NCBI GenBank assembly: GCA_964393545.1
Contig: CAYMUB010000059.1
Span: 4,571-68,570, forward strand
Length of the DNA: 64,000 nucleotides
Direction: 5' to 3'
Source of the DNA: an uncultured Gammaproteobacteria bacterium
GTDB lineage: Bacteria > Patescibacteriota > Microgenomatia > Daviesbacterales > UBA10151
This document shows positions 1 to 64,000 of this stretch, one piece after another. Below the pieces are notes generated by a model, which was not told the DNA's origin, searched no databases, and saw nothing but the letters and a program-made list of their open reading frames with translations. Positions within the stretch are counted from its first letter, which is position 1; the number at the start of each line of letters is the position of its first letter. The position numbers and the translations under genes were made by a program.

Positions 1-1
1 G

Positions 2-190
2 GATTTTTTCGGTGATATACTTGTAGTTACTGAAAGGGGTTTTGATAGACCGGCTCTCGAATATGTTGCTGGTAAATATGGTAAATCTACTTTTGAAGTA
101 GAACAAGCATTGATTCGGATGGTACATACTACCAGAATTCATAATAGAAAAGTGATAGATTCAGGTATTAGAGAAGCTTTACTTAGATAA
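2..190 (+). CDS. 3' end of an upstream gene (partial, ...EYVAGKYGKSTFEVEQALIRMVHTTRIHNRKVIDSGIREALLR*); function not recognised
   Basis: Open frame from window edge to TAA at 188-190 (manual translation); no family recognised. Confidence 0.3.
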   Translation, partial: DFFGDILVVTERGFDRPALEYVAGKYGKSTFEVEQALIRMVHTTRIHNRKVIDSGIREALLR

Positions 191-227
191 AGATATTTAG
201 TAAATACTCCTTTGTTAAAAAAAGCTC

Positions 228-761
228 ATGAACCAAGAAAAAGGGTTAGTTATTTTATATACTGGTGAAGGGAAGGGGAAGACAACAGCTGCTTTGGGAC
301 TTGTTTTAAGAGCCTCAGGATATAATAAAAAATGTTTAATTGTTCAATTTGGGAAAGCCTGGTTTACTGGGGAATTAGTAGGGATTAAAAAATTGGGTCC
401 TAATATAAAAATTATCCAAGGAGGTAAGGGGTTTTTAGATATTTTAGGCAGTAAAGTATCTTTATCAGAACACAAAAAAGCAGCCAATGAAGCTTATGAC
501 ATATTATATAAAGAAGTAATATCTGGAAACTGGGATATAGTGGTGGCTGATGAAATTGTGGGAGCAGTATCCTCAAAAGTCTTATCTCTTACCAAAGTAT
601 TAAAGCTTGTTAGGGAAAAAGATGCTACAATGGATTTAGTGCTAACAGGTCATAATGTTTCAAACCAGTTGATAGATATAGCAGATCTTGTAACAGAAAT
701 GAAAGAGGTTAAACACCCTTTTCAAAAAGGAATTCTAGCTAAAAAGGGTATTGACTTTTAG
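228..761 (+). CDS. ATP:cob(I)alamin/corrinoid adenosyltransferase, CobA/BtuR/CobO family
   Basis: N-terminal P-loop YTGEGKGKTTAALG typical of CobA/BtuR; ~177 aa size fits. Confidence 0.75.
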   Translation: MNQEKGLVILYTGEGKGKTTAALGLVLRASGYNKKCLIVQFGKAWFTGELVGIKKLGPNIKIIQGGKGFLDILGSKVSLSEHKKAANEAYDILYKEVISGNWDIVVADEIVGAVSSKVLSLTKVLKLVREKDATMDLVLTGHNVSNQLIDIADLVTEMKEVKHPFQKGILAKKGIDF

Positions 762-788
762 CACTCATCATTTTATACTGCTAATGAT

Positions 789-3203
789 ATGGCTGATTTT
801 ATGAAACCCAGCATTACATCCCCAATAGCTTTAAAGCCTACTATGCCGGTTGGTCCTTTGCGGGACACTGTTATTTTTCCTGGTAACTCAGTTCCTATAA
901 TCTCCGGCAGACCAAAATCCAAAGCTGCTCTGGATTTGGCCTGGAACAGCGATAAATTAATTGTTTTTGTGACTCAAAAAAATTCCCGGATTGAAGACCC
1001 CACAGATAAAGATTTATATAAGGTAGGAACTGTTTGTTTAATAAGAAGGGTGGTTAAAAATCCTGAGGGAGAGTATACCTTGCAAGCAGAAGGATTATCC
1101 AGAGTATTTTTAAAAAACTTTACAAAAACAGAACCTTATTTAGAAGCAGAAATTGAAGAAATTCCAGAGCTTTATGAAAGATCAGATCAAACAGAAGCCT
1201 TAATCAGAACAGTTAGAGAACAGGTCAAAAGATTTTTAGAATTAGGTGGAAATCCTTTCTTTGACCAGACAAATTTTGCCAACTGGTCACTTTTTACCTA
1301 CAGTGATGATCCAAATCAATTAGTCAATTCTGTTGTTCAATCCATAGATTTTAAAACTATAGACAAACAACAAATTCTGGAAATGGTATCTGCCCAGGAA
1401 AGACTGCAAAGATTATCTGAACTGTTAGCCAAAGAAATCAGAATCATGGAAATTTCCCAAAAAATTTCCTCTCAAACCCAGGAAAGAGTTTCCAAAATTA
1501 CCAAAGAAGCCATTTTGAAAGAGCAGATGAAGAGTATTGAAGAGGAATTGGGTGGAGGAGATAGTGAGCATCAGGAAATCCATGAATTTGAATTAAAAAT
1601 CAAAAAAGCTGGCATGCCAAAGGAGGTTTTGGAAAAAGCCAAAAAAGAACTTTCCAGACTGGCTAAGATGTCCTCATATAATCCAGAAGCTGGGTATATT
1701 AGAAATTATTTGGAATGGTTAACAGATTTGCCCTGGATGCTTATAAAAAATGGCAAAATAGATTTGAAAAAATCTGAGGAGATTTTAGATGAAGATCATT
1801 ATGGACTAAAAAAAGTTAAAGAAAGAATTATAGAATATTTGGCAGTTCATAAATTATCAGGTAAAATGAGGGGGCCAATTCTTTGTTTTGTGGGTCCTCC
1901 TGGTGTTGGTAAAACCTCAATTGGTAAATCAATAGCCAGAGCACTGGGCAGAAAATTTGTCAAAATTTCTCTAGGAGGAATTAGGGATGAGGCAGAAATT
2001 AGAGGTCACAGAAGGACTTATGTTGGATCAATGCCTGGAAGAATCATCCAGGGTATTAAGCAAGCTGGTACCAAAAATCCAGTTTTTATGTTGGATGAAA
2101 TTGATAAAATTGGAGCAGATTATAGAGGTGATCCATCTGCAGCTTTGCTTGAAGCATTAGATCCTGAACAAAATGAAGGATTTTCTGATCATTACTTAGA
2201 AGTGCCATTTGATTTGTCAAATGTGATGTTTATCACAACTGCTAATATTTTGGACACTATTCCTCCTGCTTTAAAGGATAGGTTAGAGGTGATCCGTTAT
2301 GCTGGTTATACTGAGGATGAAAAGTTTCACATTGCCAAAAACTTTTTACTCCCCAAACAAATTCCAAACCATGGCTTAAATGCAAATCAAATAGAATTTG
2401 AAGATGAAGCAATTAAAAGAGTAATCAGAGGATATACCAGGGAGGCAGGGGTTAGAAATTTAGAAAGGGAGTTATCTACAGTTATTAGAAAAGTAGCCAG
2501 AAAAGTAGCAGAAGGGAATTTAAGTAAATTTATTATCAAGTCAGAAGATATTCATGGATTCTTAGGTCCAATCAAATTCCTGCCAATACTCGCTGAAAAA
2601 CAGGATGAGATTGGGATGTCTACAGGTTTGTCTGTGACTGAGGCTGGTGGAGAAGTATTATTTATTGAGGTAACTTTGATGCCTGGTAAAGGAAGTTTGC
2701 TTTTAACTGGACAATTAGGGGATGTAATGAAAGAATCAGGTCAGGCTGCTATGTCATATGTAAGATCCCATTGGGCACCTTTAGGTTTACAGGAAAGATT
2801 TTTCCAAAAGATGGATGTTCACATTCATGTTCCAGAAGGAGCAACACCTAAAGATGGGCCTTCAGCTGGAATTGCTTTAACTTCTGCAATTATTTCTGCC
2901 TTTACCAAGATTCCAATTCACAAAGATGTAGCCATGACTGGTGAGGTAACCTTAAGAGGCAGAGTACTGGAAATTGGTGGATTAAAAGAAAAAGTTTTAG
3001 CAGCTCACAGAGCAGGGGTTAAAACTGTCATAGCACCTGCAGATAATGAAAAAGATATGGAAGATATTCCAGACTTTGTCCAAAAAGATCTAAAGTTTCA
3101 CTTTGTCAAACATATGGATGAGGTGCTAAATGTAGCCTTAATCAGGCCTCCAAAACCCCAACAACACAAAGTTGTGCCAATCTCCCCAGCCTATGTAGCT
3201 TAA
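789..3203 (+). CDS. lon: ATP-dependent protease Lon
   Basis: 804 aa; Lon N-domain, AAA+ Walker A GPPGVGKTS, C-terminal proteolytic Ser motif PKDGPSAG. Confidence 0.93.
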   Translation: MADFMKPSITSPIALKPTMPVGPLRDTVIFPGNSVPIISGRPKSKAALDLAWNSDKLIVFVTQKNSRIEDPTDKDLYKVGTVCLIRRVVKNPEGEYTLQAEGLSRVFLKNFTKTEPYLEAEIEEIPELYERSDQTEALIRTVREQVKRFLELGGNPFFDQTNFANWSLFTYSDDPNQLVNSVVQSIDFKTIDKQQILEMVSAQERLQRLSELLAKEIRIMEISQKISSQTQERVSKITKEAILKEQMKSIEEELGGGDSEHQEIHEFELKIKKAGMPKEVLEKAKKELSRLAKMSSYNPEAGYIRNYLEWLTDLPWMLIKNGKIDLKKSEEILDEDHYGLKKVKERIIEYLAVHKLSGKMRGPILCFVGPPGVGKTSIGKSIARALGRKFVKISLGGIRDEAEIRGHRRTYVGSMPGRIIQGIKQAGTKNPVFMLDEIDKIGADYRGDPSAALLEALDPEQNEGFSDHYLEVPFDLSNVMFITTANILDTIPPALKDRLEVIRYAGYTEDEKFHIAKNFLLPKQIPNHGLNANQIEFEDEAIKRVIRGYTREAGVRNLERELSTVIRKVARKVAEGNLSKFIIKSEDIHGFLGPIKFLPILAEKQDEIGMSTGLSVTEAGGEVLFIEVTLMPGKGSLLLTGQLGDVMKESGQAAMSYVRSHWAPLGLQERFFQKMDVHIHVPEGATPKDGPSAGIALTSAIISAFTKIPIHKDVAMTGEVTLRGRVLEIGGLKEKVLAAHRAGVKTVIAPADNEKDMEDIPDFVQKDLKFHFVKHMDEVLNVALIRPPKPQQHKVVPISPAYVA

Positions 3204-3265
3204 GTCTACTTGACTTATTTAGCTTCATATTGTAAATTCTAAGATACTGCTTTAGAAATATTTTC

Positions 3266-5272
3266 ATGGATTTTATTTTAAATAACATAAATTTGTTAAT
3301 CTGGTTTTCAGTAATAGCTGCTGTTGCATATGGTGTTTGGTTAATTTTGGATGTTTTAAAGCAACCTTCTGGTGATGAAAAAATGCAGGAAATTGCCCAG
3401 GCTATCCAAGTTGGTGCCGCAGCTTATCTAAAAAGACAGTATAAAGTTGTTGCCATAGTAGCTTTGCTTATGGCTTGTTTAATCTACTATGGTTTGGGGA
3501 TAAATTCAGCTATAGGATTTTTAATAGGAGCAGTTTTTTCAGCTTTGGCTGGGTTTATTGGGATGAGTGTAGCTGTCCGGGCTAATGTGAGGGTAGCTGA
3601 AATTGCTAAAAAAGGTTTATCCGAAGCTTTTGGATTGGCATATAAAGGCGGGGCAGTTACAGGATTTTTGGTAGTAGGTTTAGCTTTGGGAGCAGTTTAT
3701 GGATTTTATCAATTCACTGGTGGAGATTTAAGGGCTTTAATAAGTTTGGGGTTTGGAGGATCTTTAATCTCAGTATTTGCCCGTTTAGGCGGAGGAATCT
3801 TTACTAAAGGAGCAGATGTGGGAGCAGATTTAGTTGGGAAACTTGAGTTAGGAATTCCTGAAGATGATCCCAGAAACCCGGCAGTGATTGCAGATAATGT
3901 TGGAGATAATGTGGGTGATGATGCTGGTATGGCTGCTGATATTTTTGAAACATATGTGGTAACAGCAATTGCTTCTATGATCTTGGGCCAACTGCTTTTC
4001 CCTGGGTTTAATAATGCAGTAATTTTTCCTCTGGTAATTTTAGCAACCGGAATTTTTGCCTCAATTTTAGGATCATTGTTTGTTAAACTTTCCAACAAAA
4101 ATATTATGGGAGCTTTATACAAAGGAATGATTGTGACAGCCATACTTAGTGCAGTATTATTTTATCCGGTAACGAATCTTCTAATGGTGGGCAACGGTGT
4201 TTTTTCTACTTTAAATTTGTATTTAGCTGCAATTATTGGAGTAGTGGTGACAGCTGGAATGGTGTTGATTACTGAATACTACACAGGTACCCAGTACTCC
4301 CCTGTTCAAAATTTAGCATTTGCTTCTAAAACAGGACATGGCACAAATATTATTGCAGGGTTAGCTTTGTCTATGAGATCTACTTTTTGGCCAATTGTTT
4401 TAATCTCAGCTGCTGTTTTAATTAGCTTTATGTTAGCCGGGCTATATGGGACAGCTTTAGCTGGTGTAACAATGTTATCTTTGGCCGGGATTATTGTGGC
4501 AATTGATGCTTTTGGACCAATTACAGATAATGCAGGAGGAATTGCCGAAATGGCTAATTTGCCTGAAAAGGTGAGAAGAGTAACTGATCCTTTGGATGCA
4601 GTTGGAAACACTACTAAAGCTGTGACCAAAGGTTATGCAATAGGTTCAGCTGCCCTGGCAGCCCTAGTATTGTTTGCATCTTATGCTCAAGAATTTGCAG
4701 CCGGAGGAAGGGAATTAACTTTTCAACTTTCTAATCCAAAAGTAATAGTTGGACTTTTTATTGGTGGATCTTTGCCTTATCTTTTTGCCTCATTTGCTAT
4801 GGAAGCAGTAGGAAAGGCAGCTGGATCAGTGGTTGAGGAGGTTAGACGTCAATTTAAAGAAATCAAAGGAATTATGAAAGGTGAAGCCAAACCAGATTAT
4901 GCAAAATGTGTTGAAATTGTCACAGCAGCTGCTCAAAAAGAAATGTTGATTCCGGCTTTAATTCCTGTTTTAGCCCCGGTTCTAGTGGGATTTTTATTGG
5001 GTCCTGTGGCTTTAGGAGGGATGCTGGTTGGCTCAATTATTACTGGGATTTTTGTGGCAGTTTCTATGACTACCGGTGGAGCTGCCTGGGATAATGCTAA
5101 AAAGTATATTGAAGCAGGTAAGTTTGGGGGAAAAGGTTCTGAGACTCACAAAGCAGCAGTGACAGGAGATACAGTGGGGGATCCCTACAAGGACACAGCA
5201 GGTCCTGCAATAAATCCGATGATTAAAGTGATCAATATAGTCGCTCTGCTGTTAGTGCCTTTCCTTAGATAG
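3266..5272 (+). CDS. hppA: Membrane-bound proton/sodium-translocating pyrophosphatase (V-type H+-PPase)
   Basis: 668 aa polytopic; hallmark GDNVGD...DxxGxxAD motifs ([16 protein letters not shown]). Confidence 0.9.
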
Positions 5273-5705
5273 TACTTACAGGAGTGCCTGTGGGAGTTGG
5301 GCCGCCAGTTGGTGGAGGTGTTGGTTGTCCACCAGCTAAAGCATTTTTTACCTCAGTTACCACCTGATCAGGAGTATATGAAGCTTTGATTAAATATGCC
5401 TGAGCACCTAACTCAAATCCTTCCTTAATTACAGCTTCCTGGCCTAAATTGGTAAGTAAGATAGTAATCATAGGAGAATTAGGATTTTGAGTTTTAAAAG
5501 TTCTTAAAAGTTGCAAACCATTTATTCCGGGCAACATAATATCCAGTAAAAGTAAATCAAAGGGTTCTGCAGTTAACATATTTAATCCAGTCTGCCCATC
5601 AACTGCACTCTTAATCTGAAAGCCTGCTTTGGTTAATTGTCTGACATATAGTTCTCTGATAAAGTCTTCATCCTCAATCAGCAGTATTTTTTTAGTTGGA
5701 TTCAT
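5265..5705 (-). CDS. Single-domain response regulator (CheY-like receiver) with Pro-rich C-terminal tail
   Basis: ILLIEDE...[14 protein letters not shown] receiver motifs; no output domain; adjacent to histidine kinase. Confidence 0.8.
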
Positions 5706-5731
5706 TATGACTTATTGTACCTTATAGATAT

Positions 5732-7183
5732 TTATAAATTCAATGCCCCACCTGCGGTCAAATTATCAATAACGTTATTCTTCCTAACCGTACCACCACT
5801 AATCTTTTCTGCTAAGGGTAAAGTAAAAGAAAACTTACTTCCTTTTCCTGCTTCTGACTCAACCCAAATCTTGCCACCTAATTTGTCTATTATAGATTTA
5901 GAGATATATAATCCTAAACCAGTACCTTTACTGGCTTGCTGCATCTGGTTGGAGACTCTGAAAAATTTATTAAAAAGATGTGACATCGCTTCTTTAGGGA
6001 TACCAACACCTGTATCAGAAACGCTAGTTATTATTTCATTGGGAGAAACTTCTACAGATACAGTTACATTTCCTCCAGCATTTGTATAGTTAATAGCATT
6101 TGCAATAAGATTAATAATAACTTCAGGAGTTCTGATTGGGTCTGCTAATATTTGAGGTAATTGCAAAGGAGGCTCAAAATTTAATACTACACTTTTTTGA
6201 ACAGCCTGGGATTTTAAATCCTCCACCACCTTAGTCACAATAGGTAGATAATCCAAAGCCTGAGGGAATACAGACATTTGCTCCCTTTCAATTTTGTTAA
6301 CATTTAATAGATTTCCGACCAATGTTAAGAGCTGCTTGGCTGATGTTAAGCTTCTTTGCAGAAGGTCTATTTCTGTGTTCTCTATTTTCCCTTTATTCTC
6401 ATCAATAAAGACAGACAAATATCCAATAATAGAAGTTAAAGGAGTCCTGAGTTCATGTGAGGCCATAGAGACAAAATCCAGTCTCATTTTTTCCAGTTCT
6501 TCTTCTTTGGCTATATCATGCATTATCAAGAGACAGGAAACATTGGTTTGAACAGTGCCATTAAGTTGTACAGTTGATAAATTAATCTTAGCTTGTTTGC
6601 CTTGCTTTCCGACTAGTTTAGCTAGTTTATTAAAAGAATTACTGCAATAAGTTTTTGGCAGAATTTCTTCTGAGTCAGTAAAAAGATGGACTAATTGGTC
6701 AACAGGATGACCTGTTAATTCACTTTGAGTAAAACCAGTAATTTCCTCAGCAGCTTTATTGGAAAGAATAATATTTTTATTAAAGTCTATAGCAATAATT
6801 CCATCCACAATTGATGATAAAACCTCACTTAATTTACTCCTGTCAGAAATGGCTATATCTTTTTCTGTTTGTAAATTATGAAATGTCTGAGAAATTTTAT
6901 CAGCCATCAAGTTAAAAGAATTACCAATCTTTTCAAATTCATCACCAGACCTAATATCTACTTTTTGACTAAAGTTTCCATTGCCTAAATTCTCAGAAGC
7001 TGTTATTAAATCCTGCAAAGGTTTTAAAAAGAGAAATATTAAAGTAGAAGAGGTAATCATTGTTAAAATTCCTACCCCAATAGAAATTAATAAATCATGA
7101 ATTAAAAATAGAGAAGTAAAAAGTGGGATAAATGTACTGATTAAAAGAACAACAATAGTTTTTACAAGAAGTGGACGCCCCAT
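5732..7183 (-). CDS. Sensor histidine kinase (TM-HAMP/PAS-HisKA-HATPase)
   Basis: N-terminal TM helices, H-box [12 protein letters not shown]-box motifs (GTGLGL) in C-terminal ATPase domain. Confidence 0.85.
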
Positions 7184-7232
7184 ATAGATTAAGAGTAACA
7201 GAGCTTAGGAATGGAATCAATCTCCCTTTCAG

Positions 7233-7306
7233 TAGCGCGTACGGGAGTTGAACCCGTGATCTTCACATTGAGAACGTGACGTCCTAGGCCACTAGACGAA
7301 CGCGCC
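7233..7306 (-). tRNA. tRNA-Glu (anticodon CUC)
   Basis: Reverse complement reads GGCGCGTTCGTCTAGTGGCCTAGGACGTCACGTTCTCAATGTGAAGATCACGGGTTCAACTCCCGTACGCGCTA: cloverleaf with D-loop typical of tRNA-Glu, anticodon loop TTCTCAA, T-arm GGTTCAACTCC; no encoded CCA. Confidence 0.8.
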
Positions 7307-7328
7307 GTGGTTGAAATTATACAGCAGA

Positions 7329-7357
7329 TTGACTTTATGAACAAATTAAAATAGAAT
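7329..7357 (+). promoter_or_regulatory. Putative sigma70-like promoter for greA (TTGACT-17 nt-TAGAAT)
   Basis: -35 TTGACT 7329-7334, 17-nt spacer, -10 TAGAAT 7352-7357, ~20 nt upstream of greA ATG. Confidence 0.4.
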
Positions 7358-7378
7358 TTGGCCAGCTTGCCCAACTGA

Positions 7379-7873
7379 ATGACAAAGACAAATATCGTGT
7401 CTGCAAAATTTGTAAAAAATACTACTTATCTGACTGCTAAAGGGCTTACTGAGGCAAAATCTGAGTTGGATTTTCTTAAGAAAACTAAAAGATTAGAAAT
7501 TGCCGAAAAAATCCACCAGGCCAGAGAGTATGGAGATTTAGCAGAAAATTCTGAATATGATAGTGCCATAGAAGAACAGTCTTTAACAGAAAATAGGATT
7601 TCTGAGCTGGAGAATATTTTAAAAAAAGTTAAAGTTATTGCAGATAATCACACCGAAGATTTTATCGTAATTGGTTCAACTGTCAAAATTGATATGGATG
7701 GGGAAATTGATCAATTTAAGATTGTTGGTAGAGTTGAGGCAGATCCATCTAAAAAAAGAATTTCCAATGAGTCTCCTTTGGGGATCTCACTATTGGGTGC
7801 CAAAAAAGGAGAGGTGGTTGAAGTTACAACCCCAATTGTCAGATACAAATGTAAAGTATTGGAGATATCATGA
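7379..7873 (+). CDS. greA: Transcription elongation factor GreA
   Basis: 164 aa; N-terminal coiled-coil with conserved EYDSAIEEQ... and C-terminal FKBP-like domain; classic GreA. Confidence 0.9.
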   Translation: MTKTNIVSAKFVKNTTYLTAKGLTEAKSELDFLKKTKRLEIAEKIHQAREYGDLAENSEYDSAIEEQSLTENRISELENILKKVKVIADNHTEDFIVIGSTVKIDMDGEIDQFKIVGRVEADPSKKRISNESPLGISLLGAKKGEVVEVTTPIVRYKCKVLEIS

Positions 7874-9153
7874 ACGATCTACCCTTAATTAAATTTAATC
7901 CCAAACTGCCTAAACTGTCAGCAAATGAAAAAGCTGTATTAAAACTGCTAGTTGAAGCAGGGGAATTAATTGTACCTGTATATGTAGCCCAAGGAGAAGA
8001 TGCGAAAAAGGTAAATAAAGGGGATATTGATAAAGCTGGTAAGAAATCTCCCAATCTAATCTCTCCTTACACCATTGTTGAAAAAGTAGAGGGAAAGCTT
8101 ATAGCCACTCCTTATCATATTAAATACAAAGAACTTCTAAACCCTGTTGCAGAAAAATTAGAAGAAGCAAGCAGGATAACTGAAAATAAGGACTTTAGTA
8201 AAGCTCTCAAAGTTCAAGCAAAGGCATTGTTAACTGGTTTTTACGATCAGGCAACTATAGCATGGCTCAAAGCAAAGCCGTGTATTTTAAATATTTCCAT
8301 AGGTCCGCTTCTCCATTATGATGATCGATTATACTTCTCTAAAGCTTCATACCACGCTTGGGTAGGAGTGATTGATAAAGAAGGAACTGACAAATTGAAT
8401 AATTACAAAAGCATTACCCTAAGTTCCAGGAGAACAGTGCTGGTTCCCAAAGAATGGATTAATCCAGCTAAAATTAAAACAAAAGTACTTGATGTTGTTT
8501 TATTTTCTGGTATTATGGCGAAAACAAGATTTGTAGGAGTAAATTTACCAATTGATATCGATATTATTGAAAAAGATGGAACTGAAGTTACAATTTTTAA
8601 TCAGGCTAATGATTTAAGACTGAAGGAACAAATCTTACCAAGTTTCAATAAGATATTTTCCAAAGGATTTAGACAAGGTTTTACTGAAGAAGATTTGAGA
8701 AAAGGTTATCTGTTAACAACGACTCTTCATGAATTAGCCCATAGTTACCTTAACTATAGATATTCATTTGATAGGCTACAAGATCTATTTACTTGTATTC
8801 AGGAACTTGCTGCAACCATATTAGGGCTTCGTATGGCTGGGTCTCTGCTTTTGAAAGACAGAATTACAAATAAACAATTAGAATCAATGCTTACCGCATA
8901 TATTTCAAGAACCTTCTTCCTTAGGCAAGAAAATAGAAACAATGAATTTATGAGTAAATATATTTTAGGGTGTAATATATTTATTAACTTCATGTTGGAA
9001 AATGGTGCCTTAAAACAACGCGGTAATTTAATTTTTACCAATTTTACTAAAGTATTTGTCTCATTACATGATTTATCTAATCTATTAGAAGACTTACTTT
9101 CAAGTGGGGCTAGAAAAGACGCCCAGTCTTTCGTCATACGATATACAAGATAA
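7870..9153 (+). CDS. Hypothetical protein with HExxH motif (HELAHSY), paralog A of tandem pair; putative metallopeptidase-like
   Basis: 427 aa; start overlaps greA stop (ATGA); homologous along full length to 10218..11534; HELAH motif; family not recognised. Confidence 0.7.
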   Translation: MNDLPLIKFNPKLPKLSANEKAVLKLLVEAGELIVPVYVAQGEDAKKVNKGDIDKAGKKSPNLISPYTIVEKVEGKLIATPYHIKYKELLNPVAEKLEEASRITENKDFSKALKVQAKALLTGFYDQATIAWLKAKPCILNISIGPLLHYDDRLYFSKASYHAWVGVIDKEGTDKLNNYKSITLSSRRTVLVPKEWINPAKIKTKVLDVVLFSGIMAKTRFVGVNLPIDIDIIEKDGTEVTIFNQANDLRLKEQILPSFNKIFSKGFRQGFTEEDLRKGYLLTTTLHELAHSYLNYRYSFDRLQDLFTCIQELAATILGLRMAGSLLLKDRITNKQLESMLTAYISRTFFLRQENRNNEFMSKYILGCNIFINFMLENGALKQRGNLIFTNFTKVFVSLHDLSNLLEDLLSSGARKDAQSFVIRYTR

Positions 9154-9209
9154 AGTTGCCACATTAAGTTGCATTAAAGCTCGATTGTGAGTATAATCTT
9201 TTAAATCTT

Positions 9210-10106
9210 ATGGCAACAACTAGAACTGCTGAACGTATGGGTGAATATATTGGACCGACATCCTCAAGAGTAACAGCTTTAACGTACCAAAGAGGTGAAT
9301 ATATCTATGAAGTGCAAAAGGCGACACGCTCTAATTTAGAGGGTTTAAGAACTAGAGCCATTGGATTTGAAGGACTATTAGAGTATGGGCCCTTCCGTAC
9401 TCCTGCTGAAGTCACTAGCAATATTCAGCCAGGTAGCGAAGTCATTTTTGCAAGCTATAGAGGACGATGGAGAAGAATGTTTGGTCTTCCTGCAAAAGAT
9501 GTTGGAGTAATGACTCTTGAAGTTAAAACAGCGACTATAGAAGGTAGACCAATTAAAGTCATATCTACAGGGGTAAGAGCAGTCGCGGAAAATTTTCAAA
9601 AGCACGGTATAGGCACAGACTTTGTTAGAGATGCAATTCTCAGGCATAGACCAGATGCTGTTACAGGTAGATCTAGGAATTGGAAGGTATATCGCTCGCT
9701 CGAAAAGATTGATCTTTTTAAAAATGGAAGTATTTCTCCAATTGATAAACCATTTCCTCCAGAAGCTCCAAGGGCATTAGAGCAAGTGCTTGCTAGAAGT
9801 AAAATCATAGAGATGGATTTACAAACAGGTCTTGTTAGAGACATTTATCCAAAAAAGAAGCCAAAGGATTTTACTCCTCGTAAAGGTCATGTGGCTGGTT
9901 GGAGAATTCACGATGCATTAATAGCAAAAGGTGTACCCCCAGGAGGAACCAATGGATTAAGATATTGGGTAGAGACTGATCAAGATGCGATTGATGCTGC
10001 GCTTCCTGAGTATCAAAGGCTTTTGGAACCAGAACCTCTAACGCCTAGCAAACGGCCACTTCTACAATCAATTGCAGAGAAGGTAGCAGACTTCCTTCAG
10101 GTTTGA
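9210..10106 (+). CDS. Hypothetical protein (partner X of paralog A)
   Basis: 298-aa ORF, Arg-rich, locally higher GC than neighbours; no family recognised. Confidence 0.55.
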   Translation: MATTRTAERMGEYIGPTSSRVTALTYQRGEYIYEVQKATRSNLEGLRTRAIGFEGLLEYGPFRTPAEVTSNIQPGSEVIFASYRGRWRRMFGLPAKDVGVMTLEVKTATIEGRPIKVISTGVRAVAENFQKHGIGTDFVRDAILRHRPDAVTGRSRNWKVYRSLEKIDLFKNGSISPIDKPFPPEAPRALEQVLARSKIIEMDLQTGLVRDIYPKKKPKDFTPRKGHVAGWRIHDALIAKGVPPGGTNGLRYWVETDQDAIDAALPEYQRLLEPEPLTPSKRPLLQSIAEKVADFLQV

Positions 10107-10113
10107 AAAAAGT

Positions 10114-10146
10114 CTTTTAAAAACCTTCAGTTTCAGATATACTTAA
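10114..10146. repeat. Copy 1 of ~33-bp conserved unit-terminal repeat CTTTTAAAAACCTTCAG(T/C)TTCAGATATACTT
   Basis: Near-identical to 12486..12520; lies at the end of each 2.34-kb duplicated unit. Confidence 0.7.
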
Positions 10147-10221
10147 CACAAAGAAGGAGAAGTGGTTGAGGTTACAACTCCAATTGTCAGATATAAATGT
10201 AAAGTATTGGAGATATCATGA
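10147..10221 (+). pseudogene. Relic of greA 3' end (encodes ...KEGEVVEVTTPIVRYKCKVLEIS*) carried by the tandem duplication
   Basis: ~90% nt identity to 7802..7873; frame intact but no start codon, upstream in-frame TAA at 10144; ends in the same ATGA overlap with paralog B start. Confidence 0.6.
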
Positions 10222-11534
10222 ACGATCTACCCTTAATTAAATTTAATCCCAAACTGCCTAAACTGTCAGCAAATGAAAAAGCTGTATTAAAACTGCTAGT
10301 TGAAGCAGGGGAATTAATTGTACCAATCTATCTTGAACAAGAAAATCAGATCAAAAAAATAGGTAACCTTTATCCTAAAGGAGTCAATAAAGAGAAAATT
10401 AGGATAGCTGCTAAGAAAAATCCTGAGGTTTTATCACCATATACAGTAGTTGAGGAAGTTAATGGGGAGCTGAGAGCAGTACCGTACCATATAAAGTACG
10501 CACAACTTTTAAAACCTGTTGCAGAAAAATTAAATCAGGCAAGTATGATAGCTGACAATAAAGAATTTAGTGAATTTTTAAAGTTGCAAGCAAAGGCTTT
10601 ACTGGATGGAACATATGAAGATGTTTTTGCTTCATGGCAGAAGATGAAACCTTATATTCTAGATATTTCTATTGGACCTGTAGAGCACTATGATGACAGA
10701 GTATTTTTCACCAAAGCAGCTTATCAAGCTTGGGTTGGGGTTGTTGATATGGAGGCAACAAGGAAACTCTATTTTGATAAAACTATAGTTTTAAGTGCTA
10801 GAAGAGATGTTTTAATACCGGGTGAACGGTTAGATAATTATGAGAAAGTCAAGGCAAAAGTGGATGATGTACTCTTGCTCTCAGGATTAATAGCCAGGAC
10901 AAAGTTTGTAGGGCTTAATTTACCTATGAACCTTAAGCTTGTTGAAAAGTATGGATCTGAGGTTACAATATTTAAACAAGTTAATGATTCAAGACTACAA
11001 GAGCAGATACTCCCGACTTTTAAAAAGATTTTTTCTTCGGAGTTTAGAAAAGGATATAGTTCAGAAGATTTAAGAAAAGGTAGTTTACGTTATGTTGCCT
11101 TTCATGAGTTAGCGCATAACTACTTATACTACAAAAGTTCTGCTGAGAGACTTCAGGATTTACTCCCTTCTATCTACGAACTTACTGCTACTCTTTTAGG
11201 TATGAGAATTGCTGGGTCCTTGCTCTTAAAAGATGTCCTTACCAATAAGGAGCTTGAATCAATGATTGTGGCATTCGTTTGCAGAAGCTTTGACCTTATA
11301 GAGAAAAATAAAACTAACAAATTTATGATTAATTATGCTTCCGGGGGGGCTATTTTTATTAACTTTATGCTTGAAAGTGGTGCTTTAAAACAAAAAGGAG
11401 GCATGACTATGCCTAATTTTATGAGGATTTTTGTATCATTACAGGAGTTATCATATATATTAGAACGTTTGTTATCCTCAGGTATCAAAAAAAACGTAGA
11501 GGTTTTCATAAAAAAGTACGGACATTTAAAATAA
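10218..11534 (+). CDS. Hypothetical protein with HExxH motif (HELAHNY), paralog B of tandem pair
   Basis: 438 aa; first ~36 aa identical to paralog A (100% nt identity over ~127 bp), remainder ~50% aa identity. Confidence 0.7.
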   Translation: MNDLPLIKFNPKLPKLSANEKAVLKLLVEAGELIVPIYLEQENQIKKIGNLYPKGVNKEKIRIAAKKNPEVLSPYTVVEEVNGELRAVPYHIKYAQLLKPVAEKLNQASMIADNKEFSEFLKLQAKALLDGTYEDVFASWQKMKPYILDISIGPVEHYDDRVFFTKAAYQAWVGVVDMEATRKLYFDKTIVLSARRDVLIPGERLDNYEKVKAKVDDVLLLSGLIARTKFVGLNLPMNLKLVEKYGSEVTIFKQVNDSRLQEQILPTFKKIFSSEFRKGYSSEDLRKGSLRYVAFHELAHNYLYYKSSAERLQDLLPSIYELTATLLGMRIAGSLLLKDVLTNKELESMIVAFVCRSFDLIEKNKTNKFMINYASGGAIFINFMLESGALKQKGGMTMPNFMRIFVSLQELSYILERLLSSGIKKNVEVFIKKYGHLK

Positions 11535-11598
11535 AACTTCATGCGACTTCTTCGGCATTTTGCAATATGTATGAACAAACGATATAATAACGCCCATT

Positions 11599-12468
11599 AT
11601 GACGATAGAACAAAAAGAGAGAAGGATGTTAACAAGAATGGTTAGTGGAGGAGCTGAACAGCGTGGACCTACAGCTATAGATCTTCCGAAAACAGGATAT
11701 ATTGTAGATATGTATCAAAAGGGATCTTATATTGCAGAAAAGGATGAATTAGCTAGAATAACAAAACGTCTAATTGTAAGCTCCGGTCTTTGGACTCAAG
11801 ATGTAGCAAACCAAATGGTTGAATCGGGTTTAGGTAGCAGTGATCCTGATAATACAAGCTGGCTAGGTTTTAGAAAATCAAATGCACCTCGGGGTGAATA
11901 TGATGGAGTTGCTTGGCAAGAAGAATTATATATTCCTACGGTTAGAGGATACGTGCGACTTCTTCATATGAAATTAAGAGCGTTCGTACCAGATGCTCAA
12001 GGACTTCACCTAGGAAGAACTGGTATGCAGCTTGCTCTCGGTGCACATCCTGAGGTTACTCATATTTCTCATCGAACAGGAAGTGCTGCAGCAGCACGCT
12101 CCTGGTTAGAGTCAGGAGTTTTCAGGGAAGGACGACGTTTTCCTTACGATCTTCCATTTGTTCAAGCTCCCCAGTTGCCCCAAATATTACTATGGCTTTA
12201 TGAGTTATATCATGTAAATGGAGAAAGGCCAAACCTTTCTACGGGAGTAAGTGTGGGTGATTATATCGAACAAAATAAGGCTTATATACCAGATCGAACG
12301 CACCAACCTACAATGGAAATTCTTAAATGGATGGAAGAAAAACCAACAGTATTAGTAGACGGAATGGAAGTAAAAAGGAAAGTATTAGTAGACGGAATGG
12401 AAAAAGATCCATTAGGAATGGATTTACAAAGAGGTGATTCGTTAACTGAGATTGGTGAACTCAGATAA
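11599..12468 (+). CDS. Hypothetical protein (partner Y of paralog B)
   Basis: 289-aa ORF, locally GC-rich (~50% over stretches) versus surroundings; no detectable similarity to partner X. Confidence 0.55.
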   Translation: MTIEQKERRMLTRMVSGGAEQRGPTAIDLPKTGYIVDMYQKGSYIAEKDELARITKRLIVSSGLWTQDVANQMVESGLGSSDPDNTSWLGFRKSNAPRGEYDGVAWQEELYIPTVRGYVRLLHMKLRAFVPDAQGLHLGRTGMQLALGAHPEVTHISHRTGSAAAARSWLESGVFREGRRFPYDLPFVQAPQLPQILLWLYELYHVNGERPNLSTGVSVGDYIEQNKAYIPDRTHQPTMEILKWMEEKPTVLVDGMEVKRKVLVDGMEKDPLGMDLQRGDSLTEIGELR

Positions 12469-12485
12469 AATTTGTTTAATTTCTT

Positions 12486-12520
12486 CTTTTAAAAACCTTC
12501 AGCTTCAGATATACTTTACC
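12486..12520. repeat. Copy 2 of ~33-bp unit-terminal repeat, immediately upstream of lysS
   Basis: CTTTTAAAAACCTTCAGCTTCAGATATACTTTACC vs copy at 10114. Confidence 0.7.
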
Positions 12521-12527
12521 CAATAGT

Positions 12528-14093
12528 ATGTATTGGGCAGATAGGGTTGCTAAAGAAATAATTGATTCAGGCAAATTTAAGCCATATTGGGTTGATGATA
12601 TGTTTACCCCTTCAGGTTATGCCCATATTGGTTCTTTAAGAGGGCCTTTGGTTCATGATTTAATCTATAAAGCTTTAGTTCATCAAAATCAGCAAACTAG
12701 GTTTACCTATGTAATGAATGATTTTGATCCTATAGATGGTTTACCAAAAGAACTGGAAAAAGATTTTTCCAAATACTTAGGTTTTCCCTTAAGAGTAGCT
12801 CCCTCACCTGAAAAAGGATTTGATAGTTTTGCCCAATTTTTTGCTGCTGATTTTAAAAATGTTTTAAATAGTTTAGGTATACAAGCAGAATTTTTATCTT
12901 CTTATGATATGTACAAAGAAGGTAAATTTGATGAAGCTATCAAAATTGCCCTGGACAATGTAGAAAAGATTCAGAATATTTATCAAAAAGTCAGTGGAAG
13001 CAAAAAGGCAGAGCAAGGCTGGTTGCCTTTACAAGTAGTTTGTGAAAATTGTGGCAAATTAGGTACCACCAGAGTTCATAACTTTGATGGGAAAGAAGTT
13101 GAATATACTTGTGAACTTATCATGGTTAAATGGGCTCAGGGTTGCGGATATACTGGTAGAATCTCTCCTTTTGGGGGAAAAGGAAAATTGCCCTGGAAAG
13201 TAGACTGGCCTGCTCATTGGTCAGTAATAGGTGTAACAATAGAAGGGGCTGGTAAAGACCACTCATCTGCTGGTGGTTCAAGAGATATTGCCAAAGAGTT
13301 ATGTAAGAATGTCTTTAAGATCAAGGAGCCATATAATTTGCCCTATGAATTTTTCTTAATCGGTGGTAAAAAAATGGCTTCATCTAAAGGTTTAGGTTTA
13401 AAAGCTAGAGATGCAAAACAACTTTTACCTTCAGAACTGGTCAGGTTTCTATTTGTCAGGACAGATTACAGGCAAGCTGTTGAGTTTGATCCTTTGGGTA
13501 CAATGGCTATTCCAGATTTGTTTGATGAATATGATAGATGTTACTTAGCATTTGCTAAGAAAACGGATCAAGACCTGGCAAGAGCTTTTGAAATGGCACA
13601 AGTTGGAGAATTGCCGGAAGGTGATATTAAAATTTTACCTAGGTTTAGGGATGTAGTTAATTTTGTACAAACCCCTAATGTTGATGTCTGGAAAAAGTTT
13701 GAAGAGATAAAAGGTTCAAAGTTAACTGAAGAAGAAAAAAAGATTTTGGGAGAAAGGGTAGAATACGCCAAAGTCTGGATTGAAAAATATGCCCCGGATG
13801 AATTCAGATTACAAATGTTACCTGAGTTGCCCAATTTAGCAGATACCTTAACGCAAGAACAAAAAAGTTACCTTTCAAGAGTAGTTGAAATTTTAGATTC
13901 AGCAGAGACAGCAGAAAAACTACAACTGGATTTATATAACCTTTCCAAAGAACTCAAAATAGATGCCAAAATTGCTTTTTCTGCAATATATATTTCCATG
14001 ATAGGAAAACAATTTGGACCAAAGGCTGCCTGGTTTTTATTATCTTATCCAAAGGAAAAAGTAATTGAAAGACTAAAAGAGGCAGCAAAATGA
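12528..14093 (+). CDS. lysK: Lysyl-tRNA synthetase, class I (archaeal/spirochaete type)
   Basis: N-terminus MYWADRVAKEII...TPSGYAHIGSLRG matches class I LysRS HIGH-region signature; KMSKS-like GGKKMASSKG; 521 aa. Confidence 0.8.
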   Translation: MYWADRVAKEIIDSGKFKPYWVDDMFTPSGYAHIGSLRGPLVHDLIYKALVHQNQQTRFTYVMNDFDPIDGLPKELEKDFSKYLGFPLRVAPSPEKGFDSFAQFFAADFKNVLNSLGIQAEFLSSYDMYKEGKFDEAIKIALDNVEKIQNIYQKVSGSKKAEQGWLPLQVVCENCGKLGTTRVHNFDGKEVEYTCELIMVKWAQGCGYTGRISPFGGKGKLPWKVDWPAHWSVIGVTIEGAGKDHSSAGGSRDIAKELCKNVFKIKEPYNLPYEFFLIGGKKMASSKGLGLKARDAKQLLPSELVRFLFVRTDYRQAVEFDPLGTMAIPDLFDEYDRCYLAFAKKTDQDLARAFEMAQVGELPEGDIKILPRFRDVVNFVQTPNVDVWKKFEEIKGSKLTEEEKKILGERVEYAKVWIEKYAPDEFRLQMLPELPNLADTLTQEQKSYLSRVVEILDSAETAEKLQLDLYNLSKELKIDAKIAFSAIYISMIGKQFGPKAAWFLLSYPKEKVIERLKEAAK

Positions 14094-14683
14094 ATATAAG
14101 TGATCTTAAAAAAATCTTAAAAGTGTTTTTAACTTTGCAATGGGCTAAAGAATTACCAAGACAGGGTTTTATTGCTTTAGGTTTTAAAAGAAATGAAGCA
14201 GATTCAGTAGCAGCCCACTCTTTTACAACGGCTCTTTTAGGGTATTTCTTGGCCAAACAATTACAAAAAGAAGGTACAAAAATTGACTGTGATAAAGTAT
14301 TGAAAATGGGTCTAGTACATGATATTGGGGAAACAATTGTGGGAGATGTGGGAACTTTTGTCAAAGGTATGGCTGGGGGAGTATTTAAAAATATTGAGGA
14401 AGAAGGGGTAAAAGCCTTAGTTGAGGATTTGGATTCCAAAGATGAGATATTAAAGCTTGTTTCGGAATATAACGGGAGAAATACTTTGGAGGCCAGAGTG
14501 GTTAAAACTGCAGATAATTTAGATGCGCTAGCTCAAGCTAAAGGTGTACCTGGAGCCCAAGATGCGTTAAAATATTTTAAGCAGATGACTCATATTACAA
14601 AATTTGACTGGCATAAAACTGCTATAGATTTAATACTAAGTAATAAGGTGGAGCCGGAAAGAGGCTGGCAGGAAAAAGAATAG
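14090..14683 (+). CDS. HD-domain phosphohydrolase (YfbR-like 5'-nucleotidase family)
   Basis: H...HD motif (HSF...VHDIGE), ~197 aa. Confidence 0.65.
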   Translation: MNISDLKKILKVFLTLQWAKELPRQGFIALGFKRNEADSVAAHSFTTALLGYFLAKQLQKEGTKIDCDKVLKMGLVHDIGETIVGDVGTFVKGMAGGVFKNIEEEGVKALVEDLDSKDEILKLVSEYNGRNTLEARVVKTADNLDALAQAKGVPGAQDALKYFKQMTHITKFDWHKTAIDLILSNKVEPERGWQEKE

Positions 14684-14685
14684 TT

Positions 14686-15918
14686 ATGTTAGACATAAAT
14701 TTTATCAAAGAAAACTTAGCAAAAGTTAAAAAAGATATTGTAGACAGGAAGACAGACGTTGATCTGGATAAACTGTTATCTTTAGATGAACAAAGAAAAG
14801 AATTAATTCAACAAGTTGATGCCATCAGGGCCAGAAGAAATGAAGCAGCCAAAGCAAAAGATATTGAATCTGGTAAGAAAATAAAGACCGAGTTGGGTGG
14901 ACTTGAGAAACAATTAGCAGACATAGAAAAAGAGTGGAATATGTTAATGTTTCAAGTGCCAAATATTCTGCTGGATGAAGTTCCCAGGGGTGATGTAACT
15001 CAAAATAAAATTCTCAGAAAAGAAGGGGAAATACCCAAGTTTTCCTTTATTCCTAAAGACCATATAACACTTGGAAAGCTTTTAAATATTATAGATTTTG
15101 ACAGAGGAGTAAAGGTGGGAGGATTTAGAGGTTATTATTTAAAAAATGAAGGTGCCAGATTGCACTGGGCTATCTTGCAATTTGCCTTTGATCATTTAAT
15201 ACAAAAAGGTTTTAATCCTGTTGTCCCACCGGTAATAAATAAAAGATTTGCTTTAGTTGGAGGAGGACAATTTCCTTGGGGTGAGGAAGATACATACAAG
15301 GTTTCAGAAGAAGATTTTTTAGTTGGGACAGCTGAGATTCCTTTGATGGCCATGCATTCTGATGAGACTTTTGAGTTAAAAGATTTACCAAAAAAATATG
15401 TAGGAATATCTTCTTGTTTTAGAACAGAAATTGGTTCTTATGGCAAAGATACTAAAGGTTTATATAGAGTTCATGAATTTTATAAAGTAGAGCAGGTAGT
15501 CTTGTGTGAGGCGGATGAGCAAGAGTCTTTAGGTTTTTTTGAAGAATTGCAAGATAATTCAGAGGATATTTTGCAGGAATTAGGTCTACCCTATCAGGTA
15601 GTTATTCTATCCAGTCAAGATATAGGTAAAAAATCAGCTTTAACATATGATATAGAAACATATATGGCAGCCAGGAATGGCTATGGTGAAACTCACTCCA
15701 ATTCAATAGTCTTAGACTTTCAAACCAGAAGACTTAAAATTAAATACAAGGATCAAGATGGAAAAGTTAAATTTTGTCACGCCTTAAATAATACGGCTAT
15801 TGCCTCACCCAGAATTTTAATTCCTATTTTGGAAAACTTCCAGACTGAGGATGGATCTGTAAAAATTCCAGAAGTTTTGCAAAAGTACACCGGCTTTTCA
15901 GAGATTAACCCTAAATAG
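14686..15918 (+). CDS. serS: Seryl-tRNA synthetase
   Basis: N-terminal coiled-coil tRNA-binding arm, class II motifs; 410 aa. Confidence 0.88.
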   Translation: MLDINFIKENLAKVKKDIVDRKTDVDLDKLLSLDEQRKELIQQVDAIRARRNEAAKAKDIESGKKIKTELGGLEKQLADIEKEWNMLMFQVPNILLDEVPRGDVTQNKILRKEGEIPKFSFIPKDHITLGKLLNIIDFDRGVKVGGFRGYYLKNEGARLHWAILQFAFDHLIQKGFNPVVPPVINKRFALVGGGQFPWGEEDTYKVSEEDFLVGTAEIPLMAMHSDETFELKDLPKKYVGISSCFRTEIGSYGKDTKGLYRVHEFYKVEQVVLCEADEQESLGFFEELQDNSEDILQELGLPYQVVILSSQDIGKKSALTYDIETYMAARNGYGETHSNSIVLDFQTRRLKIKYKDQDGKVKFCHALNNTAIASPRILIPILENFQTEDGSVKIPEVLQKYTGFSEINPK

Positions 15919-15920
15919 CT

Positions 15921-16718
15921 CTATCTTCCCTGTTGTCTTTGTCTGGCTAAGTCAGCAGCCGAAGTAGCTTGAAGAGAAGCTGATGCACTACCACCTTGTA
16001 GTTGACCAAAATTAGCAGATCCACTTGCAACTGGAGCAGTAGTTTGAGGAATAGGAGTAGCAATAGGAGCAGGAGTTTTTACAGTTGTTTTAGAAACCTC
16101 AGCCGGAAGAGAAGTATTAGTTTTAGGTTGACCTATTCCTAAAATAAAATAGGCTGAAGCACCTATCACAATAATAAGCAAGAGTATTCCTGTTCCAATT
16201 AACCATTTTGGTATACCCCTATGATCTTGAGTTGGAAGGGTTGGTACTTGAGGAGAATTATTGATGGGAGTTGATGGGACAACTAATGTTTCAGGTGCAG
16301 TAGAAAGGTTTTGCCCATTATCTAAAGGAGAATTATTGCTTATTAAGTGTGATAAATCTGTAGGAGCTAATTCTGATTGAACCGGAGCTGGTTCTGCTTG
16401 AACTGGTGCTGATTCAGTTAAAGCAGTTTCCGGTAGGGTTACAGGTAAAGGGGCTGTAGGTGGAGCAGGAGGAACCCAAGTTGGTTGAGGTGAAGAAACT
16501 GGTGGTACAGATGTGCTCCAGGGATTATCTAAAGGAGAGGTAGTTGCAGGTGGGATAAAAGTAGAAACCGGTTCTGGCTGGGTAGTAGGAATAGTTGATG
16601 GTTGAGTGGGAAAAGGATTGGCAGGTGGCGATGTCCAAGTAGGCATAGGAGGAGTAGTGTTTCCTGGTGAAGAAGGATTTGTATTATTTGGCGGATTTGG
16701 ATTGTTCTGATTGTCCAT
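15921..16718 (-). CDS. Pro/Thr/Ser-rich single-pass membrane protein (low complexity), hypothetical
   Basis: 265 aa; P/T-rich N-terminal 170 aa, one TM helix (WLIGTGILLLIIVIGASAYFIL), P/T-rich C-terminus. Confidence 0.5.
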   Translation of the reverse strand: MDNQNNPNPPNNTNPSSPGNTTPPMPTWTSPPANPFPTQPSTIPTTQPEPVSTFIPPATTSPLDNPWSTSVPPVSSPQPTWVPPAPPTAPLPVTLPETALTESAPVQAEPAPVQSELAPTDLSHLISNNSPLDNGQNLSTAPETLVVPSTPINNSPQVPTLPTQDHRGIPKWLIGTGILLLIIVIGASAYFILGIGQPKTNTSLPAEVSKTTVKTPAPIATPIPQTTAPVASGSANFGQLQGGSASASLQATSAADLARQRQQGR

Positions 16719-16760
16719 TGGGCAGACCTTTAACTGTTAGTTTAGTAAAGCAATGATCAG

Positions 16761-16790
16761 TTGTCAATGATTAATAGAGAAAGGTATAAT
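16761..16790 (+). promoter_or_regulatory. Putative sigma70-like promoter for secA (TTGTCA-18 nt-TATAAT), very short leader
   Basis: -35 TTGTCA 16761-16766, -10 TATAAT 16785-16790, secA ATG at 16802. Confidence 0.4.
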
Positions 16791-16801
16791 AAACGAAACT
16801 T

Positions 16802-19489
16802 ATGTTAGGAATCTTGGGAAAGTGGTTGGATTCAAATGAGAGAGAGATAGGGAAACTTAAACCTTTAGTTGAGAGTATTAATAGTTTTGAGAAAAAAACC
16901 TCTAGGTTGACTGATAAACAATTAAAAGGAAAATTTGCAGAGTTTAAGTTGCAACACGAACGTGGTAAAAATTTGGAAGAGCTTTTACCAGAAGTTTTTG
17001 CTGTTGTTCGTGAATCAGCAAAAAGAAACCTTAACCAGCGTCACTTTGATGTGCAACTCATGGCTTCTATTACTTTACATCAAGGTAAAATCGCTGAGCA
17101 AAAAACTGGTGAAGGAAAGACTTTGTCAGCAACTCCGGCGTTATTTTTAAACGCCATTGCTGGGAAAGGTGTACACCTGGTAACAGTTAATGATTATTTG
17201 GCCATGCGGGATTGTGGGTGGATGGGGCCAGTATATTATGCTTTGGGAGCAACTTGTGCAACTATTGTTCACGATGCTGCTTATATTTATGATCCAAAAT
17301 ATAAATCAACTGTTCATGAGGATAAAAGATTACAACATTTAAAACCAATCACAAGAAAAGAAGCATATGCTGCAGATATTACCTATGGTACCAATAATGA
17401 ATTTGGTTTTGATTATTTGCGGGATAATATGGCTTTTAAATTAGCTGATCAATCCCAAACCCGCCTGCCGGACGGACAGGGAGGTCATTTTTTTGCAGTA
17501 GTTGATGAGGTTGATTCTATTTTAATTGATGAGGCAAGAACACCTTTAATCATCTCTCAGCCAGCCCAAGAAGCAACGGATAAGTACTACCAGTTTTCCA
17601 AAATTATAGACTCTCTTTCCCCCTCTGATTATGTAATTGATGAAAAAGCCAGGACTGCTCATCTTACTGAAGAAGGAACATTAAAGATAGAAAAGATGCT
17701 AGGGGTTAATAATCTATATGAAAAAGATTTTTCAACCCTGCATCATTTAGAAGAATCTTTAAAAGCCAAAACTTTGTTTCAAAAAGATAGAGATTATGTA
17801 GTTAAAGATGGGGAAGTAATTATTGTAGATGAATTTACCGGAAGATTAATGTTAGGCCGCCGCTATTCTGAAGGCTTGCATCAGGCAATTGAGGCAAAGG
17901 AAGGTGTAACTATCCAGAAAGAATCTCAAACTCTGGCCACTATTTCTTTCCAAAATTATTTCAGAATGTATAAAAAGTTAGCTGGTATGACAGGTACTGC
18001 TGCAACAGAAGCTGAAGAGTTTAGCAAAATATATAAATTAGAAGTGATTATTATTCCCACTAATAATCCAATGATAAGAAAAGATCATCCAGATACTATT
18101 TATAAAACTCAAGTTGGAAAATATACAGCGGTGGCTGATTTAGTAGCTGAACTTCATGAAAAAGGCCAACCAGTTCTGGTTGGTACGACTTCAATTGAAA
18201 AGAATGAATTTTTATCAGATCTTCTAAAAAGAAAAGGGGTTTCGCATGCTTTACTTAACGCAAAAAATCATGAAAAGGAAGCAGAAATCATTGCCAAAGC
18301 CGGACAAAAAGGAGCGGTGACTGTGGCAACAAATATGGCAGGAAGGGGAGTTGATATTGTGTTAGGAAAAGGAGTAACAAATATAGATGGATTGTATGTT
18401 ATTGGAACAGAGAGGCATGAATCAAGAAGAATTGATAACCAGCTTAGAGGTCGTTCCGGTAGACAAGGAGATCCTGGAGAGACCAGATTTTTTGTGTCTT
18501 TGGAAGATGATTTAATGAGAATTTTTGGAGGAGAACAAGTCTCCAAAGTGATGGATTTTCTAAAAATGCCAGAGAATGTGCCAATTGAACATGGATTAGT
18601 TTCGAAAGCCATAGAAGGAGCACAGAAAAAAGTTGAAGGACACAACTTTGATATCAGAAAACACACTGTTGAGTATGACGATGTAATGAATCAACAGAGG
18701 CAAATTATCTATGAAGTAAGAAAGAAAGTTTTGGAAACAGCAGAGAATAAAGACACTTCTTTAAAGATGGAAATATTGGAAAAAATAACAAGAGAAATCT
18801 CAAGTGTTGTGACTATTCATTCTGAAGAGGGAATTAATCCTCAAAAGATTTTAGAGGAATTTTCATCAATTGTTCCTTTGGATGAAAAAAGCCAAACGGA
18901 TTTGCAAAAACAAATCTCTAATTTTTCCAGTACAGATCAGATAAATAAGTTTTTAGTAGATCTTTCAAGTCATTTCTATAATGAAAGAGAAAAAAATGTG
19001 GGGGATGAGGTAGTAAGGCAAATGGAGGTATTTGTATATTTAAATACCATTGATACTTTATGGATTGAGCATTTGGATACTATGGATGATTTAAGGTCAG
19101 GAATAGGACTTAGAGGCTATGCTCAAAGAGATCCTTTAATTGAATATAAAAGAGAAGGTTTCGAATTATTTGAAAAATTAATGGTGGAGATTGATTACGA
19201 AATTGTTCATAGGATTTATAAAGTTGCCCTTCAAGGGCAAGCTCCATCAATTGCAGAGTCTGAACCAATCAAGATAGAGCAGGCAGTTGAAGTAAGGCCT
19301 AAGATAGATATTTCTTTTGAACAAGAGTCAAGCATTACTAAAGTTAAGATAGAAAAAGACGGAATTGTAACTGAGCAAGTTTATGGTTCACAAGGACAAT
19401 TAAATAATACTCATGGAAAATTAGGCAGAAATGATCCTTGTCATTGTGGAAGCGGAAAGAAATATAAAAAATGTCACTATCCTAATTAA
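16802..19489 (+). CDS. secA: Preprotein translocase ATPase SecA
   Basis: 895 aa; DEAD-like motor motifs, C-terminal zinc-binding CHCGSGKKYKKCH. Confidence 0.95.
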   Translation: MLGILGKWLDSNEREIGKLKPLVESINSFEKKTSRLTDKQLKGKFAEFKLQHERGKNLEELLPEVFAVVRESAKRNLNQRHFDVQLMASITLHQGKIAEQKTGEGKTLSATPALFLNAIAGKGVHLVTVNDYLAMRDCGWMGPVYYALGATCATIVHDAAYIYDPKYKSTVHEDKRLQHLKPITRKEAYAADITYGTNNEFGFDYLRDNMAFKLADQSQTRLPDGQGGHFFAVVDEVDSILIDEARTPLIISQPAQEATDKYYQFSKIIDSLSPSDYVIDEKARTAHLTEEGTLKIEKMLGVNNLYEKDFSTLHHLEESLKAKTLFQKDRDYVVKDGEVIIVDEFTGRLMLGRRYSEGLHQAIEAKEGVTIQKESQTLATISFQNYFRMYKKLAGMTGTAATEAEEFSKIYKLEVIIIPTNNPMIRKDHPDTIYKTQVGKYTAVADLVAELHEKGQPVLVGTTSIEKNEFLSDLLKRKGVSHALLNAKNHEKEAEIIAKAGQKGAVTVATNMAGRGVDIVLGKGVTNIDGLYVIGTERHESRRIDNQLRGRSGRQGDPGETRFFVSLEDDLMRIFGGEQVSKVMDFLKMPENVPIEHGLVSKAIEGAQKKVEGHNFDIRKHTVEYDDVMNQQRQIIYEVRKKVLETAENKDTSLKMEILEKITREISSVVTIHSEEGINPQKILEEFSSIVPLDEKSQTDLQKQISNFSSTDQINKFLVDLSSHFYNEREKNVGDEVVRQMEVFVYLNTIDTLWIEHLDTMDDLRSGIGLRGYAQRDPLIEYKREGFELFEKLMVEIDYEIVHRIYKVALQGQAPSIAESEPIKIEQAVEVRPKIDISFEQESSITKVKIEKDGIVTEQVYGSQGQLNNTHGKLGRNDPCHCGSGKKYKKCHYPN

Positions 19490-19555
19490 GAATGATATAT
19501 TGACAATAAGACTAAATATAGCTATTTTTAGTATTATTATTTACTAAATTAACCT

Positions 19556-20995
19556 ATGACAGATAGTTCAGCCCCGATAAAAAATTTCTTAGAAATCTCC
19601 TACGAACAGCTTGAAGAAATGAATCTCAAGGCCAAAGAAAAACAACAAATTGCAGATCCTAAACAATTAGAAGCAGAATATAGATTATATTTACAAAAAG
19701 AAAAAAAGATTAAAGCTGTAACCTTATGTTTTACTGATATTGAAGGCAGATTCCATATGTTGGATTATGACAAGAAATATTTACTGGAGTCTGCATCTAA
19801 TTTAACATTTGACGGTTCTTCAATCAGAGGTTTCACAGCTCTTCATGAATCAGATCTAAGGCTAGAGGTTGATTGGGGAAGTATTATATGGCTTCCTTCA
19901 GATGTATTTGGAAGCGGTAAGGTGATTATGTTTGCTGACGTATTACAAAGGAATAGATTACCTTATGAGTCAGACTTTAGAAGTCAACTGAAACTATACG
20001 GTAAACAGCTAAAAGACAAAGAAGGCATTACATCTTATACAGCAACAGAAACAGAAGGATTTTTAGTAGAAGGAGTAGGAGCTGAACAGAATTTTGATGA
20101 AGATATTGGATTTAAATTGATTTCTACAGGAGGGTATTATCATTCACTGCCTTTAGATAAATTAAGAAGATTTATTGATGCATCAGCCGAGGCTCAAAGA
20201 GCCATGGGATTTAAAAATGAGAAAGATCATCCAGAAGTTGCCCCTTCGCAATTTGAAGTAAATTATGGTTATACTGAAGTAGTTAGATCTTGTGATCAAA
20301 TTCAACTCTATAAATTAGTTTGTAGACAAGTTGCTAATAATATGGGGATGACAGCAACTTTTCTACCAAAGCCGATTGCCAATATTAATGGTTCTGGGAT
20401 GCATACGAATTTTTCTTTAGGCAAAAATGGCAAAAATATCTTTTATCAAAAAAATGGACTAGATGGTTTATCAAGTTTAGCATGGGATTTCATCCAGAAA
20501 GTATTAAACCATGCTCCAGAAATTTCTTTGGTTTTAAATTCTTCAGTTAATGCTTATAGAAGATTGGATCCACATTTTGAAGCTCCTAACCAGATTAAGG
20601 TTTCCCCAATTGATCGTGGCTCAATGATTAGAATTCCAGCAGGTAATGAAAAAACTGCTAGAATAGAAATTAGATCTGTGGCTCCTGATTCAAACCCTTA
20701 CCTTGTTTTATATACAATTTTGAGAACAGGTTTAGAAGGTAAAAAATTAATCCAACCTAAAAATAGAAGAGAAAGAGCAAGATACTTACCAGGAACTATT
20801 CATGAAGCTCTCAGAATTTTTAAGAGTAGTGATTTTATTGGAAAAATATTAGGAGAAAGTAATAAAGAAAAATATGCAGCTTTCAAAGAAATAGTGGCTG
20901 ATAGGAGTCCAAGGGAGTTAGGAAAAATGGTTAAAACTTCAGAAGTTGTTTACCATCATGAAGTAACAAATCAAGTCTTATGGGGTAAATTTTAA
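19556..20995 (+). CDS. glnA: Glutamine synthetase (type I-like)
   Basis: 479 aa; beta-grasp N-domain FDGSSIRGF, catalytic EVAPSQFEVNYGY region, MHTNFSL. Confidence 0.8.
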   Translation: MTDSSAPIKNFLEISYEQLEEMNLKAKEKQQIADPKQLEAEYRLYLQKEKKIKAVTLCFTDIEGRFHMLDYDKKYLLESASNLTFDGSSIRGFTALHESDLRLEVDWGSIIWLPSDVFGSGKVIMFADVLQRNRLPYESDFRSQLKLYGKQLKDKEGITSYTATETEGFLVEGVGAEQNFDEDIGFKLISTGGYYHSLPLDKLRRFIDASAEAQRAMGFKNEKDHPEVAPSQFEVNYGYTEVVRSCDQIQLYKLVCRQVANNMGMTATFLPKPIANINGSGMHTNFSLGKNGKNIFYQKNGLDGLSSLAWDFIQKVLNHAPEISLVLNSSVNAYRRLDPHFEAPNQIKVSPIDRGSMIRIPAGNEKTARIEIRSVAPDSNPYLVLYTILRTGLEGKKLIQPKNRRERARYLPGTIHEALRIFKSSDFIGKILGESNKEKYAAFKEIVADRSPRELGKMVKTSEVVYHHEVTNQVLWGKF

Positions 20996-22803
20996 TCTAC
21001 ATATCCAAACATTGATTCTGTCAGATTGATATTAGGAGATGACTGACATTTCTTTTCTAAGACATCTTTTGATAATTGTTCCTTAGGGATAATAATTCCA
21101 ATATTTCCAAATTTTTGATCAATTTTATCTAGAGCAAGTTCATAGGGTAATACTATATTGTAGGTTGGAATATTCTCTCCACTTTTTACTGTCTTTAAAT
21201 TATTTAGCCACATAAAATAACGGAATCCAACATTATCACCAATGCTGGTAATATAGTTGATTGCAATGCAAGGAAAATTATTCTGCTTAATATCAGATGC
21301 TATAAACTGAATAACATTCCTTTTTTCCAGATACCCCTTTTTATATTTATTTTGAGTAATAAAATAATAGGAATTTTTTATAACAAGTATGCTTAGTAAA
21401 ACAAATATAAAGTATTTACCAAAACTTTTATTATGATAAATCTTAGAAAAAATTAAACTAACAGATATTATTATAAGAGTATCTAAGGATGCTAAGTAGT
21501 ATTCAGAAACAATAATTGAAGAAAATGTAAAAAACAGAAATACTCCCAAAATCCAGCTATAAAAAATTAGACTTTGCTCTTTCCTCATTACCTTCATTCT
21601 CCAAGCAAAAAAGGGACACAGTAAAATTAATAAAGTTGCAGTATATTTCAAAACTAAAGGTAATCTAAAAGGAGAAAGAAAGATATCATAAATATTTCTA
21701 TTTTCTTTATCTAAGACATTTAGAAACTTATTAACAAAAGTTTTCCAAAAAGGATCCACTGGAATTCTAGCGGAAGCAGTAAGTTTATGAGTGCCTGCTA
21801 AACAACCATTAGTTGACCAGTTAAATTCACCTGAGATACTGCCTATTTCAAATTTCTGGGGTTTACCACAATCTATACTAATAACCATAGTTGAATATTT
21901 AGGGTTTTTTGTAGTTAACTTCAAAACTACATTGTTATTAACTTGAGGGGGGTTTGGTATAATTTCTAAAGCAAATTTTGTTGCAGGGATGAGATTTGAA
22001 GCAGCATAATCTGTTTGTTTATCAAAAGGTATTTCCTTCTCTTCGTAAATGCTATTGCCAGACCCGAAATTAGCGGTGAAATTTCTAATTAAACTTTTGC
22101 TCTGTGAAAAATTATGTCTTGTCTCAAAAACAATAAATGGGGAAGAGGAGATCAACAGTAATATGAGAAAGATTATTATCCCTTTTATTTTAGGAGTTTT
22201 TTTACTTAGAAAAATTGCCAGGGGTAGAGCGATAAGAGTTGGGGTTAAAGCAATATGAATATGCCAGATTAACCCTATCAAAATAGCCAATAGAGGCAAA
22301 ACAGAATAATTGCCTTTGGAAATCATAAAAAGAGAGTACAGGTACCAAATTGCCCATAATTTTGTAGGCAAAGTTGGTACAATCCAACGGTCAAAATTAA
22401 TAGTTGAACTTAAGATTGCATGTAAGAAAGCTGCTATCAAACCAGCAGTCTTGTTGAATATTTTAGTCAGAACAAAATAGTAGCTGAATATTGTAAAAAC
22501 CCCGATTAAAATTCCCAGGATACTTATTCCAATTGGATCCATTCGGGTTAATAGGAAAAAGGGGATTAGCAAATAATAGAAAAATGGCCCAATGAAAACT
22601 CCTGGAGCAGATGTAAGTTGGCCAATCAATCTTGGATGGTGATTTATCAAAATATCTTTAACAATCCAGGAATAAAGATCTGCATCATGGGAAAAATCAA
22701 ACCTCTCAATAATTTGATAAGATCTAAAAAAAATTCCGGTTAGCACTATTACTCCCAGTATTAAATGGGGTTGTTTTTTAAAAAAAGAAACTATAGAGGA
22801 CAT
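20992..22803 (-). CDS. Polytopic membrane glycosyltransferase-like protein (GT-C, ArnT/PMT COG1807-like) with C-terminal extracytoplasmic domain
   Basis: 603 aa; N-terminal multi-TM with LIGQLTSAPGVFIGPFFYYL motif shared with 24575, 26126, 27697, 47456 paralogs. Confidence 0.6.
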   Translation of the reverse strand: MSSIVSFFKKQPHLILGVIVLTGIFFRSYQIIERFDFSHDADLYSWIVKDILINHHPRLIGQLTSAPGVFIGPFFYYLLIPFFLLTRMDPIGISILGILIGVFTIFSYYFVLTKIFNKTAGLIAAFLHAILSSTINFDRWIVPTLPTKLWAIWYLYSLFMISKGNYSVLPLLAILIGLIWHIHIALTPTLIALPLAIFLSKKTPKIKGIIIFLILLLISSSPFIVFETRHNFSQSKSLIRNFTANFGSGNSIYEEKEIPFDKQTDYAASNLIPATKFALEIIPNPPQVNNNVVLKLTTKNPKYSTMVISIDCGKPQKFEIGSISGEFNWSTNGCLAGTHKLTASARIPVDPFWKTFVNKFLNVLDKENRNIYDIFLSPFRLPLVLKYTATLLILLCPFFAWRMKVMRKEQSLIFYSWILGVFLFFTFSSIIVSEYYLASLDTLIIISVSLIFSKIYHNKSFGKYFIFVLLSILVIKNSYYFITQNKYKKGYLEKRNVIQFIASDIKQNNFPCIAINYITSIGDNVGFRYFMWLNNLKTVKSGENIPTYNIVLPYELALDKIDQKFGNIGIIIPKEQLSKDVLEKKCQSSPNINLTESMFGYVD

Positions 22804-22858
22804 CTATTATAGATAGTAACAGCGCCAGATTGAATGTGCAATTGGATGCTGTTAAACT

Positions 22859-23623
22859 ATGTCCTTGATGATTATCAAAGCAATTAAAACAAGAAAATTT
22901 CTACCTCCTAAAGATAATTTAGATGACCTATTGTCGATGATCAAATTTCTAAAAGAGTATTCGATTGTTGCAGTTACTTCTAAAGTAGTAGCTATTTCTG
23001 AAGGAAGATGTATTCCAGTAGATTCAACTACAAAAGATCAGATTGCCATTTCTGAAGCAGAATGGTATATACCTAGAGAGATTTCTCCTAATGGTCAAAT
23101 TCTAAACACTATAAAAAATAATTTACTGGTTGCTTCCTCTGGTGTAGATGAAAGTAATGGTAATGACTATTATATTCTATGGCCAAAAAAACCAAAAGAT
23201 TCTGCTAAAAAAATTTGGAATTATTTAAAGAATAAATTCAAAATTGAGAATTTGGGAGTTATTATTACTGACTCAAGATTGATTCCCCTACGTAGGGGTG
23301 TAGTGGGTCTTGCTATTTCCTATTTTGGTTTTAAACCGATAAAAGATTATAGAGGGAAAAAAGACATATTTGGTAGAAAATTTGTAATGGAAACTTCTAA
23401 TTTTCCTGATAGTCTAGCTTCAGCTGCAGTTTTAGAAATGGGAGAAGGAGCAGAACAGCAACCCATTGCAGTCATTAATCAAATTCCTAATGTTGAATTT
23501 ATTAATAGAGAATACAAGCCTAAATTGGATGACAATTTTGAGATACCTTTAGAAGAGGATATGTTTTCCCCTTTTCTTACTTCAGTTAAATGGAAGAAGG
23601 GTGGGAGCGGAAAAAATCAATAG
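22859..23623 (+). CDS. CofE/FbiB-like (F420-0:gamma-glutamyl ligase family) protein
   Basis: 254 aa; VAVTSKVVAISEGR... resembles CofE core; function in this context uncertain. Confidence 0.45.
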   Translation: MSLMIIKAIKTRKFLPPKDNLDDLLSMIKFLKEYSIVAVTSKVVAISEGRCIPVDSTTKDQIAISEAEWYIPREISPNGQILNTIKNNLLVASSGVDESNGNDYYILWPKKPKDSAKKIWNYLKNKFKIENLGVIITDSRLIPLRRGVVGLAISYFGFKPIKDYRGKKDIFGRKFVMETSNFPDSLASAAVLEMGEGAEQQPIAVINQIPNVEFINREYKPKLDDNFEIPLEEDMFSPFLTSVKWKKGGSGKNQ

Positions 23624-24512
23624 TTTTCTTCAGACCTGAATCCAAGTCTGTTTTGGCGCTCCAGTTTAGTTCATCTCTAATCTTTTGAGACGAGGCTACA
23701 AGAGAAGACACATCTCCTTTTCTTTCGTCTTTATCTTCAATAGGTACTTCATACCCTACAATTTGGAAAATCTTTTTAACAATATCAATTACTTTTGAGC
23801 CGGTTTCAGTTCCTATGTTATATATATTAAATCCGGTTTGATTTAAGGGTGCTATATGAGCATAGGCTAGATCATCTATATAAATAAAATCCCTAATCTG
23901 GTTTCCCTGCCAATAGAGAGGAATTGGTTTTTTATTTAGTACAGCCTTGATAAAATTTGGAATTGCATGAGTTTCCGGAACATGTAGTTCATTAGGACCA
24001 TAAGGGTTAAAATAACGAAGCAGGGTAACATCAAAATTATATAACTTGTGATAAAGTCTACAAAATTGCTCCATGGAAACTTTAGTTAAACCATAAGGGT
24101 TTTCTTGTTCTCCTAGAGGATCATTCTCGGTAATGGGTAATTTTGTTGGTTCTCCATAAACACAGGCACTTGAAGAAAAGATTATTTTCTTAACTCCACT
24201 TTTTCTCATTGCCTCTAAAAGTCTGACAGTTCCTAATATATTATTCTCGGCAAATTCTCCAGCTTTTTTTACTGACTCTCCAACTTCTATCAAAGAAGCC
24301 ATGTGTATAACAACATCATGAGTAGGTAGGATTTGTTCTAGTCTTGTTTGGTCTAGTATGTCGGCCTGGATAAAATTTACTTCAGGATCTATCAATTTCT
24401 GATGTCCTTTGGATAAGTTATCGACAACTGTTACCTGATGGCCGCTTTCTATAAGAAGTTTATTAACATGGGAACCAATAAATCCAGCCCCGCCGGTTAC
24501 TAGTATTTTCAT
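23586..24512 (-). CDS. NAD-dependent epimerase, UDP-glucose 4-epimerase (GalE)-like
   Basis: MKILVTGGAGFIGSH Rossmann N-terminus, YxxxK SDR-e architecture, 308 aa. Confidence 0.8.
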   Translation of the reverse strand: MKILVTGGAGFIGSHVNKLLIESGHQVTVVDNLSKGHQKLIDPEVNFIQADILDQTRLEQILPTHDVVIHMASLIEVGESVKKAGEFAENNILGTVRLLEAMRKSGVKKIIFSSSACVYGEPTKLPITENDPLGEQENPYGLTKVSMEQFCRLYHKLYNFDVTLLRYFNPYGPNELHVPETHAIPNFIKAVLNKKPIPLYWQGNQIRDFIYIDDLAYAHIAPLNQTGFNIYNIGTETGSKVIDIVKKIFQIVGYEVPIEDKDERKGDVSSLVASSQKIRDELNWSAKTDLDSGLKKTIDFFRSHPSSI

Positions 24513-24574
24513 ACGATGAAAATCATTTTAACACAATAGACATAGTCTTTTTAAATCTATATAATTTCCCAACA

Positions 24575-26122
24575 GTGCCTTTTTATATAATAACATCTAA
24601 AAAATTTTTTCTGCTGATTTCAATTTTTGTTTTAGCACTGATTCTAAGATTTTTATATTTTCCGGGTAATATTTACTTTGGTATTGATCAAGCCTCAGGC
24701 TCATTTGCTGTAAAAGAGATATTAGGAGGACAGCCTAAACTGATTGGACCTTCAACTAGTTTTCCAGGTCTACGTCATGGTGTTTTATACTACTATCTTT
24801 ATACACCATTTTATTTAATTGCTAATGGAGATCCGGCCTTAGCAGCAGCTTTTCTAAGGGTTGTAAATGCTTTAGGAATTTTTCTAATCTTTTTTTTAGG
24901 AAAGATTCTGTTCAATGGTTATGTTGGAATCATTGCAAGTTTTCTATTTGCTATTTCGTTTGAACAAACCCAATTTGCTCTTTATTTTAACCATCCCTCA
25001 TTGGCTGTAATTAGTATTCTAATTATGTTTTTAGGACTGAGCATTTTGATATTTCAAAAAAAGCAAATTGGTTTAATACTCGCCTTACTGGGATTGGGAT
25101 TATCAATTCAGTTTGAATTTCTGCTGACTTATTTAAGTGTGCCTTTTGTTTTGATTCTATTAACTTTCAAAAAATCAATACCGGCTTTAAAATTAAGGAC
25201 ACTTTCTTTGGGTCTGATCTTTTTTTTGCTAACAACAGTTACCTTCTTATTTGCTGAAATAAAATTTAATTTTAGATCAGTAAGTTTGCTACCTCAGTTA
25301 CTATTTACCAGTTCACATAAGTCATTATATAAAATAATCTCAACCTATCTTTTTGAGCTTGGACAAGTAATTAAATTTAACCTAGTTGGTTTATCGTCAT
25401 TTGTTTTAGTTATTGGAATAGTTCTCCTTGTTCTATTTATTTTATCCTTCAAAACTAAGGTAAGAAAACAAATGTTTTTTTTGGGTATTTGGTTTTTCTC
25501 CGTCATAACAACCTATATGGTAACCGGGGGTGAAGATATAAGGACAGGCATTTTGCAATATCACCAAAATGTTGGTATCTCCTCAAGTCTAATACTTTTT
25601 GTATCCTACGTATTATATTACCTAGGCAGAAAATTAAGGTATATTACTTATCTAATAATCTTACTGATTGTTTCAGCAAATCTTTACCAGATTACACAAA
25701 TTAATCCTTATGGAAGCATGCCTGAAATTAATGCTCAATCCTTTATGCTTCTTTCAGATGAAAAAAAGGTTTTAGATTTTATATACAATGATGCTGAAGG
25801 TAAACCATTTGCTGTTAAAGGCATTACACTGCCCTTTTATATCAATTCTACTTGGAGCTATCTTTTTGAATGGTATGGTCAGCAAAGATATGGATATTTA
25901 CCAGTCTGGGGAGGAAAAAATGCCATAGGTTATCCAGGTAGCCTTAAAGTGGAAACAGCCCAAAGTAAACTTCCTGATAAAAGATATCTGATAATAGAAC
26001 CAGCTAGAGGCATACCAGTTCATTTAATTAGTGAATATTTAAAAGAAGAAGACTATTTTACGAGTTTACAAAAAGAAGAAAAAATTGGAAATTTTATAGT
26101 GCAAGTAAGAAAAGCAAAGTAA
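24575..26122 (+). CDS. GT-C/ArnT-PMT-like membrane glycosyltransferase paralog
   Basis: 515 aa multi-TM; LIGPSTSFPGLRHGVLYYYLY motif; C-terminal YGYLPVWGG shared with 26126 paralog. Confidence 0.6.
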   Translation: MPFYIITSKKFFLLISIFVLALILRFLYFPGNIYFGIDQASGSFAVKEILGGQPKLIGPSTSFPGLRHGVLYYYLYTPFYLIANGDPALAAAFLRVVNALGIFLIFFLGKILFNGYVGIIASFLFAISFEQTQFALYFNHPSLAVISILIMFLGLSILIFQKKQIGLILALLGLGLSIQFEFLLTYLSVPFVLILLTFKKSIPALKLRTLSLGLIFFLLTTVTFLFAEIKFNFRSVSLLPQLLFTSSHKSLYKIISTYLFELGQVIKFNLVGLSSFVLVIGIVLLVLFILSFKTKVRKQMFFLGIWFFSVITTYMVTGGEDIRTGILQYHQNVGISSSLILFVSYVLYYLGRKLRYITYLIILLIVSANLYQITQINPYGSMPEINAQSFMLLSDEKKVLDFIYNDAEGKPFAVKGITLPFYINSTWSYLFEWYGQQRYGYLPVWGGKNAIGYPGSLKVETAQSKLPDKRYLIIEPARGIPVHLISEYLKEEDYFTSLQKEEKIGNFIVQVRKAK

Positions 26123-26125
26123 GTA

Positions 26126-27670
26126 TTAATATGGTTCCCGAAGTTGGACAGAAATAGTTCCAAACTTCTTTTCTTCGACAATCTTGGTAAAGTATCCCTC
26201 TACTCTTAAGAAATTATCTATATCAAATTTTCTAATTCCTATAGTTGGTTCAATAATTAAAAACTGTTTTTTTGGAAGATTAGATCTAGAGTTAATAGTT
26301 GTAAGATTGCCAGGATATCCTTCAGCTTTAGGACCGATCCAAACAGGAAGATATCCATATTCTTCCTTTCCATACCAATTAAACAAATAATCCCAGGTTG
26401 TATTAATACTAAGTGGTACTGTAAGAGCACCTACTGCAAAAGGCTGACCTTGTAATTGATAATAAATATAATCCAAAACCCTTCTTTGATTTGAGGTAGT
26501 CATACCTGGTTGAATAACCATATCTGAATTTAATCCATTAGGATTGATAGTTGAAATGGAAAATAAGTTATTAGTAATAACAATAACTAGGATAAGAATA
26601 CTTAGAATAACTTTGCCAGAGGAAAAGAGTTTGTTTATTAAATAGGATACAAAAATAAGTAGGCTAACTGAGGTAGCAGGACTATAATAATAACTGTAAA
26701 CACCAGAGAAAATGTAAAGCGACAAACCAAAAACAAACCAAATTATCAAAAAAAGAATCTTTTCTCTTGTTTGTTTTTGGCGGTATAAATAAATTGTTAT
26801 TATCAAAAGCAAAATTCCTAAAAATGGAGTAATTTGATAATTTACTAAAAATGAATCATGTAAGAAACGATTTATAATAAACAAGGTTTCTCTAAAATGT
26901 ACTCCAGAGAAAAAGTGTGATCCTGAGCTATTGGGATATTGGAGAATTAAATTTATCATAAATCTATACTTTAATTCGGTTAAAATAAAGGAGGATGTAG
27001 TTGCGATAAAAATTAGGATGGATAAAACTATCCATTTTATCTTAACTGTTATAATTTTCTTTCTGAAAAAAATAAAAAAGGCAATAAAAGCAGGAACAAG
27101 ATAAGCAAAGCCATAATGAAATTGTATTGATAAACCCAGCCCCAAAACAGATAATAATATTCCCCAAGGTTTCTTCAAAAAAAGATAAAGGCAAAGTCCA
27201 AGATAAAAAAGAAGAACTGTAATAACTGCTAAAGGCTGATGTGAAAGAAATATTGAATATTGTGATTGTTCATACGAAATGGCAAATAAAATAGCAGTAA
27301 TAATGCCGACTCTTTTGTTAAATAAAATTGAAGCAATTGGAAAAACTAGAAATACCCCTAAGGCATTCCAAACTCTAAAGAATGCAGATGCAGCTTCTGG
27401 GCTTTTGTGAAAAAGCAGATAAATGGGTGCATAAAGATAAAATATTAAAGGACCAGGAAAAAGTTTATTGCTTAAAAAAGAAGGAGGACCAATAAGCTTA
27501 AGATCTCCTTTTAGGAGCTCTAAAGAAGTAAATGAATCCCGTGCCTGGTCAAAAGAAAAATGAACATTGTTCGGAAAATACAAGAAGCGTACAATAAGGG
27601 CAATTAGAAAAATAACAAATAAGCAAATAGCAAGCTTATGCTTCAGAAAAAAAATACCCATATGAAACAC
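26126..27670 (-). CDS. GT-C/ArnT-PMT-like membrane glycosyltransferase paralog
   Basis: 514 aa multi-TM; LIGPPSFLSNKLFPGPLIFYLYAP; C-terminal YGYLPVWIGPKAEGYPG. Confidence 0.6.
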   Translation of the reverse strand: MFHMGIFFLKHKLAICLFVIFLIALIVRFLYFPNNVHFSFDQARDSFTSLELLKGDLKLIGPPSFLSNKLFPGPLIFYLYAPIYLLFHKSPEAASAFFRVWNALGVFLVFPIASILFNKRVGIITAILFAISYEQSQYSIFLSHQPLAVITVLLFYLGLCLYLFLKKPWGILLSVLGLGLSIQFHYGFAYLVPAFIAFFIFFRKKIITVKIKWIVLSILIFIATTSSFILTELKYRFMINLILQYPNSSGSHFFSGVHFRETLFIINRFLHDSFLVNYQITPFLGILLLIITIYLYRQKQTREKILFLIIWFVFGLSLYIFSGVYSYYYSPATSVSLLIFVSYLINKLFSSGKVILSILILVIVITNNLFSISTINPNGLNSDMVIQPGMTTSNQRRVLDYIYYQLQGQPFAVGALTVPLSINTTWDYLFNWYGKEEYGYLPVWIGPKAEGYPGNLTTINSRSNLPKKQFLIIEPTIGIRKFDIDNFLRVEGYFTKIVEEKKFGTISVQLREPY

Positions 27671-27696
27671 ACAATCTAGTTTTATTTTATCTTTTT

Positions 27697-29226
27697 ATGA
27701 ATAAAGTTACAAAGGTTATTTTAATTATTCTAATGGCTGGTTTTTTATACCGCTTGTTATTAACTTCAAATGGAAACTTTCTTTTTAATATGGATAATGC
27801 CCGGGATTTTATTGATGTTAGGGAAATGGTATCTTTGCATAAATTAAGATTAACCGGACCAACCTCGGCAATAGCAGGTTTGTATAATGGTCCTCTTTGG
27901 TATTATCTTTTGGCAGTTCCTTATATTATTAGCGGCGGTGATCCATACGGTGCCATTCTCATGGAGATAATTCTTTGGTTTACTGGAGGATTTTTCTTGT
28001 TGAAGCTGATCAGAGGTTTTAGCGGATGGTTAATAATACCTATAGGTATGGTGTGGATTGCTTCAAACTATATAGTTTTAGCAACTTTGTATTCTTTTAA
28101 TCCTAATCCGGTAACATTACTAACTCCTGTTTTCATTTATGGATTAGTGGAATATTTAAAAGGAAAAAGATTATGGATGATCCTGGTTTGGTTTTTAGCA
28201 GGGGCTTTTTTCAATTTCGAAATGAACTTTGGGCTTTTTACTCCACTAATTATTATTCTTAGTTTAATTTTAGCAAACAAGAAATTACTACTGGATAAAT
28301 TTTTCTGGATTGGCATCTTGATATTTATTCTTACTCTTATGCCTCAACTACTATTTGATTTAAAGCATCAATTTATTATGAGTAAAGCTGTAGTTAGTTT
28401 TTTAGCAGAAAATAAAAGCAGCGGATTTAATCCTTTAAGCAGAGTAACAATAATTGGAAAAAGTTATTATGATGTTTTTCAGGGCACAATGATGAATCAA
28501 AAGATTCTTTCCTGGACCATATTACTTTTGGCAATACCAACAGCCATTTTTTTGTTATCAAAAAAAAGTAAGAATATTATTGTTTTAGTTACCTCACTTT
28601 TTATATTAATTCCATTCATAGGGTATCTAATACTTCCTGTAAGTGTTAATTCTTGGCATTTGGGAGGGTTTGCCTCTGCCTCCTTGATATTAATTGCTTT
28701 TATTATTTATAGGTTTTGGACAATTAATTTTTTAGGCAAAATTATCTCACTAATTTTGTTTATGTCCCTAATTTTTTATCCCATAAGGGAGATGACAAAT
28801 ATTTTTGCCCATGATTTTTTTAAATCTTTGGATCCCTCCTTATTTAAAAATGAAATAGCAGCTATTGATTATGTATACAAATATGCAGATGGTAAAAACT
28901 TTAAAGTCTATACTTATTTGCCTTCAGTCATAGATTATCCTTATCAGTATTTAATCTGGTGGCATGGATTAAAAAAATATGGTTATCTTCCAGAAGATTA
29001 TGCTTATGCCCCAAATAAACCAAAATATATCTCAAGTAAGGAAAGCTTTTCAGCTAGTATAGACTCCCTTAAAAAAAGAGAAAATTACAATTTAGTTTTT
29101 CTAATTTCAGAACCAAATCATAACTATACCCGTTATGGTTGGGAAGGTGATTTTATTAAATTAAAAAACGTGGAAGTACAAATGATTGGACCGCTCAGGA
29201 TCGATATTAGGAAAGAGGTTATCTAA
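27697..29226 (+). CDS. GT-C/ArnT-PMT-like membrane glycosyltransferase paralog
   Basis: 509 aa multi-TM; LTGPTSAIAGLYNGPLWYYLL; C-terminal YGYLPEDYAYAP. Confidence 0.6.
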   Translation: MNKVTKVILIILMAGFLYRLLLTSNGNFLFNMDNARDFIDVREMVSLHKLRLTGPTSAIAGLYNGPLWYYLLAVPYIISGGDPYGAILMEIILWFTGGFFLLKLIRGFSGWLIIPIGMVWIASNYIVLATLYSFNPNPVTLLTPVFIYGLVEYLKGKRLWMILVWFLAGAFFNFEMNFGLFTPLIIILSLILANKKLLLDKFFWIGILIFILTLMPQLLFDLKHQFIMSKAVVSFLAENKSSGFNPLSRVTIIGKSYYDVFQGTMMNQKILSWTILLLAIPTAIFLLSKKSKNIIVLVTSLFILIPFIGYLILPVSVNSWHLGGFASASLILIAFIIYRFWTINFLGKIISLILFMSLIFYPIREMTNIFAHDFFKSLDPSLFKNEIAAIDYVYKYADGKNFKVYTYLPSVIDYPYQYLIWWHGLKKYGYLPEDYAYAPNKPKYISSKESFSASIDSLKKRENYNLVFLISEPNHNYTRYGWEGDFIKLKNVEVQMIGPLRIDIRKEVI

Positions 29227-29638
29227 CAGTAATTAAACGCGTATTACCTTCTTCTTTTTTAATTTTTATCCTGGTGGTATTTTTGGGTAGATATTCTTTT
29301 ATTTTTTCCGCCCATTCAATTAATACAATACTATTAGAATTAGACCAAATCTCTTCCAGTCCTAACTGCTTAATATCAGGTATCTTTTCTAATCTATACA
29401 AATCAATATGAAAAAGTGTCCTATTGCTTTTGGATAATTTATGCTGTCTGATTAAAACAAAAGTAGGAGAAATAATTTTTTCTTTAATTCCCAGCTCTTT
29501 AGCAAAGCCTTGTACGAAAGCTGTTTTACCAGCTCCTAAATCTCCACTTAGAGCGATTACCCCTTTAGTTATTTCTTTTGCTAAATTTGCTGCTATTTTC
29601 TTTGTACTTTTAATTGATTTAGATATATATTGTTTCAT
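29219..29638 (-). CDS. tsaE: tRNA threonylcarbamoyladenosine biosynthesis ATPase TsaE (YjeE)
   Basis: 139 aa; Walker A GDLGAGKT and conserved TsaE core. Confidence 0.85.
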   Translation of the reverse strand: MKQYISKSIKSTKKIAANLAKEITKGVIALSGDLGAGKTAFVQGFAKELGIKEKIISPTFVLIRQHKLSKSNRTLFHIDLYRLEKIPDIKQLGLEEIWSNSNSIVLIEWAEKIKEYLPKNTTRIKIKKEEGNTRLITVR

Positions 29639-30918
29639 AATGATTTTCTTCTCAGGTAAATATATCCTAAAAAAGAAACACCAGCAAATACCAGAGTTGC
29701 CCCAATTAATAATGAATAGTTAAATTGCTTTTTATCTTTAACTTCAATTTTGGCTGAAGGTGTGGCTGAGGAAGTGGCTCCAGCAATAGAAGCAACTTGA
29801 TAATTAAATTTAGGAATAGAGGTTGAGTTGGCAAAAGAAGTTTTTGGAAAAGGGGTAGATGAGGTAGCAGAAGGTTTTGCAGTAGAAGATAATGAAGTAT
29901 TGGTGGATGTTCGCTGGTCAGTTCCACCCTGACTATTGCTTACATTTTGAATATTGATATTAGATTCATTGCTCCAAGTCGGACCTGAACCAGAATTTGT
30001 GTATCTGCCTGTTTTAAAAATATAATCTCCTGAACCTGTAAATCCTGAATCTTCACTATCTGGTTGCACTTCTAAACTGCCTGACCAGTTTCCTGCAGAG
30101 TCAGTAGTTATTGGGTATTGCTCAGAATATTTGTTGCCATTTTTAACCCAGTTTCCAGCTACCCTGGTATAGCCAAAATAATTTGAGCCATCAGATTTTT
30201 TAAAAGCACCTTTTAGATAAAATAAGGTATTTGGATTATTTGGTAAGGACAGGTTGATTGAAACATTAAATGATTGATCAGAATTTATTTGAGAAGGGAT
30301 GTTTGAGATGATGAATGAATTGGAATTTGGTGGAGTGGCAGGAGATGGAGTTGTGATAGGGGTAGGAGTTGGGGTTGAGGTTGGAGTTTCTAAGGGTCCA
30401 CCATTACTACTGCCTTTAGAACTAGAAGCAAGCATAGTCCAACTGCCTCCATCCGGACTGCGACCAATGGATTTATTAACTCCAGGATCCGAGCTATATG
30501 AATAATTATCTATGGTGGTGCCACTATCATCTTTAAGATAAATACTGTCTCCAGAATTATTCAAACGATTAGTTACATCAAATGTTGCAAATCCATTAGC
30601 AGTAATATTGCCCGATAGAGTTTTCATTGTTGAAGTGCTGTCAACAAGGATCCAGCTAGTCAAATCAATGGTGTTTGTGGTTGGATTATAAATCTCAATC
30701 CAGTCACTGCCCGGAGAGGGATGAGGCATGAATTCATTCAATACCACAGAATTGGCAAAAATAGATCCAGCTCCAAAAAAGAGGAAAAGGAAGGCAAGAA
30801 TTAGTAGCTTTATTCTCACTACACTAATAGTAGCACTAGAGGATATGCCAGTACAAAGTAACAATGCCATTTTCATGATCAATGACAATCCCTTTACCAA
30901 CAGATGATCCCCCGGCAA
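29635..30918 (-). CDS. Cell-surface protein with lamin-tail domain (LTD), Ser/Thr/Pro-rich stalk and C-terminal TM anchor
   Basis: VLNEFMPHPSPGSDWIEIYNPTTNTIDLTSWIL is a classic LTD signature; true start probably an internal Met (~30876) to avoid overlap with upstream gene. Confidence 0.7.
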   Translation of the reverse strand: MPGDHLLVKGLSLIMKMALLLCTGISSSATISVVRIKLLILAFLFLFFGAGSIFANSVVLNEFMPHPSPGSDWIEIYNPTTNTIDLTSWILVDSTSTMKTLSGNITANGFATFDVTNRLNNSGDSIYLKDDSGTTIDNYSYSSDPGVNKSIGRSPDGGSWTMLASSSKGSSNGGPLETPTSTPTPTPITTPSPATPPNSNSFIISNIPSQINSDQSFNVSINLSLPNNPNTLFYLKGAFKKSDGSNYFGYTRVAGNWVKNGNKYSEQYPITTDSAGNWSGSLEVQPDSEDSGFTGSGDYIFKTGRYTNSGSGPTWSNESNINIQNVSNSQGGTDQRTSTNTSLSSTAKPSATSSTPFPKTSFANSTSIPKFNYQVASIAGATSSATPSAKIEVKDKKQFNYSLLIGATLVFAGVSFLGYIYLRRKSL

Positions 30919-31999
30919 TATTGTAATTGCAGGGTGCTGAAACAGAGTAAGAAATACCTTTCTCAGATGCTAAAATAGCACGGCCTACTCCTTCATATGA
31001 TTTGGGAGCAATATCTAAACCAGTATGGGCAGAAGGAAATCCAAAGATTTTATATACCTCTCCATATTCTGTTGTAATTGTAGTTTCTCCGGAGTATCCT
31101 CTTAAAGGTGGTCCTATTTTGCCATTATCCAAGAAATTATGGGGATTAATTCTTGTTCCTACAACCCTTCCTCCTTCTACTCTTGCATTTTCAAAAACTT
31201 CAAAATGCAGATGAGGCCCTGTTGAGCAACCTGTTGATCCCATGGTAGCAATTACATCCCCTTTATTAACAGGCCCAATCTTTGCGCCCACATTTGAAAT
31301 AGCCTGAGCAATAGAGTTTATCTCAGCTTGTAATTGAGAAATTAAGGATTGATAGCGAACTTCGTCATTTTTGGTAATTCGAAGTAGCTCATCTTTAGAT
31401 TTTTTCTGATCTGCCAGCTGAGACTTATAGGTTTCTAAATCTTTATTTAATTTTTCAGCTTCTGCTTGTCTTGTTTGTTTATCTTGTTTTTGATCGTTAT
31501 AAGAAAGTTTAGTTGCTTGAAGTTCATATAATTTTTTCTTGTCATAGGATTGAGCAACCTGAATATATTTTAGTCTTTCTATTAAATCAGCAAAACCGTG
31601 TGATGAAAATAATAAATCAATTGTAGAAACTGTATTGTTATATTTATATGTTTGGACAATCCTCCGGAGGAGTAGTTCAGATAAAGTATCTAAGGTAACA
31701 CCGATCCTATCAATCCTGGAAGATAGATCAGAAATCTCTCTTTTTAATTTTTCAGTTTTTAAGGCAGTCTCTTCAATTTTTAAAGTTGTAACCTTTGTTT
31801 GTCCATCAATAAGGTTAAGTTGTGAGTTTAAAGTTTTTTCCTGATTTTTGGTGTTTGCAAGCTGTTCTTCCAATTTTTGAATTTCAGCCTGTTTTGCTTG
31901 TAGCTGCTTATTTAACTCATCAGGAGATTGGGCATAGCCAGGGGTTGCTGTAAGACTAAATACTACTAGGATTAATAATAATAACAACTTTTTCATCAA
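30836..31999 (-). CDS. M23 family peptidase with N-terminal coiled coil (EnvC-like murein hydrolase activator)
   Basis: Signal peptide, long coiled coil, C-terminal M23/LytM domain (HLHFEV..., GLDIAP...); adjacent to ftsEX. Confidence 0.8.
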   Translation of the reverse strand: MMKKLLLLLILVVFSLTATPGYAQSPDELNKQLQAKQAEIQKLEEQLANTKNQEKTLNSQLNLIDGQTKVTTLKIEETALKTEKLKREISDLSSRIDRIGVTLDTLSELLLRRIVQTYKYNNTVSTIDLLFSSHGFADLIERLKYIQVAQSYDKKKLYELQATKLSYNDQKQDKQTRQAEAEKLNKDLETYKSQLADQKKSKDELLRITKNDEVRYQSLISQLQAEINSIAQAISNVGAKIGPVNKGDVIATMGSTGCSTGPHLHFEVFENARVEGGRVVGTRINPHNFLDNGKIGPPLRGYSGETTITTEYGEVYKIFGFPSAHTGLDIAPKSYEGVGRAILASEKGISYSVSAPCNYNIAGGSSVGKGIVIDHENGIVTLYWHIL

Positions 32000-32005
32000 G
32001 ATCCA

Positions 32006-32878
32006 TTAAATTTTTAAATAACGCTTGACAGCACTTATTGATCCAAGTCCGCCAATTATTAAAGCAATAGAGATTACAAATCCCAAAAGAGTTAACATAA
32101 AAATAGGATCAAGCGGTAAGAGTTTAACCTCACCTAAATATCCTTGTAAAAATGGGGTAAAATACCAAATCAGACTAAAACATAGTATCCAGGCTAGTAC
32201 TGCTCCTGAAACACCATAAAATATTCCTTCCAGAATAAAAGGGTTCCTGATAAATGAAGGAGAGGCTCCCAGTAGCCGCATGATTTCGATCTCGTTTCTG
32301 CGCAGTCTAATTTTAAACCCGATAATCATAATAATTACTAAGAGAGCAAAGATCATCAAAAATCCAACAGTGGCTGAACCAACTATACGGATTATTTTGG
32401 TAAATGAGGTTAAGGTTTGGACCACATCTTCAGGTACTATTACCTCTGAAATTACCGGTTCTTTTTTTAAAATATCTGCAATAGGGGTTAAATCCTCAGG
32501 ACTTTGAGTAGATATTTCCAATGAAGCAGGTAGAATATTAGCTGTGACGAGTTCCAAAAGAGCAGGATCTTTTTTATTTTTCTCCCTATAGATTTGAAGA
32601 GCATCATCTTTGGAAATATATTTTGTTTTTGCGACCCTACTTTCTTGATGCAAGGCATTTTCTATGGTGGAAATATCTTGAATAGTTGTACCCTCTTTAA
32701 AAAAAGCTATTACCTGAGGTTTACTTTCAAAATATTTCAAGGCAATTTGAGAACCGGCTGCCAGCAAAATAAAAGTTTGGAGTGACAAAAAGGTTAGGAA
32801 CATAATCATAACTGCAGCAATTGCCTGAAAAGGGGTTCGGCGGATATTCCGTTTAGCATAAGATAAGGTTCTACTCAT
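32006..32878 (-). CDS. ftsX: Cell division permease FtsX
   Basis: 290 aa, 4-TM FtsX topology with periplasmic loop; overlaps ftsE. Confidence 0.85.
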   Translation of the reverse strand: MSRTLSYAKRNIRRTPFQAIAAVMIMFLTFLSLQTFILLAAGSQIALKYFESKPQVIAFFKEGTTIQDISTIENALHQESRVAKTKYISKDDALQIYREKNKKDPALLELVTANILPASLEISTQSPEDLTPIADILKKEPVISEVIVPEDVVQTLTSFTKIIRIVGSATVGFLMIFALLVIIMIIGFKIRLRRNEIEIMRLLGASPSFIRNPFILEGIFYGVSGAVLAWILCFSLIWYFTPFLQGYLGEVKLLPLDPIFMLTLLGFVISIALIIGGLGSISAVKRYLKI

Positions 32879-33545
32879 ATTTACCCTCCTTGGTATCTTT
32901 AGAAATTTTGCCGTTTTTCAAAATAACTACTCTTCTTTTTAAAGTATTTACTATTTCTTGATTATGAGTAGCCATCAAAATTGTAGTTCCCCAGGAATTA
33001 ATTTCATTTAAGAGTTGAATTACTCCCCAGGCAGTTTTTGGATCCAAATCTCCGGTTGGTTCATCTGCCAGTAGTACATCAGGTTTTCCCACAACTGCTC
33101 TGGCTATGGCAGTTCTTTGAGCTTCACCTCCAGAGAGTTGTCTGGGGAAAAGATTTCTTTTATCCCAAATTTCTACCAGTTTTAAGATGTGTTCAACTAA
33201 TTTCTCAGTCTCCTCATCTTTTTTACCTTGTACCTCTAAACTCAAAGCTACATTTTCAAAAACTGTTCTATCATCCAACAGCTTAAAATCCTGGAAAACA
33301 ACTCCTACTTTTCTTCGTAAAGATGGAACATCCTTATCTTTTATTTTTGTGATGTCAATGTTTCCAACAGTTACTTTACCTGTGGAAGGTTTTACCTCTT
33401 TTGTCAGGATTCTTAAAAGTGTAGATTTACCAGCCCCAGACGGACCAACAATAAATACAAATTCACCGCTGTTTATTTCCAGGGAAATATTATCTAAAGC
33501 AAAGTTTGCACCAAATTTTTTATTAACTGAGTCGAAAACAATCAT
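32871..33545 (-). CDS. ftsE: Cell division ATP-binding protein FtsE
   Basis: 224 aa ABC ATPase: Walker A GPSGAGKST, signature LSGGEAQR, Walker B LLADEPTG. Confidence 0.9.
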   Translation of the reverse strand: MIVFDSVNKKFGANFALDNISLEINSGEFVFIVGPSGAGKSTLLRILTKEVKPSTGKVTVGNIDITKIKDKDVPSLRRKVGVVFQDFKLLDDRTVFENVALSLEVQGKKDEETEKLVEHILKLVEIWDKRNLFPRQLSGGEAQRTAIARAVVGKPDVLLADEPTGDLDPKTAWGVIQLLNEINSWGTTILMATHNQEIVNTLKRRVVILKNGKISKDTKEGKYE

Positions 33546-33549
33546 TCAT

Positions 33550-33999
33550 TTACTTAATTTCTTCTACTTTACCAACATCCATTAGCCAACCTTCTTTCAA
33601 AGCTTTTTGAGTTTCACCATATATCTTAACTTTTTTACCCTCATATTTTGAAAGATCAACAACAGAGGATGTAAGAGCTACAGGTACTCCAGTTTCACGC
33701 ACTAAAGTGTGAGTACCTTCTACATATTCTCCGGGATCTTTCGGTTGAGGTTTTACTGCAATTTTTCCTTCAGCAAAATCCTTAAAAGTACGTGTGTCTG
33801 TTTGAGCGTTTTTGGCAACCGGTACTCCTAAACCTGCGCTTTTTAAGTCCCCACCACCTTTGTTTGAGAGAATATAACCTGTAATCACTCCTAAAACAAC
33901 TGAGACAACAACCACAGTTAAAAGAAGTTTAGATGGATTATTTGTAGAGATGAAATCTTTGGTTATTTTATTAGCCTTCGAAATAGCAGTATCTTCCAT
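33550..33999 (-). CDS. Hypothetical membrane-anchored protein
   Basis: 149-aa ORF with one TM helix; no family recognised. Confidence 0.45.
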   Translation of the reverse strand: MEDTAISKANKITKDFISTNNPSKLLLTVVVVSVVLGVITGYILSNKGGGDLKSAGLGVPVAKNAQTDTRTFKDFAEGKIAVKPQPKDPGEYVEGTHTLVRETGVPVALTSSVVDLSKYEGKKVKIYGETQKALKEGWLMDVGKVEEIK

Positions 34000-34037
34000 A
34001 TATTAATACTAATATAACAACAAATTGAGTAATTTGT

Positions 34038-35117
34038 CTACCCCGAAGTTTGTAAAGACTTAAGTTCAGATTCAATAAATTGGTTTAAGTCCCCATCTAA
34101 AACAGCATCTGTATCCGATGTTTCAACATTTGTTCTTAAATCTTTAACCATATGGTAAGGATGTAGTACGTAGGATCTTATCTGAGTTCCCCAGGAGGCT
34201 TGGGTTGCTCCACCTTTCAACTGTTTGGTTAGTTGTTGTTTTTCTTGTTCTTGTTTTTCCCAAAGCTTACTCAAAAGCAGTTTCATGGCATTTTCCCTAT
34301 TTTGAAGCTGAGATCTTTCTGTTTGAGCTGTGACAGTAAGTCCGGTTGGAATATGTTTAACTCTAACTGCTGTTGATACTTTATTGACATTTTGTCCTCC
34401 TGCACCTCCTGATCTAAAAGCTTCAAACTCTATATCTGATTCATTTATTTCAACTTCTGAAGGGTTAATCACAGGTAAAACTTCCACCAAAGCAAAAGAG
34501 GTTTGTCTTAGTTTATCAGCATTGAAAGGAGATTGTCTAACCAACCTATGTGTGCCTTTTTCTCTTTTCAAATATCCAAAGGCAAAAGGTTCATGGATAA
34601 TCATTGAGACTGTTTTTATGCCTGCTTCTTCACCTGCATCTTCATCAGTCACCTCGTACTTCCAGTCTTGCCTATCAAAATATCTTTGAAACATCCTAAC
34701 AAGCATTGCTGCCCAATCCATGGCCTCAACTCCTCCTGCTCCTGAGTGAACAGATAAGATTGCCTCACTATCATCATGAGGATTAGATAAAAATAACTTT
34801 AATTCTAATTTATCCAAGATTTGTTCTAATTCTTTAACTTCCTTGTTTAAATCTCCCTGCATAGAGGGTTCTCCTGATATTTCCAAAGCATTATTGATTC
34901 TGGTTTCCAAATCAGTCATTGTGGTCAATGTCTTTTGTTTATTTGACAGCTGACGGCTGATAGCTGAGGACTCTTGAGGATTATTCCAAAACCCCTCTTT
35001 CATAGTCTGAGCTTCAAATTCCCTGATTTCAGTTTGCAACTTATCCTGATCAATCGCCTGAGTAACTTTCCCAAACCTGTCATTTAAATCCTTTAATTCA
35101 TTTTGTATTTCTTCCAT
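34038..35117 (-). CDS. prfB: Peptide chain release factor 2 (no programmed frameshift)
   Basis: 359 aa; SPF tripeptide (RQSPFNA) and GGQ motif ([13 protein letters not shown]); single uninterrupted ORF. Confidence 0.88.
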
Positions 35118-35226
35118 TAGGAGATTATATTACGAATGAAGTGAGTAATACAGTTTTTTGCAACGCAAAAGTATATAACTTATTTTTGATCTGAAATATC
35201 TTTAGCATTCATTGATCTTTGCTAAG

Positions 35227-36471
35227 TTAATAAAATGGCGGTGGGATAGTAAGTAATTGTTTTGTATTATTCTGTTTATCGTTTATAAATTTTTTTATAC
35301 GGGCAGTTATTTTATAAGGAAATTTACTGCTAAGAAAAAGTGGAACATAATTAGGAATAATTATTTTTCTTACCACAATAGCCGAGTTTACAGAGAAATC
35401 TTTCACAAACACTGCTTGCTTTTGGCTTATTATCTCCTGAGTAAGAGAAGAATAAATTGTTCCAGGACTAGTTTTTTTAAAAAAATCTTTTTTGTAATTC
35501 CTACTATCTACTATCTCCCCTTTCAATAAGAAGGCAATGTCTTTGAGAGGTTTTTCCTGAAGCCAATAATTTTTAGTTTCATGAAAAAAGTAATTAAGAG
35601 AAAAGGATTCTGATGTTTCTTCTGAAGGAATCCCTATCTTATAATTTCTACTTTTAACATATAATTTAAAAGCTTCCAGAATAGCTTGAGTTATTGCTAT
35701 TGTAAGATTAGTATGAGTCTTCAATCCAATTGTAACAACCGAATTTTCATCGAAAAGCAGAATACCAATAGTATAAACAGGCAGATCGTATGAAAAATCA
35801 AGTACAACTAGGTATATTTTATAGTTTTGTTTTAAAGATTGGATGAGTTCTTTTAATTCCCTTGATTGTTCGAAATCTATAATTTTTGGCGAAGTTTTTG
35901 TCAAATAGTAAAGCATAAAATTATCCCGTTCTATTACTTCTAATAGACCCGCAAGGAGTGCAGAACTTTCATCAAAATTTGCTGCAGCACCAGTACTTAT
36001 TGGAATTCGGAGTTTAGGTTCATTCGGTGCAAACAAATAGTGTGAATACACAAATTGAGTAGGAATAAGTACCCGTTTTTTCTCACTTTGGGAATAGCTT
36101 TCTGTCCATCTGAATTTTGAGAAAGCGGTGTCTGTTTCTCTTTCGAAAATACTAAATATAGATGGTGAGATACCGGTTCTTGGTTGTTGTAGTAATATTG
36201 TTGCTTCTTTTTGTGTGTAGGTAATTGATAGCCACTCAATCGCTTCCATTACTGCTTTAATGAATGCTCCTTTAAGAGAAGTGTCGTTTGCAGAGCTAAA
36301 GCTATTAGTATCTCCTCTTCTATACTCAATACTTACGATAAAAATATTTTTTTTCTCAGAGAGTGGAAAAATTTCTACAAAAGCCTCTTGTATTATTCCC
36401 TTTCGTTTTAATGAGTGGTAGAGTTTTCTTACTTTTTCGTACATATCAATATTAGATAAAATAGTCAGCAT
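35227..36471 (-). CDS. YcaO-domain protein (ATP-dependent amide-backbone activating enzyme: cyclodehydratase/thioamidation family)
   Basis: 414 aa; canonical YcaO ATP-binding motif ISTGAAANFDESSALLAGLLEVIERD and C-terminal Pro-rich tail ...IPPPFY*. Confidence 0.85.
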   Translation of the reverse strand: MLTILSNIDMYEKVRKLYHSLKRKGIIQEAFVEIFPLSEKKNIFIVSIEYRRGDTNSFSSANDTSLKGAFIKAVMEAIEWLSITYTQKEATILLQQPRTGISPSIFSIFERETDTAFSKFRWTESYSQSEKKRVLIPTQFVYSHYLFAPNEPKLRIPISTGAAANFDESSALLAGLLEVIERDNFMLYYLTKTSPKIIDFEQSRELKELIQSLKQNYKIYLVVLDFSYDLPVYTIGILLFDENSVVTIGLKTHTNLTIAITQAILEAFKLYVKSRNYKIGIPSEETSESFSLNYFFHETKNYWLQEKPLKDIAFLLKGEIVDSRNYKKDFFKKTSPGTIYSSLTQEIISQKQAVFVKDFSVNSAIVVRKIIIPNYVPLFLSSKFPYKITARIKKFINDKQNNTKQLLTIPPPFY

Positions 36472-36991
36472 TCCTAAAGAGAATTTTTTTATTTTTATTT
36501 GGTGATTGTAAAGACCTTTCTATGCTGCTATTAATTCGTTGGGGATTACTAATAAATTCTGCTATCGGGATCGAAGAAAGCGATGAAGTATGAGGAAATT
36601 TTATTTCCTTATCGTCAATATGAAAACAAATGTAAGAGTAGTCACTTTTAATAATTTTTTTAGGTATAAAAATATCGTTGTAAACTTGAAGATCCTCGAT
36701 ATTACAGTTAGGTTTTTGTTTATACCTATTTAAAATACCTTGTTCTAATCCAGTGGGTTCTAATTTTTTGCCCCACCGAAGATTTATTGCCACTCCCTTT
36801 CCATAGTTGAACTCGGGTTTTAGCTTTTCTATAAATAGTTTTGACTTGGGTGCATTACAAATAGGAGAGAAGTCAGTTTGGAGCATCAGAAAAAGAAGTT
36901 TGATTAAATGAAGAGCATTCTTATTAGTTTTTGATTTTTTTGTATATGTCTGTGTTACAAAGGCTTTTAAAAACTCTCGAAGTGCTGTCAT
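36452..36991 (-). CDS. Hypothetical protein, candidate YcaO partner (translationally coupled; RRE/E1-like or TfuA-like role unproven)
   Basis: 179-aa ORF overlapping YcaO start by 20 nt and 21 nt downstream of the 155-aa ORF; no family recognised. Confidence 0.5.
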   Translation of the reverse strand: MTALREFLKAFVTQTYTKKSKTNKNALHLIKLLFLMLQTDFSPICNAPKSKLFIEKLKPEFNYGKGVAINLRWGKKLEPTGLEQGILNRYKQKPNCNIEDLQVYNDIFIPKKIIKSDYSYICFHIDDKEIKFPHTSSLSSIPIAEFISNPQRINSSIERSLQSPNKNKKILFRNADYFI

Positions 36992-37012
36992 GATTTTATA
37001 GGCAAGGAGGTT

Positions 37013-37480
37013 TTATGTACAACAGCAGATTCCACGTTTTTCACGGCTAACATATGATTCGCTTTCTTCAATAGGGCCATTGCCAACACTGCTGTTACTG
37101 CTGTTACTGCTGTTACTTATTGTCCAGTCTATAAGAGGAGTATTGGCATATATTTTTTCTACTAATGCAGGTTTTCCAAGTCTGGTAACTGCAAACCACT
37201 CAAGCGGTACCATAAATGTAAAGGCTGCTTGTACTGCCCGCTCTATAAATGGCTTAAGTCTTCGTGGAATAGTAGTTCCCTGTCCTTCCATAAATGCAAC
37301 CTGATTTTGTGCGCGTTGATGGGTGATTCCCAGGAGGACCACTCCAGCTTGACCAAAACCTCTCTCGTTAAGTGTCCGCAATATTTCGGTAGAGCTATTA
37401 GGAGTTCGATCATGTTTTATGAGTTGAGCCTGATACTGTTCAATAGCAGCTCGGGTGAGCGAACGAAATGGTTCAGTCAT
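37013..37480 (-). CDS. Hypothetical 155-aa protein with Ser/Asn repeat and Cys-rich C-terminus (...SNSSNSSNSSVGNGPIEESESYVSREKRGICCCT*); candidate YcaO substrate/precursor
   Basis: First gene of the three-gene operon; locally GC-richer than neighbours; C-terminal low-complexity plus CCC tail. Confidence 0.5.
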   Translation of the reverse strand: MTEPFRSLTRAAIEQYQAQLIKHDRTPNSSTEILRTLNERGFGQAGVVLLGITHQRAQNQVAFMEGQGTTIPRRLKPFIERAVQAAFTFMVPLEWFAVTRLGKPALVEKIYANTPLIDWTISNSSNSSNSSVGNGPIEESESYVSREKRGICCCT

Positions 37481-37504
37481 ACCTATTAATTATAACACTG
37501 TTTA

Positions 37505-37532
37505 ATTCTAAGAGTTTTATATCGACTGGCAA
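37505..37532 (-). promoter_or_regulatory. Putative promoter of the YcaO operon (minus-strand TTGCCA-16 nt-TAGAAT)
   Basis: Reverse complement of 37505-37532 gives TTGCCA...TAGAAT ~25 nt upstream of the 37480 start. Confidence 0.3.
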
Positions 37533-37682
37533 TTGTCCTTGGGTTTAGAACATCAGCCTAGGGGAGTACTTATTTTGTCATTCTCATAATGCAGCATTCA
37601 CTATATGAAAAACAAGTTTAAAGAACTAAAAAAATTGCAGTACGGAAAATTAGTTTAAACCTCGTAAAGAAAATGGTAGAAT

Positions 37683-39161
37683 TTGAGAATGATTTTGTGT
37701 ATTGATACTAAAGATAAAAAGTTAATTAGTGTTTCATTAAAAAAAATCAGTAAATTTTACAAAGAACGCTATATTTTTTATCTGGTAATTGTATTCTACT
37801 TAATTACATCATCATTATATGCTTTGATGTCGGTTGTAAATCACAGTCATTTTCTAACATTTTCTGACTTAGGAATTTTTAACCAGGCAATTTGGCAGTA
37901 TAGTCAGTTTAAATATCCTTTCAGCACATTTCATCTTAATCGTTTTTTTCTTGGTGATCATTTTCATCCAATTTTGATTTTACTTGCGCCGTTATACTGG
38001 ATTTATCCAGATGAGAAAATTTTACTAGTGGTTCAACCTTTTATAATGCTTTTTGCTATTTTCCCTTTATTTTTAATATCTCTGAAGCTGACAAAATCAA
38101 TATTTTTCAGTTTAAGTATAATTTTTGCTTTTTCGTTTTATATTCCACTACAATATACGATCTTTTACGATTTTCATGAAATTGTTTTTTTACCTCCTTT
38201 ATTTGCATGGGCATATTATTTTTTTCTTTATAATAATAAAAAGCTGCTAACTCTGTTTTTAATTTTATCCTGTATGGTAAAAGAGGAAATAGGATTTTTT
38301 ATTTCAATGTTTGGTTTGTGTTTGTTTCTTTTCCAAACCAAGTGGAGAAAATATGGATTAGCTTTGTTTATATTAGGGATTTTATACACATATTTTATGA
38401 TTTACGTAGGAATACCTTTTTTTGGCGGTAAGTATTTGTATTTAAATTATTTAGGAAGTAAAACAATACTTGATTTGATTAAAAACCCCATGGGTTTAAT
38501 AAATTTGTTTTTTGATGCTCCTCTAAAAATAGAGACCCTTTATCTTACGTTTTGGCCATATGGCTTCCTTCCTATTTTTTCACCAATTGGATTTCTCCTA
38601 TCTTTTGAGCAATTCTTTACTAGGTTTTTAGATCAAAGGACTATAAGCCATTGGACAATTGGCTATCATTACTCTGCTCAGATGACTATTATTGTTTCAA
38701 TAGGCTCAATTTGGTCTGTATATTTTTACACTAAATTTATTCCTAAGTATAGGAAGGCGATCATTATTTGCATAGGTGTGTTACTAATATTTCTCACAAG
38801 AATTGAGCAAATAAATAGGTCAGCAATCTTACTGGTAAAAAGACCTCAGTTTTGGGTGCGTGATATTTGGATGGATAATATTGATCAGGCGATCAGATTG
38901 ATTCCTAAAAATGCATCAGTTGCAGCTCAAAATAATATCATTTCACATTTATCTACCAGAGAAAAGGTTTATCTTCTAAAAGATTTTGATAAAGCAGATT
39001 ATATAATTGTAGATTTGCATACAGGCCAGTCGGATTATAATTTTGCTTTTGGAGATAACCCATCCAAGCTCAAAGAAAAAATTAATTTAGGAATAAGCTC
39101 AGGTAAGTTTAGTCTTTTATTTCATCAGAATGAAGTTTATTTACTAAAAAGCAAAAGGTGA
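37683..39161 (+). CDS. Polytopic membrane protein (GT-C-like/DUF-type), N-terminus resembles a TsaB start
   Basis: 492 aa with >10 TM; first ~20 aa (ILCIDTKDKKLISVSLKK) mimic the TsaB-like ORF at 39175 (VLYINTKEQKSISVSLKK); true start may be an internal Met. Confidence 0.55.
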   Translation: MRMILCIDTKDKKLISVSLKKISKFYKERYIFYLVIVFYLITSSLYALMSVVNHSHFLTFSDLGIFNQAIWQYSQFKYPFSTFHLNRFFLGDHFHPILILLAPLYWIYPDEKILLVVQPFIMLFAIFPLFLISLKLTKSIFFSLSIIFAFSFYIPLQYTIFYDFHEIVFLPPLFAWAYYFFLYNNKKLLTLFLILSCMVKEEIGFFISMFGLCLFLFQTKWRKYGLALFILGILYTYFMIYVGIPFFGGKYLYLNYLGSKTILDLIKNPMGLINLFFDAPLKIETLYLTFWPYGFLPIFSPIGFLLSFEQFFTRFLDQRTISHWTIGYHYSAQMTIIVSIGSIWSVYFYTKFIPKYRKAIIICIGVLLIFLTRIEQINRSAILLVKRPQFWVRDIWMDNIDQAIRLIPKNASVAAQNNIISHLSTREKVYLLKDFDKADYIIVDLHTGQSDYNFAFGDNPSKLKEKINLGISSGKFSLLFHQNEVYLLKSKR

Positions 39162-39174
39162 GTAAAATAGCTAT

Positions 39175-39489
39175 ATGGTTTTATATATTAATACGAAAGA
39201 GCAAAAATCCATATCAGTTTCTTTAAAAAAAGACCTGCCTGAGGGTAAGCAGGTGGTGGCAGAATTATCTGAAATAAATGAATATGGTTCACAAGTTTTA
39301 TTACCTTTGATATTTAAACTGCTAAGAACTACTAACTCCAAACTACAAACTCTTCAAGGAATTGAGGTGGAAACCGGATCAGGATCTTTTACCGGACTTA
39401 GGGTTGGAGTCTCTGTTGCTAATGCTTTAGGGTTTTCTTTAAACACTCCAGTTAATGGGAAAAAAATAGAAACAGAGCTGGTATACTAG
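39175..39489 (+). CDS. tsaB: TsaB/YeaZ-like mini-protein (N-terminal domain only)
   Basis: 104 aa; IEVETGSGSFTGLRVGVSVANALGFSL is the classic TsaB/YeaZ motif. Confidence 0.65.
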   Translation: MVLYINTKEQKSISVSLKKDLPEGKQVVAELSEINEYGSQVLLPLIFKLLRTTNSKLQTLQGIEVETGSGSFTGLRVGVSVANALGFSLNTPVNGKKIETELVY

Positions 39490-39495
39490 TAGAAT

Positions 39496-40368
39496 ATGGC
39501 TCTTAGCAATTGGTTTTTACCTCATAAAGATACACACAAAAAAGCTCATTTAATTTCATGGGAGGCAATGTTAATTTATGTCCTTCTATTTATGTTTCTT
39601 CAGGTAGGATTTTCCATTGTTTCTTACACCAAGCCTGGAATTTTAGGCATTACTGCAAGTATTGATCAAAAAAAACTGATTGAGTTAACAAATATTGAAC
39701 GTGAGAAAAAAGGTTTGGGGAAGGTTTTGGAAAATGAAGCATTGGATAAAGCTGCCAGGCTTAAAGCAGAGAACATGTTTTCAGAAAACTACTGGGCGCA
39801 CTTTGCCCCCTCAGGTAAAACTCCTTGGGACTTTATTTTGGGTTCAGGCTATCATTTTACTTTTGCTGGAGAAAATTTGGCTAAAAACTTTTATACCTCT
39901 GATGAAGTAGTAGTAGCCTGGATGGCATCTCCGACTCACAGGGACAATTTACTAAACTCAAACTATAAAGATATTGGTATGGCTGTTGTAGAAGGAGTGC
40001 TAAACGGACAAAAAACCACTTTAATTGTTCAAGAATTTGGTACCACTGAAATTTTAGTAAATAAACCTAGTGTTAAGGTTCAAGGTAAGGATATCATAGT
40101 GCCTCCAAGTGATTTAGCAAATAGTCCACAAATGGTGGAGGGAGCAACAAAGATAGTTACTACCAAAACCTTTTTTGACCCATATAAAATATCTAAATCA
40201 GCAGGATTTTCAGTCATCCTCCTGATTATTATTCTGCTGGTTATAGACATTTGGATACTTAGGAAGAGAGGTATATTCAGAATATCCTCACACCATATAG
40301 CGCATATGGCAATGCTTTCTTTAGCTGCAGGCAGTCTATTTATGGCACAACCAGGAGTTATTCTATAA
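39496..40368 (+). CDS. CAP/SCP/PR1-domain protein (YkwD-like) with N- and C-terminal TM segments
   Basis: CAP signature GENLAKNFYTSDEVVVAWMASPTHRDNLLNSNYKDIGMAVV. Confidence 0.7.
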   Translation: MALSNWFLPHKDTHKKAHLISWEAMLIYVLLFMFLQVGFSIVSYTKPGILGITASIDQKKLIELTNIEREKKGLGKVLENEALDKAARLKAENMFSENYWAHFAPSGKTPWDFILGSGYHFTFAGENLAKNFYTSDEVVVAWMASPTHRDNLLNSNYKDIGMAVVEGVLNGQKTTLIVQEFGTTEILVNKPSVKVQGKDIIVPPSDLANSPQMVEGATKIVTTKTFFDPYKISKSAGFSVILLIIILLVIDIWILRKRGIFRISSHHIAHMAMLSLAAGSLFMAQPGVIL

Positions 40369-40370
40369 AT

Positions 40371-40520
40371 ATGAAAATGCTTGCAATTGGAATACTGATT
40401 TATTTAATCTGGGCACTAATCCACCATAAACGTAATAAGAGTTTGACTTTTACTATTTTTATAGAGTATCTTTTAACTGCACTTTTATCAATTATTTTAT
40501 TGACAGGAGTAGCATTTTAG
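40371..40520 (+). CDS. Small two-TM membrane protein, 49 aa (not in supplied ORF track)
   Basis: Manual translation MKMLAIGILIYLIWALIHHKRNKSLTFTIFIEYLLTALLSIILLTGVAF*; fills the only gap between CAP gene and rmlA-like gene. Confidence 0.35.
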   Translation: MKMLAIGILIYLIWALIHHKRNKSLTFTIFIEYLLTALLSIILLTGVAF

Positions 40521-41603
40521 ATGAAGGCTATCATACCAACAGGTGGGCGTGGCACTAGGATGCGCCCATTAACATTTTCTACCAATAAACACTTTATTCC
40601 AGTTGCCAACAAACCATTAATTTTTTATCCAATTGAAACAATTGCTGATGCCGGGATTAAAGAAGTGGGAATTACCTACAATCCTGGTGGACTGGAAGAG
40701 GCAAAATCATACCTGGGAGATGGATCCTCATGGGGACTTTCTATAACTTATATTTTACAGGAAAAACCTGCAGGTTTGGCTAACATTGTGGAGGTTTGTG
40801 AAGAATTTCTTGATGGTGACTCGTTTGTTTTTCATCTTGGTGACAACATCTTTGTTGACGGAATAAAAAAGCAGGTGGAATATTTTGAGAAAGAAAAACC
40901 AAACGGTTTGGTAACCATGATTCATCATCAGGAAAACAGAAGAATGGGAGTACCATACTTTAATGATCAGGGAAGACTTATTAAATATGTAGAAAAGCCG
41001 GAAAATCCACCGCATGATTTTGCGGTACCGGGTGTTTATTTTGCCGATAATTCGTTTTTCAAATGTTTCAAAGGAAAAAATCAGATAAAACCATCCCAAA
41101 GAGGAGAATATGAAATCCCAACAGCTTTTCAGTGGTTAATTGATAATGGTTTTAGGGTAGATGTTATGGAATATAAAGGTAAATGGCTGGATCCGGGAAA
41201 ATTTGACGACTGGATTGAGGCTAATCAGTATATTTTGGAAAATAAACTAAAAGAGAGTATAGAATCTAAAGTTGACTCTTCATCCAAGATAGACTTAAAG
41301 GTTTCATTAGGAAAAGACTGTACAGTTATTAACTCAAAAATTAAAGGTCCGTCAATAATAGGCGATAATGTAGTTATTACTAATTCAGAGGTTGGGCCCT
41401 TAACATCTGTTGCAGATAACTGTGAGATTGTAGGGAGTAAGGTGTCGAATAGTGTTTTAATGAGTGGGGTAAAAGTGTTAAATGTGAGAGAGCACCCAGT
41501 TGAAAATAGTTTAATTGGTACAGATTCTGAGGTTATAGGTGCAGATGGCAGAGGGACTGTTACTTCCTTGTTTGTAGGAGAGAAGTGTAAAATTCAATTA
41601 TGA
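40521..41603 (+). CDS. rmlA: Glucose-1-phosphate thymidylyltransferase-like sugar nucleotidyltransferase with C-terminal left-handed beta-helix
   Basis: MKAIIPTGGRGTRMRPLT nucleotidyltransferase signature; hexapeptide-repeat C-terminus; followed by rmlBCD. Confidence 0.75.
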   Translation: MKAIIPTGGRGTRMRPLTFSTNKHFIPVANKPLIFYPIETIADAGIKEVGITYNPGGLEEAKSYLGDGSSWGLSITYILQEKPAGLANIVEVCEEFLDGDSFVFHLGDNIFVDGIKKQVEYFEKEKPNGLVTMIHHQENRRMGVPYFNDQGRLIKYVEKPENPPHDFAVPGVYFADNSFFKCFKGKNQIKPSQRGEYEIPTAFQWLIDNGFRVDVMEYKGKWLDPGKFDDWIEANQYILENKLKESIESKVDSSSKIDLKVSLGKDCTVINSKIKGPSIIGDNVVITNSEVGPLTSVADNCEIVGSKVSNSVLMSGVKVLNVREHPVENSLIGTDSEVIGADGRGTVTSLFVGEKCKIQL

Positions 41604-42604
41604 AGATTTTAGTTACCGGTGGTGCGGGTTTTATTGGCTCAAATTTTATTCACTACTGGTTAGAAAACCATCCTGATGATCAAGTGGTAAACCTGGATGC
41701 TTTAACCTACGCCGGGCATTTGGAGTCTTTAAAAGATATTGAGGGGAATCCAAACTATCAATTTATAAAGGGGGATATTACAAATCTTCAGGATGTAGAA
41801 AAAGCCATGCAAGGGATTGATACTGTGGTCCATTTTGCAGCTGAGTCACATGTTGATAGGTCAGTTATAGATCCTTTTGTATTTGTTAAAACAAATGTTT
41901 TAGGGACGGCAATTTTGCTTGAAGAAGCTCTAAATGCCGGAGTTAAAAGGTTTCATCATATTTCAACAGATGAAGTATTCGGTCATTTGGGAAAAGATGA
42001 CCCACCATTTAACGAAGAAACAAAGTACGCTCCTAGAACTCCTTACTCTGCTTCTAAAGCAGGATCAGATTACCTAGTCAAAGCGTATTATGAAACCTAT
42101 AAGTTGCCAATAACGATTACAAATTGTGCTAATAATTTTGGCCCTTTCCAAGATCCGGAAAAGTTGATCGCCCGTTTTATTACAAATCTTTTGGAAGGTA
42201 AAAAGGTTCCCTTAATGGGTCAAGGTGAAAATATCAGATCTTGGATTCAAGTTGAAGATCATAATAGAGGAGTAGAAAAAGTTTTACAGGATGGGAGGGT
42301 AGGGGAAACGTATTGTATTGGTGGAGAGGAAAAAACCAACTTAGAAGTCACCAAAAAAATACTGGAAATTTTAGGTCAGGATGAAACTTTGATTGAATAT
42401 GTTGAGCACCGGTTAGGTCATGACTTTAGGTATGCAATTGATGATGGGAAATTAAAGACATTAGGTTGGAAACCACAATATGATTTTGGGAAGGGTTTAG
42501 AAGAAACTGTTAACTGGTATAAAAATAATGAATGGTGGTGGAAACCTTTAAAGCTGGATAGACCAAATGTGGATAGGATAGCCCAGAAAGGATATCAAAA
42601 GTAA
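41600..42604 (+). CDS. rmlB: dTDP-glucose 4,6-dehydratase
   Basis: MKILVTGGAGFIGSNF, extended SDR, 334 aa, operon context. Confidence 0.85.
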   Translation: MKILVTGGAGFIGSNFIHYWLENHPDDQVVNLDALTYAGHLESLKDIEGNPNYQFIKGDITNLQDVEKAMQGIDTVVHFAAESHVDRSVIDPFVFVKTNVLGTAILLEEALNAGVKRFHHISTDEVFGHLGKDDPPFNEETKYAPRTPYSASKAGSDYLVKAYYETYKLPITITNCANNFGPFQDPEKLIARFITNLLEGKKVPLMGQGENIRSWIQVEDHNRGVEKVLQDGRVGETYCIGGEEKTNLEVTKKILEILGQDETLIEYVEHRLGHDFRYAIDDGKLKTLGWKPQYDFGKGLEETVNWYKNNEWWWKPLKLDRPNVDRIAQKGYQK

Positions 42605-43152
42605 TGGATGAATCTGTTCAAAAAACTGCCATTGAAGGGTTACTTATTTTAAAAAGACTAACTCATAAAGATGACAGAGGTTTTTTTAAAGAAATATTTC
42701 ATATTGATGAAATAGAAGAAACTTTAGGAATTCAGTTTAAAGGTTTGCAAATGAACCATGCTTTTTCAATGCCCAAGGTTTTAAGAGGAATTCATGCGGA
42801 AAACTGGAATAAAATAATCTATCCTGTTAATGGTAAAGTATATGTGGCAATTGTTGATATCAGACCAGATTCCCCTACCTTTGGAAAATTTGAAACTTTT
42901 ACTATGAGTGATGAAAATAGAATTGGGTTGTTTATTTCCAAAGGTTTAGCAAACTCTTACTGTATAACTGGTGAAGAGGCTGTTGACTATATCTATTTAG
43001 TAGATAGCTATTACGATGGCTCAGATCAAAAAGCAGTTGCTTATGATGATCCTGATTTAAATATTGAGTGGCCAATCAAAGATCCAATTATTTCTGATAG
43101 AGATAAAAATAATCCTAAGCTTCGTGATCTGTTTCCCGAAAAATTCCCATGA
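42604..43152 (+). CDS. rmlC: dTDP-4-dehydrorhamnose 3,5-epimerase
   Basis: 182-aa cupin with RmlC-like motifs (RGIHAENWNKII..., NSYCITGEEAVDYIYL). Confidence 0.8.
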   Translation: MDESVQKTAIEGLLILKRLTHKDDRGFFKEIFHIDEIEETLGIQFKGLQMNHAFSMPKVLRGIHAENWNKIIYPVNGKVYVAIVDIRPDSPTFGKFETFTMSDENRIGLFISKGLANSYCITGEEAVDYIYLVDSYYDGSDQKAVAYDDPDLNIEWPIKDPIISDRDKNNPKLRDLFPEKFP

Positions 43153-44033
43153 AAAAAATATTAGTTTTTGGAGGTAGCGGCTTGGTTGGATCTAAGTTTA
43201 TTGATATTCACAAAACTGAATTTGAAATTAATGCTCCTGATGCAGCTGCTGTGGACATTTTAAACAAAGATCAGATATCAAAAATAGTTGAAGAATTTAA
43301 CCCGGATTCAATTGTTAATTTTGCAGCCTATACTCAAGTAGAAGAGGCAGAGAATCAAAAAGATGATCAAAATGGAATTTGCTTTCAGGTAAATGCAATT
43401 GGAGTAAAAAATATTGCAGCAGTTTCAAAAGATTTTGCCAAACACTTCATCCACATCTCTACAGAATATGTATTTGATGGCACAAAAGAAAATAGTCCAT
43501 ATGTAGAAGAAGACAAGCCAAATCCCATCAATTGGTATGGACAGACTAAATTTAAAGGTGAACAATTTGTTCTGGAAAGTGGCAGTAAGGCAGTAATTGT
43601 TAGATTATCAATGCCCTTTTCATCCCATTATAATTTAAAAAAAGATGTAGCCAGATTCTTTTTAGAGCAATTAAAATCAGGAAAACAGATTAAGGCAGTA
43701 GAAGATCAAAGAATTACACCTACTTTAGTTAATGATGTAGCAGATGGTTTAAGAGTATTACTGGAAAATCAAAGTACTGGAATGTATCATATTAGTAGCA
43801 GGGATTCTGTTAGTCCTTTAGAGTTTGTCAAAACTATTGCTGAAACTTTTCTTCTTAACTATTCCTTAATTTCATCTCTAAAATTGGATGAATTTAATAA
43901 AAACAAAAAGGCAAAATTATTAAAGTATTCCTGGTTAAACCCAACAAAATTTGAGAGAATGTTTGGAGATCAGATTCTACATACGGTCGAAGAAGGCTTG
44001 GCAATTTTCAAACAGGAGATTGACCAAATTTAG
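43149..44033 (+). CDS. rmlD: dTDP-4-dehydrorhamnose reductase
   Basis: 294-aa SDR, MKKILVFGGSGLVGS, position after rmlC. Confidence 0.75.
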   Translation: MKKILVFGGSGLVGSKFIDIHKTEFEINAPDAAAVDILNKDQISKIVEEFNPDSIVNFAAYTQVEEAENQKDDQNGICFQVNAIGVKNIAAVSKDFAKHFIHISTEYVFDGTKENSPYVEEDKPNPINWYGQTKFKGEQFVLESGSKAVIVRLSMPFSSHYNLKKDVARFFLEQLKSGKQIKAVEDQRITPTLVNDVADGLRVLLENQSTGMYHISSRDSVSPLEFVKTIAETFLLNYSLISSLKLDEFNKNKKAKLLKYSWLNPTKFERMFGDQILHTVEEGLAIFKQEIDQI

Positions 44034-44057
44034 TAAATTAGATATAGTAGTTCAAAC

Positions 44058-45071
44058 ATGGTAAACAAAAAAGCGTTTATTACTGGGATTTCGGGTCAAG
44101 ACGGCTCATATTTAACAGAAGTTTTACTGGATAAAGGATATGAAGTAGCGGGATTAGTTAGAAGGAATGCTGGTTTGGATATGGGAAACATTAATGCTCT
44201 AAGGGAGGAAGTAAAAATATACTATGGTGATCTTCAATCAGCAGAATCTATAGCCTTAGCATTATTGGATTTTAAACCGGATGAAATTTATAATTTAGCC
44301 TCATTGTCATCACCTTTAGCATCATTTTCAGATAAGTTTGCCACCATTATGGTAACAGGTGTTGGAGCTTTGCATGTTTTTGAAAGAGCTAAACAAATTG
44401 TACCTGAGGCACGGATATATCAGGCTTCTACATCAGAAATGTTTGGAGCTCCGACTCAATTTCCACAAAATGAAGATACTCCTTTGAAACCAACTAATCC
44501 TTATGCAGCAGCTAAGGAATTTGCTCACCGCATGGCGGTAATTGCCAGAAGTGATAAAAAGCAACCACAATTTATCTCCTGCGGAATTTTATTTAATCAC
44601 GAAAGTCCTAGGCGTGGTCTAAACTTTGTAACAAGAAAAATTACTGCAGCTGTTGCCTGTATTAAAAATAATAAAAAGGAAGGAATTCCTTTAAATGAAA
44701 TAGGTGAGCCGATTGTCAGGGACGGAAAGGTAAAATTAGGAGATCTTGGTGCAAAAAGAGATTGGGGATATGCAAAGGATTATGTAGAAGCTATGTGGCT
44801 AATGTTGCAGCAGGAAAAAGCAGATGATTTTGTAGCTGCAACAGGAGAAGTTCACACTGTTGAGGAATTTGCTAAAGAAGCTTTTGAGGTCGCCGGACTG
44901 AATTTTAAAGACTTTGTAATTACCGATCCACATTTTGTTCCCCCAGTTCAAACAGGACCACTTTGCGGTGATGCAACTAAGGCAAAAAAGGTTCTAGGAT
45001 GGGAATCGAAAACAAAATTTAAAGATTTAGTGAAAATTATGGTTCACGCGGATCTTGCGAAGTTCTCCTAG
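44058..45071 (+). CDS. gmd: GDP-mannose 4,6-dehydratase
   Basis: KKAFITGISGQDGSYLTEVLLDKGYEV N-terminus and GILFNHESPRRG motif are diagnostic of Gmd. Confidence 0.88.
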   Translation: MVNKKAFITGISGQDGSYLTEVLLDKGYEVAGLVRRNAGLDMGNINALREEVKIYYGDLQSAESIALALLDFKPDEIYNLASLSSPLASFSDKFATIMVTGVGALHVFERAKQIVPEARIYQASTSEMFGAPTQFPQNEDTPLKPTNPYAAAKEFAHRMAVIARSDKKQPQFISCGILFNHESPRRGLNFVTRKITAAVACIKNNKKEGIPLNEIGEPIVRDGKVKLGDLGAKRDWGYAKDYVEAMWLMLQQEKADDFVAATGEVHTVEEFAKEAFEVAGLNFKDFVITDPHFVPPVQTGPLCGDATKAKKVLGWESKTKFKDLVKIMVHADLAKFS

Positions 45072-46272
45072 TTTCTACTACAATCGAACAATGAAGAGAG
45101 TTTCAGTTGTTCTTCCCACATTTAATGAAAAGGCCAACATTGAAAGTACTGTAGAAAAAGTTTTGCAGCAAGAAAAAGAGCTGTCTGGTTGGGAAATACA
45201 TATCGTGATCGCTGATGATGTCAGATCTACTGACGGACTAGAACAAGTTGTAAAAAAGATGTCACCTGAAAAGAATATTCATTATATAAAAGTTGAACCA
45301 GGGTTAGGGTTAGGGTTGATAGAAGGACATAAATATGCTCTTGATCATTTACATCCAGATATCTTGGCGCAGTTAGATGCAGATGGGCAGGTAGTGCCTG
45401 ATGTCTTAGTAAGACTAGTTAAAGCGATTGAAGATGGATATAGTTTGGTAATAGGATCAAGATTTGTTGAAGGTGGGAAAAACCAACTGTCTTTTGCAAG
45501 AAGACTTTTCACGATGGGTGCATCAGTATTTTGTAGGCTTATGATAGGTCCATGGGACATTAAAGAGGTTACAAATTCTGCCCGTGCTTTTACACCAGCT
45601 CTTTTTAAGAAAATTAATTTAGAAAGACTCCCTTGGAGAGAAAATTCTTTTATTATTCAACCGGCGTTTTTACATGAGGCAATTTTAGCCGGGGCAAAGT
45701 ATAAAGAAGTACCTTTGATTTTCAAAAACAGACAAGAAGGGTATTCAAAGAATAAAGTTTTCAATTACACATATGATGTAATTACTTATTGTCTTGATGT
45801 AAAGCTTAACAGCTTAGGGATAAATATTCCATTTTTTAGAATTACCAGAAGAGCAAAAACTTTAGTTAAATTTAGTTTAGTAGGGGTAATGGGGACACTG
45901 GTTGATTTTTTCTTTTATAAATTCTTTATCAATTTTCTTGCTTTGGCACCAGCTACTTCAAAAGGATTCTCTGCGGAAATTGCCATCATGAATAATTTTT
46001 TTCTAAATAATTTTTGGATATTTAAATACAGAAAAACAAAAACTAATTTTTGGCAGAAACTGGGAATTTTCAATTTAGTTTCATTGGGGGGATTAATTAT
46101 TGCAGTATTGATAGTCAAATTGTTACATCACACTTATGGTGATGGGTTTATTTTGGTAGGATCAAAAAGCATTGCTTATAATAACTTTTACTTTTTTGCT
46201 ACCATTCCGCCTGTAATGATTTGGAATTTTACTGTAAATCACCTTATTACTTGGCGGCATAAGGAAGATTAA
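45055..46272 (+). CDS. GT2 polyprenol-phosphate glycosyltransferase (DPM1-like) fused to GtrA-like C-terminal TM domain
   Basis: VVLPTFNE...IADDVRSTDG...DADGQ GT2 motifs; C-terminal 4-TM GtrA-like segment. Confidence 0.75.
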   Translation: MRSSPSFYYNRTMKRVSVVLPTFNEKANIESTVEKVLQQEKELSGWEIHIVIADDVRSTDGLEQVVKKMSPEKNIHYIKVEPGLGLGLIEGHKYALDHLHPDILAQLDADGQVVPDVLVRLVKAIEDGYSLVIGSRFVEGGKNQLSFARRLFTMGASVFCRLMIGPWDIKEVTNSARAFTPALFKKINLERLPWRENSFIIQPAFLHEAILAGAKYKEVPLIFKNRQEGYSKNKVFNYTYDVITYCLDVKLNSLGINIPFFRITRRAKTLVKFSLVGVMGTLVDFFFYKFFINFLALAPATSKGFSAEIAIMNNFFLNNFWIFKYRKTKTNFWQKLGIFNLVSLGGLIIAVLIVKLLHHTYGDGFILVGSKSIAYNNFYFFATIPPVMIWNFTVNHLITWRHKED

Positions 46273-47438
46273 TTAAAAGGTGATAAGTTAGGAATTGGGG
46301 CGGTATTTGATAGCAGAAAATTCTGGGTATATAAATAAATTGCCAAAGCAATAATTGGCAAAATAATTTTAAATTCCCTGGATGTTAAAATCTTCTCAAA
46401 GGCAATTAGTAAAAAAGGAAATATTGGTAAAGTGTATCTGCTAATATCCCGGTGAGCAACAAATGCGGAGGCTATCAGATAAGTAAGTACAAAAAATGCC
46501 AGTGGATATATTCTCTTTTGCCACAGGGTAACGGCCCCCAAAAATCCAAGCATAAAAACATAAACAATATCCTCAAGCCAGATATCACCTACCCAGAATT
46601 GATGTTTATTAAATACCTGGAAAGGTGGAAAGGTTAAATGAATATTATCACCTGAATGAAAGTATGCCCAAAAATCCCCAAAAGTATGAGAGTACAGATA
46701 AAATATTCCCAAAAGTCCTAAAGGGATAGAAAGAAACGGAAAATACCTTAAATGATTTAAAAATGCCTTTTTAATACCTAATGTTTTTGACTCCAAATAA
46801 TATTTGTAATGGACAAATATTGCCAAAGAGATAAAAAGCAGAATTCCCGGGGGTCTGGTTAGTTGAGCAAGTAGTCCCAAAAAAGCAGATAAATATAAAT
46901 CCATCTGTTTGTAATTTTTTTCAAACTTTAAGAAAAAATAAAGAGCAGAAATTACAAAAAATATAAACAAAGGCTCGGCAGATCCAACAGAATGTACAAT
47001 TACCCACCTGGCAGGCAAAATTAAAAACAATGCAGACAAAAATAAAGGATAGTGAGTTAATTTAAAATCCCTGACTAAAAAGTAAAAAGCCCAAACTGCC
47101 AAAAGGGTGGATAATAAAGTAACAAATAACATTGATTTTAAATATCCCAAAACAGGTGCAAACGTGCTTATTACTAAAGAATATCCAGGGAAGTGGGAGG
47201 CAAAATACACTGGGTCTTGAGATTGAGGTAAAGAGGTGATTAGACCGGGATTATAATAACTTTTGGCTATAACAATATACTCTAATCCATCAAAATTCCG
47301 GTAAATTGTGGAAAATCCTTCTTTAAAAGATAATCCCCAAAAGCTAGGTAAAGACAACAAGTGTGGTAACCAAACAAGAAAAGTAATAATTATTGTTAGT
47401 GCAGCTAGCAAACTTAAATTTTTAATGGTTTTACCCAT
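46269..47438 (-). CDS. Polytopic membrane protein, GT-C-like (mannosyltransferase/DUF2029-like)
   Basis: 389 aa, ~10 TM helices, family not firmly assigned. Confidence 0.45.
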   Translation of the reverse strand: MGKTIKNLSLLAALTIIITFLVWLPHLLSLPSFWGLSFKEGFSTIYRNFDGLEYIVIAKSYYNPGLITSLPQSQDPVYFASHFPGYSLVISTFAPVLGYLKSMLFVTLLSTLLAVWAFYFLVRDFKLTHYPLFLSALFLILPARWVIVHSVGSAEPLFIFFVISALYFFLKFEKNYKQMDLYLSAFLGLLAQLTRPPGILLFISLAIFVHYKYYLESKTLGIKKAFLNHLRYFPFLSIPLGLLGIFYLYSHTFGDFWAYFHSGDNIHLTFPPFQVFNKHQFWVGDIWLEDIVYVFMLGFLGAVTLWQKRIYPLAFFVLTYLIASAFVAHRDISRYTLPIFPFLLIAFEKILTSREFKIILPIIALAIYLYTQNFLLSNTAPIPNLSPFN

Positions 47439-47455
47439 ACTTTAATCATTCTAGC

Positions 47456-49642
47456 ATGACAAGGTTTGGCTATGCTACACTTTATAACATGAAACTTGAA
47501 CAGCTTTCAGTTTTTTTCCCATCTTTTAATGAAGAAGGTAATATTGAACTTACAGTCAGCAAAGCAATCAAGATTTTAGAGCAATCAGGCCTGCAATATG
47601 AAATTATTATAGTTAATGATGGTTCAACAGACAAAACCGCATTTGTTGCAGAAAATTTATCTAAAAGAAACTCAAAAGTTAGAGTTATCAATCATCCTCA
47701 AAACCTGGGTTATGGAGAGGCCTTAAAGTCAGGTTTCTATAATGCCAAATATGACACTATTGTCTATACAGATGGGGATGGTCAATTTGACTTTGCTGAA
47801 GTTACTAAATTCTTAGAAAAAATACAAAATTTTGATTTGGTAATAGGCTACCGTATCAAAAGACAAGATCCTTTTCTTAGGAGATTATTTGGTAAAGGTT
47901 GGAGATTATCTTTATTAATTTTCTTTGGACTAACTTTAAAAGATGTGGATTGTGGTTTTAAAATGATTAAAAGATCAGTACTTAAGAAAATTCCTCACCT
48001 GGAATCTCAAAGAGGAGCTATGATTAATGCTGAAGTTGCAATTAAAGCTAAGAAATTTGGTTTTAAAGTAGATCAAGTTGGAGTAAACCATTATCCCCGT
48101 ATTTCAGGTAAACCTACTGGAGCAGGTGTTAGGGTGATTATTAAATCTTATCTTGACTTGCTAAGGTTGTGGTGGAAACTTAAAGATCAGAAAATGCTAT
48201 TTATAGCTTTAATCTTAATCTTAGGTTTAGCAGCTTTCTTAAGACTCTACCAAATTCCTGGATATATGACTTTTTTAGGGGATGAGGGTAGGGATGCTTT
48301 AATTATGAAGAAAATATTATCCGGTGATTTGCCTATGATTGGTCCACCCACTTCTGTTGGGAATATCTATTTAGGGCCGCTTTATTACTACATGATGTTT
48401 TTATCCATGGCTCCAACAAATTTAAACCCTATTTCTGCTGCAATTATGAATGCGCTGATTGGGATTTTAATTGTGGCCTTAGTTTATTATTTAGGAAAAA
48501 TCTGGTTTGGTAGGATTGGGGGGATGGTTGCTTCCTTTCTTTATGCTATATCACCAGTGAATATTATCTACTCCCGTTCTTCCTGGAATCCCAACCCGGC
48601 CCCCTTTTTTGCATTACTTGGAATGTTTAGTCTTTATAGGGTACACAAAACAGGTAATTTCTTGTGGCTGGTGCTAACAGGTTTTGCTTTTGCTGCAGCA
48701 GCACAAATGCACTATTTATCCTTAATACTAATTCCAATAGGAGTAATTTTGTTGATATATGAGGTCTGGGCTAGAAAAAATAGTCACATGAATTCTAAAA
48801 ATCTACCCAAGGGGATCATGTTAGGGATGATAACTTTTGCATTAGTAATGTCACCTTTAGTTATTTTTGATTTTAAACATAATTTCTTAAACTATAGAGC
48901 AATTACTGAACTCTTGTCTGGAAATGGTGCTGTTAAAGCAGCTGTTTTCTCAAATTTAGCAAGAATCCCATCTCTTTTTTCCTATAACTTAATTGGTAGA
49001 TATATGACAGGAGAGAACTATATTTTACAAATATTACTTTCCCTGCTTTTGCTCTTACCCTTTTTGTTATTGAGAACCTGGTCAATACTGGCTTTAGGAG
49101 TATGGCTTTTAGTAGGATTGTTTGGAGTCTCTTTTTACCAGCAAGATATATATGATCACTATTTAGGTTTTATGAATCCAGTCCCTTTTTTACTTTTGGG
49201 GTCTATTACTACAATTAAAATAATACCCCGTAAATTTGTAGCCGCTTTAATGATAACTTTAGTTCTCTCTTTAACTTATGTTAATTTTCAAAAAAGCCCT
49301 TTAAGGTTTCCCCCGAATAATCAATTGAAAAGAACAATTGATGTAGCAAAATTTATTATTAACGCATCACAAAATAAGGACTTTAATTTCGCATTAATTG
49401 CAAAAAGCAACTACGATTCTGCCTATCAATTTTATTTAGATAAACTTGGTCATACACCAAAACAAGTCCCATTTGATAAAACCGGTCAATTGTTTGTAGT
49501 TTGTGAAGATGAAAGTTGTGACCCAACTCATAATTCAAAATATGAAATAGTAGCTTATGGTTGGTCAAAGATAGATTGGATGAAAGAATTTGCGGGTGTT
49601 AAAATTTACAGACTTGTTCCTAATCCAACTGGTAAACCATGA
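47456..49642 (+). CDS. Bifunctional fusion: N-terminal GT2 (DPM1-like polyprenol-P-sugar synthase) + C-terminal GT-C/ArnT-like membrane transferase domain
   Basis: 728 aa; N-terminal VNDGSTD...TDGDGQ GT2 motifs; C-terminal multi-TM with MIGPPTSVGNIYLGPLYYYMMFL motif shared with the ArnT-like paralogs. Confidence 0.7.
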   Translation: MTRFGYATLYNMKLEQLSVFFPSFNEEGNIELTVSKAIKILEQSGLQYEIIIVNDGSTDKTAFVAENLSKRNSKVRVINHPQNLGYGEALKSGFYNAKYDTIVYTDGDGQFDFAEVTKFLEKIQNFDLVIGYRIKRQDPFLRRLFGKGWRLSLLIFFGLTLKDVDCGFKMIKRSVLKKIPHLESQRGAMINAEVAIKAKKFGFKVDQVGVNHYPRISGKPTGAGVRVIIKSYLDLLRLWWKLKDQKMLFIALILILGLAAFLRLYQIPGYMTFLGDEGRDALIMKKILSGDLPMIGPPTSVGNIYLGPLYYYMMFLSMAPTNLNPISAAIMNALIGILIVALVYYLGKIWFGRIGGMVASFLYAISPVNIIYSRSSWNPNPAPFFALLGMFSLYRVHKTGNFLWLVLTGFAFAAAAQMHYLSLILIPIGVILLIYEVWARKNSHMNSKNLPKGIMLGMITFALVMSPLVIFDFKHNFLNYRAITELLSGNGAVKAAVFSNLARIPSLFSYNLIGRYMTGENYILQILLSLLLLLPFLLLRTWSILALGVWLLVGLFGVSFYQQDIYDHYLGFMNPVPFLLLGSITTIKIIPRKFVAALMITLVLSLTYVNFQKSPLRFPPNNQLKRTIDVAKFIINASQNKDFNFALIAKSNYDSAYQFYLDKLGHTPKQVPFDKTGQLFVVCEDESCDPTHNSKYEIVAYGWSKIDWMKEFAGVKIYRLVPNPTGKP

Positions 49643-50376
49643 AAAAACTTTCTGTAGTTATTCCTTCATATAATGAGGCAGCTAATCTAAAAAAAGGAGT
49701 ATTAAATCAAGTAGGCGACTATTTTTTCAAAAGTAAGATAGATTATGAAGTTTTGGTGGTAGATGACGGGTCTTTGGATGAGTCAGTAAAACTGATAAAA
49801 AAGTATACTTTAAAAAATAAAAACTTTAAGTTAATCCAAAATAGCCATGGAGGAAAAGCAATAGCAGTATTAACTGGCATGGAGAAATCCAGTGGAGAAG
49901 TAGTTTTGTTTACTGACATGGATCAGGCAACTCCTATTAATCAATTAGCCAAATTCATTCCAAAGTTTGAAGAAGGATATGACATAGTTATTGGATCAAG
50001 GGATGGTAGAAAAGGAGCACCCATTATTAGGAAGTTATCTGCGTGGGGATTTTCAATCCTCCGGAGGATCATTTTAGGCTTGCCTTTTAAAGACACCCAA
50101 TGTGGTTTTAAGGCTTTTTCTAAAGCTTCAATTAACAAGATTCTTCCTGAAATTAAAAGCGAATGGGGAGTAGTTCATTTTCAAGGAGGAGCAGTGAATG
50201 CTGGATTTGATGTAGAGCTTTTATATCTGGCCAAAAAATATGGTTTTAAGATTGCAGAGATAGAGGTAGAGTGGAGTTATGTTGATACTGAAAGAGTACA
50301 AGTGGTTAAAGATGCCCTGGCAGCCATTTATGATATGTTAAGAATTAGAATAAATGATTTCTCAAATAAGTATTAG
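49639..50376 (+). CDS. GT2 family polyprenol-phosphate glycosyltransferase (soluble DPM1-like)
   Basis: 245 aa; VIPSYNE, VVDDGSLDES, DMDQATP motifs. Confidence 0.75.
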   Translation: MKKLSVVIPSYNEAANLKKGVLNQVGDYFFKSKIDYEVLVVDDGSLDESVKLIKKYTLKNKNFKLIQNSHGGKAIAVLTGMEKSSGEVVLFTDMDQATPINQLAKFIPKFEEGYDIVIGSRDGRKGAPIIRKLSAWGFSILRRIILGLPFKDTQCGFKAFSKASINKILPEIKSEWGVVHFQGGAVNAGFDVELLYLAKKYGFKIAEIEVEWSYVDTERVQVVKDALAAIYDMLRIRINDFSNKY

Positions 50377-50381
50377 GATAA

Positions 50382-51899
50382 TTGTATATAATTAAGATAG
50401 TGAAATTTGTTATCAGATATAAAACTGAATTAATTATATTCTCAGTCTTAATAGTTACTTACTTCATATTGAGGTTGCCCAATTTAACTTTGCAGCCAAT
50501 ATTTGCAGATGAGGCAATTTATATTCGTTGGGCTCAGGTAATGAGATCTGAACCTACCTTGCGGTTTTTATCTCTTTCTGATGGGAAAACACCTCTTTTT
50601 ATGTGGATAATGATTCCTTTTTTTAAGATCTTTAGTGATCCTTTATATGCAGGTAGGTTTTTATCAGTAATTTCAGGTTTCTTTACCTTACTTGGAGTAT
50701 TCTTCTTATCAAAAAAGGTATTTAATATTAGAACTGCTCTTTGGGCATCTCTTCTGTATGTAATTACGCCATACACTGTTTTCTTTGACCGCATGGCTTT
50801 GGTTGACCCAATGTTATCGGCGTTTACTATCTGGTCAATTTATTTTGCTATTTGGTTAATAAGAAGTCTCAGGTTAGATATTGCCATGATTTTGGGATAT
50901 TTATTAGGAGGAGCACTTCTGACTAAAACTCCAGCTATGATGAATATACTGGTTCTACCGATTTCACTTTTAGGTCTTAGAAAGAATAAGCAGGATAAAT
51001 ATCCTCTTTTGAGAGCTTTAACACTTTTGGCAGTAGCTGCTTTAATTGCCTTAGTAATATATAACTTGTTAAGGTTAGGTCCAGGATTTCAACAACTTTC
51101 TGCCCGGAATGCTGATTATGTTTTTTCACCCTCAGAATTAAAAGGAAGAATCCTGGATCCTTTTATTCCCCATTTTCATGATATTTCTGATTGGTTTCCT
51201 AAACTTTTTACTACTCCGGTCTTAATTTTTGTATTTGTGGGGATTTTTTACTCCTTGTTAACATTTAATAAAACAGGATTAATTATGTTAATTTGGGTGA
51301 TAGTTCCTTTTATGCTGGAAATGGCTTTTTTGAGAACATTTACAGCCCGTTATCTTTTAACCTCTATTGCTCCATTTTTAATCTTTGCGGCATTTGGTTT
51401 AACTAAAGTTTTAGAAAGAATAAGAATAAAAAATTCTCTAAAATTTACCATAGCATTGATAGTAATTTTACCGTTAGCTTTAAAGTTTGATTACCAGCTA
51501 ATTAGCAGTCCTCCGCCAACTGATTTACCAAAAGAAGAGAGAAGAGGTTATTTTGAAGAGTGGACTGCAGGTTATGGATTAAAACAAATAGGCTTATTTT
51601 TGGATGAAGAGACAAAAAAGAAAAAAGTAGTAGTAGGAACAGCTGGATTTTTTGGAACTTTACCTGATGGATTGTATATTTATCTTGATAAATCAGATAT
51701 TTCAGTTGTCGGAAGCTCAGCGACAGTTTCTGCCCAGATCAGAAAAGCTGCCCAGGAACATCCCACATATTTTGTAGGTAACAAAAAAGATTTAGAAAAT
51801 AGTATTAAGAATGTAAAATTGATCTTTGAATATCCTAAAGCCAAATCATTAGATGATTTAAAACAGGATTCAACTGTCCTTTACCAAGTTTTACCCTAG
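50382..51899 (+). CDS. GT-C glycosyltransferase, ArnT/PMT family (COG1807)
   Basis: 505 aa polytopic; first periplasmic loop carries the DE motif (IFADEAIYIRWAQ) characteristic of GT39/GT83. Confidence 0.7.
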   Translation: MYIIKIVKFVIRYKTELIIFSVLIVTYFILRLPNLTLQPIFADEAIYIRWAQVMRSEPTLRFLSLSDGKTPLFMWIMIPFFKIFSDPLYAGRFLSVISGFFTLLGVFFLSKKVFNIRTALWASLLYVITPYTVFFDRMALVDPMLSAFTIWSIYFAIWLIRSLRLDIAMILGYLLGGALLTKTPAMMNILVLPISLLGLRKNKQDKYPLLRALTLLAVAALIALVIYNLLRLGPGFQQLSARNADYVFSPSELKGRILDPFIPHFHDISDWFPKLFTTPVLIFVFVGIFYSLLTFNKTGLIMLIWVIVPFMLEMAFLRTFTARYLLTSIAPFLIFAAFGLTKVLERIRIKNSLKFTIALIVILPLALKFDYQLISSPPPTDLPKEERRGYFEEWTAGYGLKQIGLFLDEETKKKKVVVGTAGFFGTLPDGLYIYLDKSDISVVGSSATVSAQIRKAAQEHPTYFVGNKKDLENSIKNVKLIFEYPKAKSLDDLKQDSTVLYQVLP

Positions 51900-51900
51900 C

Positions 51901-53598
51901 ATGCCAAAAATTTTTAGCAGAAATTTCATATTTCCTCTATGTTTAGTTATTTTAACAATTCCTCTTTTCTACTTACTAATCCGCCCTGGATTTTTTCCCA
52001 TGCAGGATGATCTGCAAGCTTTTAGAGTTCAACAGATGGTTAAGTGTTTGAAGGATTTTCAAATTCCCTGCAGGTGGATTCCTGATATGGGTTATCAATA
52101 TGGATATCCTCAATTTAACTTTTATCCGCCCAGTGTTTTTTATATTGGTGGACTATTAAATTTAATAGGTATTCAGGTAATTGATGCAGTAAAGATATTA
52201 TTTATTTTAGGATTTATATTATCGGCTTTAACAATGTTTCTTTTTTTAAAAGATTTGCTAGGGAAGTGGCCTGCTTTTGTAGGTGCGATGCTCTATAGCA
52301 TTGTTCCATATAAGGCTACTGAAGTGTATGTTAGAGGGTCCTTGTCAGAGTTTTGGGCTTTTGTATTTTTTCCGCTTATTTTTTGGTCTAGCTTACAACT
52401 AGTTAAAACCGGAAAAATAAAGTATATTGCCTGGCTTGCCTTTTCAGTTGGATTACTGTTGTTGACTCATAATCTGATGTCATTTATATTTTTACCAATC
52501 TTTGGAGTATGGGTAATTACTTTAGCGTTAGTTTGGAGAAAATGGCAAGAGCTGCCAAAAATAATTATCGCTAGTTTACTGGGCTTAGGGGTAGCTGCCT
52601 TTTTTACTATCCCTGTTATTTTTGAGAATAAATATGCTCATATAGAAACTTTAACTAGTGGATATTTTGACTATCGTCAACACTTTGTAGATTTAAAGCA
52701 ATTATTTTTATCTAATCATTTTGGGTATGGGTCTTCCTACTTAGGACCCAATGATGATCTTTCCTTGTCAACAGGAATAGTGCAATGGATACTTGGTTTT
52801 TTAGCAGTAATACTTGTCTTGTTTAATTTTAAAAAAGATAAAAAAATAACTCTCATTACTTTAATACTTGCGATAAGCGTCTTAGGAGTTTTGTTTTTAA
52901 TGCATCAAAAATCATCATTTATCTGGGAGAAACTACCTGGCTTAAATTTATTGCAATTTCCCTGGAGGTTTTTATCAGATAGCACTTTTCTTTTATCTAT
53001 CTTGGATGCTATTGCTATCTATAAAATAAACAGTTTCAGTAAGAATTTAGCTATCGGAGTGGGGGTAATTTCCATAGTTACTCTATTCATCCTGCACGGA
53101 TTTTTCTTTCAGCCAAAATCATGGCTTAATATTTCTGATCAAGATAAATTTTCTGGAGAGTCTTGGGAAAAGCAATTAACTATCAGCATTTTTGATTATT
53201 TACCAATTTATGCCAAATTTCCGCCAAACAAAAAAGCTCCTGAACAACCAGAAACTTTGGAAGGAAAGGTTGAATTTATAAACTACCAAAAGTACAGTGA
53301 TTCTCAAACAGGAGAAATAAAGGTAGAGAAAAATTCTACCTTAAGATTGCCTTTATTTGATTTTCCAGGCATGGAAGTTACAGTAGATGGTGAAAAAGTA
53401 GCCCATTGGCATGATGATTGCAGAGAACAAGAATATTGTCTGGGACTGATTACCTTCATGGTAAATGAGGGCAGTCACAAAATTAAAGCCGCGCTAAAAG
53501 ATACGCCAGTACGATTACTTAGTAATATAATCAGTATTATAAGTATTTCTATTGTGGGAATACTTTTTTTTAAAAAACATGAGAAATATACTAGTTAA
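51901..53598 (+). CDS. Tandem paralog 1 of a polytopic membrane protein family (putative GT-C-like)
   Basis: 565 aa; conserved FQIPCRWIPDMGY...QFPWRFLSD motifs shared with the next three genes. Confidence 0.6.
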   Translation: MPKIFSRNFIFPLCLVILTIPLFYLLIRPGFFPMQDDLQAFRVQQMVKCLKDFQIPCRWIPDMGYQYGYPQFNFYPPSVFYIGGLLNLIGIQVIDAVKILFILGFILSALTMFLFLKDLLGKWPAFVGAMLYSIVPYKATEVYVRGSLSEFWAFVFFPLIFWSSLQLVKTGKIKYIAWLAFSVGLLLLTHNLMSFIFLPIFGVWVITLALVWRKWQELPKIIIASLLGLGVAAFFTIPVIFENKYAHIETLTSGYFDYRQHFVDLKQLFLSNHFGYGSSYLGPNDDLSLSTGIVQWILGFLAVILVLFNFKKDKKITLITLILAISVLGVLFLMHQKSSFIWEKLPGLNLLQFPWRFLSDSTFLLSILDAIAIYKINSFSKNLAIGVGVISIVTLFILHGFFFQPKSWLNISDQDKFSGESWEKQLTISIFDYLPIYAKFPPNKKAPEQPETLEGKVEFINYQKYSDSQTGEIKVEKNSTLRLPLFDFPGMEVTVDGEKVAHWHDDCREQEYCLGLITFMVNEGSHKIKAALKDTPVRLLSNIISIISISIVGILFFKKHEKYTS

Positions 53599-55207
53599 AA
53601 ACTTTCCTATTTTAATTATTCTGGGATTATCGATATTAATCGTCTGGCCTTTATTTTTACACGGCTATTTTTCTCATCATGATGATTTACAGGTCATGAG
53701 AATTTTTGAGATGAGGAAGTGTTTTTTTGATTTGCAGATTCCCTGCCGATGGGTGCCGGATATGGGTTTTGGCAATGGTTTTCCTTTATTTAATTACTAT
53801 GGAGTATTCCCTTATTATATTGGGGCGGTCATAAGTTACTTACTGGGATTTATTGGGGCAGCCAAGGCTCTATTTTTTATCCCTTTGGTTTTCGGAGGTA
53901 TTTCAATGTATTTTCTAGCAAGAGAATTAGCAGGAAAATGGGTTGGTTTAACAGCAGGAGCCTTATATTTATTTGCTCCTTACAGATCTTTAGATACTTA
54001 TGTCAGAGGGGCAGTTTCTGAAAGTTTTTCTTTGGCTATAATTCCTTTAGTTTTTTATTTTGGTTTAAAACTGGCTAGAGAAAAAACAACATATAATTTT
54101 ACTTTATTTTCTTTAACATTAGGAGCTTTTTTAATCACCCACAACATTATGGATATGTTATTTGCTCCTTTATTGGTTCTTTTTTTGATTTATATAAAGA
54201 TCATAGAAAAATCAAAAAATATGAAAAACTTAATCTTTGGTACAATCTTAGGATTTGGTTTATCGGCCTTTTTTTTAATCCCTGCTTTCCTGGAAAAAAA
54301 CTTAATTCAAACAGAAGCTTTAACCAGATTTGATTTAGATTTTAGGGTGCATTTTGTAACAGTTAAACAATTATTCTTAGATAGATTTTGGGGTTATGGA
54401 GCATCAATTTTAGGACCGTTTGATACCATCTCATTTCAGATAGGTTGGCCTCACTGGTGGTTGGTTGTTGTTGGATTCTTGCTAGTTCTAAAAAATAAAA
54501 AACTATTGCCCTTAATATTTGTCTTTTTAGTTTCAATTTTTATGGCTCACAATAAATCTGCTTTTGTTTGGGAAAAAATTGGCATACTAAGATATACCCA
54601 ATTTCCCTGGAGATTTTTATCTATAGCGATATTTTCTTCAAGTCTGATTGGAGGACTTGTGATAACCAGTGTTAAAAAAGAATGGCAAAAGTACCCGGCC
54701 ATCTTAATTGTTATTTTAACTGTGTTGTTAAATTATAGTTACTTTAAACCGGATAAATTTTATTTTGATTTAACAGATGAAAAAAAATTATCAGGAATTT
54801 TATGGGATGATCAAAGAAGAGCAGCTATTTTAGATTATTTGCCAAAGGAAGCTTATGAACCAAAAGAATCTGCACCTGATAAGCCACTGGTGATTGAGGG
54901 GCAGTCTGATATTAGAAACTTTGTGGTCAGATCAAACTCTTGGAGATTCGATGTTGATGTAAAAAAAGCTGCTAAGATTGAGATACCAGTTTTTGATTTT
55001 CCTAATTGGGAGGTTTTTGTAAATGGGAAAAAAGTATCCCACAATAAGGATAATTTACTAAAGAGAATTCAGTTTAACTTGGAGCAAGGGAACTATCAAG
55101 TAACTGGTAAGTTTAAAGATACCTTTATAAGACAAATATCTAATTTATTAACACTATTTTCTTTGGTGGGATTACTGTTATATGTTAAAAAACTTAAAAA
55201 AATCTAA
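53552..55207 (+). CDS. Tandem paralog 2 of the same membrane protein family
   Basis: 551 aa; LQIPCRWVPDMGFGNGFPLFNYY, QFPWRFLS; start may be internal Met ~53579. Confidence 0.6.
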   Translation: MWEYFFLKNMRNILVKNFPILIILGLSILIVWPLFLHGYFSHHDDLQVMRIFEMRKCFFDLQIPCRWVPDMGFGNGFPLFNYYGVFPYYIGAVISYLLGFIGAAKALFFIPLVFGGISMYFLARELAGKWVGLTAGALYLFAPYRSLDTYVRGAVSESFSLAIIPLVFYFGLKLAREKTTYNFTLFSLTLGAFLITHNIMDMLFAPLLVLFLIYIKIIEKSKNMKNLIFGTILGFGLSAFFLIPAFLEKNLIQTEALTRFDLDFRVHFVTVKQLFLDRFWGYGASILGPFDTISFQIGWPHWWLVVVGFLLVLKNKKLLPLIFVFLVSIFMAHNKSAFVWEKIGILRYTQFPWRFLSIAIFSSSLIGGLVITSVKKEWQKYPAILIVILTVLLNYSYFKPDKFYFDLTDEKKLSGILWDDQRRAAILDYLPKEAYEPKESAPDKPLVIEGQSDIRNFVVRSNSWRFDVDVKKAAKIEIPVFDFPNWEVFVNGKKVSHNKDNLLKRIQFNLEQGNYQVTGKFKDTFIRQISNLLTLFSLVGLLLYVKKLKKI

Positions 55208-56858
55208 AAAACTTCTGGGATTTTTGATAGCCGGAATTTTAATAATCCCAGCAGTCTGGGCCTTATTTGTGCCGGGATTTTATGGAGCTTCAGATGATAT
55301 TCATATTGGCTGGTTGTTTGAATTTCACAAAACTTTAATGATGGGACAGATTCCTCCCAGATTTGTACCTGATTTAAGTTTTGGTTTTGGTTATCCTTTA
55401 TTTAATTTTGTTTTTCCATTACCCTTTTATATTGCTGAAATTATTCATCTTTTTTTAGGATTTAATTTAGTTGACAGTATCAAAGCTTTATTTTTTCTGA
55501 CCATCCCTTTATCAGGTTTATTTATGTATTTTTTGCTTCGTGAGTACTCGGGTAGATCATTTAGTCTGGCAGGGGCAGTTTTATATATTTATACCCCATA
55601 TAGATCAGTAGACTTATATATCAGAGGGGCAATAGGGGAGATAGTAAGTTTTGTTTTTCTCCCCCTGATATTATTATCAGTTATTAAGCTATCTAAAACT
55701 AGAGGTTTAAAATGGGTAGGGATAGGTGCTATCTCGCTTGCTTCCCTAGTCTTGTCGCACAATATAACAGGATACATGTTTTTTCCTTTTGTAGCTTTAT
55801 TATTTTTATTCCAAACTTTTTTTATCTCTGCGAAAAAACAGTTTATAACTAACTTTTTCCTAATGATTTTTTTAGGACTTTTAATAAGTATTTATTTTTG
55901 GCTACCGGCAATAGTGGATAGCAACTTAATGAAATATGATACTGTTTTCAATTTTGTAGATCACTTTCCTACCATTTCCCAATTGATAACTCCTTATTGG
56001 GGTTATGGAGCATCTGTACCAGGACCCTATGATGGAATGTCTTTTTTCCTGGGAATAACTAATTTACTGGTCTTGGGAATTGGAATAATTTCTATTTTCT
56101 TGTTTTGGAAAAAAATAGAAAAAGAAAAAAGGATTATTTTTATCTGGTCTTTAATATGTATAAGCTGGTCTATGCTCTTAATGAATTATCGGTCTATCTT
56201 TATATGGTCAATTGTCCCAATGTTGCCATATTTTCAGTTTCCCTGGAGATTTTTGATATTAACTACCTTTGCTATACCAATCCTGATAATAATTCTAGAA
56301 AAACTGCCTTTTAATAAATTTATCCCGGCTGTTTTGATTGTTTTAACACTTGTCACATCTGGAAGTTATTTTAGACCACAAGATTTTTTAGGTAGAAAGG
56401 ATGACTATTTTCTTAACCGGTATATCCCAAGTCCTGTGGCTAGTGATGAATATAAAAAAACGCAGGAAGAATATTTAAGATTACCCATAGGAACTCAGGT
56501 TAGGCCAGATAAAATTTACCCCAGAGTCACAAACAATACTAATATTAAAGAGGTTGTAAGTACTGATGATCTTAATGCTCAGATAAAGGTGGAATCAGAT
56601 AAAGGAGCAGTCATAAGTTATAATAAATATTCTTTCCCAGGCTGGGAAGTAAGAATTGATAATCAGGTTGTAGAACACAAAACAGGATCACCATTCGGCC
56701 AGTTAACTTTCTTTGTTCCTTCAGGCCAACATATGATTGAAGTATCCTTTAAAGAAGGCACATTTAAGAAAATACTTGACGCTATATCTTTGGTTGCCTT
56801 TTTAGTATCATTAAGAATGGCATGGACTCGATTAAAAAAATATGGCCCTTCCTCGTAG
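55182..56858 (+). CDS. Tandem paralog 3 of the same membrane protein family
   Basis: 558 aa; QIPPRFVPDLSFGFGYPLFNF, FQFPWRFLIL. Confidence 0.6.
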   Translation: MLKNLKKSKKLLGFLIAGILIIPAVWALFVPGFYGASDDIHIGWLFEFHKTLMMGQIPPRFVPDLSFGFGYPLFNFVFPLPFYIAEIIHLFLGFNLVDSIKALFFLTIPLSGLFMYFLLREYSGRSFSLAGAVLYIYTPYRSVDLYIRGAIGEIVSFVFLPLILLSVIKLSKTRGLKWVGIGAISLASLVLSHNITGYMFFPFVALLFLFQTFFISAKKQFITNFFLMIFLGLLISIYFWLPAIVDSNLMKYDTVFNFVDHFPTISQLITPYWGYGASVPGPYDGMSFFLGITNLLVLGIGIISIFLFWKKIEKEKRIIFIWSLICISWSMLLMNYRSIFIWSIVPMLPYFQFPWRFLILTTFAIPILIIILEKLPFNKFIPAVLIVLTLVTSGSYFRPQDFLGRKDDYFLNRYIPSPVASDEYKKTQEEYLRLPIGTQVRPDKIYPRVTNNTNIKEVVSTDDLNAQIKVESDKGAVISYNKYSFPGWEVRIDNQVVEHKTGSPFGQLTFFVPSGQHMIEVSFKEGTFKKILDAISLVAFLVSLRMAWTRLKKYGPSS

Positions 56859-58525
56859 GTTTAGCTTTGTCTATTAGTTTGCTCTGGCCTATTTTTGTTG
56901 CCCCAACCTTCACCCGCCACGACGATGTGGAAGTGATCAGATTATATGAAATGGACCGCTGTTTTAAAGATCATCAGATCCCCTGTCGCTGGGTTCCAGA
57001 CTTGGGTGGAATGTATGGGTATCCGCTTTTTAACTACTATGCCCCTTTACCCTATTACTTCGGAGAACTTATCTATTTTATAACTCATAGTTTAATAATT
57101 TCTTCAAAAGTCATGTTTATTGTCTCTTTTTTGGGTGCTTATATTTTTATGTATCTTTTAGCAAGAAAATTCTGGGGTAGTTTGGGTGGCAGTTTATCTG
57201 CCATTTTTTATAGCTTTGCTCCCTATCATGCTTTGGATTTTTATGTCAGAGGAGCAATGGGTGAGATGTGGGGATTAATGTTTTTCCCGGCAGTTTTTTG
57301 GGCAGCGGCTAAGCTTAATGAAGAACTGAAAATTTCTAATTTACTACTACTAGCAATTTTCCTGGCAGCTCTTTTTACCTCACATAATATTTCTGCTATG
57401 GTTTTTTTACCCTTTTATCTAATATGGAATTTAGTATTTTTCTGCAAAAGCAGAAGCAAAAAATTTCTTGTCTATGGGGTTGGGGCACTTATTTTAGGAA
57501 CTTTACTTTCAGCGTTCTATCTTTTTCCGGCCAACTTTGAAAAAGAGTTAGTTCATGTTGAAACAACAGTCATAGGATACTTTTCCTACACAGAACATTT
57601 TAAAGGACTTAGAAGACTTCTTTTGGATAGGGCTTGGGCTTATGGGCCTTCTGTTAGAGAAGTGCCTGGAGGGGAGCGGGATTTATTGTCTTATCAAATT
57701 GGATGGGTTCATCTGTTAGGTTTAGTTTTGGCATTAGTTTCAGTTAAGACCCTTTGGAATAAAAATAGACCACTGAGTTGGGTGATAATCTTTTGCTCCG
57801 CCTCAGTTGTATTCCTTGTTTTTATGATCCATCCCAGATCGGTATTTGTTTGGGGATTAATTGAACCTTTAAAATATTTACAGTTCCCCTGGAGGTTATT
57901 ACAACCTTTAATATTTTTTATCTCACTGGCAGCAGGAAGTATATTTGTTTGGGTAAGAAAGAAGAAGCAAATATGGTTGGTACTGGTTTTCTTGGTTGTG
58001 GTATTTAATTTCTCTTATTTTAAGCCTGAAAAGTTCATTCAAACTAGTGATGAAAAACTTTTAACAGGTAGTGAGTGGGAAAGACAAATAATGCGCTCCA
58101 TCTTTGATTTTTTGCCTAAATCTGCTAAAGAACCTCCTGCCCAGCTTGCTAAAGAAAGGTATGAGGTGTTAACAGGGAATAGTAAAGTCTATGATTTCAA
58201 AGAGGGAACAAACTGGTTAAATTTTAAAACAGAAACACAAACACATACTATCATCCGCTTATCCCAGTATTATTTTCCTGATTGGAAGATTCTTGTTGAC
58301 GGAAAGGAAGTAAAATTCGATTATAAAAACAATAGCTTGGGACTTATGACAATTCTTTTGGGAACTGGTAACCATTTTGTAGAAGCTAGATTATATGATA
58401 CTCCGATTAGGTCTATCTCTAATACGATAACCACTATGGCAATTTCTTTGACTTTAATTATATTTATACTGCATTTTGCAAAAGTAAGAAAATGGGTGGG
58501 ATATTATAGAAAGAGAATAAACTAA
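56822..58525 (+). CDS. Tandem paralog 4 of the same membrane protein family
   Basis: 567 aa; QIPCRWVPDLGGMYGYPLFNYY, LQFPWRLLQ. Confidence 0.6.
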   Translation: MDSIKKIWPFLVGLALSISLLWPIFVAPTFTRHDDVEVIRLYEMDRCFKDHQIPCRWVPDLGGMYGYPLFNYYAPLPYYFGELIYFITHSLIISSKVMFIVSFLGAYIFMYLLARKFWGSLGGSLSAIFYSFAPYHALDFYVRGAMGEMWGLMFFPAVFWAAAKLNEELKISNLLLLAIFLAALFTSHNISAMVFLPFYLIWNLVFFCKSRSKKFLVYGVGALILGTLLSAFYLFPANFEKELVHVETTVIGYFSYTEHFKGLRRLLLDRAWAYGPSVREVPGGERDLLSYQIGWVHLLGLVLALVSVKTLWNKNRPLSWVIIFCSASVVFLVFMIHPRSVFVWGLIEPLKYLQFPWRLLQPLIFFISLAAGSIFVWVRKKKQIWLVLVFLVVVFNFSYFKPEKFIQTSDEKLLTGSEWERQIMRSIFDFLPKSAKEPPAQLAKERYEVLTGNSKVYDFKEGTNWLNFKTETQTHTIIRLSQYYFPDWKILVDGKEVKFDYKNNSLGLMTILLGTGNHFVEARLYDTPIRSISNTITTMAISLTLIIFILHFAKVRKWVGYYRKRIN

Positions 58526-58529
58526 AATT

Positions 58530-59993
58530 ATGGTGGAAAGTGTTGAGCAAATAGACCCAACAGAAGGATTAACAGCGGAGGTTGTAAAGAAAAGGGTTGT
58601 TAAAGGTGCAGCCATACTTACGGCTAGAACCTTTTTGATGCAGGCTATCACTTTTGGGTCTACCGCACTTCTAACCCTGTTCTTAAGTCCTTCTCAGTAT
58701 GGAGTCTTCTTTTTAGTTTCAGCGGTTATTAATTTTTTGGCCTACTTTTCTGATATAGGTTTTGCAGCAGCTTTAATACAAAAAAAAGAACAATTAACAC
58801 AAATAGAATTAAAAACTGTATTTACTACTCAACAGATTTTAATACTATTGCTGATTATTTTAGTTTATATGACGACTCCAATAATCAAAAATATTTACCA
58901 TTTAAATGATGAAGCAATTTACCTACTTTGGGCCCTGACATTCTCACTATTGTTATCTTCATTAAAGGTTATTCCTTCTGTTTTAATGGAAAGAAAATTA
59001 GAATTTAATAAGTTAATTGTTCCTCAACTAGTAGAGACTCTTGTTTTTAATGTTGTGGCAGTATTTCTTGCCTGGAAGGATTTTGGGATAACTAGCTTTA
59101 CTATTGCTGTTTTAGTTAGAGGTTTTGTTGGTTTGCTATCAACCTATCTTATTCAACCATGGATGCCTGCATTAGCTTTTTCAAAAGATTCATTAAAATC
59201 TATTCTTAAGTTTGGAGTTCCTTATCAAATGAATACCTTGCTGGCAATGGTTAAGGATGACGGGATGACAATATTTTTAGGAAGCACATTAGGTCCAAAC
59301 GGGATAGGGCTTTTGGCTTGGGCTCAAAAATGGGCTTTTGCTCCCTTAAGATTTTTCATGGATCAGATTATAAAAGTAACTTTTCCGGCTTTTGCAAGAT
59401 TGCAAGATAATAAAAAAGAATTATCTCAAGCTGTAACTAAGTCTATTCTTTATATTTGTTTATTTGTTTTTCCATCCCTGGTAATGTTAGTACTACTTGT
59501 TCCCTCATTAATAGAAATAATTCCTAAATATAACAAATGGAATCCTGCTCTTTCAGCCCTAATAATTTTAACTGCCAGTTCAGCTTTAGCTGCCATTACA
59601 ACGCCAATTACCAATACTTTAAATGCCATAGGTAAGATTTATGTCACTTTTAAACTAATGATTATGTGGACTGTTCTAACTTGGGCTTTTGTACCAATAC
59701 TAGCGATAAATTATGGAGTGACTGGGGCTGCTTTAGGTTTTTCTCTAGTTGGTTTAAGTTCTATTATTGCTTTGATTATTGCTTTAAAATATATAGAAAT
59801 TGATTATTTAAAGATTTTAGGCAAACCTTTAATTACAGCTGTGATAGTAGGGTTAGTAGTGTTTGTAATTAAGTTATTAATACCCATTTCTTTGCTGCAG
59901 GTAATCGTCATGATAGTTGGGGGGTTAATAACTTTTTTTACATTGGTAGTTTTATTGGAACCTCAGATTTTAAATTATCTGAAAAAAAGATGA
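58530..59993 (+). CDS. Polysaccharide/oligosaccharide flippase, Wzx-like (MOP superfamily)
   Basis: 487 aa, ~12-14 TM, N-terminal region typical of polysaccharide biosynthesis protein family (ILTARTFLMQAITFGSTALLTLFLSPSQYG). Confidence 0.65.
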   Translation: MVESVEQIDPTEGLTAEVVKKRVVKGAAILTARTFLMQAITFGSTALLTLFLSPSQYGVFFLVSAVINFLAYFSDIGFAAALIQKKEQLTQIELKTVFTTQQILILLLIILVYMTTPIIKNIYHLNDEAIYLLWALTFSLLLSSLKVIPSVLMERKLEFNKLIVPQLVETLVFNVVAVFLAWKDFGITSFTIAVLVRGFVGLLSTYLIQPWMPALAFSKDSLKSILKFGVPYQMNTLLAMVKDDGMTIFLGSTLGPNGIGLLAWAQKWAFAPLRFFMDQIIKVTFPAFARLQDNKKELSQAVTKSILYICLFVFPSLVMLVLLVPSLIEIIPKYNKWNPALSALIILTASSALAAITTPITNTLNAIGKIYVTFKLMIMWTVLTWAFVPILAINYGVTGAALGFSLVGLSSIIALIIALKYIEIDYLKILGKPLITAVIVGLVVFVIKLLIPISLLQVIVMIVGGLITFFTLVVLLEPQILNYLKKR

Positions 59994-62900
59994 TTAAAAT
60001 CTTTTATTGTCTAATTTTTTTAGTGTTATCCTTTTTCCTTGACTCAGCAGTCCTTGCTCAAAGTAATAGTTTTGTTTCAGTTGTTAATCCAATCCGTGGA
60101 TCTGATTTTTGGTCTTTAAAAGACCAGGATCCTCAAACTGCCTTTTTTGGGCAAAGGGATATTCTAAAAAAACAAAACATAGAAGCTACCTGGTTAATCA
60201 GATTTGATGCTTTAGCAGATAACAAAATAATTGATTCCTTAAAGACTACGAGTGACGAGAAAGGACTGTTTTTAGAAGTAACCCCTATTTGGACTAAGGA
60301 AGCAGGAGTTGAATACCAAATTTCTGAAAGTTGGCATTCAGCCAAGAGTGCGTTTTTAACTGGATATGAGCCATATCAAAGAGAAAAATTGATTGATGCA
60401 GCATTTGAAAAATTCAAAAACATTTTTGGGAGTTACCCTAAGTCTGTTGGAGCATGGTGGATTGATAGCTATTCGCTTTCCTATATGCACAAGAAATATG
60501 AAATTATTGATGCACTAATTGTGGCTGACCAATATACAACAGATAATTATCAGATCTGGGGTCAGTATTTCTCTACTCCTTATTATCCATCTAGAGTGAA
60601 TGCTTTACATCCAGCACAAACTTTAGAAAATAAACTTCCTGTTGTTATCACTCAATGGGCTGCCAGAGATCCGGTTAATGGTTACGGAAATGGAGTCTTG
60701 GAAAGCACCTACTCGGTTCAAGCCAACGACTACCTGGACTATCACGATCTTGATACAAATTATTTTGAGAAATTAATAGATATTTATACCAAACAAAAAT
60801 TTAACAAGTTTGGCCATATTGTAGTGGGACTGGAGAATTCATATGAGTGGGGAAAGTATGCGAAAGAATATGAAAATCAAATTAAAAAGCTGGCCCAAAA
60901 ACGGAAAAATAACGAGATTTTTATAAGTTCACTGGCAAACTTTGCCAATTGGTATAAGCAAAACTTTCCTGATCTTTCTCCTGCTCAAATAATTATGGCT
61001 GATGATCCATTAGGGTCGGAGAAGAAGGTGGTCTGGTTTATGAACCGATTTTACCGGGCAGGCTGGTTTTATAATGAAGCAGGTTCTGTTTTTAGAGATA
61101 TCAGGCAATATATTGACGGAAAAGAAGAACTATGTTTGCAAAAAAGATGTGATGAGGTTAATTTTGCGACATCAGCTACCAGGGTTTTGGATGAAGTTTC
61201 ATTTGGACACAAATGGCTAATTGATGAGGGGAAGATATCAGATTTTAGATTATCTAAAGAGGGAGAAAAATACCTAATTACCTACGAAAATGAAGCAGAG
61301 AACAGCCGGAAGATAGAGTTTATGCCAAGAGATATTGGTGTTGACGGGAAGATCTTATCAATTGACACAACAATCCTGGACGCTATTAAAAGCGACACTC
61401 AAAATTTTAAAAAGAAAAATAACTTTGAAAAGAGTGGCTTTAATTGGAATATAGGAAGCGTTGTTTCAAAAATAACTAGATTTCTGCTATTTATTTTGAT
61501 TGTATGTTTAGTACCTGGCTTTGTTTTAACAAACAAATTATTCATGGAAGAGAAAATTCTTAAACGGGTTTTTATAGCAACTATTACAGGGTTTGTATTA
61601 ATAACTATTACTTTCTATGTAGCAAGTTTATTGAATTTTAGATTCTTGTTGTTTTTATATGTCTTAGTAAACTTATTTCTATTTTTTAAACTTAAACTCA
61701 CATCTACTTTTAAGATTACTATTCCCGATTTAAAAATAGTAGATCTAGTTATAGGATTGGTAATTATTATTGGTACTATCTTTCAAAATATCCCCAGCTT
61801 CAAAAATGGTTTAGTATTTTCCTTTGGCATGGGTTTTTGGGGGCCCAATACACATGATGGGGTCTGGCATATTAGTTTGATTAATCAGTTAGTTAAGGCG
61901 TTACCCGTACAAAATCCTATTTTTGCAGACAGTATTTTAAAAAATTACCACTTTTTCTATGATTTAATGATTGCGCAAGCGGTTTTTTTCACCCAAATAC
62001 CAGTTATAGATCTTGTTTTCAGGTTCTACCCAATCGTTTTTTCTTTGCTTTTAGGTATAGGCACTTATTACTTAACAAAATCCAAGTTAGCAGCTATTTT
62101 TAGCTTGTACTTTGTATATTTTGCCGGTAGCTTTGGCTGGATTGTTGACTTTATTAAACAAAAGACTTTTGCTGGAGAATCAGCTTTTTGGGCAAATCAA
62201 TCAATCTCCTTTAATCTAAATCCTCCTTTTGCAATTTCTCTTTTAATTATCATCGCCCTTCTTCTAATGCTAAATTCTAAAAAAATAAAATCTTTTAGAG
62301 GAATTATTATTATGGTGATTTTGGCGGGCAGCTTAATTGGGTTTAAATCTTATGCGGCAGTATTATTTTTCATTCCTCTTGCTATACTGGCTTTAATTAA
62401 TGTACTTAAAAAAGATTTTACGCTTCTGAGCGTTTTGGTACTTTCATTTATATTATCTCTTGTATTTTTCATTTCTAATTTTCAAACAAATCAACAGTTA
62501 GTAATCTTTTCTCCGTTCTGGCTAATACATTCCATGGTTGATTCCATGGATAGAGTGGGATGGGTGCGTTTGTCTCAAGCCCGGGTAGCTGGAATTGAGA
62601 CTAATAATTGGTTTAAATTTATTATTGCAGAAACAGTAGGGCTATTAATATTTATAGCAGGCAATCTGGGTATAAGGATTTTGGCTTTCTCTTCACTGTG
62701 GAAAATTAAGGGTATCTTAAAAGATAACAAGCAGTTGTTTTTATTTATTTTTTCTGTTGTTTCATTCCTAATTCCCATTCTTTTTATTCAGTCAGGAAAT
62801 CCCTGGAATACGATTCAGTTTTCTTATTATGGTTTGTATATAGCAGCAATAGTTGGAGGGGGGGTAGCTGCCTCATTTATTATTAAATTACCTAAAATTG

Positions 62901-63391
62901 TGGCAATTGTGGCGACTGTTTTGATTATAGTAATTACTCCAATTAACTCAATTACTACTTCAAGTTACTACCAAGGTTATTTGCCTCATGCCAGAATTGA
63001 CCCTCAAGAATTAAAAGCCCTGGAGTTTTTATCAAAGCAGCCGGAGGGGATAGTTTTGACTTATCCATACAATGATAAGCTTAAACAGTTAATCTTAGAG
63101 CCCTGGCCGCTTTTTGTATATGATAGTACTGCATATGTTTCTGCTTTATCTGATAAACCGGTGTATTTAGCAGATGAAGGGCAAAACCAGATCCTTTTAA
63201 CTGACTATAAGAAAAGATTAGTTGCCTCAAGGGATTTTTTTGGTAACTCAACCCGGGGCTATAAATTCTTAAAAAATAGTAATATAAAGTATATATACCT
63301 ACCAAAAGTTCATAAAGTCTCTTTAGGTAAAATAGATAATGTAAAGATAATTTTTGAAAATGAAGAGGTAATAATTTATAAAACAAAATAA
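59990..63391 (+). CDS. Large fusion protein: signal peptide + ~470-aa extracytoplasmic domain + C-terminal polytopic membrane domain
   Basis: 1133 aa; N-terminal cleavable signal; C-terminal >12 TM helices related to the partial paralog starting at 63391. Confidence 0.6.
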   Translation: MIKIFYCLIFLVLSFFLDSAVLAQSNSFVSVVNPIRGSDFWSLKDQDPQTAFFGQRDILKKQNIEATWLIRFDALADNKIIDSLKTTSDEKGLFLEVTPIWTKEAGVEYQISESWHSAKSAFLTGYEPYQREKLIDAAFEKFKNIFGSYPKSVGAWWIDSYSLSYMHKKYEIIDALIVADQYTTDNYQIWGQYFSTPYYPSRVNALHPAQTLENKLPVVITQWAARDPVNGYGNGVLESTYSVQANDYLDYHDLDTNYFEKLIDIYTKQKFNKFGHIVVGLENSYEWGKYAKEYENQIKKLAQKRKNNEIFISSLANFANWYKQNFPDLSPAQIIMADDPLGSEKKVVWFMNRFYRAGWFYNEAGSVFRDIRQYIDGKEELCLQKRCDEVNFATSATRVLDEVSFGHKWLIDEGKISDFRLSKEGEKYLITYENEAENSRKIEFMPRDIGVDGKILSIDTTILDAIKSDTQNFKKKNNFEKSGFNWNIGSVVSKITRFLLFILIVCLVPGFVLTNKLFMEEKILKRVFIATITGFVLITITFYVASLLNFRFLLFLYVLVNLFLFFKLKLTSTFKITIPDLKIVDLVIGLVIIIGTIFQNIPSFKNGLVFSFGMGFWGPNTHDGVWHISLINQLVKALPVQNPIFADSILKNYHFFYDLMIAQAVFFTQIPVIDLVFRFYPIVFSLLLGIGTYYLTKSKLAAIFSLYFVYFAGSFGWIVDFIKQKTFAGESAFWANQSISFNLNPPFAISLLIIIALLLMLNSKKIKSFRGIIIMVILAGSLIGFKSYAAVLFFIPLAILALINVLKKDFTLLSVLVLSFILSLVFFISNFQTNQQLVIFSPFWLIHSMVDSMDRVGWVRLSQARVAGIETNNWFKFIIAETVGLLIFIAGNLGIRILAFSSLWKIKGILKDNKQLFLFIFSVVSFLIPILFIQSGNPWNTIQFSYYGLYIAAIVGGGVAASFIIKLPKIVAIVATVLIIVITPINSITTSSYYQGYLPHARIDPQELKALEFLSKQPEGIVLTYPYNDKLKQLILEPWPLFVYDSTAYVSALSDKPVYLADEGQNQILLTDYKKRLVASRDFFGNSTRGYKFLKNSNIKYIYLPKVHKVSLGKIDNVKIIFENEEVIIYKTK

Positions 63392-64000
63392 TGCTAACCA
63401 TAATAATAAATATTCTCCTTTTTTTAGTTCTTATTTTTACATTCATTTATCTTCCAGGTTTTTTATTAATTTCAAAGGTTAAGGATGATTTAGATAAGGA
63501 AGAAGTTATTTCTCTTTCACTATGTCTTGGAGCTATTTTTTTAGTTTCAATAGCAGTCATATTTGGGATTCTTCATTTAAGGCTTCTTGTTTTACCTACT
63601 TTAATAGGGGCAAGTTTAATCTCGTTAGTTAAACTTAGGAAGTACATATTTATATATTGGATAAGCATCTTGAGAAATAGATTATTGCTGTCAGTGATCC
63701 TATTAGGCATTTTGATGCAGGGATTTATTAATTTCCCAAGCGGATTTCAATATAAAGAGGGACTACTTTTTTGGAGCTCCCAGGGTTTTGACGGTTTTTG
63801 GCAAATTTCGGTTATTGAAGAGATAAAAAAAGAATTCCCCCCTAAAATGCCCATTTTTTCTGGGGAAAATTTGTTTAACTATCATTATCTAGTTGATGTT
63901 TTAATGGGAGAATTTTCAAGAATTTTTCCGTTTTTTTCTTCATTGGACTTACATTTCAGACTATTCCCTATATTTTTCTCATTTCTTATGGGTGTTAGTA
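63391..64000 (+). CDS. 5' part of another polytopic membrane protein paralog (runs off window end; not in ORF track)
   Basis: Manual translation from ATG at 63391 is open to the window edge; motif WQISVIEEIKKEFPPKMPIFSGENLFNYHYLVD parallels WHISLINQLVKALPVQNPIFADSILKNYHFFYD in 59990..63391. Confidence 0.55.
   Translation, partial: MLTIIINILLFLVLIFTFIYLPGFLLISKVKDDLDKEEVISLSLCLGAIFLVSIAVIFGILHLRLLVLPTLIGASLISLVKLRKYIFIYWISILRNRLLLSVILLGILMQGFINFPSGFQYKEGLLFWSSQGFDGFWQISVIEEIKKEFPPKMPIFSGENLFNYHYLVDVLMGEFSRIFPFFSSLDLHFRLFPIFFSFLMGVS

Follow-up and report, generated by a model that had tools for sequence, protein, structure and literature searches.

X and Y, two nearby genes of a Daviesbacteria genome, are best explained overall as resident, fast-evolving GNAT genes, each following a gene for a DPP III-like peptidase, in two units that were joined in tandem; we consider this explanation likely. 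An earlier note on this DNA had placed X and Y in equivalent positions, and inspection of the window (the whole 64-kb stretch of DNA that was analyzed) confirmed it. Both are open reading frames (298 and 289 aa, respectively) that follow paralogous peptidase genes, A1 and A2, whose products are 60% identical, so that X and Y occupy the same slot of two repeated units (Table 1). The left edge of the repeated unit consists of the last 69 nt of greA (7801 to 7869), and the greA stop codon overlaps the start codon of A1 (ATGA). An Rfam search over positions 7000 to 13000 returned nothing beyond one tRNA. The 33-nt internal duplication of Y, which encodes VLVDGME twice, is an insertion that is absent from all homologues.

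Table 1. Features of the two units and their borders, with positions in the window
Feature	Positions	Strand	Basis
greA	7379..7873	+	Pfam GreA_GreB on orthologues in related loci
A1, short-form M49 (DPP III-like) zinc peptidase homologue	7870..9153	+	HELAH motif, family profile
Promoter-like element of X	9169..9197	+	TTGCAT, 17-nt spacer, TATAAT, read from sequence
X, GNAT-fold protein, X clade, 298 aa	9210..10106	+	Profiles, family HMM, hhalign
Copy of pre-lysS spacer	10113..10151	+	36/39 identical to 12485-12523
Relic of greA 3' end	10149..10217	+	64/69 identical to 7801-7869
A2, second M49 (DPP III-like) peptidase homologue	10218..11534	+	PF03571, 24 bits
Promoter-like element of Y	11560..11588	+	TTGCAA, 17-nt spacer, TATAAT
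Y, GNAT-fold protein, Y clade, 289 aa	11599..12468	+	Structural model; cofactor motif degenerate
Stretch of ~50% GC in Y, conserved family core	11998..12180	+	Conserved columns, family alignments
33-nt tandem duplication inside Y	12331..12396	+	VLVDGME twice
Original spacer upstream of lysS, right edge of repeated unit	12485..12523	+	Repeat comparison
lysS (class I), conserved right-hand neighbor of slot	12528..14093	+	Pfam tRNA-synt_1f on orthologues; synteny

X and Y are diverged members of one family

The earlier note had described X and Y as unrelated, without obvious similarity. The latter description holds for the pairwise comparison, which is marginal (24% identity over 91 aa; E value, 0.009), but profile comparisons join the two genes. 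In hhalign, the X clade matched the Y2 clade with a probability of 98.3% and the Y clade with a probability of 91.4%, values that became significant only with subfamilies derived from the locus, since the shallow alignments (3 and 7 sequences) gave 0.6%. BLASTP single linkage at 1e-5 connected the X and Y types via intermediates, and alignments revealed common motifs that span the full length of both types. These results show that X and Y belong to a single small family that is specific to Candidatus Daviesbacteria and within which they have diverged deeply. A word-indexed search retrieved very few relatives (3 and 7 proteins), and an exhaustive HMM search yielded 133 clusters (50% identity) at E values of ≤1e-3. 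When ten family representatives were sampled, each 90%-identity cluster had one or two members and no names.

Direct searches with X and Y of Pfam, NCBIfam, PADLOC, and PDB sequences gave no significant match. The family profile, searched against PDB, matched the GNAT structures 4rs2 (7.9e-5), RimI (5e-4), and Ard1 (7.5e-4), and among 131 family representatives, 28 matched Acetyltransf_1 (best, 1e-5) and 26 matched Acetyltransf_7. A structural model of Y had strand 1, helices 1 and 2, strands 2 to 4, helix 3, strand 5, helix 4, and strand 6, which is the GNAT order. The corresponding model of X, built from a 3-sequence alignment, was unusable (pLDDT, 39); the fold of X thus rests on homology (family HMM E value, 6e-68) and on weak profile hits. 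The X-clade profile matched only GNATs in PDB, with Naa30 as the best (E value, 0.017), and 4 of 26 X-clade members matched Acetyltransf_7.

Family members have the GNAT fold (~170 aa) and, C-terminal to it, a conserved region of ~110 aa with the motifs TG..., P.D, and GD; a profile of this region found nothing in PDB below an E value of 1.4. The pyrophosphate-binding motif A loop of GNATs was tested as Q/R-x-x-G-x-G/A. In X, the cofactor motif is canonical (Q130-K-H-G133-I-G135; nt 9597 to 9614), and the X and Z clades keep this loop. The motif of Y is degenerate (Q134-G-L-H137-L-G139), with His in place of the first Gly, as in the whole Y clade. Judged from this substitution, Y may bind the cofactor differently or act noncatalytically.

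Compared with known members of the GNAT superfamily (RimI, Ard1/Naa10, Naa30, Naa50, and aminoglycoside acetyltransferases), X and Y share only ~10% identity, carry the extra C-terminal region, and belong to a family that is fixed beside an M49 peptidase gene and shows extreme sequence turnover. A GNAT-type toxin-antitoxin system was considered and rejected. TacT/AtaT-like modules pair a GNAT toxin of ~170 aa with a small DNA-binding antitoxin gene, whereas the slot proteins have 250 to 350 aa and their only constant neighbor is a 430-aa peptidase homologue. PADLOC found no match at the locus.

The slot gene is resident in Daviesbacteria

The slot was compared across related genomes, a check that the earlier note had proposed. 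Of 58 full-length units whose downstream sequence was long enough for a decision, 53 had a family member between the peptidase gene and lysS. Nearly all sampled Daviesbacteria share the order greA, M49/DPP III-like peptidase gene, slot gene, lysS, HD, and serS. No integrase, transposase, or other mobility gene adjoins the locus. This analysis showed that the slot gene is resident rather than foreign. In deep-branching relatives, the peptidase gene has an unrelated partner or none, and a distant family member (P0230) has no such peptidase nearby. Two sets of candidates were discarded: slot proteins of 407 to 457 aa at three loci (L029 to L031) as family members (hhalign probability, 0.1%) and a 420-aa gene near P0230 as a peptidase homologue (probability, 0.3%).

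A TTGnnn-17-TATAAT element lies 8 to 15 nt upstream of the start codon in 20 of 28 slot genes. In X, the −10 hexamer ends 12 nt before the ATG, which implies a leader that is very short or absent; in Y, it ends 10 nt before the ATG. As read from these elements, the slot gene is probably expressed from its own conserved promoter-like element. A functional tie between the slot gene and the peptidase gene is suggested by adjacency. It is weakened by the overlap of greA with the peptidase gene next to a separate promoter for the slot gene, by the deep-branching relatives and P0230 described above, and by the failure of literature searches to link DPP III with a GNAT.

The partners are DPP III-like peptidase homologues

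By profile and motif, A1 and A2 are assigned as M49 (DPP III-like) peptidase homologues. The peptidase family profile matched the Caldithrix abyssi DPP III structure 6eom with an E value of 2e-33 (positions 58 to 429) and 5zum with an E value of 2e-25, in matches that cover almost the entire length. A2 scored 24.0 bits against Pfam PF03571, above the 21-bit cutoff, and A1 fell just below it at 19.9 bits. H296, E297, H300, and E321 (A2 numbering) are invariant in a 21-sequence alignment, and E321 aligns with the second Glu of EECKAD in 6eom. The zinc ligand assignment for the DPP III-type peptidase was taken from PMC5805324; the partner Glu aligned with zinc ligand E442 is conserved, as is HELAH (PMC5805324, PMC9820243). 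Short bacterial DPP III enzymes, the closest known relatives of the partners, have a pentapeptide HExxH motif (HEISH in 6eom and HELMH in Corallococcus 5zum), as do the partners with HELAH. The partners differ from the characterized short enzymes in length (~430 aa versus 537 to 566 aa) and in the second motif (YELxAT versus EECKAD), and the characterized enzymes have no described GNAT partner.

Origin of the tandem pair

Scars at the junction (the greA relic, the copied pre-lysS spacer, and a 3-nt microhomology) suggest that the tandem pair is a fairly recent join of two preexisting divergent units. The edges of the repeated unit are 92 to 100% identical, and the interiors are saturated. At the junction (10149 to 10151), the two repeats overlap by 3 nt, CAA. 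The spacer copy at 10113 to 10151 contains a promoter-like TTTAAA-16-TATACT. We propose that two divergent units, A1-X and A2-Y, would have been joined head to tail, fairly recently, by an illegitimate event at the 3 nt that the pre-lysS spacer and the 3' end of greA have in common, most likely between two related haplotypes. Another tandem array, which arose independently at locus L044, likewise combines two different types. Identities of the 5' segments to other loci gave no discrimination as to which unit is native. An assembly chimera of two strains was rejected: the joined sequences share only 3 nt, contig L038, which was assembled independently, crosses the junction with 100% identity, and the greA relic has five differences of its own.

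The near-identical edges could reflect gene conversion instead of a recent join. According to this alternative, the pair is an old in-place duplication whose edges were later homogenized. In its favor, the two units are arranged as in a classic tandem duplication, tandem paralogues commonly undergo gene conversion, and the perfect 130-nt run at 7847 to 7976 looks like a conversion tract (the first 107 nt of A2 are identical to those of A1). In addition, the L044 array has edges as diverged as its interior (~70%), as predicted for an old duplication. Three observations argue against it. First, A1 is closest to peptidases that precede X-type partners elsewhere (65 to 66% identity), a grouping with bootstrap support under 70%, and A2 falls in a 100%-bootstrap clade with single-unit genomes (L036, L037, L009, and L010); given these groupings, an old duplication would need many independent losses. 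Second, both edges show the same divergence of 6 to 8%, including the 39-nt spacer, which lies more than 2 kb of unalignable sequence away from the left edge. Third, four of the five differences between the greA relic and greA are synonymous third-position changes (p about 0.045 under neutrality), which fits divergence inside two functional greA genes. We regard an old duplication with conversion as a serious but doubtful alternative to the recent join.

The slot gene evolves fast and is exchanged among lineages

The earlier note had offered fast evolution as its second explanation for the difference between X and Y, and this is supported for the family as a whole. Median pairwise identity was 0.25 for the slot gene, 0.60 for the adjacent peptidase, and 0.74 to 0.86 for greA, HD, and HPPase. 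Clustering of 54 units at 50% identity gave 1 peptidase cluster and 31 slot clusters. In L001 versus L040, the sole pair with unsaturated synonymous sites, dN/dS was 0.45 for the slot gene versus 0.11 for the peptidase gene; a dozen further locus pairs were saturated (dS above 1). These results show that no other gene of the block evolves nearly as fast as the slot gene.

Trees of the peptidase and slot proteins conflict at 90 to 100% bootstrap, albeit in neighbor-joining trees of very divergent sequences. The nearest relatives of A2 (77 to 78% identical) carry slot proteins only 25 to 34% identical to Y. In L001 versus L040, dS was 0.21 in the slot gene and 1.0 to 1.8 in the flanks. These findings indicate that slot variants recombine among Daviesbacteria lineages independently of the peptidase gene. 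The suggestion in the earlier note of an exchanged position thus stands for swaps among Daviesbacteria lineages, as the tree conflict and the dS anomaly show, but not for import from outside the clade.

The rapid turnover might instead reflect relaxed constraint rather than diversifying selection, with the slot protein being a pseudoenzyme or an accessory or regulatory subunit, e.g., a binding partner of the peptidase. The loss of the first Gly of the Q/RxxGxG/A loop in the Y clade, the very low identity between lineages, where few residues are close to invariant across the family, and a dN/dS below 1 are all consistent with this explanation. However, the X and Z clades retain the canonical loop, motifs are conserved along the whole length of the protein, almost all of these very small genomes carry an intact gene with a conserved promoter, and both copies are intact in the window. 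We consider relaxed constraint unlikely.

At the other extreme, the locus might be a recombining allelic cassette, in which ancient diverged GNAT variants are kept by diversifying or frequency-dependent selection, swapped between lineages by homologous recombination in the conserved flanks, and occasionally stacked in tandem arrays of two different types. The agr and com pherotype loci and the capsule and O-antigen loci are allelic recombining loci between conserved flanks. By analogy, the slot locus shares with these deeply diverged variants at one locus, conserved flanks, and discordant trees, as well as apparent exchange between lineages and occasional tandem arrays of two types. Unlike the agr, com, capsule, and O-antigen loci, it has no secreted peptide, receptor, or surface product, and its proteins look cytoplasmic. 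We judge the full cassette model to be quite unlikely. If true, it would point to an antagonistic or partner-specific role (for instance, one that involves a host or a phage, or else a peptide toxin or antibiotic) and not to routine metabolism.

Possible function of the slot protein

The fold and the gene neighborhood suggest that the slot protein is most likely an N-acyltransferase whose substrate, a peptide or a compound derived from an amino acid, would be linked to the neighboring exopeptidase and modified at an amino group. Dipeptide removal by DPP III-type enzymes is assumed to need a free N terminus, and one possibility is that the slot GNAT would block peptide N termini. Literature searches on Daviesbacteria and acetyltransferases found nothing relevant, and those on DPP III and GNAT operons found no link.

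A detoxifying role is highly unlikely in our judgment. Here, the slot GNAT would acetylate an antibiotic or a toxic aminoacyl-nucleotide and thereby protect the adjacent aminoacyl-tRNA synthetases, with an arms race driving diversification. MccE/RimL and the aminoglycoside acetyltransferases serve as the models for this explanation. AAC(2'), AAC(3), AAC(6'), and RimI-type enzymes are among the best structural and profile neighbors, and the slot gene always lies directly upstream of lysS, whatever the lysS class, with serS nearby.

Composition is a trait of the family

The compositional observations of the earlier note were reproduced. The GC contents of X (0.415) and Y (0.402) exceed the mean of 50 open reading frames (0.346; standard deviation, 0.033), and the stretch of Y near 50% GC (12001 to 12180) measured 0.506, the joint highest value among all 180-nt windows of the 64 kb. 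Arg-rich X, with 9.4% Arg, ranks first among 50 proteins (mean, 3.5%), and Y ranks third (7.6%). The note had also proposed a comparison of per-gene GC3 and codon usage with the genome, in which both genes fell within the norm. GC3 was 0.247 for X and 0.228 for Y versus 0.253 ± 0.030, and the z scores of a codon-adaptation-like index, for which the window's own genes were the reference, were −1.3 and −1.0, respectively. The excess GC is confined to codon positions 1 and 2, in proteins rich in Arg, Gly, Ala, and Pro. At all 27 related loci analyzed, GC is higher in the slot gene than in its neighbor, by a mean of 5.5 points, with GC3 lower by 1.8 points. The raised GC of X and Y stems from the high Arg, Gly, Ala, and Pro content of the conserved family core; the ~50% GC stretch of Y encodes motif A, helix 3, strand 5, a motif-B-like segment, and FPYDLPF. 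The GC shift is a family-wide amino acid trait, with no foreign DNA implied.

The proposal that X and Y are unrelated cargo, brought in horizontally and recently from outside the lineage, is consistent with the ~6-point rise in GC and its local peak, the scarcity of database matches, and a tRNA gene 70 nt upstream of greA, but it is extremely improbable given the normal GC3 and codon index, the same shift in every related locus, the homology of X and Y and the synteny of their family, and the lack of an adjoining mobility gene or a PADLOC match. The earlier note had held that normal GC3 and codon usage in conserved, syntenic housekeeping genes would speak against its proposal; composition and synteny turned out that way, although X and Y are not known housekeeping genes.

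Implications

Two lessons follow for reading such loci: a GC shift limited to codon positions 1 and 2 is no evidence of foreign DNA, and the lack of similarity between two slot genes can mask true homology. The work also delimits a GNAT subfamily without prior annotation; in one lineage of the candidate phyla radiation, nearly every DPP III-type peptidase gene has a member as its neighbor. The slot gene is the fastest-evolving one inside a conserved housekeeping block (greA, lysS, and serS) of a minimal genome, at a locus with signs of variant exchange and repeated tandem stacking. If this turnover is driven by relaxed constraint, the locus would be an ordinary curiosity; if selection is the driver, the locus would mark an interaction surface in organisms of almost unknown biology.

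Conservation of the slot in relatives

The genes X and Y each lie directly downstream of one of two paralogous M49 (DPP III-like) peptidase genes, A1 and A2, and had been assigned to the same slot in the two units, A1-X and A2-Y. This assignment was borne out: A1 and A2 are 60% identical, and X and Y are therefore in equivalent positions. Downstream of lysS, the window continues with an HD-domain gene, serS, and secA, in that order.

In a word-indexed homology search of 5.8 billion proteins, X matched only 3 proteins and Y only 7. The contigs carrying these matches had an identical gene order in all cases (greA, a peptidase homolog, an X-like or Y-like gene, lysS, HD, and serS). The peptidase family was far easier to detect, with more than 400 proteins recovered, and its named members all belonged to Candidatus Daviesbacteria or the Patescibacteria group. 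By way of this family, related loci were retrieved from genome contigs (27 loci) and metagenome contigs (40 loci). A block recurs across them that comprises HPPase, a response regulator, a histidine kinase, greA, the peptidase, a slot gene of 250 to 390 aa, lysS, HD, and serS.

The loci held 65 full-length peptidase genes, 7 of which were too near a contig end to judge. Automatic scoring found a member of the X/Y family at most 250 nt after 52 of the 58 judged peptidase genes; an intact member in L024, overlooked by the ORF filter, brought the total to 53 of 58. Of the five exceptions, four (L029 to L031 and L032) form a deep-branching group of the peptidase tree. The slot is occupied in L029 to L031 by an unrelated protein of 407 to 457 aa with an HExxH-like motif and without a Pfam match, and it is empty in L032, where lysS begins 55 nt after the peptidase gene. 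In the fifth, L028, no family member was detected downstream of the peptidase gene. The earlier note had suggested that the slot may be a variable cargo position, possibly of horizontal origin; the retention of a family member in 53 of 58 units compared across relatives argues against this.

Immediately past the slot, the window, L005, L009, L010, L017, L023, L033, L034, and L036 carry a class I lysS (PF01921), and a class II lysS (PF00152) takes this position in most other Daviesbacteria. These include L037, which by the peptidase tree is sister to L036 plus the window yet differs from them in lysS class, as if one synthetase class had been replaced by the other at this position among close relatives. 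The serS identities were bimodal (∼0.5 versus ∼0.8).

Coordinates of features in the window and in related loci
Feature	Sequence	Position	Strand	Remark
tRNA gene	window	7233-7306	-	Rfam RF00005, 58.9 bits; between histidine kinase gene and greA
greA	window	7379-7873
Last 69 nt of greA (left edge)	window	7801-7869		repeated at 10149-10217; 64/69 identical
Perfect 130-nt run	window	7847-7976		same as 10195-10324; spans first 107 nt of A1 and A2
A1	window	7870-9153		427 aa
Promoter-like sequence before X	window	9169-9197		TTGCAT-17-TATAAT; -10 box end to ATG, 12 nt
X	window	9210-10106		298 aa
Junction	window	10149-10151		CAA
A2	window	10218-11534		438 aa
Promoter-like sequence before Y	window	11560-11588		TTGCAA-17-TATAAT; -10 box end to ATG, 10 nt
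Y	window	11599-12468		289 aa
GC-rich stretch of Y	window	12001-12180		GC 0.506, joint maximum among all 180-nt windows
33-nt tandem duplication in Y	window	12331-12363 and 12364-12396		85% identical; VLVDGME encoded twice
Pre-lysS spacer (right edge)	window	12485-12523		repeated after X at 10113-10151; 36/39 identical
lysS	window	12528-14093		class I
Pro/Thr/Ser-rich ORF	window	15921-16718	-	265 aa; one hydrophobic segment
Unrelated slot protein	L029	6375-7748
Unrelated slot protein	L030	6350-7582
Unrelated slot protein	L031	6345-7568
Second tandem array	L044	4483-11020		JGI contig Ga0209515_10006241
Divergent peptidase-like paralog	L044	9650-11020		after the array; ∼31% identical, without HExxH
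Divergent peptidase-like paralog	L054	2267-3619
P0230	L041	5001-5720		239 aa; ENA ERZ27297438 k141_93553

Homology of X and Y

X and Y had been described as unrelated, with no obvious similarity. This holds for the pairwise comparison, which gave a marginal alignment (24% over 91 aa, E = 0.009), and fails at the level of profiles. BLASTP single linkage of 36 slot proteins placed X-type and Y-type clusters in one group at 1e-5, with intermediates bridging them. In profile-profile comparisons of subfamily alignments, the Y core matched the X clade with a probability of 91.4% (E = 9e-7, 145 columns), and the related Y2 type matched X with a probability of 98.3% (E = 1e-14, 203 columns). The multiple alignment showed motifs common to X and Y along their full length: a Gly within a strand (G99 in X), R-x-F followed by a Q/R-x-x-G-x-G loop, an (H)R(T) segment, P-x-D, T-G, and G-D or N-G close to the C terminus. 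These alignments indicate that X and Y are homologous. The internal duplication in Y is an insertion found in no homolog.

When 1.84 billion cluster representatives were searched exhaustively with the family HMM, 133 members passed E ≤ 1e-3 and 71 of them passed E ≤ 1e-10; most were about 220 to 350 aa long. The 90%-identity clusters of ten looked-up members contained one or two sequences each.

Base composition and codon usage

Measurement confirmed the composition reported for X and Y, including the stretch of about 50% GC in Y. GC was 0.415 in X and 0.402 in Y, compared with an average of 0.346 across 50 window ORFs (standard deviation, 0.033), and the Arg content of X (9.4% versus 3.5%) was the highest of 50 proteins, with Y third. 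The suggestion that this shift signals horizontal origin was not upheld. GC3 was normal (0.247 in X and 0.228 in Y; window, 0.253 ± 0.030), as was an index similar to the codon adaptation index, with the genes of the window as reference (z = −1.3 and −1.0), and AGA predominates among the Arg codons of X and Y as in the rest of the window. The excess was confined to GC1 (0.535 and 0.566 versus 0.441) and GC2 (0.462 and 0.414 versus 0.345), and Gly, Ala, Arg, and Pro together make up 33% of X and 28% of Y (mean, 21%). The same pattern was seen in 27 of 27 loci, where the slot gene exceeded the adjacent peptidase gene in GC by a mean of 5.5 points and lay slightly below it in GC3 (−1.8 points). 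The GC shift is an amino acid effect and no mark of foreign DNA. The GC-rich stretch of Y codes for the best-conserved segment of the family, GLHLGRTGMQLALGAHPEVTHISHRTGSAAAARSWLESGVFREGRRFPYDLPF. The remaining peak of 0.5 GC, near 16370-16460, is due to the Pro/Thr/Ser-rich ORF, whose composition is more extreme than that of any other ORF in the window (GC2, 0.586; GC3, 0.169).

Evolutionary rate and exchange of slot genes

Median pairwise amino acid identities, taken over the same locus pairs, were 0.86 for both HPPase and HD, 0.74 for greA, 0.69 for class I lysS, 0.61 for the peptidase (0.60 in the 377 pairs having greA, peptidase, and slot gene), 0.57 for class II lysS, 0.54 for serS, and 0.25 for the slot gene. 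Clustering of 54 units at 50% identity gave a single peptidase cluster and 31 slot clusters. For the one pair informative for dN/dS (L001 versus L040, synonymous sites being saturated in all others), the ratio was 0.11 for the peptidase (dN, 0.114; dS, 1.02) and 0.45 for the slot gene (dN, 0.095; dS, 0.21). Rapid evolution, which had been offered as the alternative to horizontal cargo, is what these measures support. Nucleotide identity between L001 and L040 was ∼80% in the peptidase gene, 86 to 96% in the slot gene, and 60 to 86% in lysS; it thus peaks in the slot gene, whose ancestor is therefore younger than that of its flanks.

Neighbor-joining trees of slot and peptidase proteins are in strongly supported conflict (percentages are bootstrap values). 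The slot tree placed L007, L009, and L015 together at 100% and L010, L021, L012, and L036 together at 90%, whereas the peptidase tree recovered two 100% clades, the first holding A2 with L009, L010, L036, and L037 and the second holding L005, L007, and L021. L011 carries an X-type slot protein (100% clade), but its peptidase groups with that of L018, which has a Z-type slot protein, at 87%. The nearest relatives of A2, in L036 (78%) and L037 (77%), are accompanied by slot proteins 25% and 34% identical to Y, and the nearest relatives of Y (53 to 57%) accompany peptidases 63 to 72% identical to A2. In their respective trees, A1 and X fall with the same X-type loci (L001, L025, and L040), and the A1-X unit therefore looks co-inherited. 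Judged from these sequences, slot variants have been exchanged within the Daviesbacteria clade.

Origin of the tandem pair

The two units in the window are bounded by repeats. The end of greA recurs as a relic at the left edge of the second unit and leads into the perfect 130-nt run, past which identity falls abruptly, reaching ∼60 to 70% between the peptidase genes and the background level between X and Y. The pre-lysS spacer recurs after X, and the left- and right-edge repeats share 3 nt at the junction, an overlap that we read as the mark of an illegitimate join.

A fairly recent joining of two already diverged units, probably from related haplotypes, is favored. The edges are 92 to 100% identical and the interiors saturated (dS > 1.5); A1 goes with the X-type lineage (bootstrap < 70%) and A2 with single-unit genomes (100% clade); and of the five sites at which the greA relic differs from greA, four are synonymous third codon positions (p about 0.045 if changes were neutral). 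Gene conversion is a live alternative explanation for the near-identical edges. On the same grounds, a recent join is preferred to an ancient duplication whose copies diverged where they now stand. A strain-mixing assembly artifact was ruled out by the five differences peculiar to the greA relic and by L038, a contig from an independent Logan assembly of ERR4904393 that matches positions 7947-10224 at 100% and therefore crosses the junction.

An independent second array, in L044, consists of greA, a peptidase gene, a Y2-type slot gene, a 126-nt greA-tail relic, a peptidase gene, and a Z-type slot gene, with edges just ∼70% identical; two different types have therefore been stacked more than once.

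Expression signals

Promoter-like sequences precede both X and Y, and no Shine-Dalgarno sequence was evident upstream of either gene. Their TATAAT boxes occupy 9192-9197 and 11583-11588, and transcripts are predicted to start 5 to 7 nt beyond them. The arrangement TTGnnn-17-TATAAT at 8 to 15 nt from the start was found for 20 of 28 slot genes versus 28% of other gene starts, which points to a promoter of the slot gene's own and to transcripts with a very short leader or almost none. Unlike the slot genes, the peptidase genes overlap the greA stop codon. A promoter-like TTTAAA-16-TATACT, now upstream of A2, is contained in the copy of the pre-lysS spacer.

GNAT fold of the slot protein and its peptidase partner

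The fold of the X/Y family is that of GNATs. In an AlphaFold model of Y (mean pLDDT, 59; 64 to 92 over residues 21 to 150), the elements are in GNAT order, and the top Foldseek matches of this model in the PDB were all GNAT acetyltransferases (E about 1e-4); the model of X reached a pLDDT of only 39. Among 131 family representatives, Pfam matches were to Acetyltransf_1 (28; best, 1e-5), Acetyltransf_7 (26), and Acetyltransf_10 (10). The family profile matched PDB sequences of the acyl-CoA N-acyltransferase 4rs2 (7.9e-5), RimI (5e-4), and Ard1 (7.5e-4), with lower matches to MshD, Naa10/30/50, and AAC(2'). The X-clade profile alone matched GNATs exclusively (best, Naa30 at E = 0.017), and 4 of 26 X-clade members matched Acetyltransf_7. 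The C-terminal region (∼110 aa) had no match in the PDB. The cofactor loop of X is canonical (Q130-K-H-G133-I-G135); in Y and its clade, the first loop Gly is replaced by His (Q134-G-L-H137-L-G139). P0230, a distant member in a different context, exceeds the Acetyltransf_1 threshold and has no M49 homolog nearby; the family therefore grades into ordinary GNATs at its fringe. The P0230 gene is preceded by aminotransferase, NUDIX, and AAA_17-like genes and adjoins an HTH/Gp49 pair and a transposase.

The A1/A2 family profile matched the DPP III enzymes of Caldithrix abyssi (6eom, E = 2e-33) and Corallococcus (5zum, E = 2e-25), which are characterized M49 peptidases with a pentapeptide HExxH motif (PMC5805324, PMC9820243). 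Across the 21 sequences of the peptidase alignment, H296, E297, H300, and E321 do not vary, A1 and A2 both keep them, and E321 aligns with the zinc-binding Glu of 6eom. A1 and A2 are thus predicted to be short DPP III-type peptidases, and the slot gene constantly adjoins a gene for such a peptidase with intact predicted zinc ligands.

The slot protein is most likely an N-acyltransferase whose substrate, a peptide or a compound derived from an amino acid, would be modified at an amino group and would be related to the exopeptidase. One plausible reaction would be the blocking of peptide N termini, given the N-alpha-acetyltransferase neighbors of the family and the removal of dipeptides from the N terminus by DPP III (PMC5805324). 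A pseudo-enzyme or accessory subunit and a detoxifying acetyltransferase are alternatives. The functional link between slot protein and peptidase is weak because its sole basis is adjacency, because deep-branching relatives have the peptidase without an X/Y-type partner, because P0230 occurs without a peptidase, and because we found nothing in the literature connecting the DPP III and GNAT families.

Overall, the reading of X and Y as unrelated, horizontally acquired cargo is wrong and the alternative of rapid evolution is right. To it are added the exchange of variants within the clade and the probable joining of two diverged units in tandem in the window. What emerges is a hypervariable GNAT subfamily, unannotated until now, that is paired with a DPP III-like peptidase.

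Follow-up and report, generated by a model that had tools for sequence, protein, structure and literature searches.

An expanded set of GT-C-fold genes in Candidatus Daviesbacteria and its probable role in envelope glycan assembly

The DNA described here comes from Candidatus Daviesbacteria (CPR/Patescibacteria), a groundwater organism with a tiny genome. The window, meaning the whole stretch of 64,000 nucleotides that was analyzed, carries the sugar-precursor, glycosyltransferase and flippase genes collected in Table 1, and genes are named in the text by their first coordinate. The gene content listed in an initial annotation of the window proved real, with every open reading frame found where it had been placed. 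The description of that content as one locus of ~43 kb was not borne out, as unrelated stretches (22859-23623, 29219-37480 and 39175-40368; about 10.2 kb in sum) that include TsaE, FtsEX/M23, release factor, YcaO and other housekeeping genes interrupt the span. It is made up of three units: genes at 20992-29226, a lone DUF2079 gene at 37683, and a dense block from 40521. From there to 64000 all genes except 46269 run in one direction, with overlaps of up to 47 bp and gaps of 24 bp or less. The window end truncates this right-hand block, which continues for at least 10 kb more in relatives, so its real extent differs from the 63391 boundary.

Table 1. Glycan-related genes and a candidate acceptor gene in the window. 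Pfam cut-offs are 26.1 bits for PMT_2, 28.5 bits for YfhO and 26.4 bits for PTPS_related; cut-offs in brackets are those of NCBIfam.
Coordinates	Strand	Assignment	Length (aa)	Evidence
20992..22803	-	GT-C family A (PMT_2/ArnT-like)	603	PMT_2 17 bits, sub-threshold; BLASTP E 1e-21 to 47456 GT-C part
23586..24512	-	UDP-glucose 4-epimerase (GalE-like)	308	NCBIfam galE 270 bits (262.3); Pfam Epimerase
24575..26122	+	GT-C family A	515	40% identity to 26126 (E 9e-107); PMT_2 19 bits; FGIDQAS motif
26126..27670	-	GT-C family A	514	PMT_2 40.4 bits
27697..29226	+	GT-C family A (divergent)	509	BLASTP E 6e-19 to 26126, 6e-14 to 47456; FNMDNAR motif
29635..30918	-	Membrane-anchored Lamin-tail-domain surface protein, speculative candidate acceptor		Pfam LTD
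37683..39161	+	DUF2079 protein with GT-C fold	492	Pfam DUF2079 above gathering score
40521..41603	+	Glucose-1-phosphate thymidylyltransferase, long form (RmlA)		NCBIfam rmlA_long 336 bits (320)
41600..42604	+	dTDP-glucose 4,6-dehydratase (RmlB)		NCBIfam 446 bits (365)
42604..43152	+	dTDP-4-dehydrorhamnose 3,5-epimerase (RmlC)		Pfam dTDP_sugar_isom 152 bits; NCBIfam rmlC 134 bits, just below cut-off (156)
43149..44033	+	dTDP-4-dehydrorhamnose reductase (RmlD)		Pfam RmlD_sub_bind 217 bits; NCBIfam rmlD 213 bits, just below cut-off (224)
44058..45071	+	GDP-mannose 4,6-dehydratase-like (Gmd)		Pfam GDP_Man_Dehyd 319 bits; NCBIfam gmd best match, 316 bits, below cut-off (415)
45055..46272	+	GT2 polyprenyl-phosphate sugar synthase with C-terminal GtrA/DPMS-type TM domain	405	Pfam Glycos_transf_2 and GtrA_DPMS_TM
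46269..47438	-	Putative small GT-C-like membrane protein, ~7 TM	389	PMT_2 20.8 bits, sub-threshold
47456..49642	+	Fusion of N-terminal GT2 (polyprenyl-P sugar synthase-like) and C-terminal GT-C family A	728	Glycos_transf_2 99 bits; PMT_2 42.5 bits
49639..50376	+	GT2 without TM segments	245	Glycos_transf_2 97 bits; nearest PDB relatives GtrB 5ekp, ArnC, DPMS
50382..51899	+	GT-C family A (PMT/PMT_2)	505	PMT_2 49.4 bits, PMT 32.8 bits, each exceeding its cut-off; ADEAIY motif
51901..53598	+	GT-C family B paralogue 1 (YfhO/PTPS_related)		YfhO 42.3 bits
53552..55207	+	GT-C family B paralogue 2		PTPS_related 64.9 bits
55182..56858	+	GT-C family B paralogue 3		29-32% identity to other B paralogues, E 1e-63 to 1e-78
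56822..58525	+	GT-C family B paralogue 4		33-38% identity to 51901 and 53552, E about 1e-100
58530..59993	+	MOP-superfamily (Wzx-like) flippase	487	Pfam Polysacc_synt_3 175 bits; NCBIfam MOP flippase 151 bits
59990..63391	+	Family C	1133	Predicted structure
63391..64000	+	Family C paralogue without N-terminal domain, partial at window end		36% identity to 59990 over 100 aa

The precursor genes named in the initial annotation (rmlABCD, gmd and a galE-like gene) are all present by Pfam and NCBIfam, with rmlC, rmlD and gmd scoring under the NCBIfam equivalog cut-offs. The GDP-sugar branch is incomplete in the window, where gmd is present and neither a reductase nor ManC was detected. The three GT2 proteins, earlier called Dpm1-like, are indeed Dpm1/GtrB/ArnC-like: their nearest relatives are polyprenyl-phosphate sugar synthases (PfDPMS, ArnC and GtrB) and their best NCBIfam matches are PgfS, ArnC, Dol-P-hexose transferase and PpgS. 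The closest PDB relative of 45055 is the P. furiosus DPMS 5mlz (E 5e-26 over residues 10-357), while the GT2 part of 47456 is nearest to ArnC, DPMS and GtrB. The fusion in 47456 is kept in relatives (739 aa in L043, for example), and its predicted topology is self-consistent, running from a cytoplasmic GT2 through one TM segment to an outward-facing DE motif, the GDEGRD that follows the first TM segment. Both Pfam and NCBIfam place the proposed Wzx-like flippase in the MOP superfamily.

At least 14 multi-TM GT-C-like proteins had been claimed for the span, and all 14 are GT-C-like by Pfam, paralogy or predicted fold. The initial annotation had raised the question of whether most of these membrane proteins belong to non-glycosyltransferase families, and none of the 14 was assigned to such a family. 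They are polytopic, with 6-14 TM segments predicted from hydropathy (three so far in the partial 63391), and comprise four families: PMT_2/ArnT-like family A (seven), YfhO/PTPS_related family B (four), DUF2079 (one) and family C (two). Pfam gathering scores are exceeded by 26126, 50382 and the C-terminal part of 47456 (PMT_2), 51901 (YfhO), 53552 (PTPS_related) and 37683 (DUF2079). BLASTP ties 20992, 24575 and 27697, the last without a match in the Pfam search, to 47456 or 26126 (E 1e-14 to 1e-107), and 55182 and 56822 to 51901 or 53552 (E 1e-63 to 1e-107). An Asp after the first TM segment is conserved in all 14, following a four-helix lead-in in family C. In 20992, a protein of about 10 TM segments with a soluble insert of ~100 aa, it lies in the motif FSHDADL, and in family B a DD after TM1 is invariant. 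Families A and B are homologous across the N-terminal catalytic module (hhalign 97.6%). The B paralogues share 55-70% identity with their own orthologues in relatives versus 29-38% with one another, and are therefore old and diverged. The start of the 50382 gene was set at 50400 by a gene caller.

The weakest of the 14 assignments is 46269, which sequence comparison only tentatively places among the GT-Cs through an NCBIfam match to a "cell surface glycopolymer formation protein" (E 1.7e-6) and a collinear hhalign alignment with 50382 orthologues (E 7e-4). It adjoins the GT2-GT-C fusion by synteny in many relatives.

Family C appears from structure prediction to be a previously unannotated family of GT-C enzymes. 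Pfam and NCBIfam searches with the 1133-aa product of 59990 gave no match. In its structure model, of moderate quality (pLDDT 77, pTM 0.56), a signal-anchor leads into a DUF3863/deacetylase-like barrel on the extracytoplasmic side (about residues 25-460), followed by a membrane domain with the GT-C fold (about 490-1000) and by a C-terminal domain; D623 and D658 are among its conserved Asp residues. Orthologues of 63391 are 662-672 aa long in relatives, the truncated gene being extended in L001, and a full-length orthologue aligns with residues 498-1133 of 59990 at 31% identity (E 4e-78).

Among 43 species-level Daviesbacteria genomes in which the locus has its whole 10-kb upstream flank, 41-42 preserve the synteny of the core block. 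The recurring order is 46269 (minus strand), GT2-GT-C fusion, GT2, 50382, zero to four B copies, Wzx, family C gene and its paralogue. Wzx adjoins the family C gene in 41 of the 43 loci, and a 50382-like gene lies upstream in 42. Downstream of the block, relatives carry PMT_2 GT-Cs, two GT2s and one GT4.

Taken together, these genes probably encode a greatly expanded form of "multi-component transmembrane glycosylation" machinery that builds or decorates a rhamnose- or deoxyhexose-containing envelope glycan, a sugar content suggested by the precursor genes. This type of machinery is known; what is new here is its unusual expansion and the one previously unannotated enzyme family. The earlier proposal of lipid-linked sugars and periplasmic-face transfer is supported in its general form by the family and fold assignments, and the co-location of three GT2s, a GtrA-type TM domain and a MOP flippase also leads to a reading of outer-face transfer. 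The analogy with an O-antigen pathway fares less well, as Pfam found no priming phosphoglycosyltransferase, Wzy, LCP or WaaL-type ligase within the window. The pathway would begin with cytoplasmic dTDP-L-rhamnose (RmlABCD), a GDP-6-deoxyhexose precursor (Gmd) and UDP-Gal (GalE). At the membrane's inner face, the three GT2s would then attach single sugars to polyprenyl phosphate. Candidates for flipping the resulting lipid-linked sugars are the MOP flippase 58530 and the GtrA-type domain of 45055. For 58530, a lipid-PP-oligosaccharide is the more probable cargo, assembled by GT2/GT4 enzymes whose genes in relatives lie just beyond the window end. At the outer face, the GT-C-fold enzymes of the four families, numbering at least 14, would transfer the sugars and jointly make and decorate the glycan. 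Lying directly after the flippase gene, 59990 may transfer or extend the flipped glycan and modify it with its deacetylase/glycosidase-like extracytoplasmic domain. To our knowledge there is no established route to polyprenyl-P-rhamnose donors, and rhamnose may therefore enter through cytoplasmic glycosyltransferases encoded outside the window.

As acceptor we prefer a wall-associated glycopolymer to protein. Our model is patterned on systems in which a GT-A C55-P-sugar synthase, a GtrA flippase and a GT-C of the YfhO or PMT_2 type act on teichoic acids, rhamnan or SCWP (PMC8035078). A credible if unlikely alternative is that the main role is protein O-glycosylation, with PMT/PMT_2-like GT-Cs moving sugars from polyprenyl phosphate to Ser/Thr-rich secreted or membrane-anchored proteins such as an S-layer protein, pilins or sortase substrates, as with actinobacterial Pmt and with streptococcal GtrB/GT-C, which acts on Ser/Thr-rich disordered regions. 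The glycosylation of such streptococcal regions is reported in a bioRxiv paper, and the best NCBIfam match of the GT2s, PgfS, is a streptococcal protein-glycosylation enzyme. The PMT match of 50382 and the DE motif that it shares with 47456 also fit this alternative, as does the LTD protein encoded between the clusters and, in L035, next to the glycosyltransferase block. This membrane-anchored protein has two Ser/Thr/Pro-rich linkers; its sequence contains PLETPTSTPTPTPITTPSPATPP, a second Ser/Thr-rich stretch in which 17 of 30 residues are Ser or Thr, and a TM segment at the C-terminus. However, a Pfam search of the window proteins found no MIR domain in any GT-C member, and teichoic-acid glycosylation is a known role of YfhO-type enzymes (PMC8035078). 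One or two GT-Cs are enough for known protein O-glycosylation, whereas the diverged paralogues here, at least 14 in number and accompanied by a deacetylase-like domain and a MOP flippase, more closely resemble polymer assembly and decoration.

Because housekeeping genes separate the genes at 20992-29226 from the block at 40521 and the DUF2079 gene is not syntenic, the 14 enzymes may serve several unrelated targets. Carried further, this would make the 43 kb locus an artefact, a set of independent GT2 plus GT-C modules brought together by chance or rearrangement, which we consider quite unlikely. Genes of the 20992-29226 type do change position relative to the block from 40521 (L027, L030, L032 and L042), the DUF2079 gene adjoins glycan genes in the present genome only and is found elsewhere in a relative, and B. 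subtilis and L. lactis each have separate GT-A/GT-C pairs, about three per species, that act on different targets (PMC8035078). Against this, the block from 40521 is densely packed and conserved in order across the lineage, GT-C-like genes number 14 of 38 in the span versus 0 of 20 upstream (Fisher p = 0.001), and at least 14 GT-Cs are accompanied by only three GT2s, so donors must be common to the GT-Cs.

Mycobacteria have clusters of distinct GT-Cs (PimE/Mpt/Aft/Emb), and a lipoglycan line of the lipomannan/LAM type, in which polyprenyl-P-mannose (or its counterpart with another hexose) comes from a DPMS-like GT2 and each GT-C adds one linkage type to an outer-face glycolipid, would account for the similar clustering here, for the resemblance of 45055 to a Dol-P-Man synthase, TM part included, and for a GT87-like gene between B paralogues in L026 and L046; it is nonetheless very doubtful, as the window contains neither a PI-mannoside-type GT-B/GT4 starter nor an acyltransferase, GDP-mannose pyrophosphorylase was undetected there, and fold matches to mycobacterial enzymes are no better than those to OST, ALG, PMT and ArnT.

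The suggestion that a large share of a small genome is devoted to these genes was approximately right. Glycan genes in the window occupy 32.4 kb, an in-window figure only, as further glycan genes lie beyond it, and this corresponds to 2.9-4.0% of the contigs or chromosomes of relatives (0.82-1.13 Mb).

The glycosylation genes from 20992 onward (genes are named here by their start coordinates) belong to a known kind of machinery, and what is new about them is an unusually dense, lineage-conserved expansion of GT-C glycosyltransferases. The preceding part of the window consists of ordinary bacterial housekeeping genes, with no glycosyltransferase in 20 upstream genes, while 14 of the 38 ORFs from 20992 onward are the polytopic membrane proteins listed in the initial annotation (Fisher p = 0.001 against the flank). 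That annotation described a single locus of ~43 kb. Its genes are real, but they are not contiguous: glycan-related genes fill 32.4 kb of the 43.0-kb span and form three units, unrelated genes take up 10.2 kb, and the right end, in unit III, is truncated by the end of the window. Genes of unit III overlap or lie no more than 24 bp apart, and the unit is therefore probably one or two operons. A scan of positions 37000-48000 for consensus promoters and terminators found sites no commoner than in shuffled sequence, so operon boundaries were left undefined. Rfam and tRNA scans gave no match within the locus, their sole match being a tRNA-Glu in the housekeeping region.

Features of the window and their coordinates (a single number is the start of the gene)
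Feature	Coordinates	Strand	Content
Upstream housekeeping genes	first 21 kb		Lon protease, H+-pyrophosphatase, two-component regulatory pair, GreA, class I LysRS, SerRS, SecA, glutamine synthetase
Membrane H+-pyrophosphatase	3266-5272	+	
tRNA-Glu	7232-7306		
Gene pair, apparent tandem duplication	7870-12468	+	weakly M49-peptidase-like proteins (7870-9153; 10218-11534), each followed by a ~290-aa unannotated protein (9210-10106; 11599-12468)
Class I lysyl-tRNA synthetase	12528-14093	+	
Unit I	20992-29226		four family A genes and galE
Family A gene with insertion	20992-22803	-	
CofE-like gamma-glutamyl ligase	22859-23623	+	unrelated gene among GT-C genes
Unrelated stretch	29219-37480		TsaE, LTD surface protein, M23/PcsB-like peptidase, FtsX, FtsE, release factor, YcaO, three ORFs without annotation
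TsaE	29219-29638	-	
Lamin-tail-domain (LTD) protein	29635-30918	-	
YcaO	35227-36471	-	
ORF, 179 aa	36452-36991	-	
ORF, 155 aa	37013-37480	-	
Unit II	37683		DUF2079 gene alone
Unrelated stretch	39175-40368		TsaB-like fragment and CAP-domain protein
ORF, 104 aa	39175-39489	+	
Unit III	40521 to window end		co-directional apart from 46269
Family A	20992, 24575, 26126, 27697, 46269, 47456 (C-terminal part), 50382		PMT_2/ArnT-like
Family B	51901, 53552, 55182, 56822		YfhO/PTPS_related, four tandem paralogues
Family C	59990, 63391 (partial)		
GT2s	45055, 47456 (N-terminal part), 49639		
Flippase	58530		MOP/Wzx-type

Within the unrelated stretches, the similarity of the 104-aa ORF to the TsaD/TsaB family is confined to the family's N-terminal part, which makes its product a truncated version of a TsaB-like protein. 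TsaE is encoded on the opposite strand at a distance of 10 kb, and both border glycosylation clusters. The best NCBIfam match of the CofE-like gene in unit I is 'putative folate metabolism gamma-glutamate ligase' (235 bits, under the cut-off). A horizontally acquired island was rejected as an origin for the locus, because its GC (0.31-0.36) is similar to that of the flank (0.34-0.39; ~33-36% throughout the window), no integrase or flanking tRNA is present, and the synteny of the block recurs in 41-42 of 43 species genomes.

The content beyond the window end was judged from relatives. In the closest, locus L069 (80% identity), 59990 is followed by C2, a family C paralogue without the N-terminal domain, then by an opposite-strand C-like gene and, further downstream, by two PMT/PMT_2 proteins (560 and 551 aa), an unannotated multi-TM protein and another PMT protein. 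In L026, another relative's locus, unit III continues into PMT_2/STT3-like GT-Cs, two GT2s and one GT4. Because these relatives continue with more such genes, the true cluster is probably larger than was thought and likely contains the cytoplasmic glycosyltransferases implied by a Wzx-type flippase. The C2 paralogue of L069 (13408-15263) was called as two genes of 406 and 212 aa, possibly because of a frameshift or because it is a pseudogene.

All-against-all BLASTP sorted the 14 membrane proteins into four groups: families A, B and C and a DUF2079 protein. Each of the 13 complete candidates has 6-14 TM segments by simple hydropathy, the AlphaFold2 models of 59990 and 37683 are multi-helix bundles with the GT-C fold, and a conserved acidic residue in the first extracytoplasmic loop, as expected of the GT-C superfamily, is found across the families. 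Twelve of the assignments are solid, 46269 is probably a GT-C, and the partial gene is predicted to be one from fold and paralogy. None of the candidates fell into a non-glycosyltransferase family. The earlier count of at least 14 multi-TM GT-C-like proteins, which the placing of most of them in such families would have undermined, therefore holds.

Three members of family A pass the Pfam PMT_2 gathering score, and 20992, 24575 and 27697 are joined to them by BLASTP at E values of 1e-14 to 1e-107. The conserved Asp of the family lies in F-x-x-D-x-[AG] or DE. The PMT model is passed as well by 50382 (32.8 bits against a cut-off of 22.7), which with its 'ADEAIY' motif is the sole protein to combine a PMT domain with DE (GT39); a MIR domain, expected of protein O-mannosyltransferases, was found in none of the proteins at E <= 0.01. 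The match of 46269 to PMT_2 is sub-threshold (20.8 bits), and it matches the NCBIfam 'cell surface glycopolymer formation protein' at E 1.7e-6. With orthologue alignments hhalign gave it a collinear match at E ~5-7e-4 and 27-33% probability, in a run that scored known relatives poorly; single-sequence hhalign of 46269 and the DUF2079 protein against alignments A1 and A2 was uninformative. In relatives 46269 is kept beside the GT2-GT-C fusion, 47456. Compared with its paralogues in A1, 20992 carries an insertion of ~100 aa at residues ~300-400 that contains Cys and may be an extra soluble domain.

Pfam cut-offs are passed by two members of family B. Only 51901 reaches the YfhO gathering score (42.3 against 28.5 bits, spanning profile positions 70-390 of 835), and the three other paralogues match PTPS_related, not YfhO. 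An invariant 'DD' directly follows TM1 in this family, and its N-terminal module is homologous to that of family A (hhalign probability 97.6%); its profile found no match among PDB sequences. The DUF2079 protein matches its Pfam family, described only as 'predicted membrane protein', at 166 bits. Its model, built from 61 homologues, has a pLDDT of 93, D62 and D92-H93 are nearly invariant in those 61 sequences, and at the level of predicted fold the protein appears to be a GT-C. As a fixed component of the locus it was rejected, since the surrounding genes are unrelated in a 60%-identical relative.

Family C has no sequence match in Pfam, NCBIfam or PDB (phmmer/hmmsearch), hhalign found no significant similarity to family A or B, and predicted structure alone placed it. 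In the model of 59990 from 43 orthologues (pLDDT 77, pTM 0.56), a signal anchor leads into a barrel outside the cytoplasm (residues ~25-460), which is followed by a membrane domain of 13 helices and, at the C terminus, an alpha/beta domain. All 43 sequences keep D623 and D658, which C2 shares and which come after four lead-in helices rather than TM1. The modelled barrel has the NodB-type fold of CE4 enzymes. On the evidence of the model, we consider family C a newly recognised GT-C family with a fused deacetylase-like domain. The partial gene 63391 is a paralogue of residues 498-1133 of 59990 only; over this stretch its orthologue is 31% identical to 59990 (E 4e-78). The family is small, counting 1,926 representatives of 50%-identity clusters (E <= 1e-3) among 1.84 billion, and is found as the fusion, the membrane part alone or the N-domain alone. 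In the loci L055-L062, L066 and L068 (Amesbacteria and others) only the DUF3863-like N-domain (residues ~8-358) is matched, beside GT2 and epimerase genes, so this domain also occurs outside the fusion, in other glycan loci.

Polyprenyl-phosphate glycosyltransferases are the closest solved structures to the three GT2s, all of which carry Pfam Glycos_transf_2. The match of 45055 to the P. furiosus Dol-P-Man synthase (5mlz, E 5e-26) includes the TM part, and its GT2 continues into a GtrA_DPMS_TM domain (66 bits); no stand-alone GtrA gene was found in the window. The N-terminal part of 47456 and 49639 match ArnC, DPMS and GtrB. For all three, the NCBIfam models PgfS, ArnC, Dol-P-hexose transferase and PpgS rank first or close to it, with PgaC narrowly above PgfS for the N-terminal part of 47456 and all scores far under the equivalog cut-offs. 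The topology of 47456 is self-consistent (cytoplasmic GT2, one TM, DE motif outside) and its fusion is conserved in relatives. With three such polyprenyl-phosphate-sugar-synthase-like enzymes co-located, a polyprenyl-phosphate(-diphosphate)-linked sugar is the putative donor for the GT-Cs. The flippase scores 175 bits against Polysacc_synt_3 and 151 bits against MOP flippase.

All four enzymes of the dTDP-L-rhamnose pathway are encoded. RmlA_long (336 bits, cut-off 320) and RmlB (446, 365) exceed their equivalog cut-offs, and RmlC (134, 156) and RmlD (213, 224) fall just under theirs as unambiguous top matches with strong Pfam support. Gene 23586 passes as GalE and 44058 is Gmd-like, under the cut-off; neither ManC nor an enzyme completing GDP-6-deoxyhexose was detected.

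Orthologues of 59990 with 56-80% identity occur in Candidatus Daviesbacteria and other Microgenomates. When one genome of each GTDB species was scanned, 67 loci came to light, ~50 of them with full-length orthologues, nearly all from Daviesbacteria, Microgenomates or Patescibacteria and including a complete chromosome of 820,589 bp. These orthologues and the species scan place the window in a CPR bacterium whose genome is roughly 1 Mb in size. The order 46269(-), GT2-GT-C fusion, GT2, 50382, family B (zero to four copies), Wzx, family C, C2 recurs in Daviesbacteria, and more weakly in Collierbacteria and other Microgenomates. A complete upstream flank was available for 43 loci, of which 41 keep Wzx beside family C and 42 have a 50382-like gene upstream. 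Family B has no copy in one of these loci, one in six, two in 15, three in 12 and four in nine. Each paralogue in the window has its own orthologue elsewhere that is 55-70% identical, and the paralogues are 29-38% identical to one another, so the duplications are old and the copies have diverged, as is expected for differing linkage or acceptor specificities. In L026 and L046 (~5836-7321) the row of family B paralogues is interrupted by an additional multi-TM gene that is GT87-like. Genes of the unit I type lie directly beside unit III in four relatives (L027, L030, L032 and L042), and the LTD-TsaE pair abuts the glycosyltransferase block in L035; because of these arrangements, units I and III are plausibly one repertoire split by rearrangement.

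The closest known counterparts are the multi-component transmembrane glycosylation systems of Gram-positive bacteria (CsbB/GtcA/YfhO, GtlA/GtlB, GacI/GacL, CsdAB-EF and GtsABC; PMC8035078), which consist of three types of part: a membrane GT-A/GT2 that makes polyprenyl-phosphate-sugar, a GtrA-type flippase module, for which the window has a putative counterpart in the TM domain of 45055, and a polytopic, outer-acting GT-C whose domain is YfhO or PMT_2. The rhamnan loci of streptococci and lactococci also resemble the window in having rml genes close by. In contrast to the one GT-C per GT-A and ~1-3 pairs per genome of those systems, at least 14 GT-Cs accompany three GT2s here, in ~43 kb of a ~1-Mb genome. 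Moreover, one GT2 and one GT-C form a single protein, another GT2 carries the GtrA module, and two further GT-C families, DUF2079 and family C, are present. The Gram-positive systems have a defined envelope acceptor (LTA, WTA, rhamnan or SCWP), whereas no acceptor-synthesis genes were recognised in the window.

The mycobacterial envelope is built by many diverged GT-Cs (Emb, Aft, PimE, Mpt) that act stepwise outside the membrane with polyprenyl-phosphate-monosaccharide donors. The number of GT-Cs is comparable to that found here, and the comparison draws on fold matches as well. The GT-C families differ, however, with no Arabinose_trans or GT87 match in the window, the genome is ~four times smaller, and no arabinose or galactofuranose precursor genes are present. 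A resemblance to the ArnC/ArnD/ArnEF/ArnT pathway stays at the level of fold or weak profile: ArnT is the best solved relative of the family A profile, but weakly so (PDB sequence search, E 0.034), and the deacetylase-like domain is here fused to a GT-C and predicted to face outward. CPR bacteria are not known to have lipid A or an outer membrane, unlike the hosts of the lipid A aminoarabinose pathway. For the N-domain of 59990, the modelled fold suggests BDI_3119 (PDB 3lm3; Pfam DUF3863, 'putative glycoside hydrolase/deacetylase') and the seven-stranded barrels of CE4/GH57 type as comparators, although Pfam and PDB profile searches gave no significant sequence match and the domain is here fused to a GT-C membrane domain. 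Wzx/Wzy O-antigen and capsule loci likewise place a MOP flippase beside nucleotide-sugar genes (rml, gmd) and glycosyltransferases, but GT-C enzymes dominate here rather than cytoplasmic GT-A/GT-B enzymes. Priming phosphoglycosyltransferase, Wzy, ligase and chain-length regulator were undetected in the window, where no ORF matched Bac_transf, Glycos_transf_4 (MraY/WecA), Wzy_C or Wzz; the missing genes could lie outside it. The initial annotation was right in kind in proposing lipid-linked, outer-face glycosyl transfer, and its O-antigen-type pathway is not borne out within the window.

We propose that a lipid-PP-oligosaccharide, probably with rhamnose, would be built by cytoplasmic glycosyltransferases encoded past the end of the window, and that the MOP protein 58530 would flip it. 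Family C would then transfer, extend or edit the flipped glycan, a role suggested by gene order, the predicted OST/ALG-like fold and the fused deacetylase/glycosidase-like domain. Single sugars from polyprenyl-phosphate donors would be added to the product by families A and B and perhaps by the DUF2079 protein. We favour a wall glycopolymer as the acceptor because of the YfhO-type enzymes, the polysaccharide-modifying domain, the rml genes and the many diverged paralogues. Protein O-glycosylation is a serious rival, to which the PMT-like 50382 and the Ser/Thr/Pro-rich, membrane-anchored LTD protein between the clusters point. The LTD protein begins with a signal/TM segment, has two Ser/Thr/Pro-rich linkers and ends in a TM anchor, and from these features is a possible O-glycosylation substrate. 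A lipoglycan is a possible acceptor as well. A bolder scheme can be drawn that we think unlikely to be right: Daviesbacteria would assemble a lineage-specific envelope heteropolysaccharide almost wholly outside the cell, in a mycobacterium-like manner but from a 1-Mb genome, with ~20 GT-Cs fed by three lipid-phosphate-sugar synthases. Family C, encoded right after the flippase, would in this scheme be a new bifunctional ligase/polymerase-modifier that transfers the lipid-PP-glycan en bloc, like oligosaccharyltransferase, and edits it.

The cell envelope of CPR/Patescibacteria is largely undescribed. Previous CPR studies noted rmlABCD with many glycosyltransferases and speculated on glycosylated S-layers or rhamnose wall polysaccharides (PMC5220378, PMC11809585), and Patescibacteria have been described as depleted in nucleotide-sugar and polysaccharide functions (PMC7137472). 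A survey of CPR protein families found 35 that are enriched in Microgenomates; most are hypothetical and 14 are membrane proteins, and glycosylation goes unmentioned (PMC6744442). Among the papers searched, none dealt with a GT-C expansion of CPR bacteria, with DUF2079 or with DUF3863. The devotion of at least 3-5% of a ~1-Mb genome to outer-face glycosyltransferases, lineage-wide, points to a complex surface glycan important for the lineage, which could serve host attachment, phage resistance or envelope integrity. The YfhO-like copy number of 0-4 suggests that glycan structure varies among species. Two families without functional annotation, DUF2079 and family C, gain one at the level of predicted fold, and the three GT2 donors, four GT-C families and new DUF3863-GT-C fusion family offer concrete targets.

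Elsewhere in the window, the best NCBIfam match of the YcaO gene is the TOMM cyclodehydratase SagD family, under the cut-off. It follows two ORFs without annotation, of which the 179-aa one has no family match and the first, of 155 aa, ends in SREKRGICCCT; judging by its sequence, its product could be the leader-plus-core precursor of an azoline-type RiPP. The housekeeping region includes a class I lysyl-tRNA synthetase, a type more typical of archaea.

Follow-up and report, generated by a model that had tools for sequence, protein, structure and literature searches.

A YcaO operon with an undescribed partner domain and a Cys-Cys-Cys-tailed protein as its predicted azoline substrate

A compact operon of three minus-strand genes in the window, i.e., the whole 64-kb stretch of DNA that was analysed, probably encodes a variant of the TOMM/LAP-like cyclodehydratases, in which a YcaO enzyme of 414 aa, assisted by a partner protein of 179 aa, puts contiguous thiazolines on the C-terminal tail of a third protein of 155 aa. 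This reading is based on the recurrence of a tail of three consecutive cysteines beside every YcaO of the same clade and on the physical linkage of the partner domain to the enzyme, and from it we infer the chemistry, the modified residues, the mode of recruitment, as well as the product's fate and function. The clade is very rare, as only six distinct loci were found in the collections searched (amongst them a library of 1.84 billion queried with a single protein), most of them on short contigs, and the conservation statistics given below therefore rest on few independent observations. The system seems to be limited to bacteria of low GC content that have not been cultivated and that possibly belong to the CPR.

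Layout and genomic setting of the operon

The substrate candidate (155 aa, positions 37013..37480, C-terminus ...SREKRGICCCT*) is followed on the minus strand by the gene for the partner (179 aa, 36452..36991), which carries the domain here called LRWG, and by ycaO (414 aa, 35227..36471), whose product is SagD-like (PF02624, TIGR03604) and a predicted azoline-forming cyclodehydratase. The stop codon of the first gene lies 21 nt from the start of the second, and the latter extends by 20 nt into the start of ycaO. The three ORFs are thus a tightly packed, translationally coupled operon, and the coordinates and co-directional arrangement reported in the first-pass annotation were confirmed. The operon indeed lies directly upstream of prfB (34038..35117), which is encoded on the same strand 109 nt downstream of ycaO, and no terminator-like site was found between these two genes. 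Upstream, the best promoter-like match of the region (TTGCCA-16 nt-TAGAAT, 37505..37532, minus strand, 10/12 positions) is located 25 nt 5' of the start codon of the 155-aa gene. The promoter proposed earlier is accordingly plausible but not significant, because the number of such sites in the region (10) is not above the expectation from shuffled sequence (11.3).

The description of the surroundings as a surface-glycosylation locus holds in part: the divergent neighbour of the operon is a DUF2079 gene and a large Rml/GT2/PMT_2/YfhO locus extends over about 40-60 kb, whereas the neighbours on the same strand are prfB, ftsE, ftsX and an M23/PcsB-like gene. In turn, the suggestion that parts of the operon are compositionally distinct and were acquired horizontally is not supported, as the composition is inside the range of the window and the flanks consist of core genes. 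Amongst 50 window genes, the GC content of ycaO and of the 179-aa gene has z-scores of only -1.0 and -1.15, respectively. The 155-aa gene has the highest GC content in the window (0.432, z +2.7), but its GC3 of 0.30 (z +1.6) is modest when compared to the overall value, which indicates an effect of amino-acid composition rather than foreign codon usage. The 155-aa protein had no phage or plasmid match, a search of viral contigs with the YcaO alignment found nothing, and a defence system was rejected because PADLOC gave no hits. The 64-kb window contains no rRNA.

The YcaO enzyme and its partner domain

The assignment of the 414-aa protein to the YcaO family was borne out by Pfam model PF02624 (E 9e-35, 121 bits versus a cutoff of 25.7), with profile positions 9-323 of 325 being covered. 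Both hallmarks named in the first-pass annotation are present, i.e., the ISTGAAANFDESSALLAGLLEVIERD motif at residues 158-183 (35923..36000, minus strand) and the Pro-rich, PxPxP-type tail IPPPFY at the C-terminus (35230..35247, minus strand). In an alignment of the window enzyme with P0002 and P0003, residues E76, E79, S159, T160, G161, E178, E181, R182 and D183 are invariant, and across the clade alignment the acidic ExxE and ExxERD motifs are both conserved. From known YcaO structures, we take ISTGAAANFDESSALLAGLLEVIERD together with M75-EAIEW-80 to be the acidic ATP/Mg motifs. The six clade YcaOs end in PPPF[FY], APPFF or PSPFF, and PxPxP has been described as the canonical motif of azoline-forming YcaOs (PMC12338566).

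The top NCBIfam model for the window YcaO is TIGR03604 (SagD) with 118 bits, as compared to 68 bits for the McrA-thioamidation model, although the former score is under the trusted cutoff of 219, which is missed by all six clade YcaOs and likewise by the LAP YcaOs of the CPR. Amongst relatives with a solved structure, TruD, MusD and LynD, all of them azoline heterocyclases, are the closest, and the thioamide-type MJ1094 ranks behind. Identities range from 32 to 57% within the clade and from 22 to 28% to the nearest LAP YcaOs. The nearest genomic YcaOs (L004, L005 and L026) do not share the architecture described here; they belong to ordinary LAP clusters with precursors of 47-67 aa and without an LRWG domain.

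A SagB-family peptide dehydrogenase is encoded in the sister locus L002/L025 (TIGR03605, 126.6 bits versus a cutoff of 78.4), and in L046 there is a fragment which, compared by eye, resembles the C-terminal end of SagB. No FMN-dependent SagB/McbC dehydrogenase was found by tblastn in the 64-kb window; in azoline-only systems this enzyme is optional. TfuA (PF07812) matches neither of the two proteins encoded together with the YcaO, nor any of the window ORFs scanned, which were nearly all of them. Because the SagD model fits best, the tail is of the PxPxP type, L002/L025 has a SagB and L046 a SagB-like fragment, and no TfuA was found, azoline formation is favoured over thioamidation on sequence grounds. 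Of the RiPP-like and the thioamidation system between which the first-pass annotation did not choose, it is therefore the former, in its TOMM/LAP-like form, that is favoured.

The 179-aa partner is a previously undescribed domain, which occurs either as a stand-alone protein or as an N-terminal fusion with YcaOs of the clade. Its hallmark is the motif L71-R72-W73-G74 (36770..36781, minus strand), and W73, G74 and K76 are invariant in the alignment columns. A second motif, C122-x-H124 ... F-P-H134 (36590..36628, minus strand), is invariant in 8/8 partner-type copies, be they stand-alone or fused, but has been lost in the substrate-type copies (see below) and in a tail-less third copy of L001, with the exception of the L002 substrate, which keeps His134. 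Linkage of the partner to YcaO was found in every relative: the two are fused in four sequences (P0002, P0007, P0010 and P0011) and adjacent in L002. They are probably adjacent in L051 as well, although there the contig breaks off within the downstream ORF.

Neither Pfam nor PDB returned a match for this alpha+beta domain. Its fold, as modelled with AF2 from an alignment of nine sequences (the single-sequence model reached a pLDDT of only 43), appears weakly frataxin-like. In the first-pass annotation it had been proposed to search the three proteins for TfuA, E1-like/ThiF and RRE/PqqD, none of which is supported for the partner by sequence or fold, and the operon encodes neither an E1-like partner (C protein) nor an Ocin-ThiF-like one (F protein) with an RRE winged helix.

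The Cys-Cys-Cys tail and the proposed mechanism

The 155-aa protein ends in Cys152-Cys153-Cys154-Thr155 (codons at 37016..37027, minus strand), the predicted core and site of modification. The tail is preceded by a dibasic Lys-Arg and by a Ser/Asn-rich linker, in which a perfect 9-bp tandem repeat of 3.3 copies encodes NSSNSSNSS (37088..37117, minus strand). Within the 64-kb window this is the only ORF with such a tail, and no other small Cys/Ser/Thr-rich ORF that might be a hidden short precursor was found in or beside the operon. With regard to the clade, a CCC[T/S] or CCCNVGY tail is present on a YcaO-adjacent protein in 6/6 distinct loci. The 616 kb of sequence contain 1,281 ORFs with a length of 80 aa or more, of which seven have a CCC tail, as opposed to 0.04 expected by chance, and all seven adjoin clade YcaOs. 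The window's protein shares its terminal hexapeptide GICCCT with the 217-aa substrate of L047, a locus that has the fused P0007 and also keeps the gene order of substrate and then (partner-)YcaO, with the substrate directly upstream as in the window. The idea that a small protein with a Cys-rich tail is modified by a YcaO next to a small partner thus survived the refutation test set for it in advance, given that the YcaO HMM matches, that the partner is linked to YcaO in all relatives and that the tail recurs beside every clade YcaO.

In the five other loci, the body of the substrate is itself a paralog of the partner domain: the 179-aa protein of the window finds the L002 substrate by BLASTP (E 3e-11), and the substrates of L047 and L050, which are absent from the profile, score with E 3e-26 and 1e-23, respectively. 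In these substrates a linker of 17-30 residues, often rich in Ser, Pro or Asp, separates the domain from the tail. The body of the 155-aa protein is unrelated. It matches only itself amongst 5.8 billion clusters searched, and as a divergent member of the partner domain it had to be rejected, since hhalign gave a probability of 3-5% with only the CCCT tail being aligned and hmmsearch on the body was negative. As judged from its sequence, the body is an orphan, and only the tail ties the protein to the family. NCBIfam gave no match for the 155-aa protein or for the substrates of L047 and L001, and neither did Pfam for those of them that were scanned against it. As a co-encoded precursor with a Cys/Ser/Thr-rich C-terminal core the 155-aa protein is protein-sized, with a core of four residues, and it carries no leader with homology to Nif11 or to the alpha subunit of nitrile hydratase.

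Taken as a unit, the three genes would constitute a self-contained post-translational modification cassette, related to the TOMM/LAP systems but with a different recognition module. The YcaO is predicted to be an ATP-dependent cyclodehydratase and the 179-aa protein its obligatory partner, in place of the E1-like/RRE domain of LynD and TruD, a position assigned to it because relatives carry the partner fused to the N-terminus of YcaO. The flexible Ser/Asn-rich linker of the substrate would bring the terminal Cys-Cys-Cys-Thr to the active site, where each Cys thiol might attack the preceding backbone carbonyl, resulting in up to three contiguous thiazolines. Each would lower the mass by 18 Da; the shift of -20 Da given for an azoline in the first-pass annotation is wrong, as it is that of an azole. 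The product of the window would stay at the azoline oxidation state, since no SagB/McbC dehydrogenase is encoded there, while in the sister locus that has the dehydrogenase thiazoles would be formed. The terminal Thr could possibly give a methyloxazoline, but a ring at this position is uncertain because none of the YcaOs characterised as of 2025 had demonstrated activity on a C-terminal residue (PMC12338566).

In most loci, the substrate is probably recruited by formation of a pseudo-homodimer between the enzyme-borne and the substrate-borne copy of the domain, which is not obviously applicable to the window, as its substrate is without a paralogous domain. It is conceivable, though rather doubtful, that the clade represents a dedicated system by which a folded cytoplasmic protein is capped at its C-terminus with three to four contiguous thiazoline/oxazoline rings, in which a paralog pseudo-homodimer replaces the RRE and the cap together with the Cys/His/His site serves metal binding or redox, and not a pathway for a peptide natural product.

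Rival readings and comparison with known systems

The same genes could be read as a classical secreted RiPP, in which the 155-aa protein would act as a long leader and a generic protease would free a short bioactive poly-azoline peptide derived from CCCT. The product would resemble thiangazole and the tantazoles, which are contiguous thiazoline/oxazole compounds made by NRPSs. This is an unlikely reading, even if its enzymology is the same as for a modified protein tail, the Lys-Arg ahead of the window's tail is in its favour, and there are precedents for long folded leaders used by azoline-forming YcaOs, e.g., the NHLP leaders (PMC12455567). The six loci have no conserved gene for a peptidase, an exporter or immunity, and the residues in front of the cysteines (RGI, NGI, DD, NN, PG, DG) vary and show no conserved cleavage motif. 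In addition, the substrates are proteins of 155-264 aa that contain folded domains as well as N-terminal regions which are long and charged. To our knowledge, this size is far beyond that of any known leader.

That the YcaO performs some other backbone chemistry (thioamidation or amidine formation) on the tail or on an unlinked housekeeping protein, in the way that E. coli YcaO acts on uL16 and the YcaO of methanogens on McrA, with the CCC-tailed neighbour carrying sulfur or metal or having an accessory role, is highly improbable. The housekeeping context that would suit it, with the operon placed just ahead of prfB and surrounded by genes for translation and division, is not a conserved feature of the six loci, the SagB dehydrogenase of L002/L025 makes sense only with azoline products, and both the lack of a TfuA in the operon and amongst the window ORFs scanned and the low score of the thioamide-type model argue against it. 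In line with such a chemistry are the observations that the intact-protein substrates known for YcaOs are thioamidated (PMC13063428), that the window YcaO is under the SagD trusted cutoff, and that the partner conserves its Cys/His/His motif and has a fold that weakly resembles frataxin. There is, finally, hardly any chance that the linkage is a coincidence, with the 155-aa ORF an unrelated orphan or non-functional, its CCCT a chance occurrence or a metal- or lipid-attachment motif, and the true substrate encoded elsewhere. Both the body, which has no homolog and lacks the domain common to the other five substrates, and the GC content, highest in the window, would fit this. However, a tail expected 0.04 times is present at every clade locus, six terminal residues are shared with the L047 substrate in the same position immediately upstream, GC3 is far below overall GC as for a real gene in an AT-rich genome, and no other substrate candidate is found in the operon.

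Azoline-forming YcaOs are generally described together with an E1-like or Ocin-ThiF-like partner, the RRE of which binds a short leader. Like the TOMM/LAP systems (SagBCD, McbBCD and the fused LynD/TruD/PatD), the clade combines a SagD-subtype YcaO with a Pro-rich C-terminus, a partner that is a separate protein or makes up the N-terminal part of the YcaO polypeptide, a substrate with its Cys/Ser/Thr core at the C-terminus, and a SagB/McbC-type dehydrogenase that is optional, as seen from L002/L025 and the fragment in L046. Unlike them, it has as partner an unrelated alpha+beta domain with neither E1-like/Ocin-ThiF-like character nor an RRE winged helix, its substrates are proteins and not peptides, with a four-residue core at the extreme C-terminus, and its loci contain no protease or exporter. 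The clade thereby replaces the E1-like/Ocin-ThiF-like module by an unrelated domain, a paralog of which forms the scaffold of the substrate in most members. If true, this would be a third class of YcaO partner and a new principle of substrate recruitment, with paralogous domains pairing with each other, and it could be the first time that azolines are seen to be installed at the C-terminal end of a full-length protein, or indeed on any intact protein, in uncultivated bacteria, possibly of the CPR, whose specialised chemistry is almost unexplored. A minimal core of four residues on a portable tail could also serve enzymatic C-terminal labelling of proteins.

As to the substrate, NHLP-type (proteusin-like) precursors are modified by the YcaO MprC, with a folded, protein-like leader of 81 residues that is engaged via protein-protein contacts and read via a canonical RRE and an L(X)4L motif (PMC12455567). 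The clade would similarly present a folded protein-like scaffold to an azoline-forming YcaO, but this scaffold is larger, has a different fold, is without an RRE and is a paralog of the enzyme's partner domain in 5/6 loci. With the McrA and E. coli uL16 YcaOs the clade shares the absence of leader-cleavage machinery and, as predicted here, a full-length folded protein as substrate, whereas the targets that those enzymes thioamidate are conserved housekeeping proteins, and no dedicated substrate is encoded together with them. YcaOs of the McrA and uL16 types are also not known to carry a PxPxP-type tail. The E. coli enzyme, for which the first-pass annotation still gave ribosomal protein S12, is now known to thioamidate uL16 and is encoded alone, without a co-encoded substrate (PMC13063428); in contrast, the window YcaO is coupled to a partner and a CCC-tailed protein and is predicted to install azolines on a dedicated tail. 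The daptide-associated YcaO DapY, which bears PxPxP, acts at the very C-terminus of its substrate, where it forms an imidazoline only after other enzymes have turned the terminal Thr into a diamine (PMC12338566). Action of a PxPxP-type YcaO at the very C-terminus is also predicted for the window, but the enzymes converting Thr to the diamine are absent here and the conserved feature is the Cys triplet.

The operon and its candidate cysteine-tailed substrates

Three minus-strand ORFs make up the operon, encoding in order a 155-aa candidate substrate with the C-terminus SREKRGICCCT (37013..37480), a 179-aa protein (36452..36991) and a 414-aa YcaO enzyme (35227..36471). Their positions agree exactly with the first-pass annotation, as do the 21-nt gap and the 20-nt overlap, and both motifs named there, ISTGAAANFDESSALLAGLLEVIERD and IPPPFY*, were found in the 414-aa protein. 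A Pfam HMM check confirmed the latter as a YcaO (PF02624, 121 bits vs. a cutoff of 25.7), and no family in Pfam or NCBIfam was matched by the 155-aa and 179-aa proteins.

In every related locus with enough sequence, a YcaO-adjacent protein carries three terminal cysteines: RGICCCT* in the window, NGICCCT* in L047, DDCCCT* in L001, NNCCCT at the contig end in L050, PGCCCS* in L002/L025 and DGCCCNVGY* in L046. The 616 kb of sequence retrieved contain 1,281 ORFs of 80 aa or longer, and CCC within the last eight residues is confined to these proteins (chance expectation about 0.04). The window contains exactly one such ORF and no alternative small precursor was found in it; in L047, too, the substrate gene lies immediately upstream of the YcaO gene. 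A weak [ST]-S-Y or P-S-Y motif located 6–12 residues ahead of CCC in five of six substrates (window, L001, L047, L050, L046) could be a recognition element.

A new partner domain and its paralogues among the candidate substrates

The 179-aa protein represents a new domain, with the conserved motifs A[IV]xLRWGxK, DYxYICxH...IxFPH, L..P and xDYW in the alignments. This partner domain stands alone directly upstream of YcaO in the window and in L002 (3-nt gap), and probably also in L051, and it is joined to the YcaO N-terminus in the proteins P0002, P0007, P0010 and P0011 (loci L001, L047, L049 and L050, respectively). The repeated fusions are strong comparative evidence that partner and YcaO function as one unit. 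The domain is not an E1-like/RRE module, however: a 12-member profile of it found no match in PDB sequences or Pfam, and the confident AF2 model (pLDDT 83.5, pTM 0.75), in which a two-layer alpha+beta sandwich comes after a long helical stretch at the N-terminus, found none by Foldseek in 350,000 PDB chains or BFVD.

In the other five loci the substrate body is itself a paralogue of the partner domain: the window's 179-aa protein matches the L002 substrate with a BLASTP E-value of 3e-11, and the substrates of L047 (3e-26) and L050 (1e-23), neither of which had gone into the domain profile, match it. In these proteins a charged N-terminal region, probably a coiled-coil, precedes the domain, which is followed by a low-complexity linker of 17–30 residues and the tail. 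Cys122, His124 and His134 are invariant in 8/8 partner-type copies and absent from the substrate copies, except for His134, which is kept in the L002 substrate.

In contrast, the body of the window's 155-aa protein is unrelated to the partner domain by every test and has no homologue in any collection searched; it has in common with the other substrates just the linker and GICCCT design, as though grafting had given a CCCT tail to a protein that is unrelated or arose only recently. Its gene has the highest G + C content of the 50 window genes (0.432, z +2.7), GC3 being merely 0.30. A perfect 9-bp tandem repeat of 3.3 copies (37088..37117) encodes NSSNSSNSS in the linker, the length of which could vary by slippage.

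Further observations concern individual loci: a tail-less 230-aa paralogue of the domain with a large insertion in L001 (2454..3146, minus strand); a short ORF with an EPTYEEQ-like motif after the L046 substrate (1246..1443), matching the domain profile with an E-value of 0.84 only; a YafQ-family toxin gene adjoining the partner gene in L048 (46..312), a pairing seen in no other locus; and a divergent, secreted cupredoxin-like protein upstream of the system in L002 (733..1134, minus strand), an association not recurring elsewhere.

Predicted chemistry and relation to known systems

The first-pass annotation's core interpretation, a modification system, is supported, and of the two chemistries it had left open azoline formation is favoured over thioamidation by four lines of evidence. 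The best NCBIfam model for the window YcaO is the SagD thiazole/oxazole maturase family (118 bits, under the trusted cutoff of 219), followed by the McrA-thioamidation model (68 bits), and its closest solved structures are the azoline heterocyclases TruD, MusD and LynD, with the thioamide-type MJ1094 behind. The Pro-rich C-terminus, described as canonical for azoline-forming YcaOs (PMC12338566), is conserved across the clade; the cysteine triplet is invariant and the sole feature common to the substrates; and a SagB-family peptide dehydrogenase directly follows YcaO in L002/L025 (126.6 bits vs. a cutoff of 78.4), a similar fragment lying ahead of the substrate in L046. TfuA was not found in the operon or among the window ORFs scanned. 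As the window contains no SagB-type dehydrogenase, the predicted product carries thiazolines and not thiazoles.

It is fairly likely that the YcaO, partnered by the 179-aa protein, forms azolines on the CCCT tail of the 155-aa protein. The partner would bind YcaO, as implied by the fusions, and may recruit the substrate, in most loci probably through pairing of the two paralogous domains, a step weakest for the window itself. What follows the domain's C-terminal DYW motif is YcaO in the fusion proteins, and linker plus tail in the substrates. YcaO would then cyclodehydrate Cys152, Cys153 and Cys154, and perhaps Thr155. The loci share no conserved protease, exporter or immunity gene, which makes a modified protein the more probable product and a released peptide the less probable one. 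YcaOs acting on whole proteins are known for thioamides only, on McrA and uL16 (PMC13063428).

The system would work like a TOMM/LAP cyclodehydratase but differs in having no E1-like, Ocin-ThiF or RRE partner, the position of the E1-like/RRE domain in fused heterocyclases being taken here by the partner domain. Folded leaders are known from NHLP substrates, where they are read by an RRE (PMC12455567). Neither the partner domain nor CCC-tailed substrates were found described in the full-text literature searched, Pfam (2025 copy) or NCBIfam (June 2026); the domain is new and the substrate architecture unusual. A classical LAP cluster common to Saccharibacteria and Dojkabacteria MAGs (L004, 7666..10548; L005, 7667..10557) adjoins an ABC-F gene and encodes a 47–48-aa precursor containing NCNQTSCSHTGTNSSACYG, a YcaO without obvious E1-like partner, a SagB dehydrogenase and a 235-aa putative C39-type peptidase-like protein, recognised by eye.

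Distribution and genomic context

Across 5.8 billion protein clusters, a word-indexed search returned just two relatives of the window YcaO (37% identity each) and only self-matches for the 155-aa and 179-aa proteins; exhaustive phmmer with the 179-aa protein against 1.84 billion representatives yielded eight proteins in all. Searching 185,579 species genomes and JGI metagenomes added one further copy of a known locus, the remaining matches being conventional LAP clusters only (22–28% identity). The clade comprises six distinct loci (window, L001, L002, L047, L049 and L050; L025 equals L002), besides the fragments L046, L048 and L051. Pairwise YcaO identities of 32–57% indicate that the family is old and has diverged, which speaks against a single recent element, the nearest relatives in genomes residing in Saccharibacteria and Dojkabacteria MAGs.

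The window is ordinary chromosome of low G + C content (34.6%), which together with the genes present and these nearest YcaO relatives suggests a CPR-like bacterium. Neither defence-system models nor viral contigs gave a match, and composition lends no support to a recent acquisition of the operon. On one side lie genes for Lon, H+-PPase, GreA, class I LysRS, SerRS, SecA, GlnA, TsaE (29219..29638), an M23/PcsB-like protein, FtsEX and PrfB, on the other DUF2079, a CAP-domain protein and a large Rml/GT2/PMT_2/YfhO glycan locus. The latter (40521..59993) encodes RmlA/B/D, several GT2, GtrA, several PMT_2, YfhO and PTPS_related membrane proteins, a Polysacc_synt flippase and several membrane proteins of 500–600 aa without family match. 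The prfB gene (RF2; 34038..35117) reads through as one unbroken ORF of 359 aa, and the programmed +1 frameshift known from many bacteria is not in evidence. The 104-aa product of 39175..39489, TsaB-like but unusually short, matches just positions 30–84 of the TsaD/TsaB family. The class I lysyl-tRNA synthetase (12528..14093) is of the archaeal type, the H+-PPase (3266..5272) is a membrane H+-pyrophosphatase, and an F420-0:gamma-glutamyl ligase-like protein is encoded at 22859..23623.
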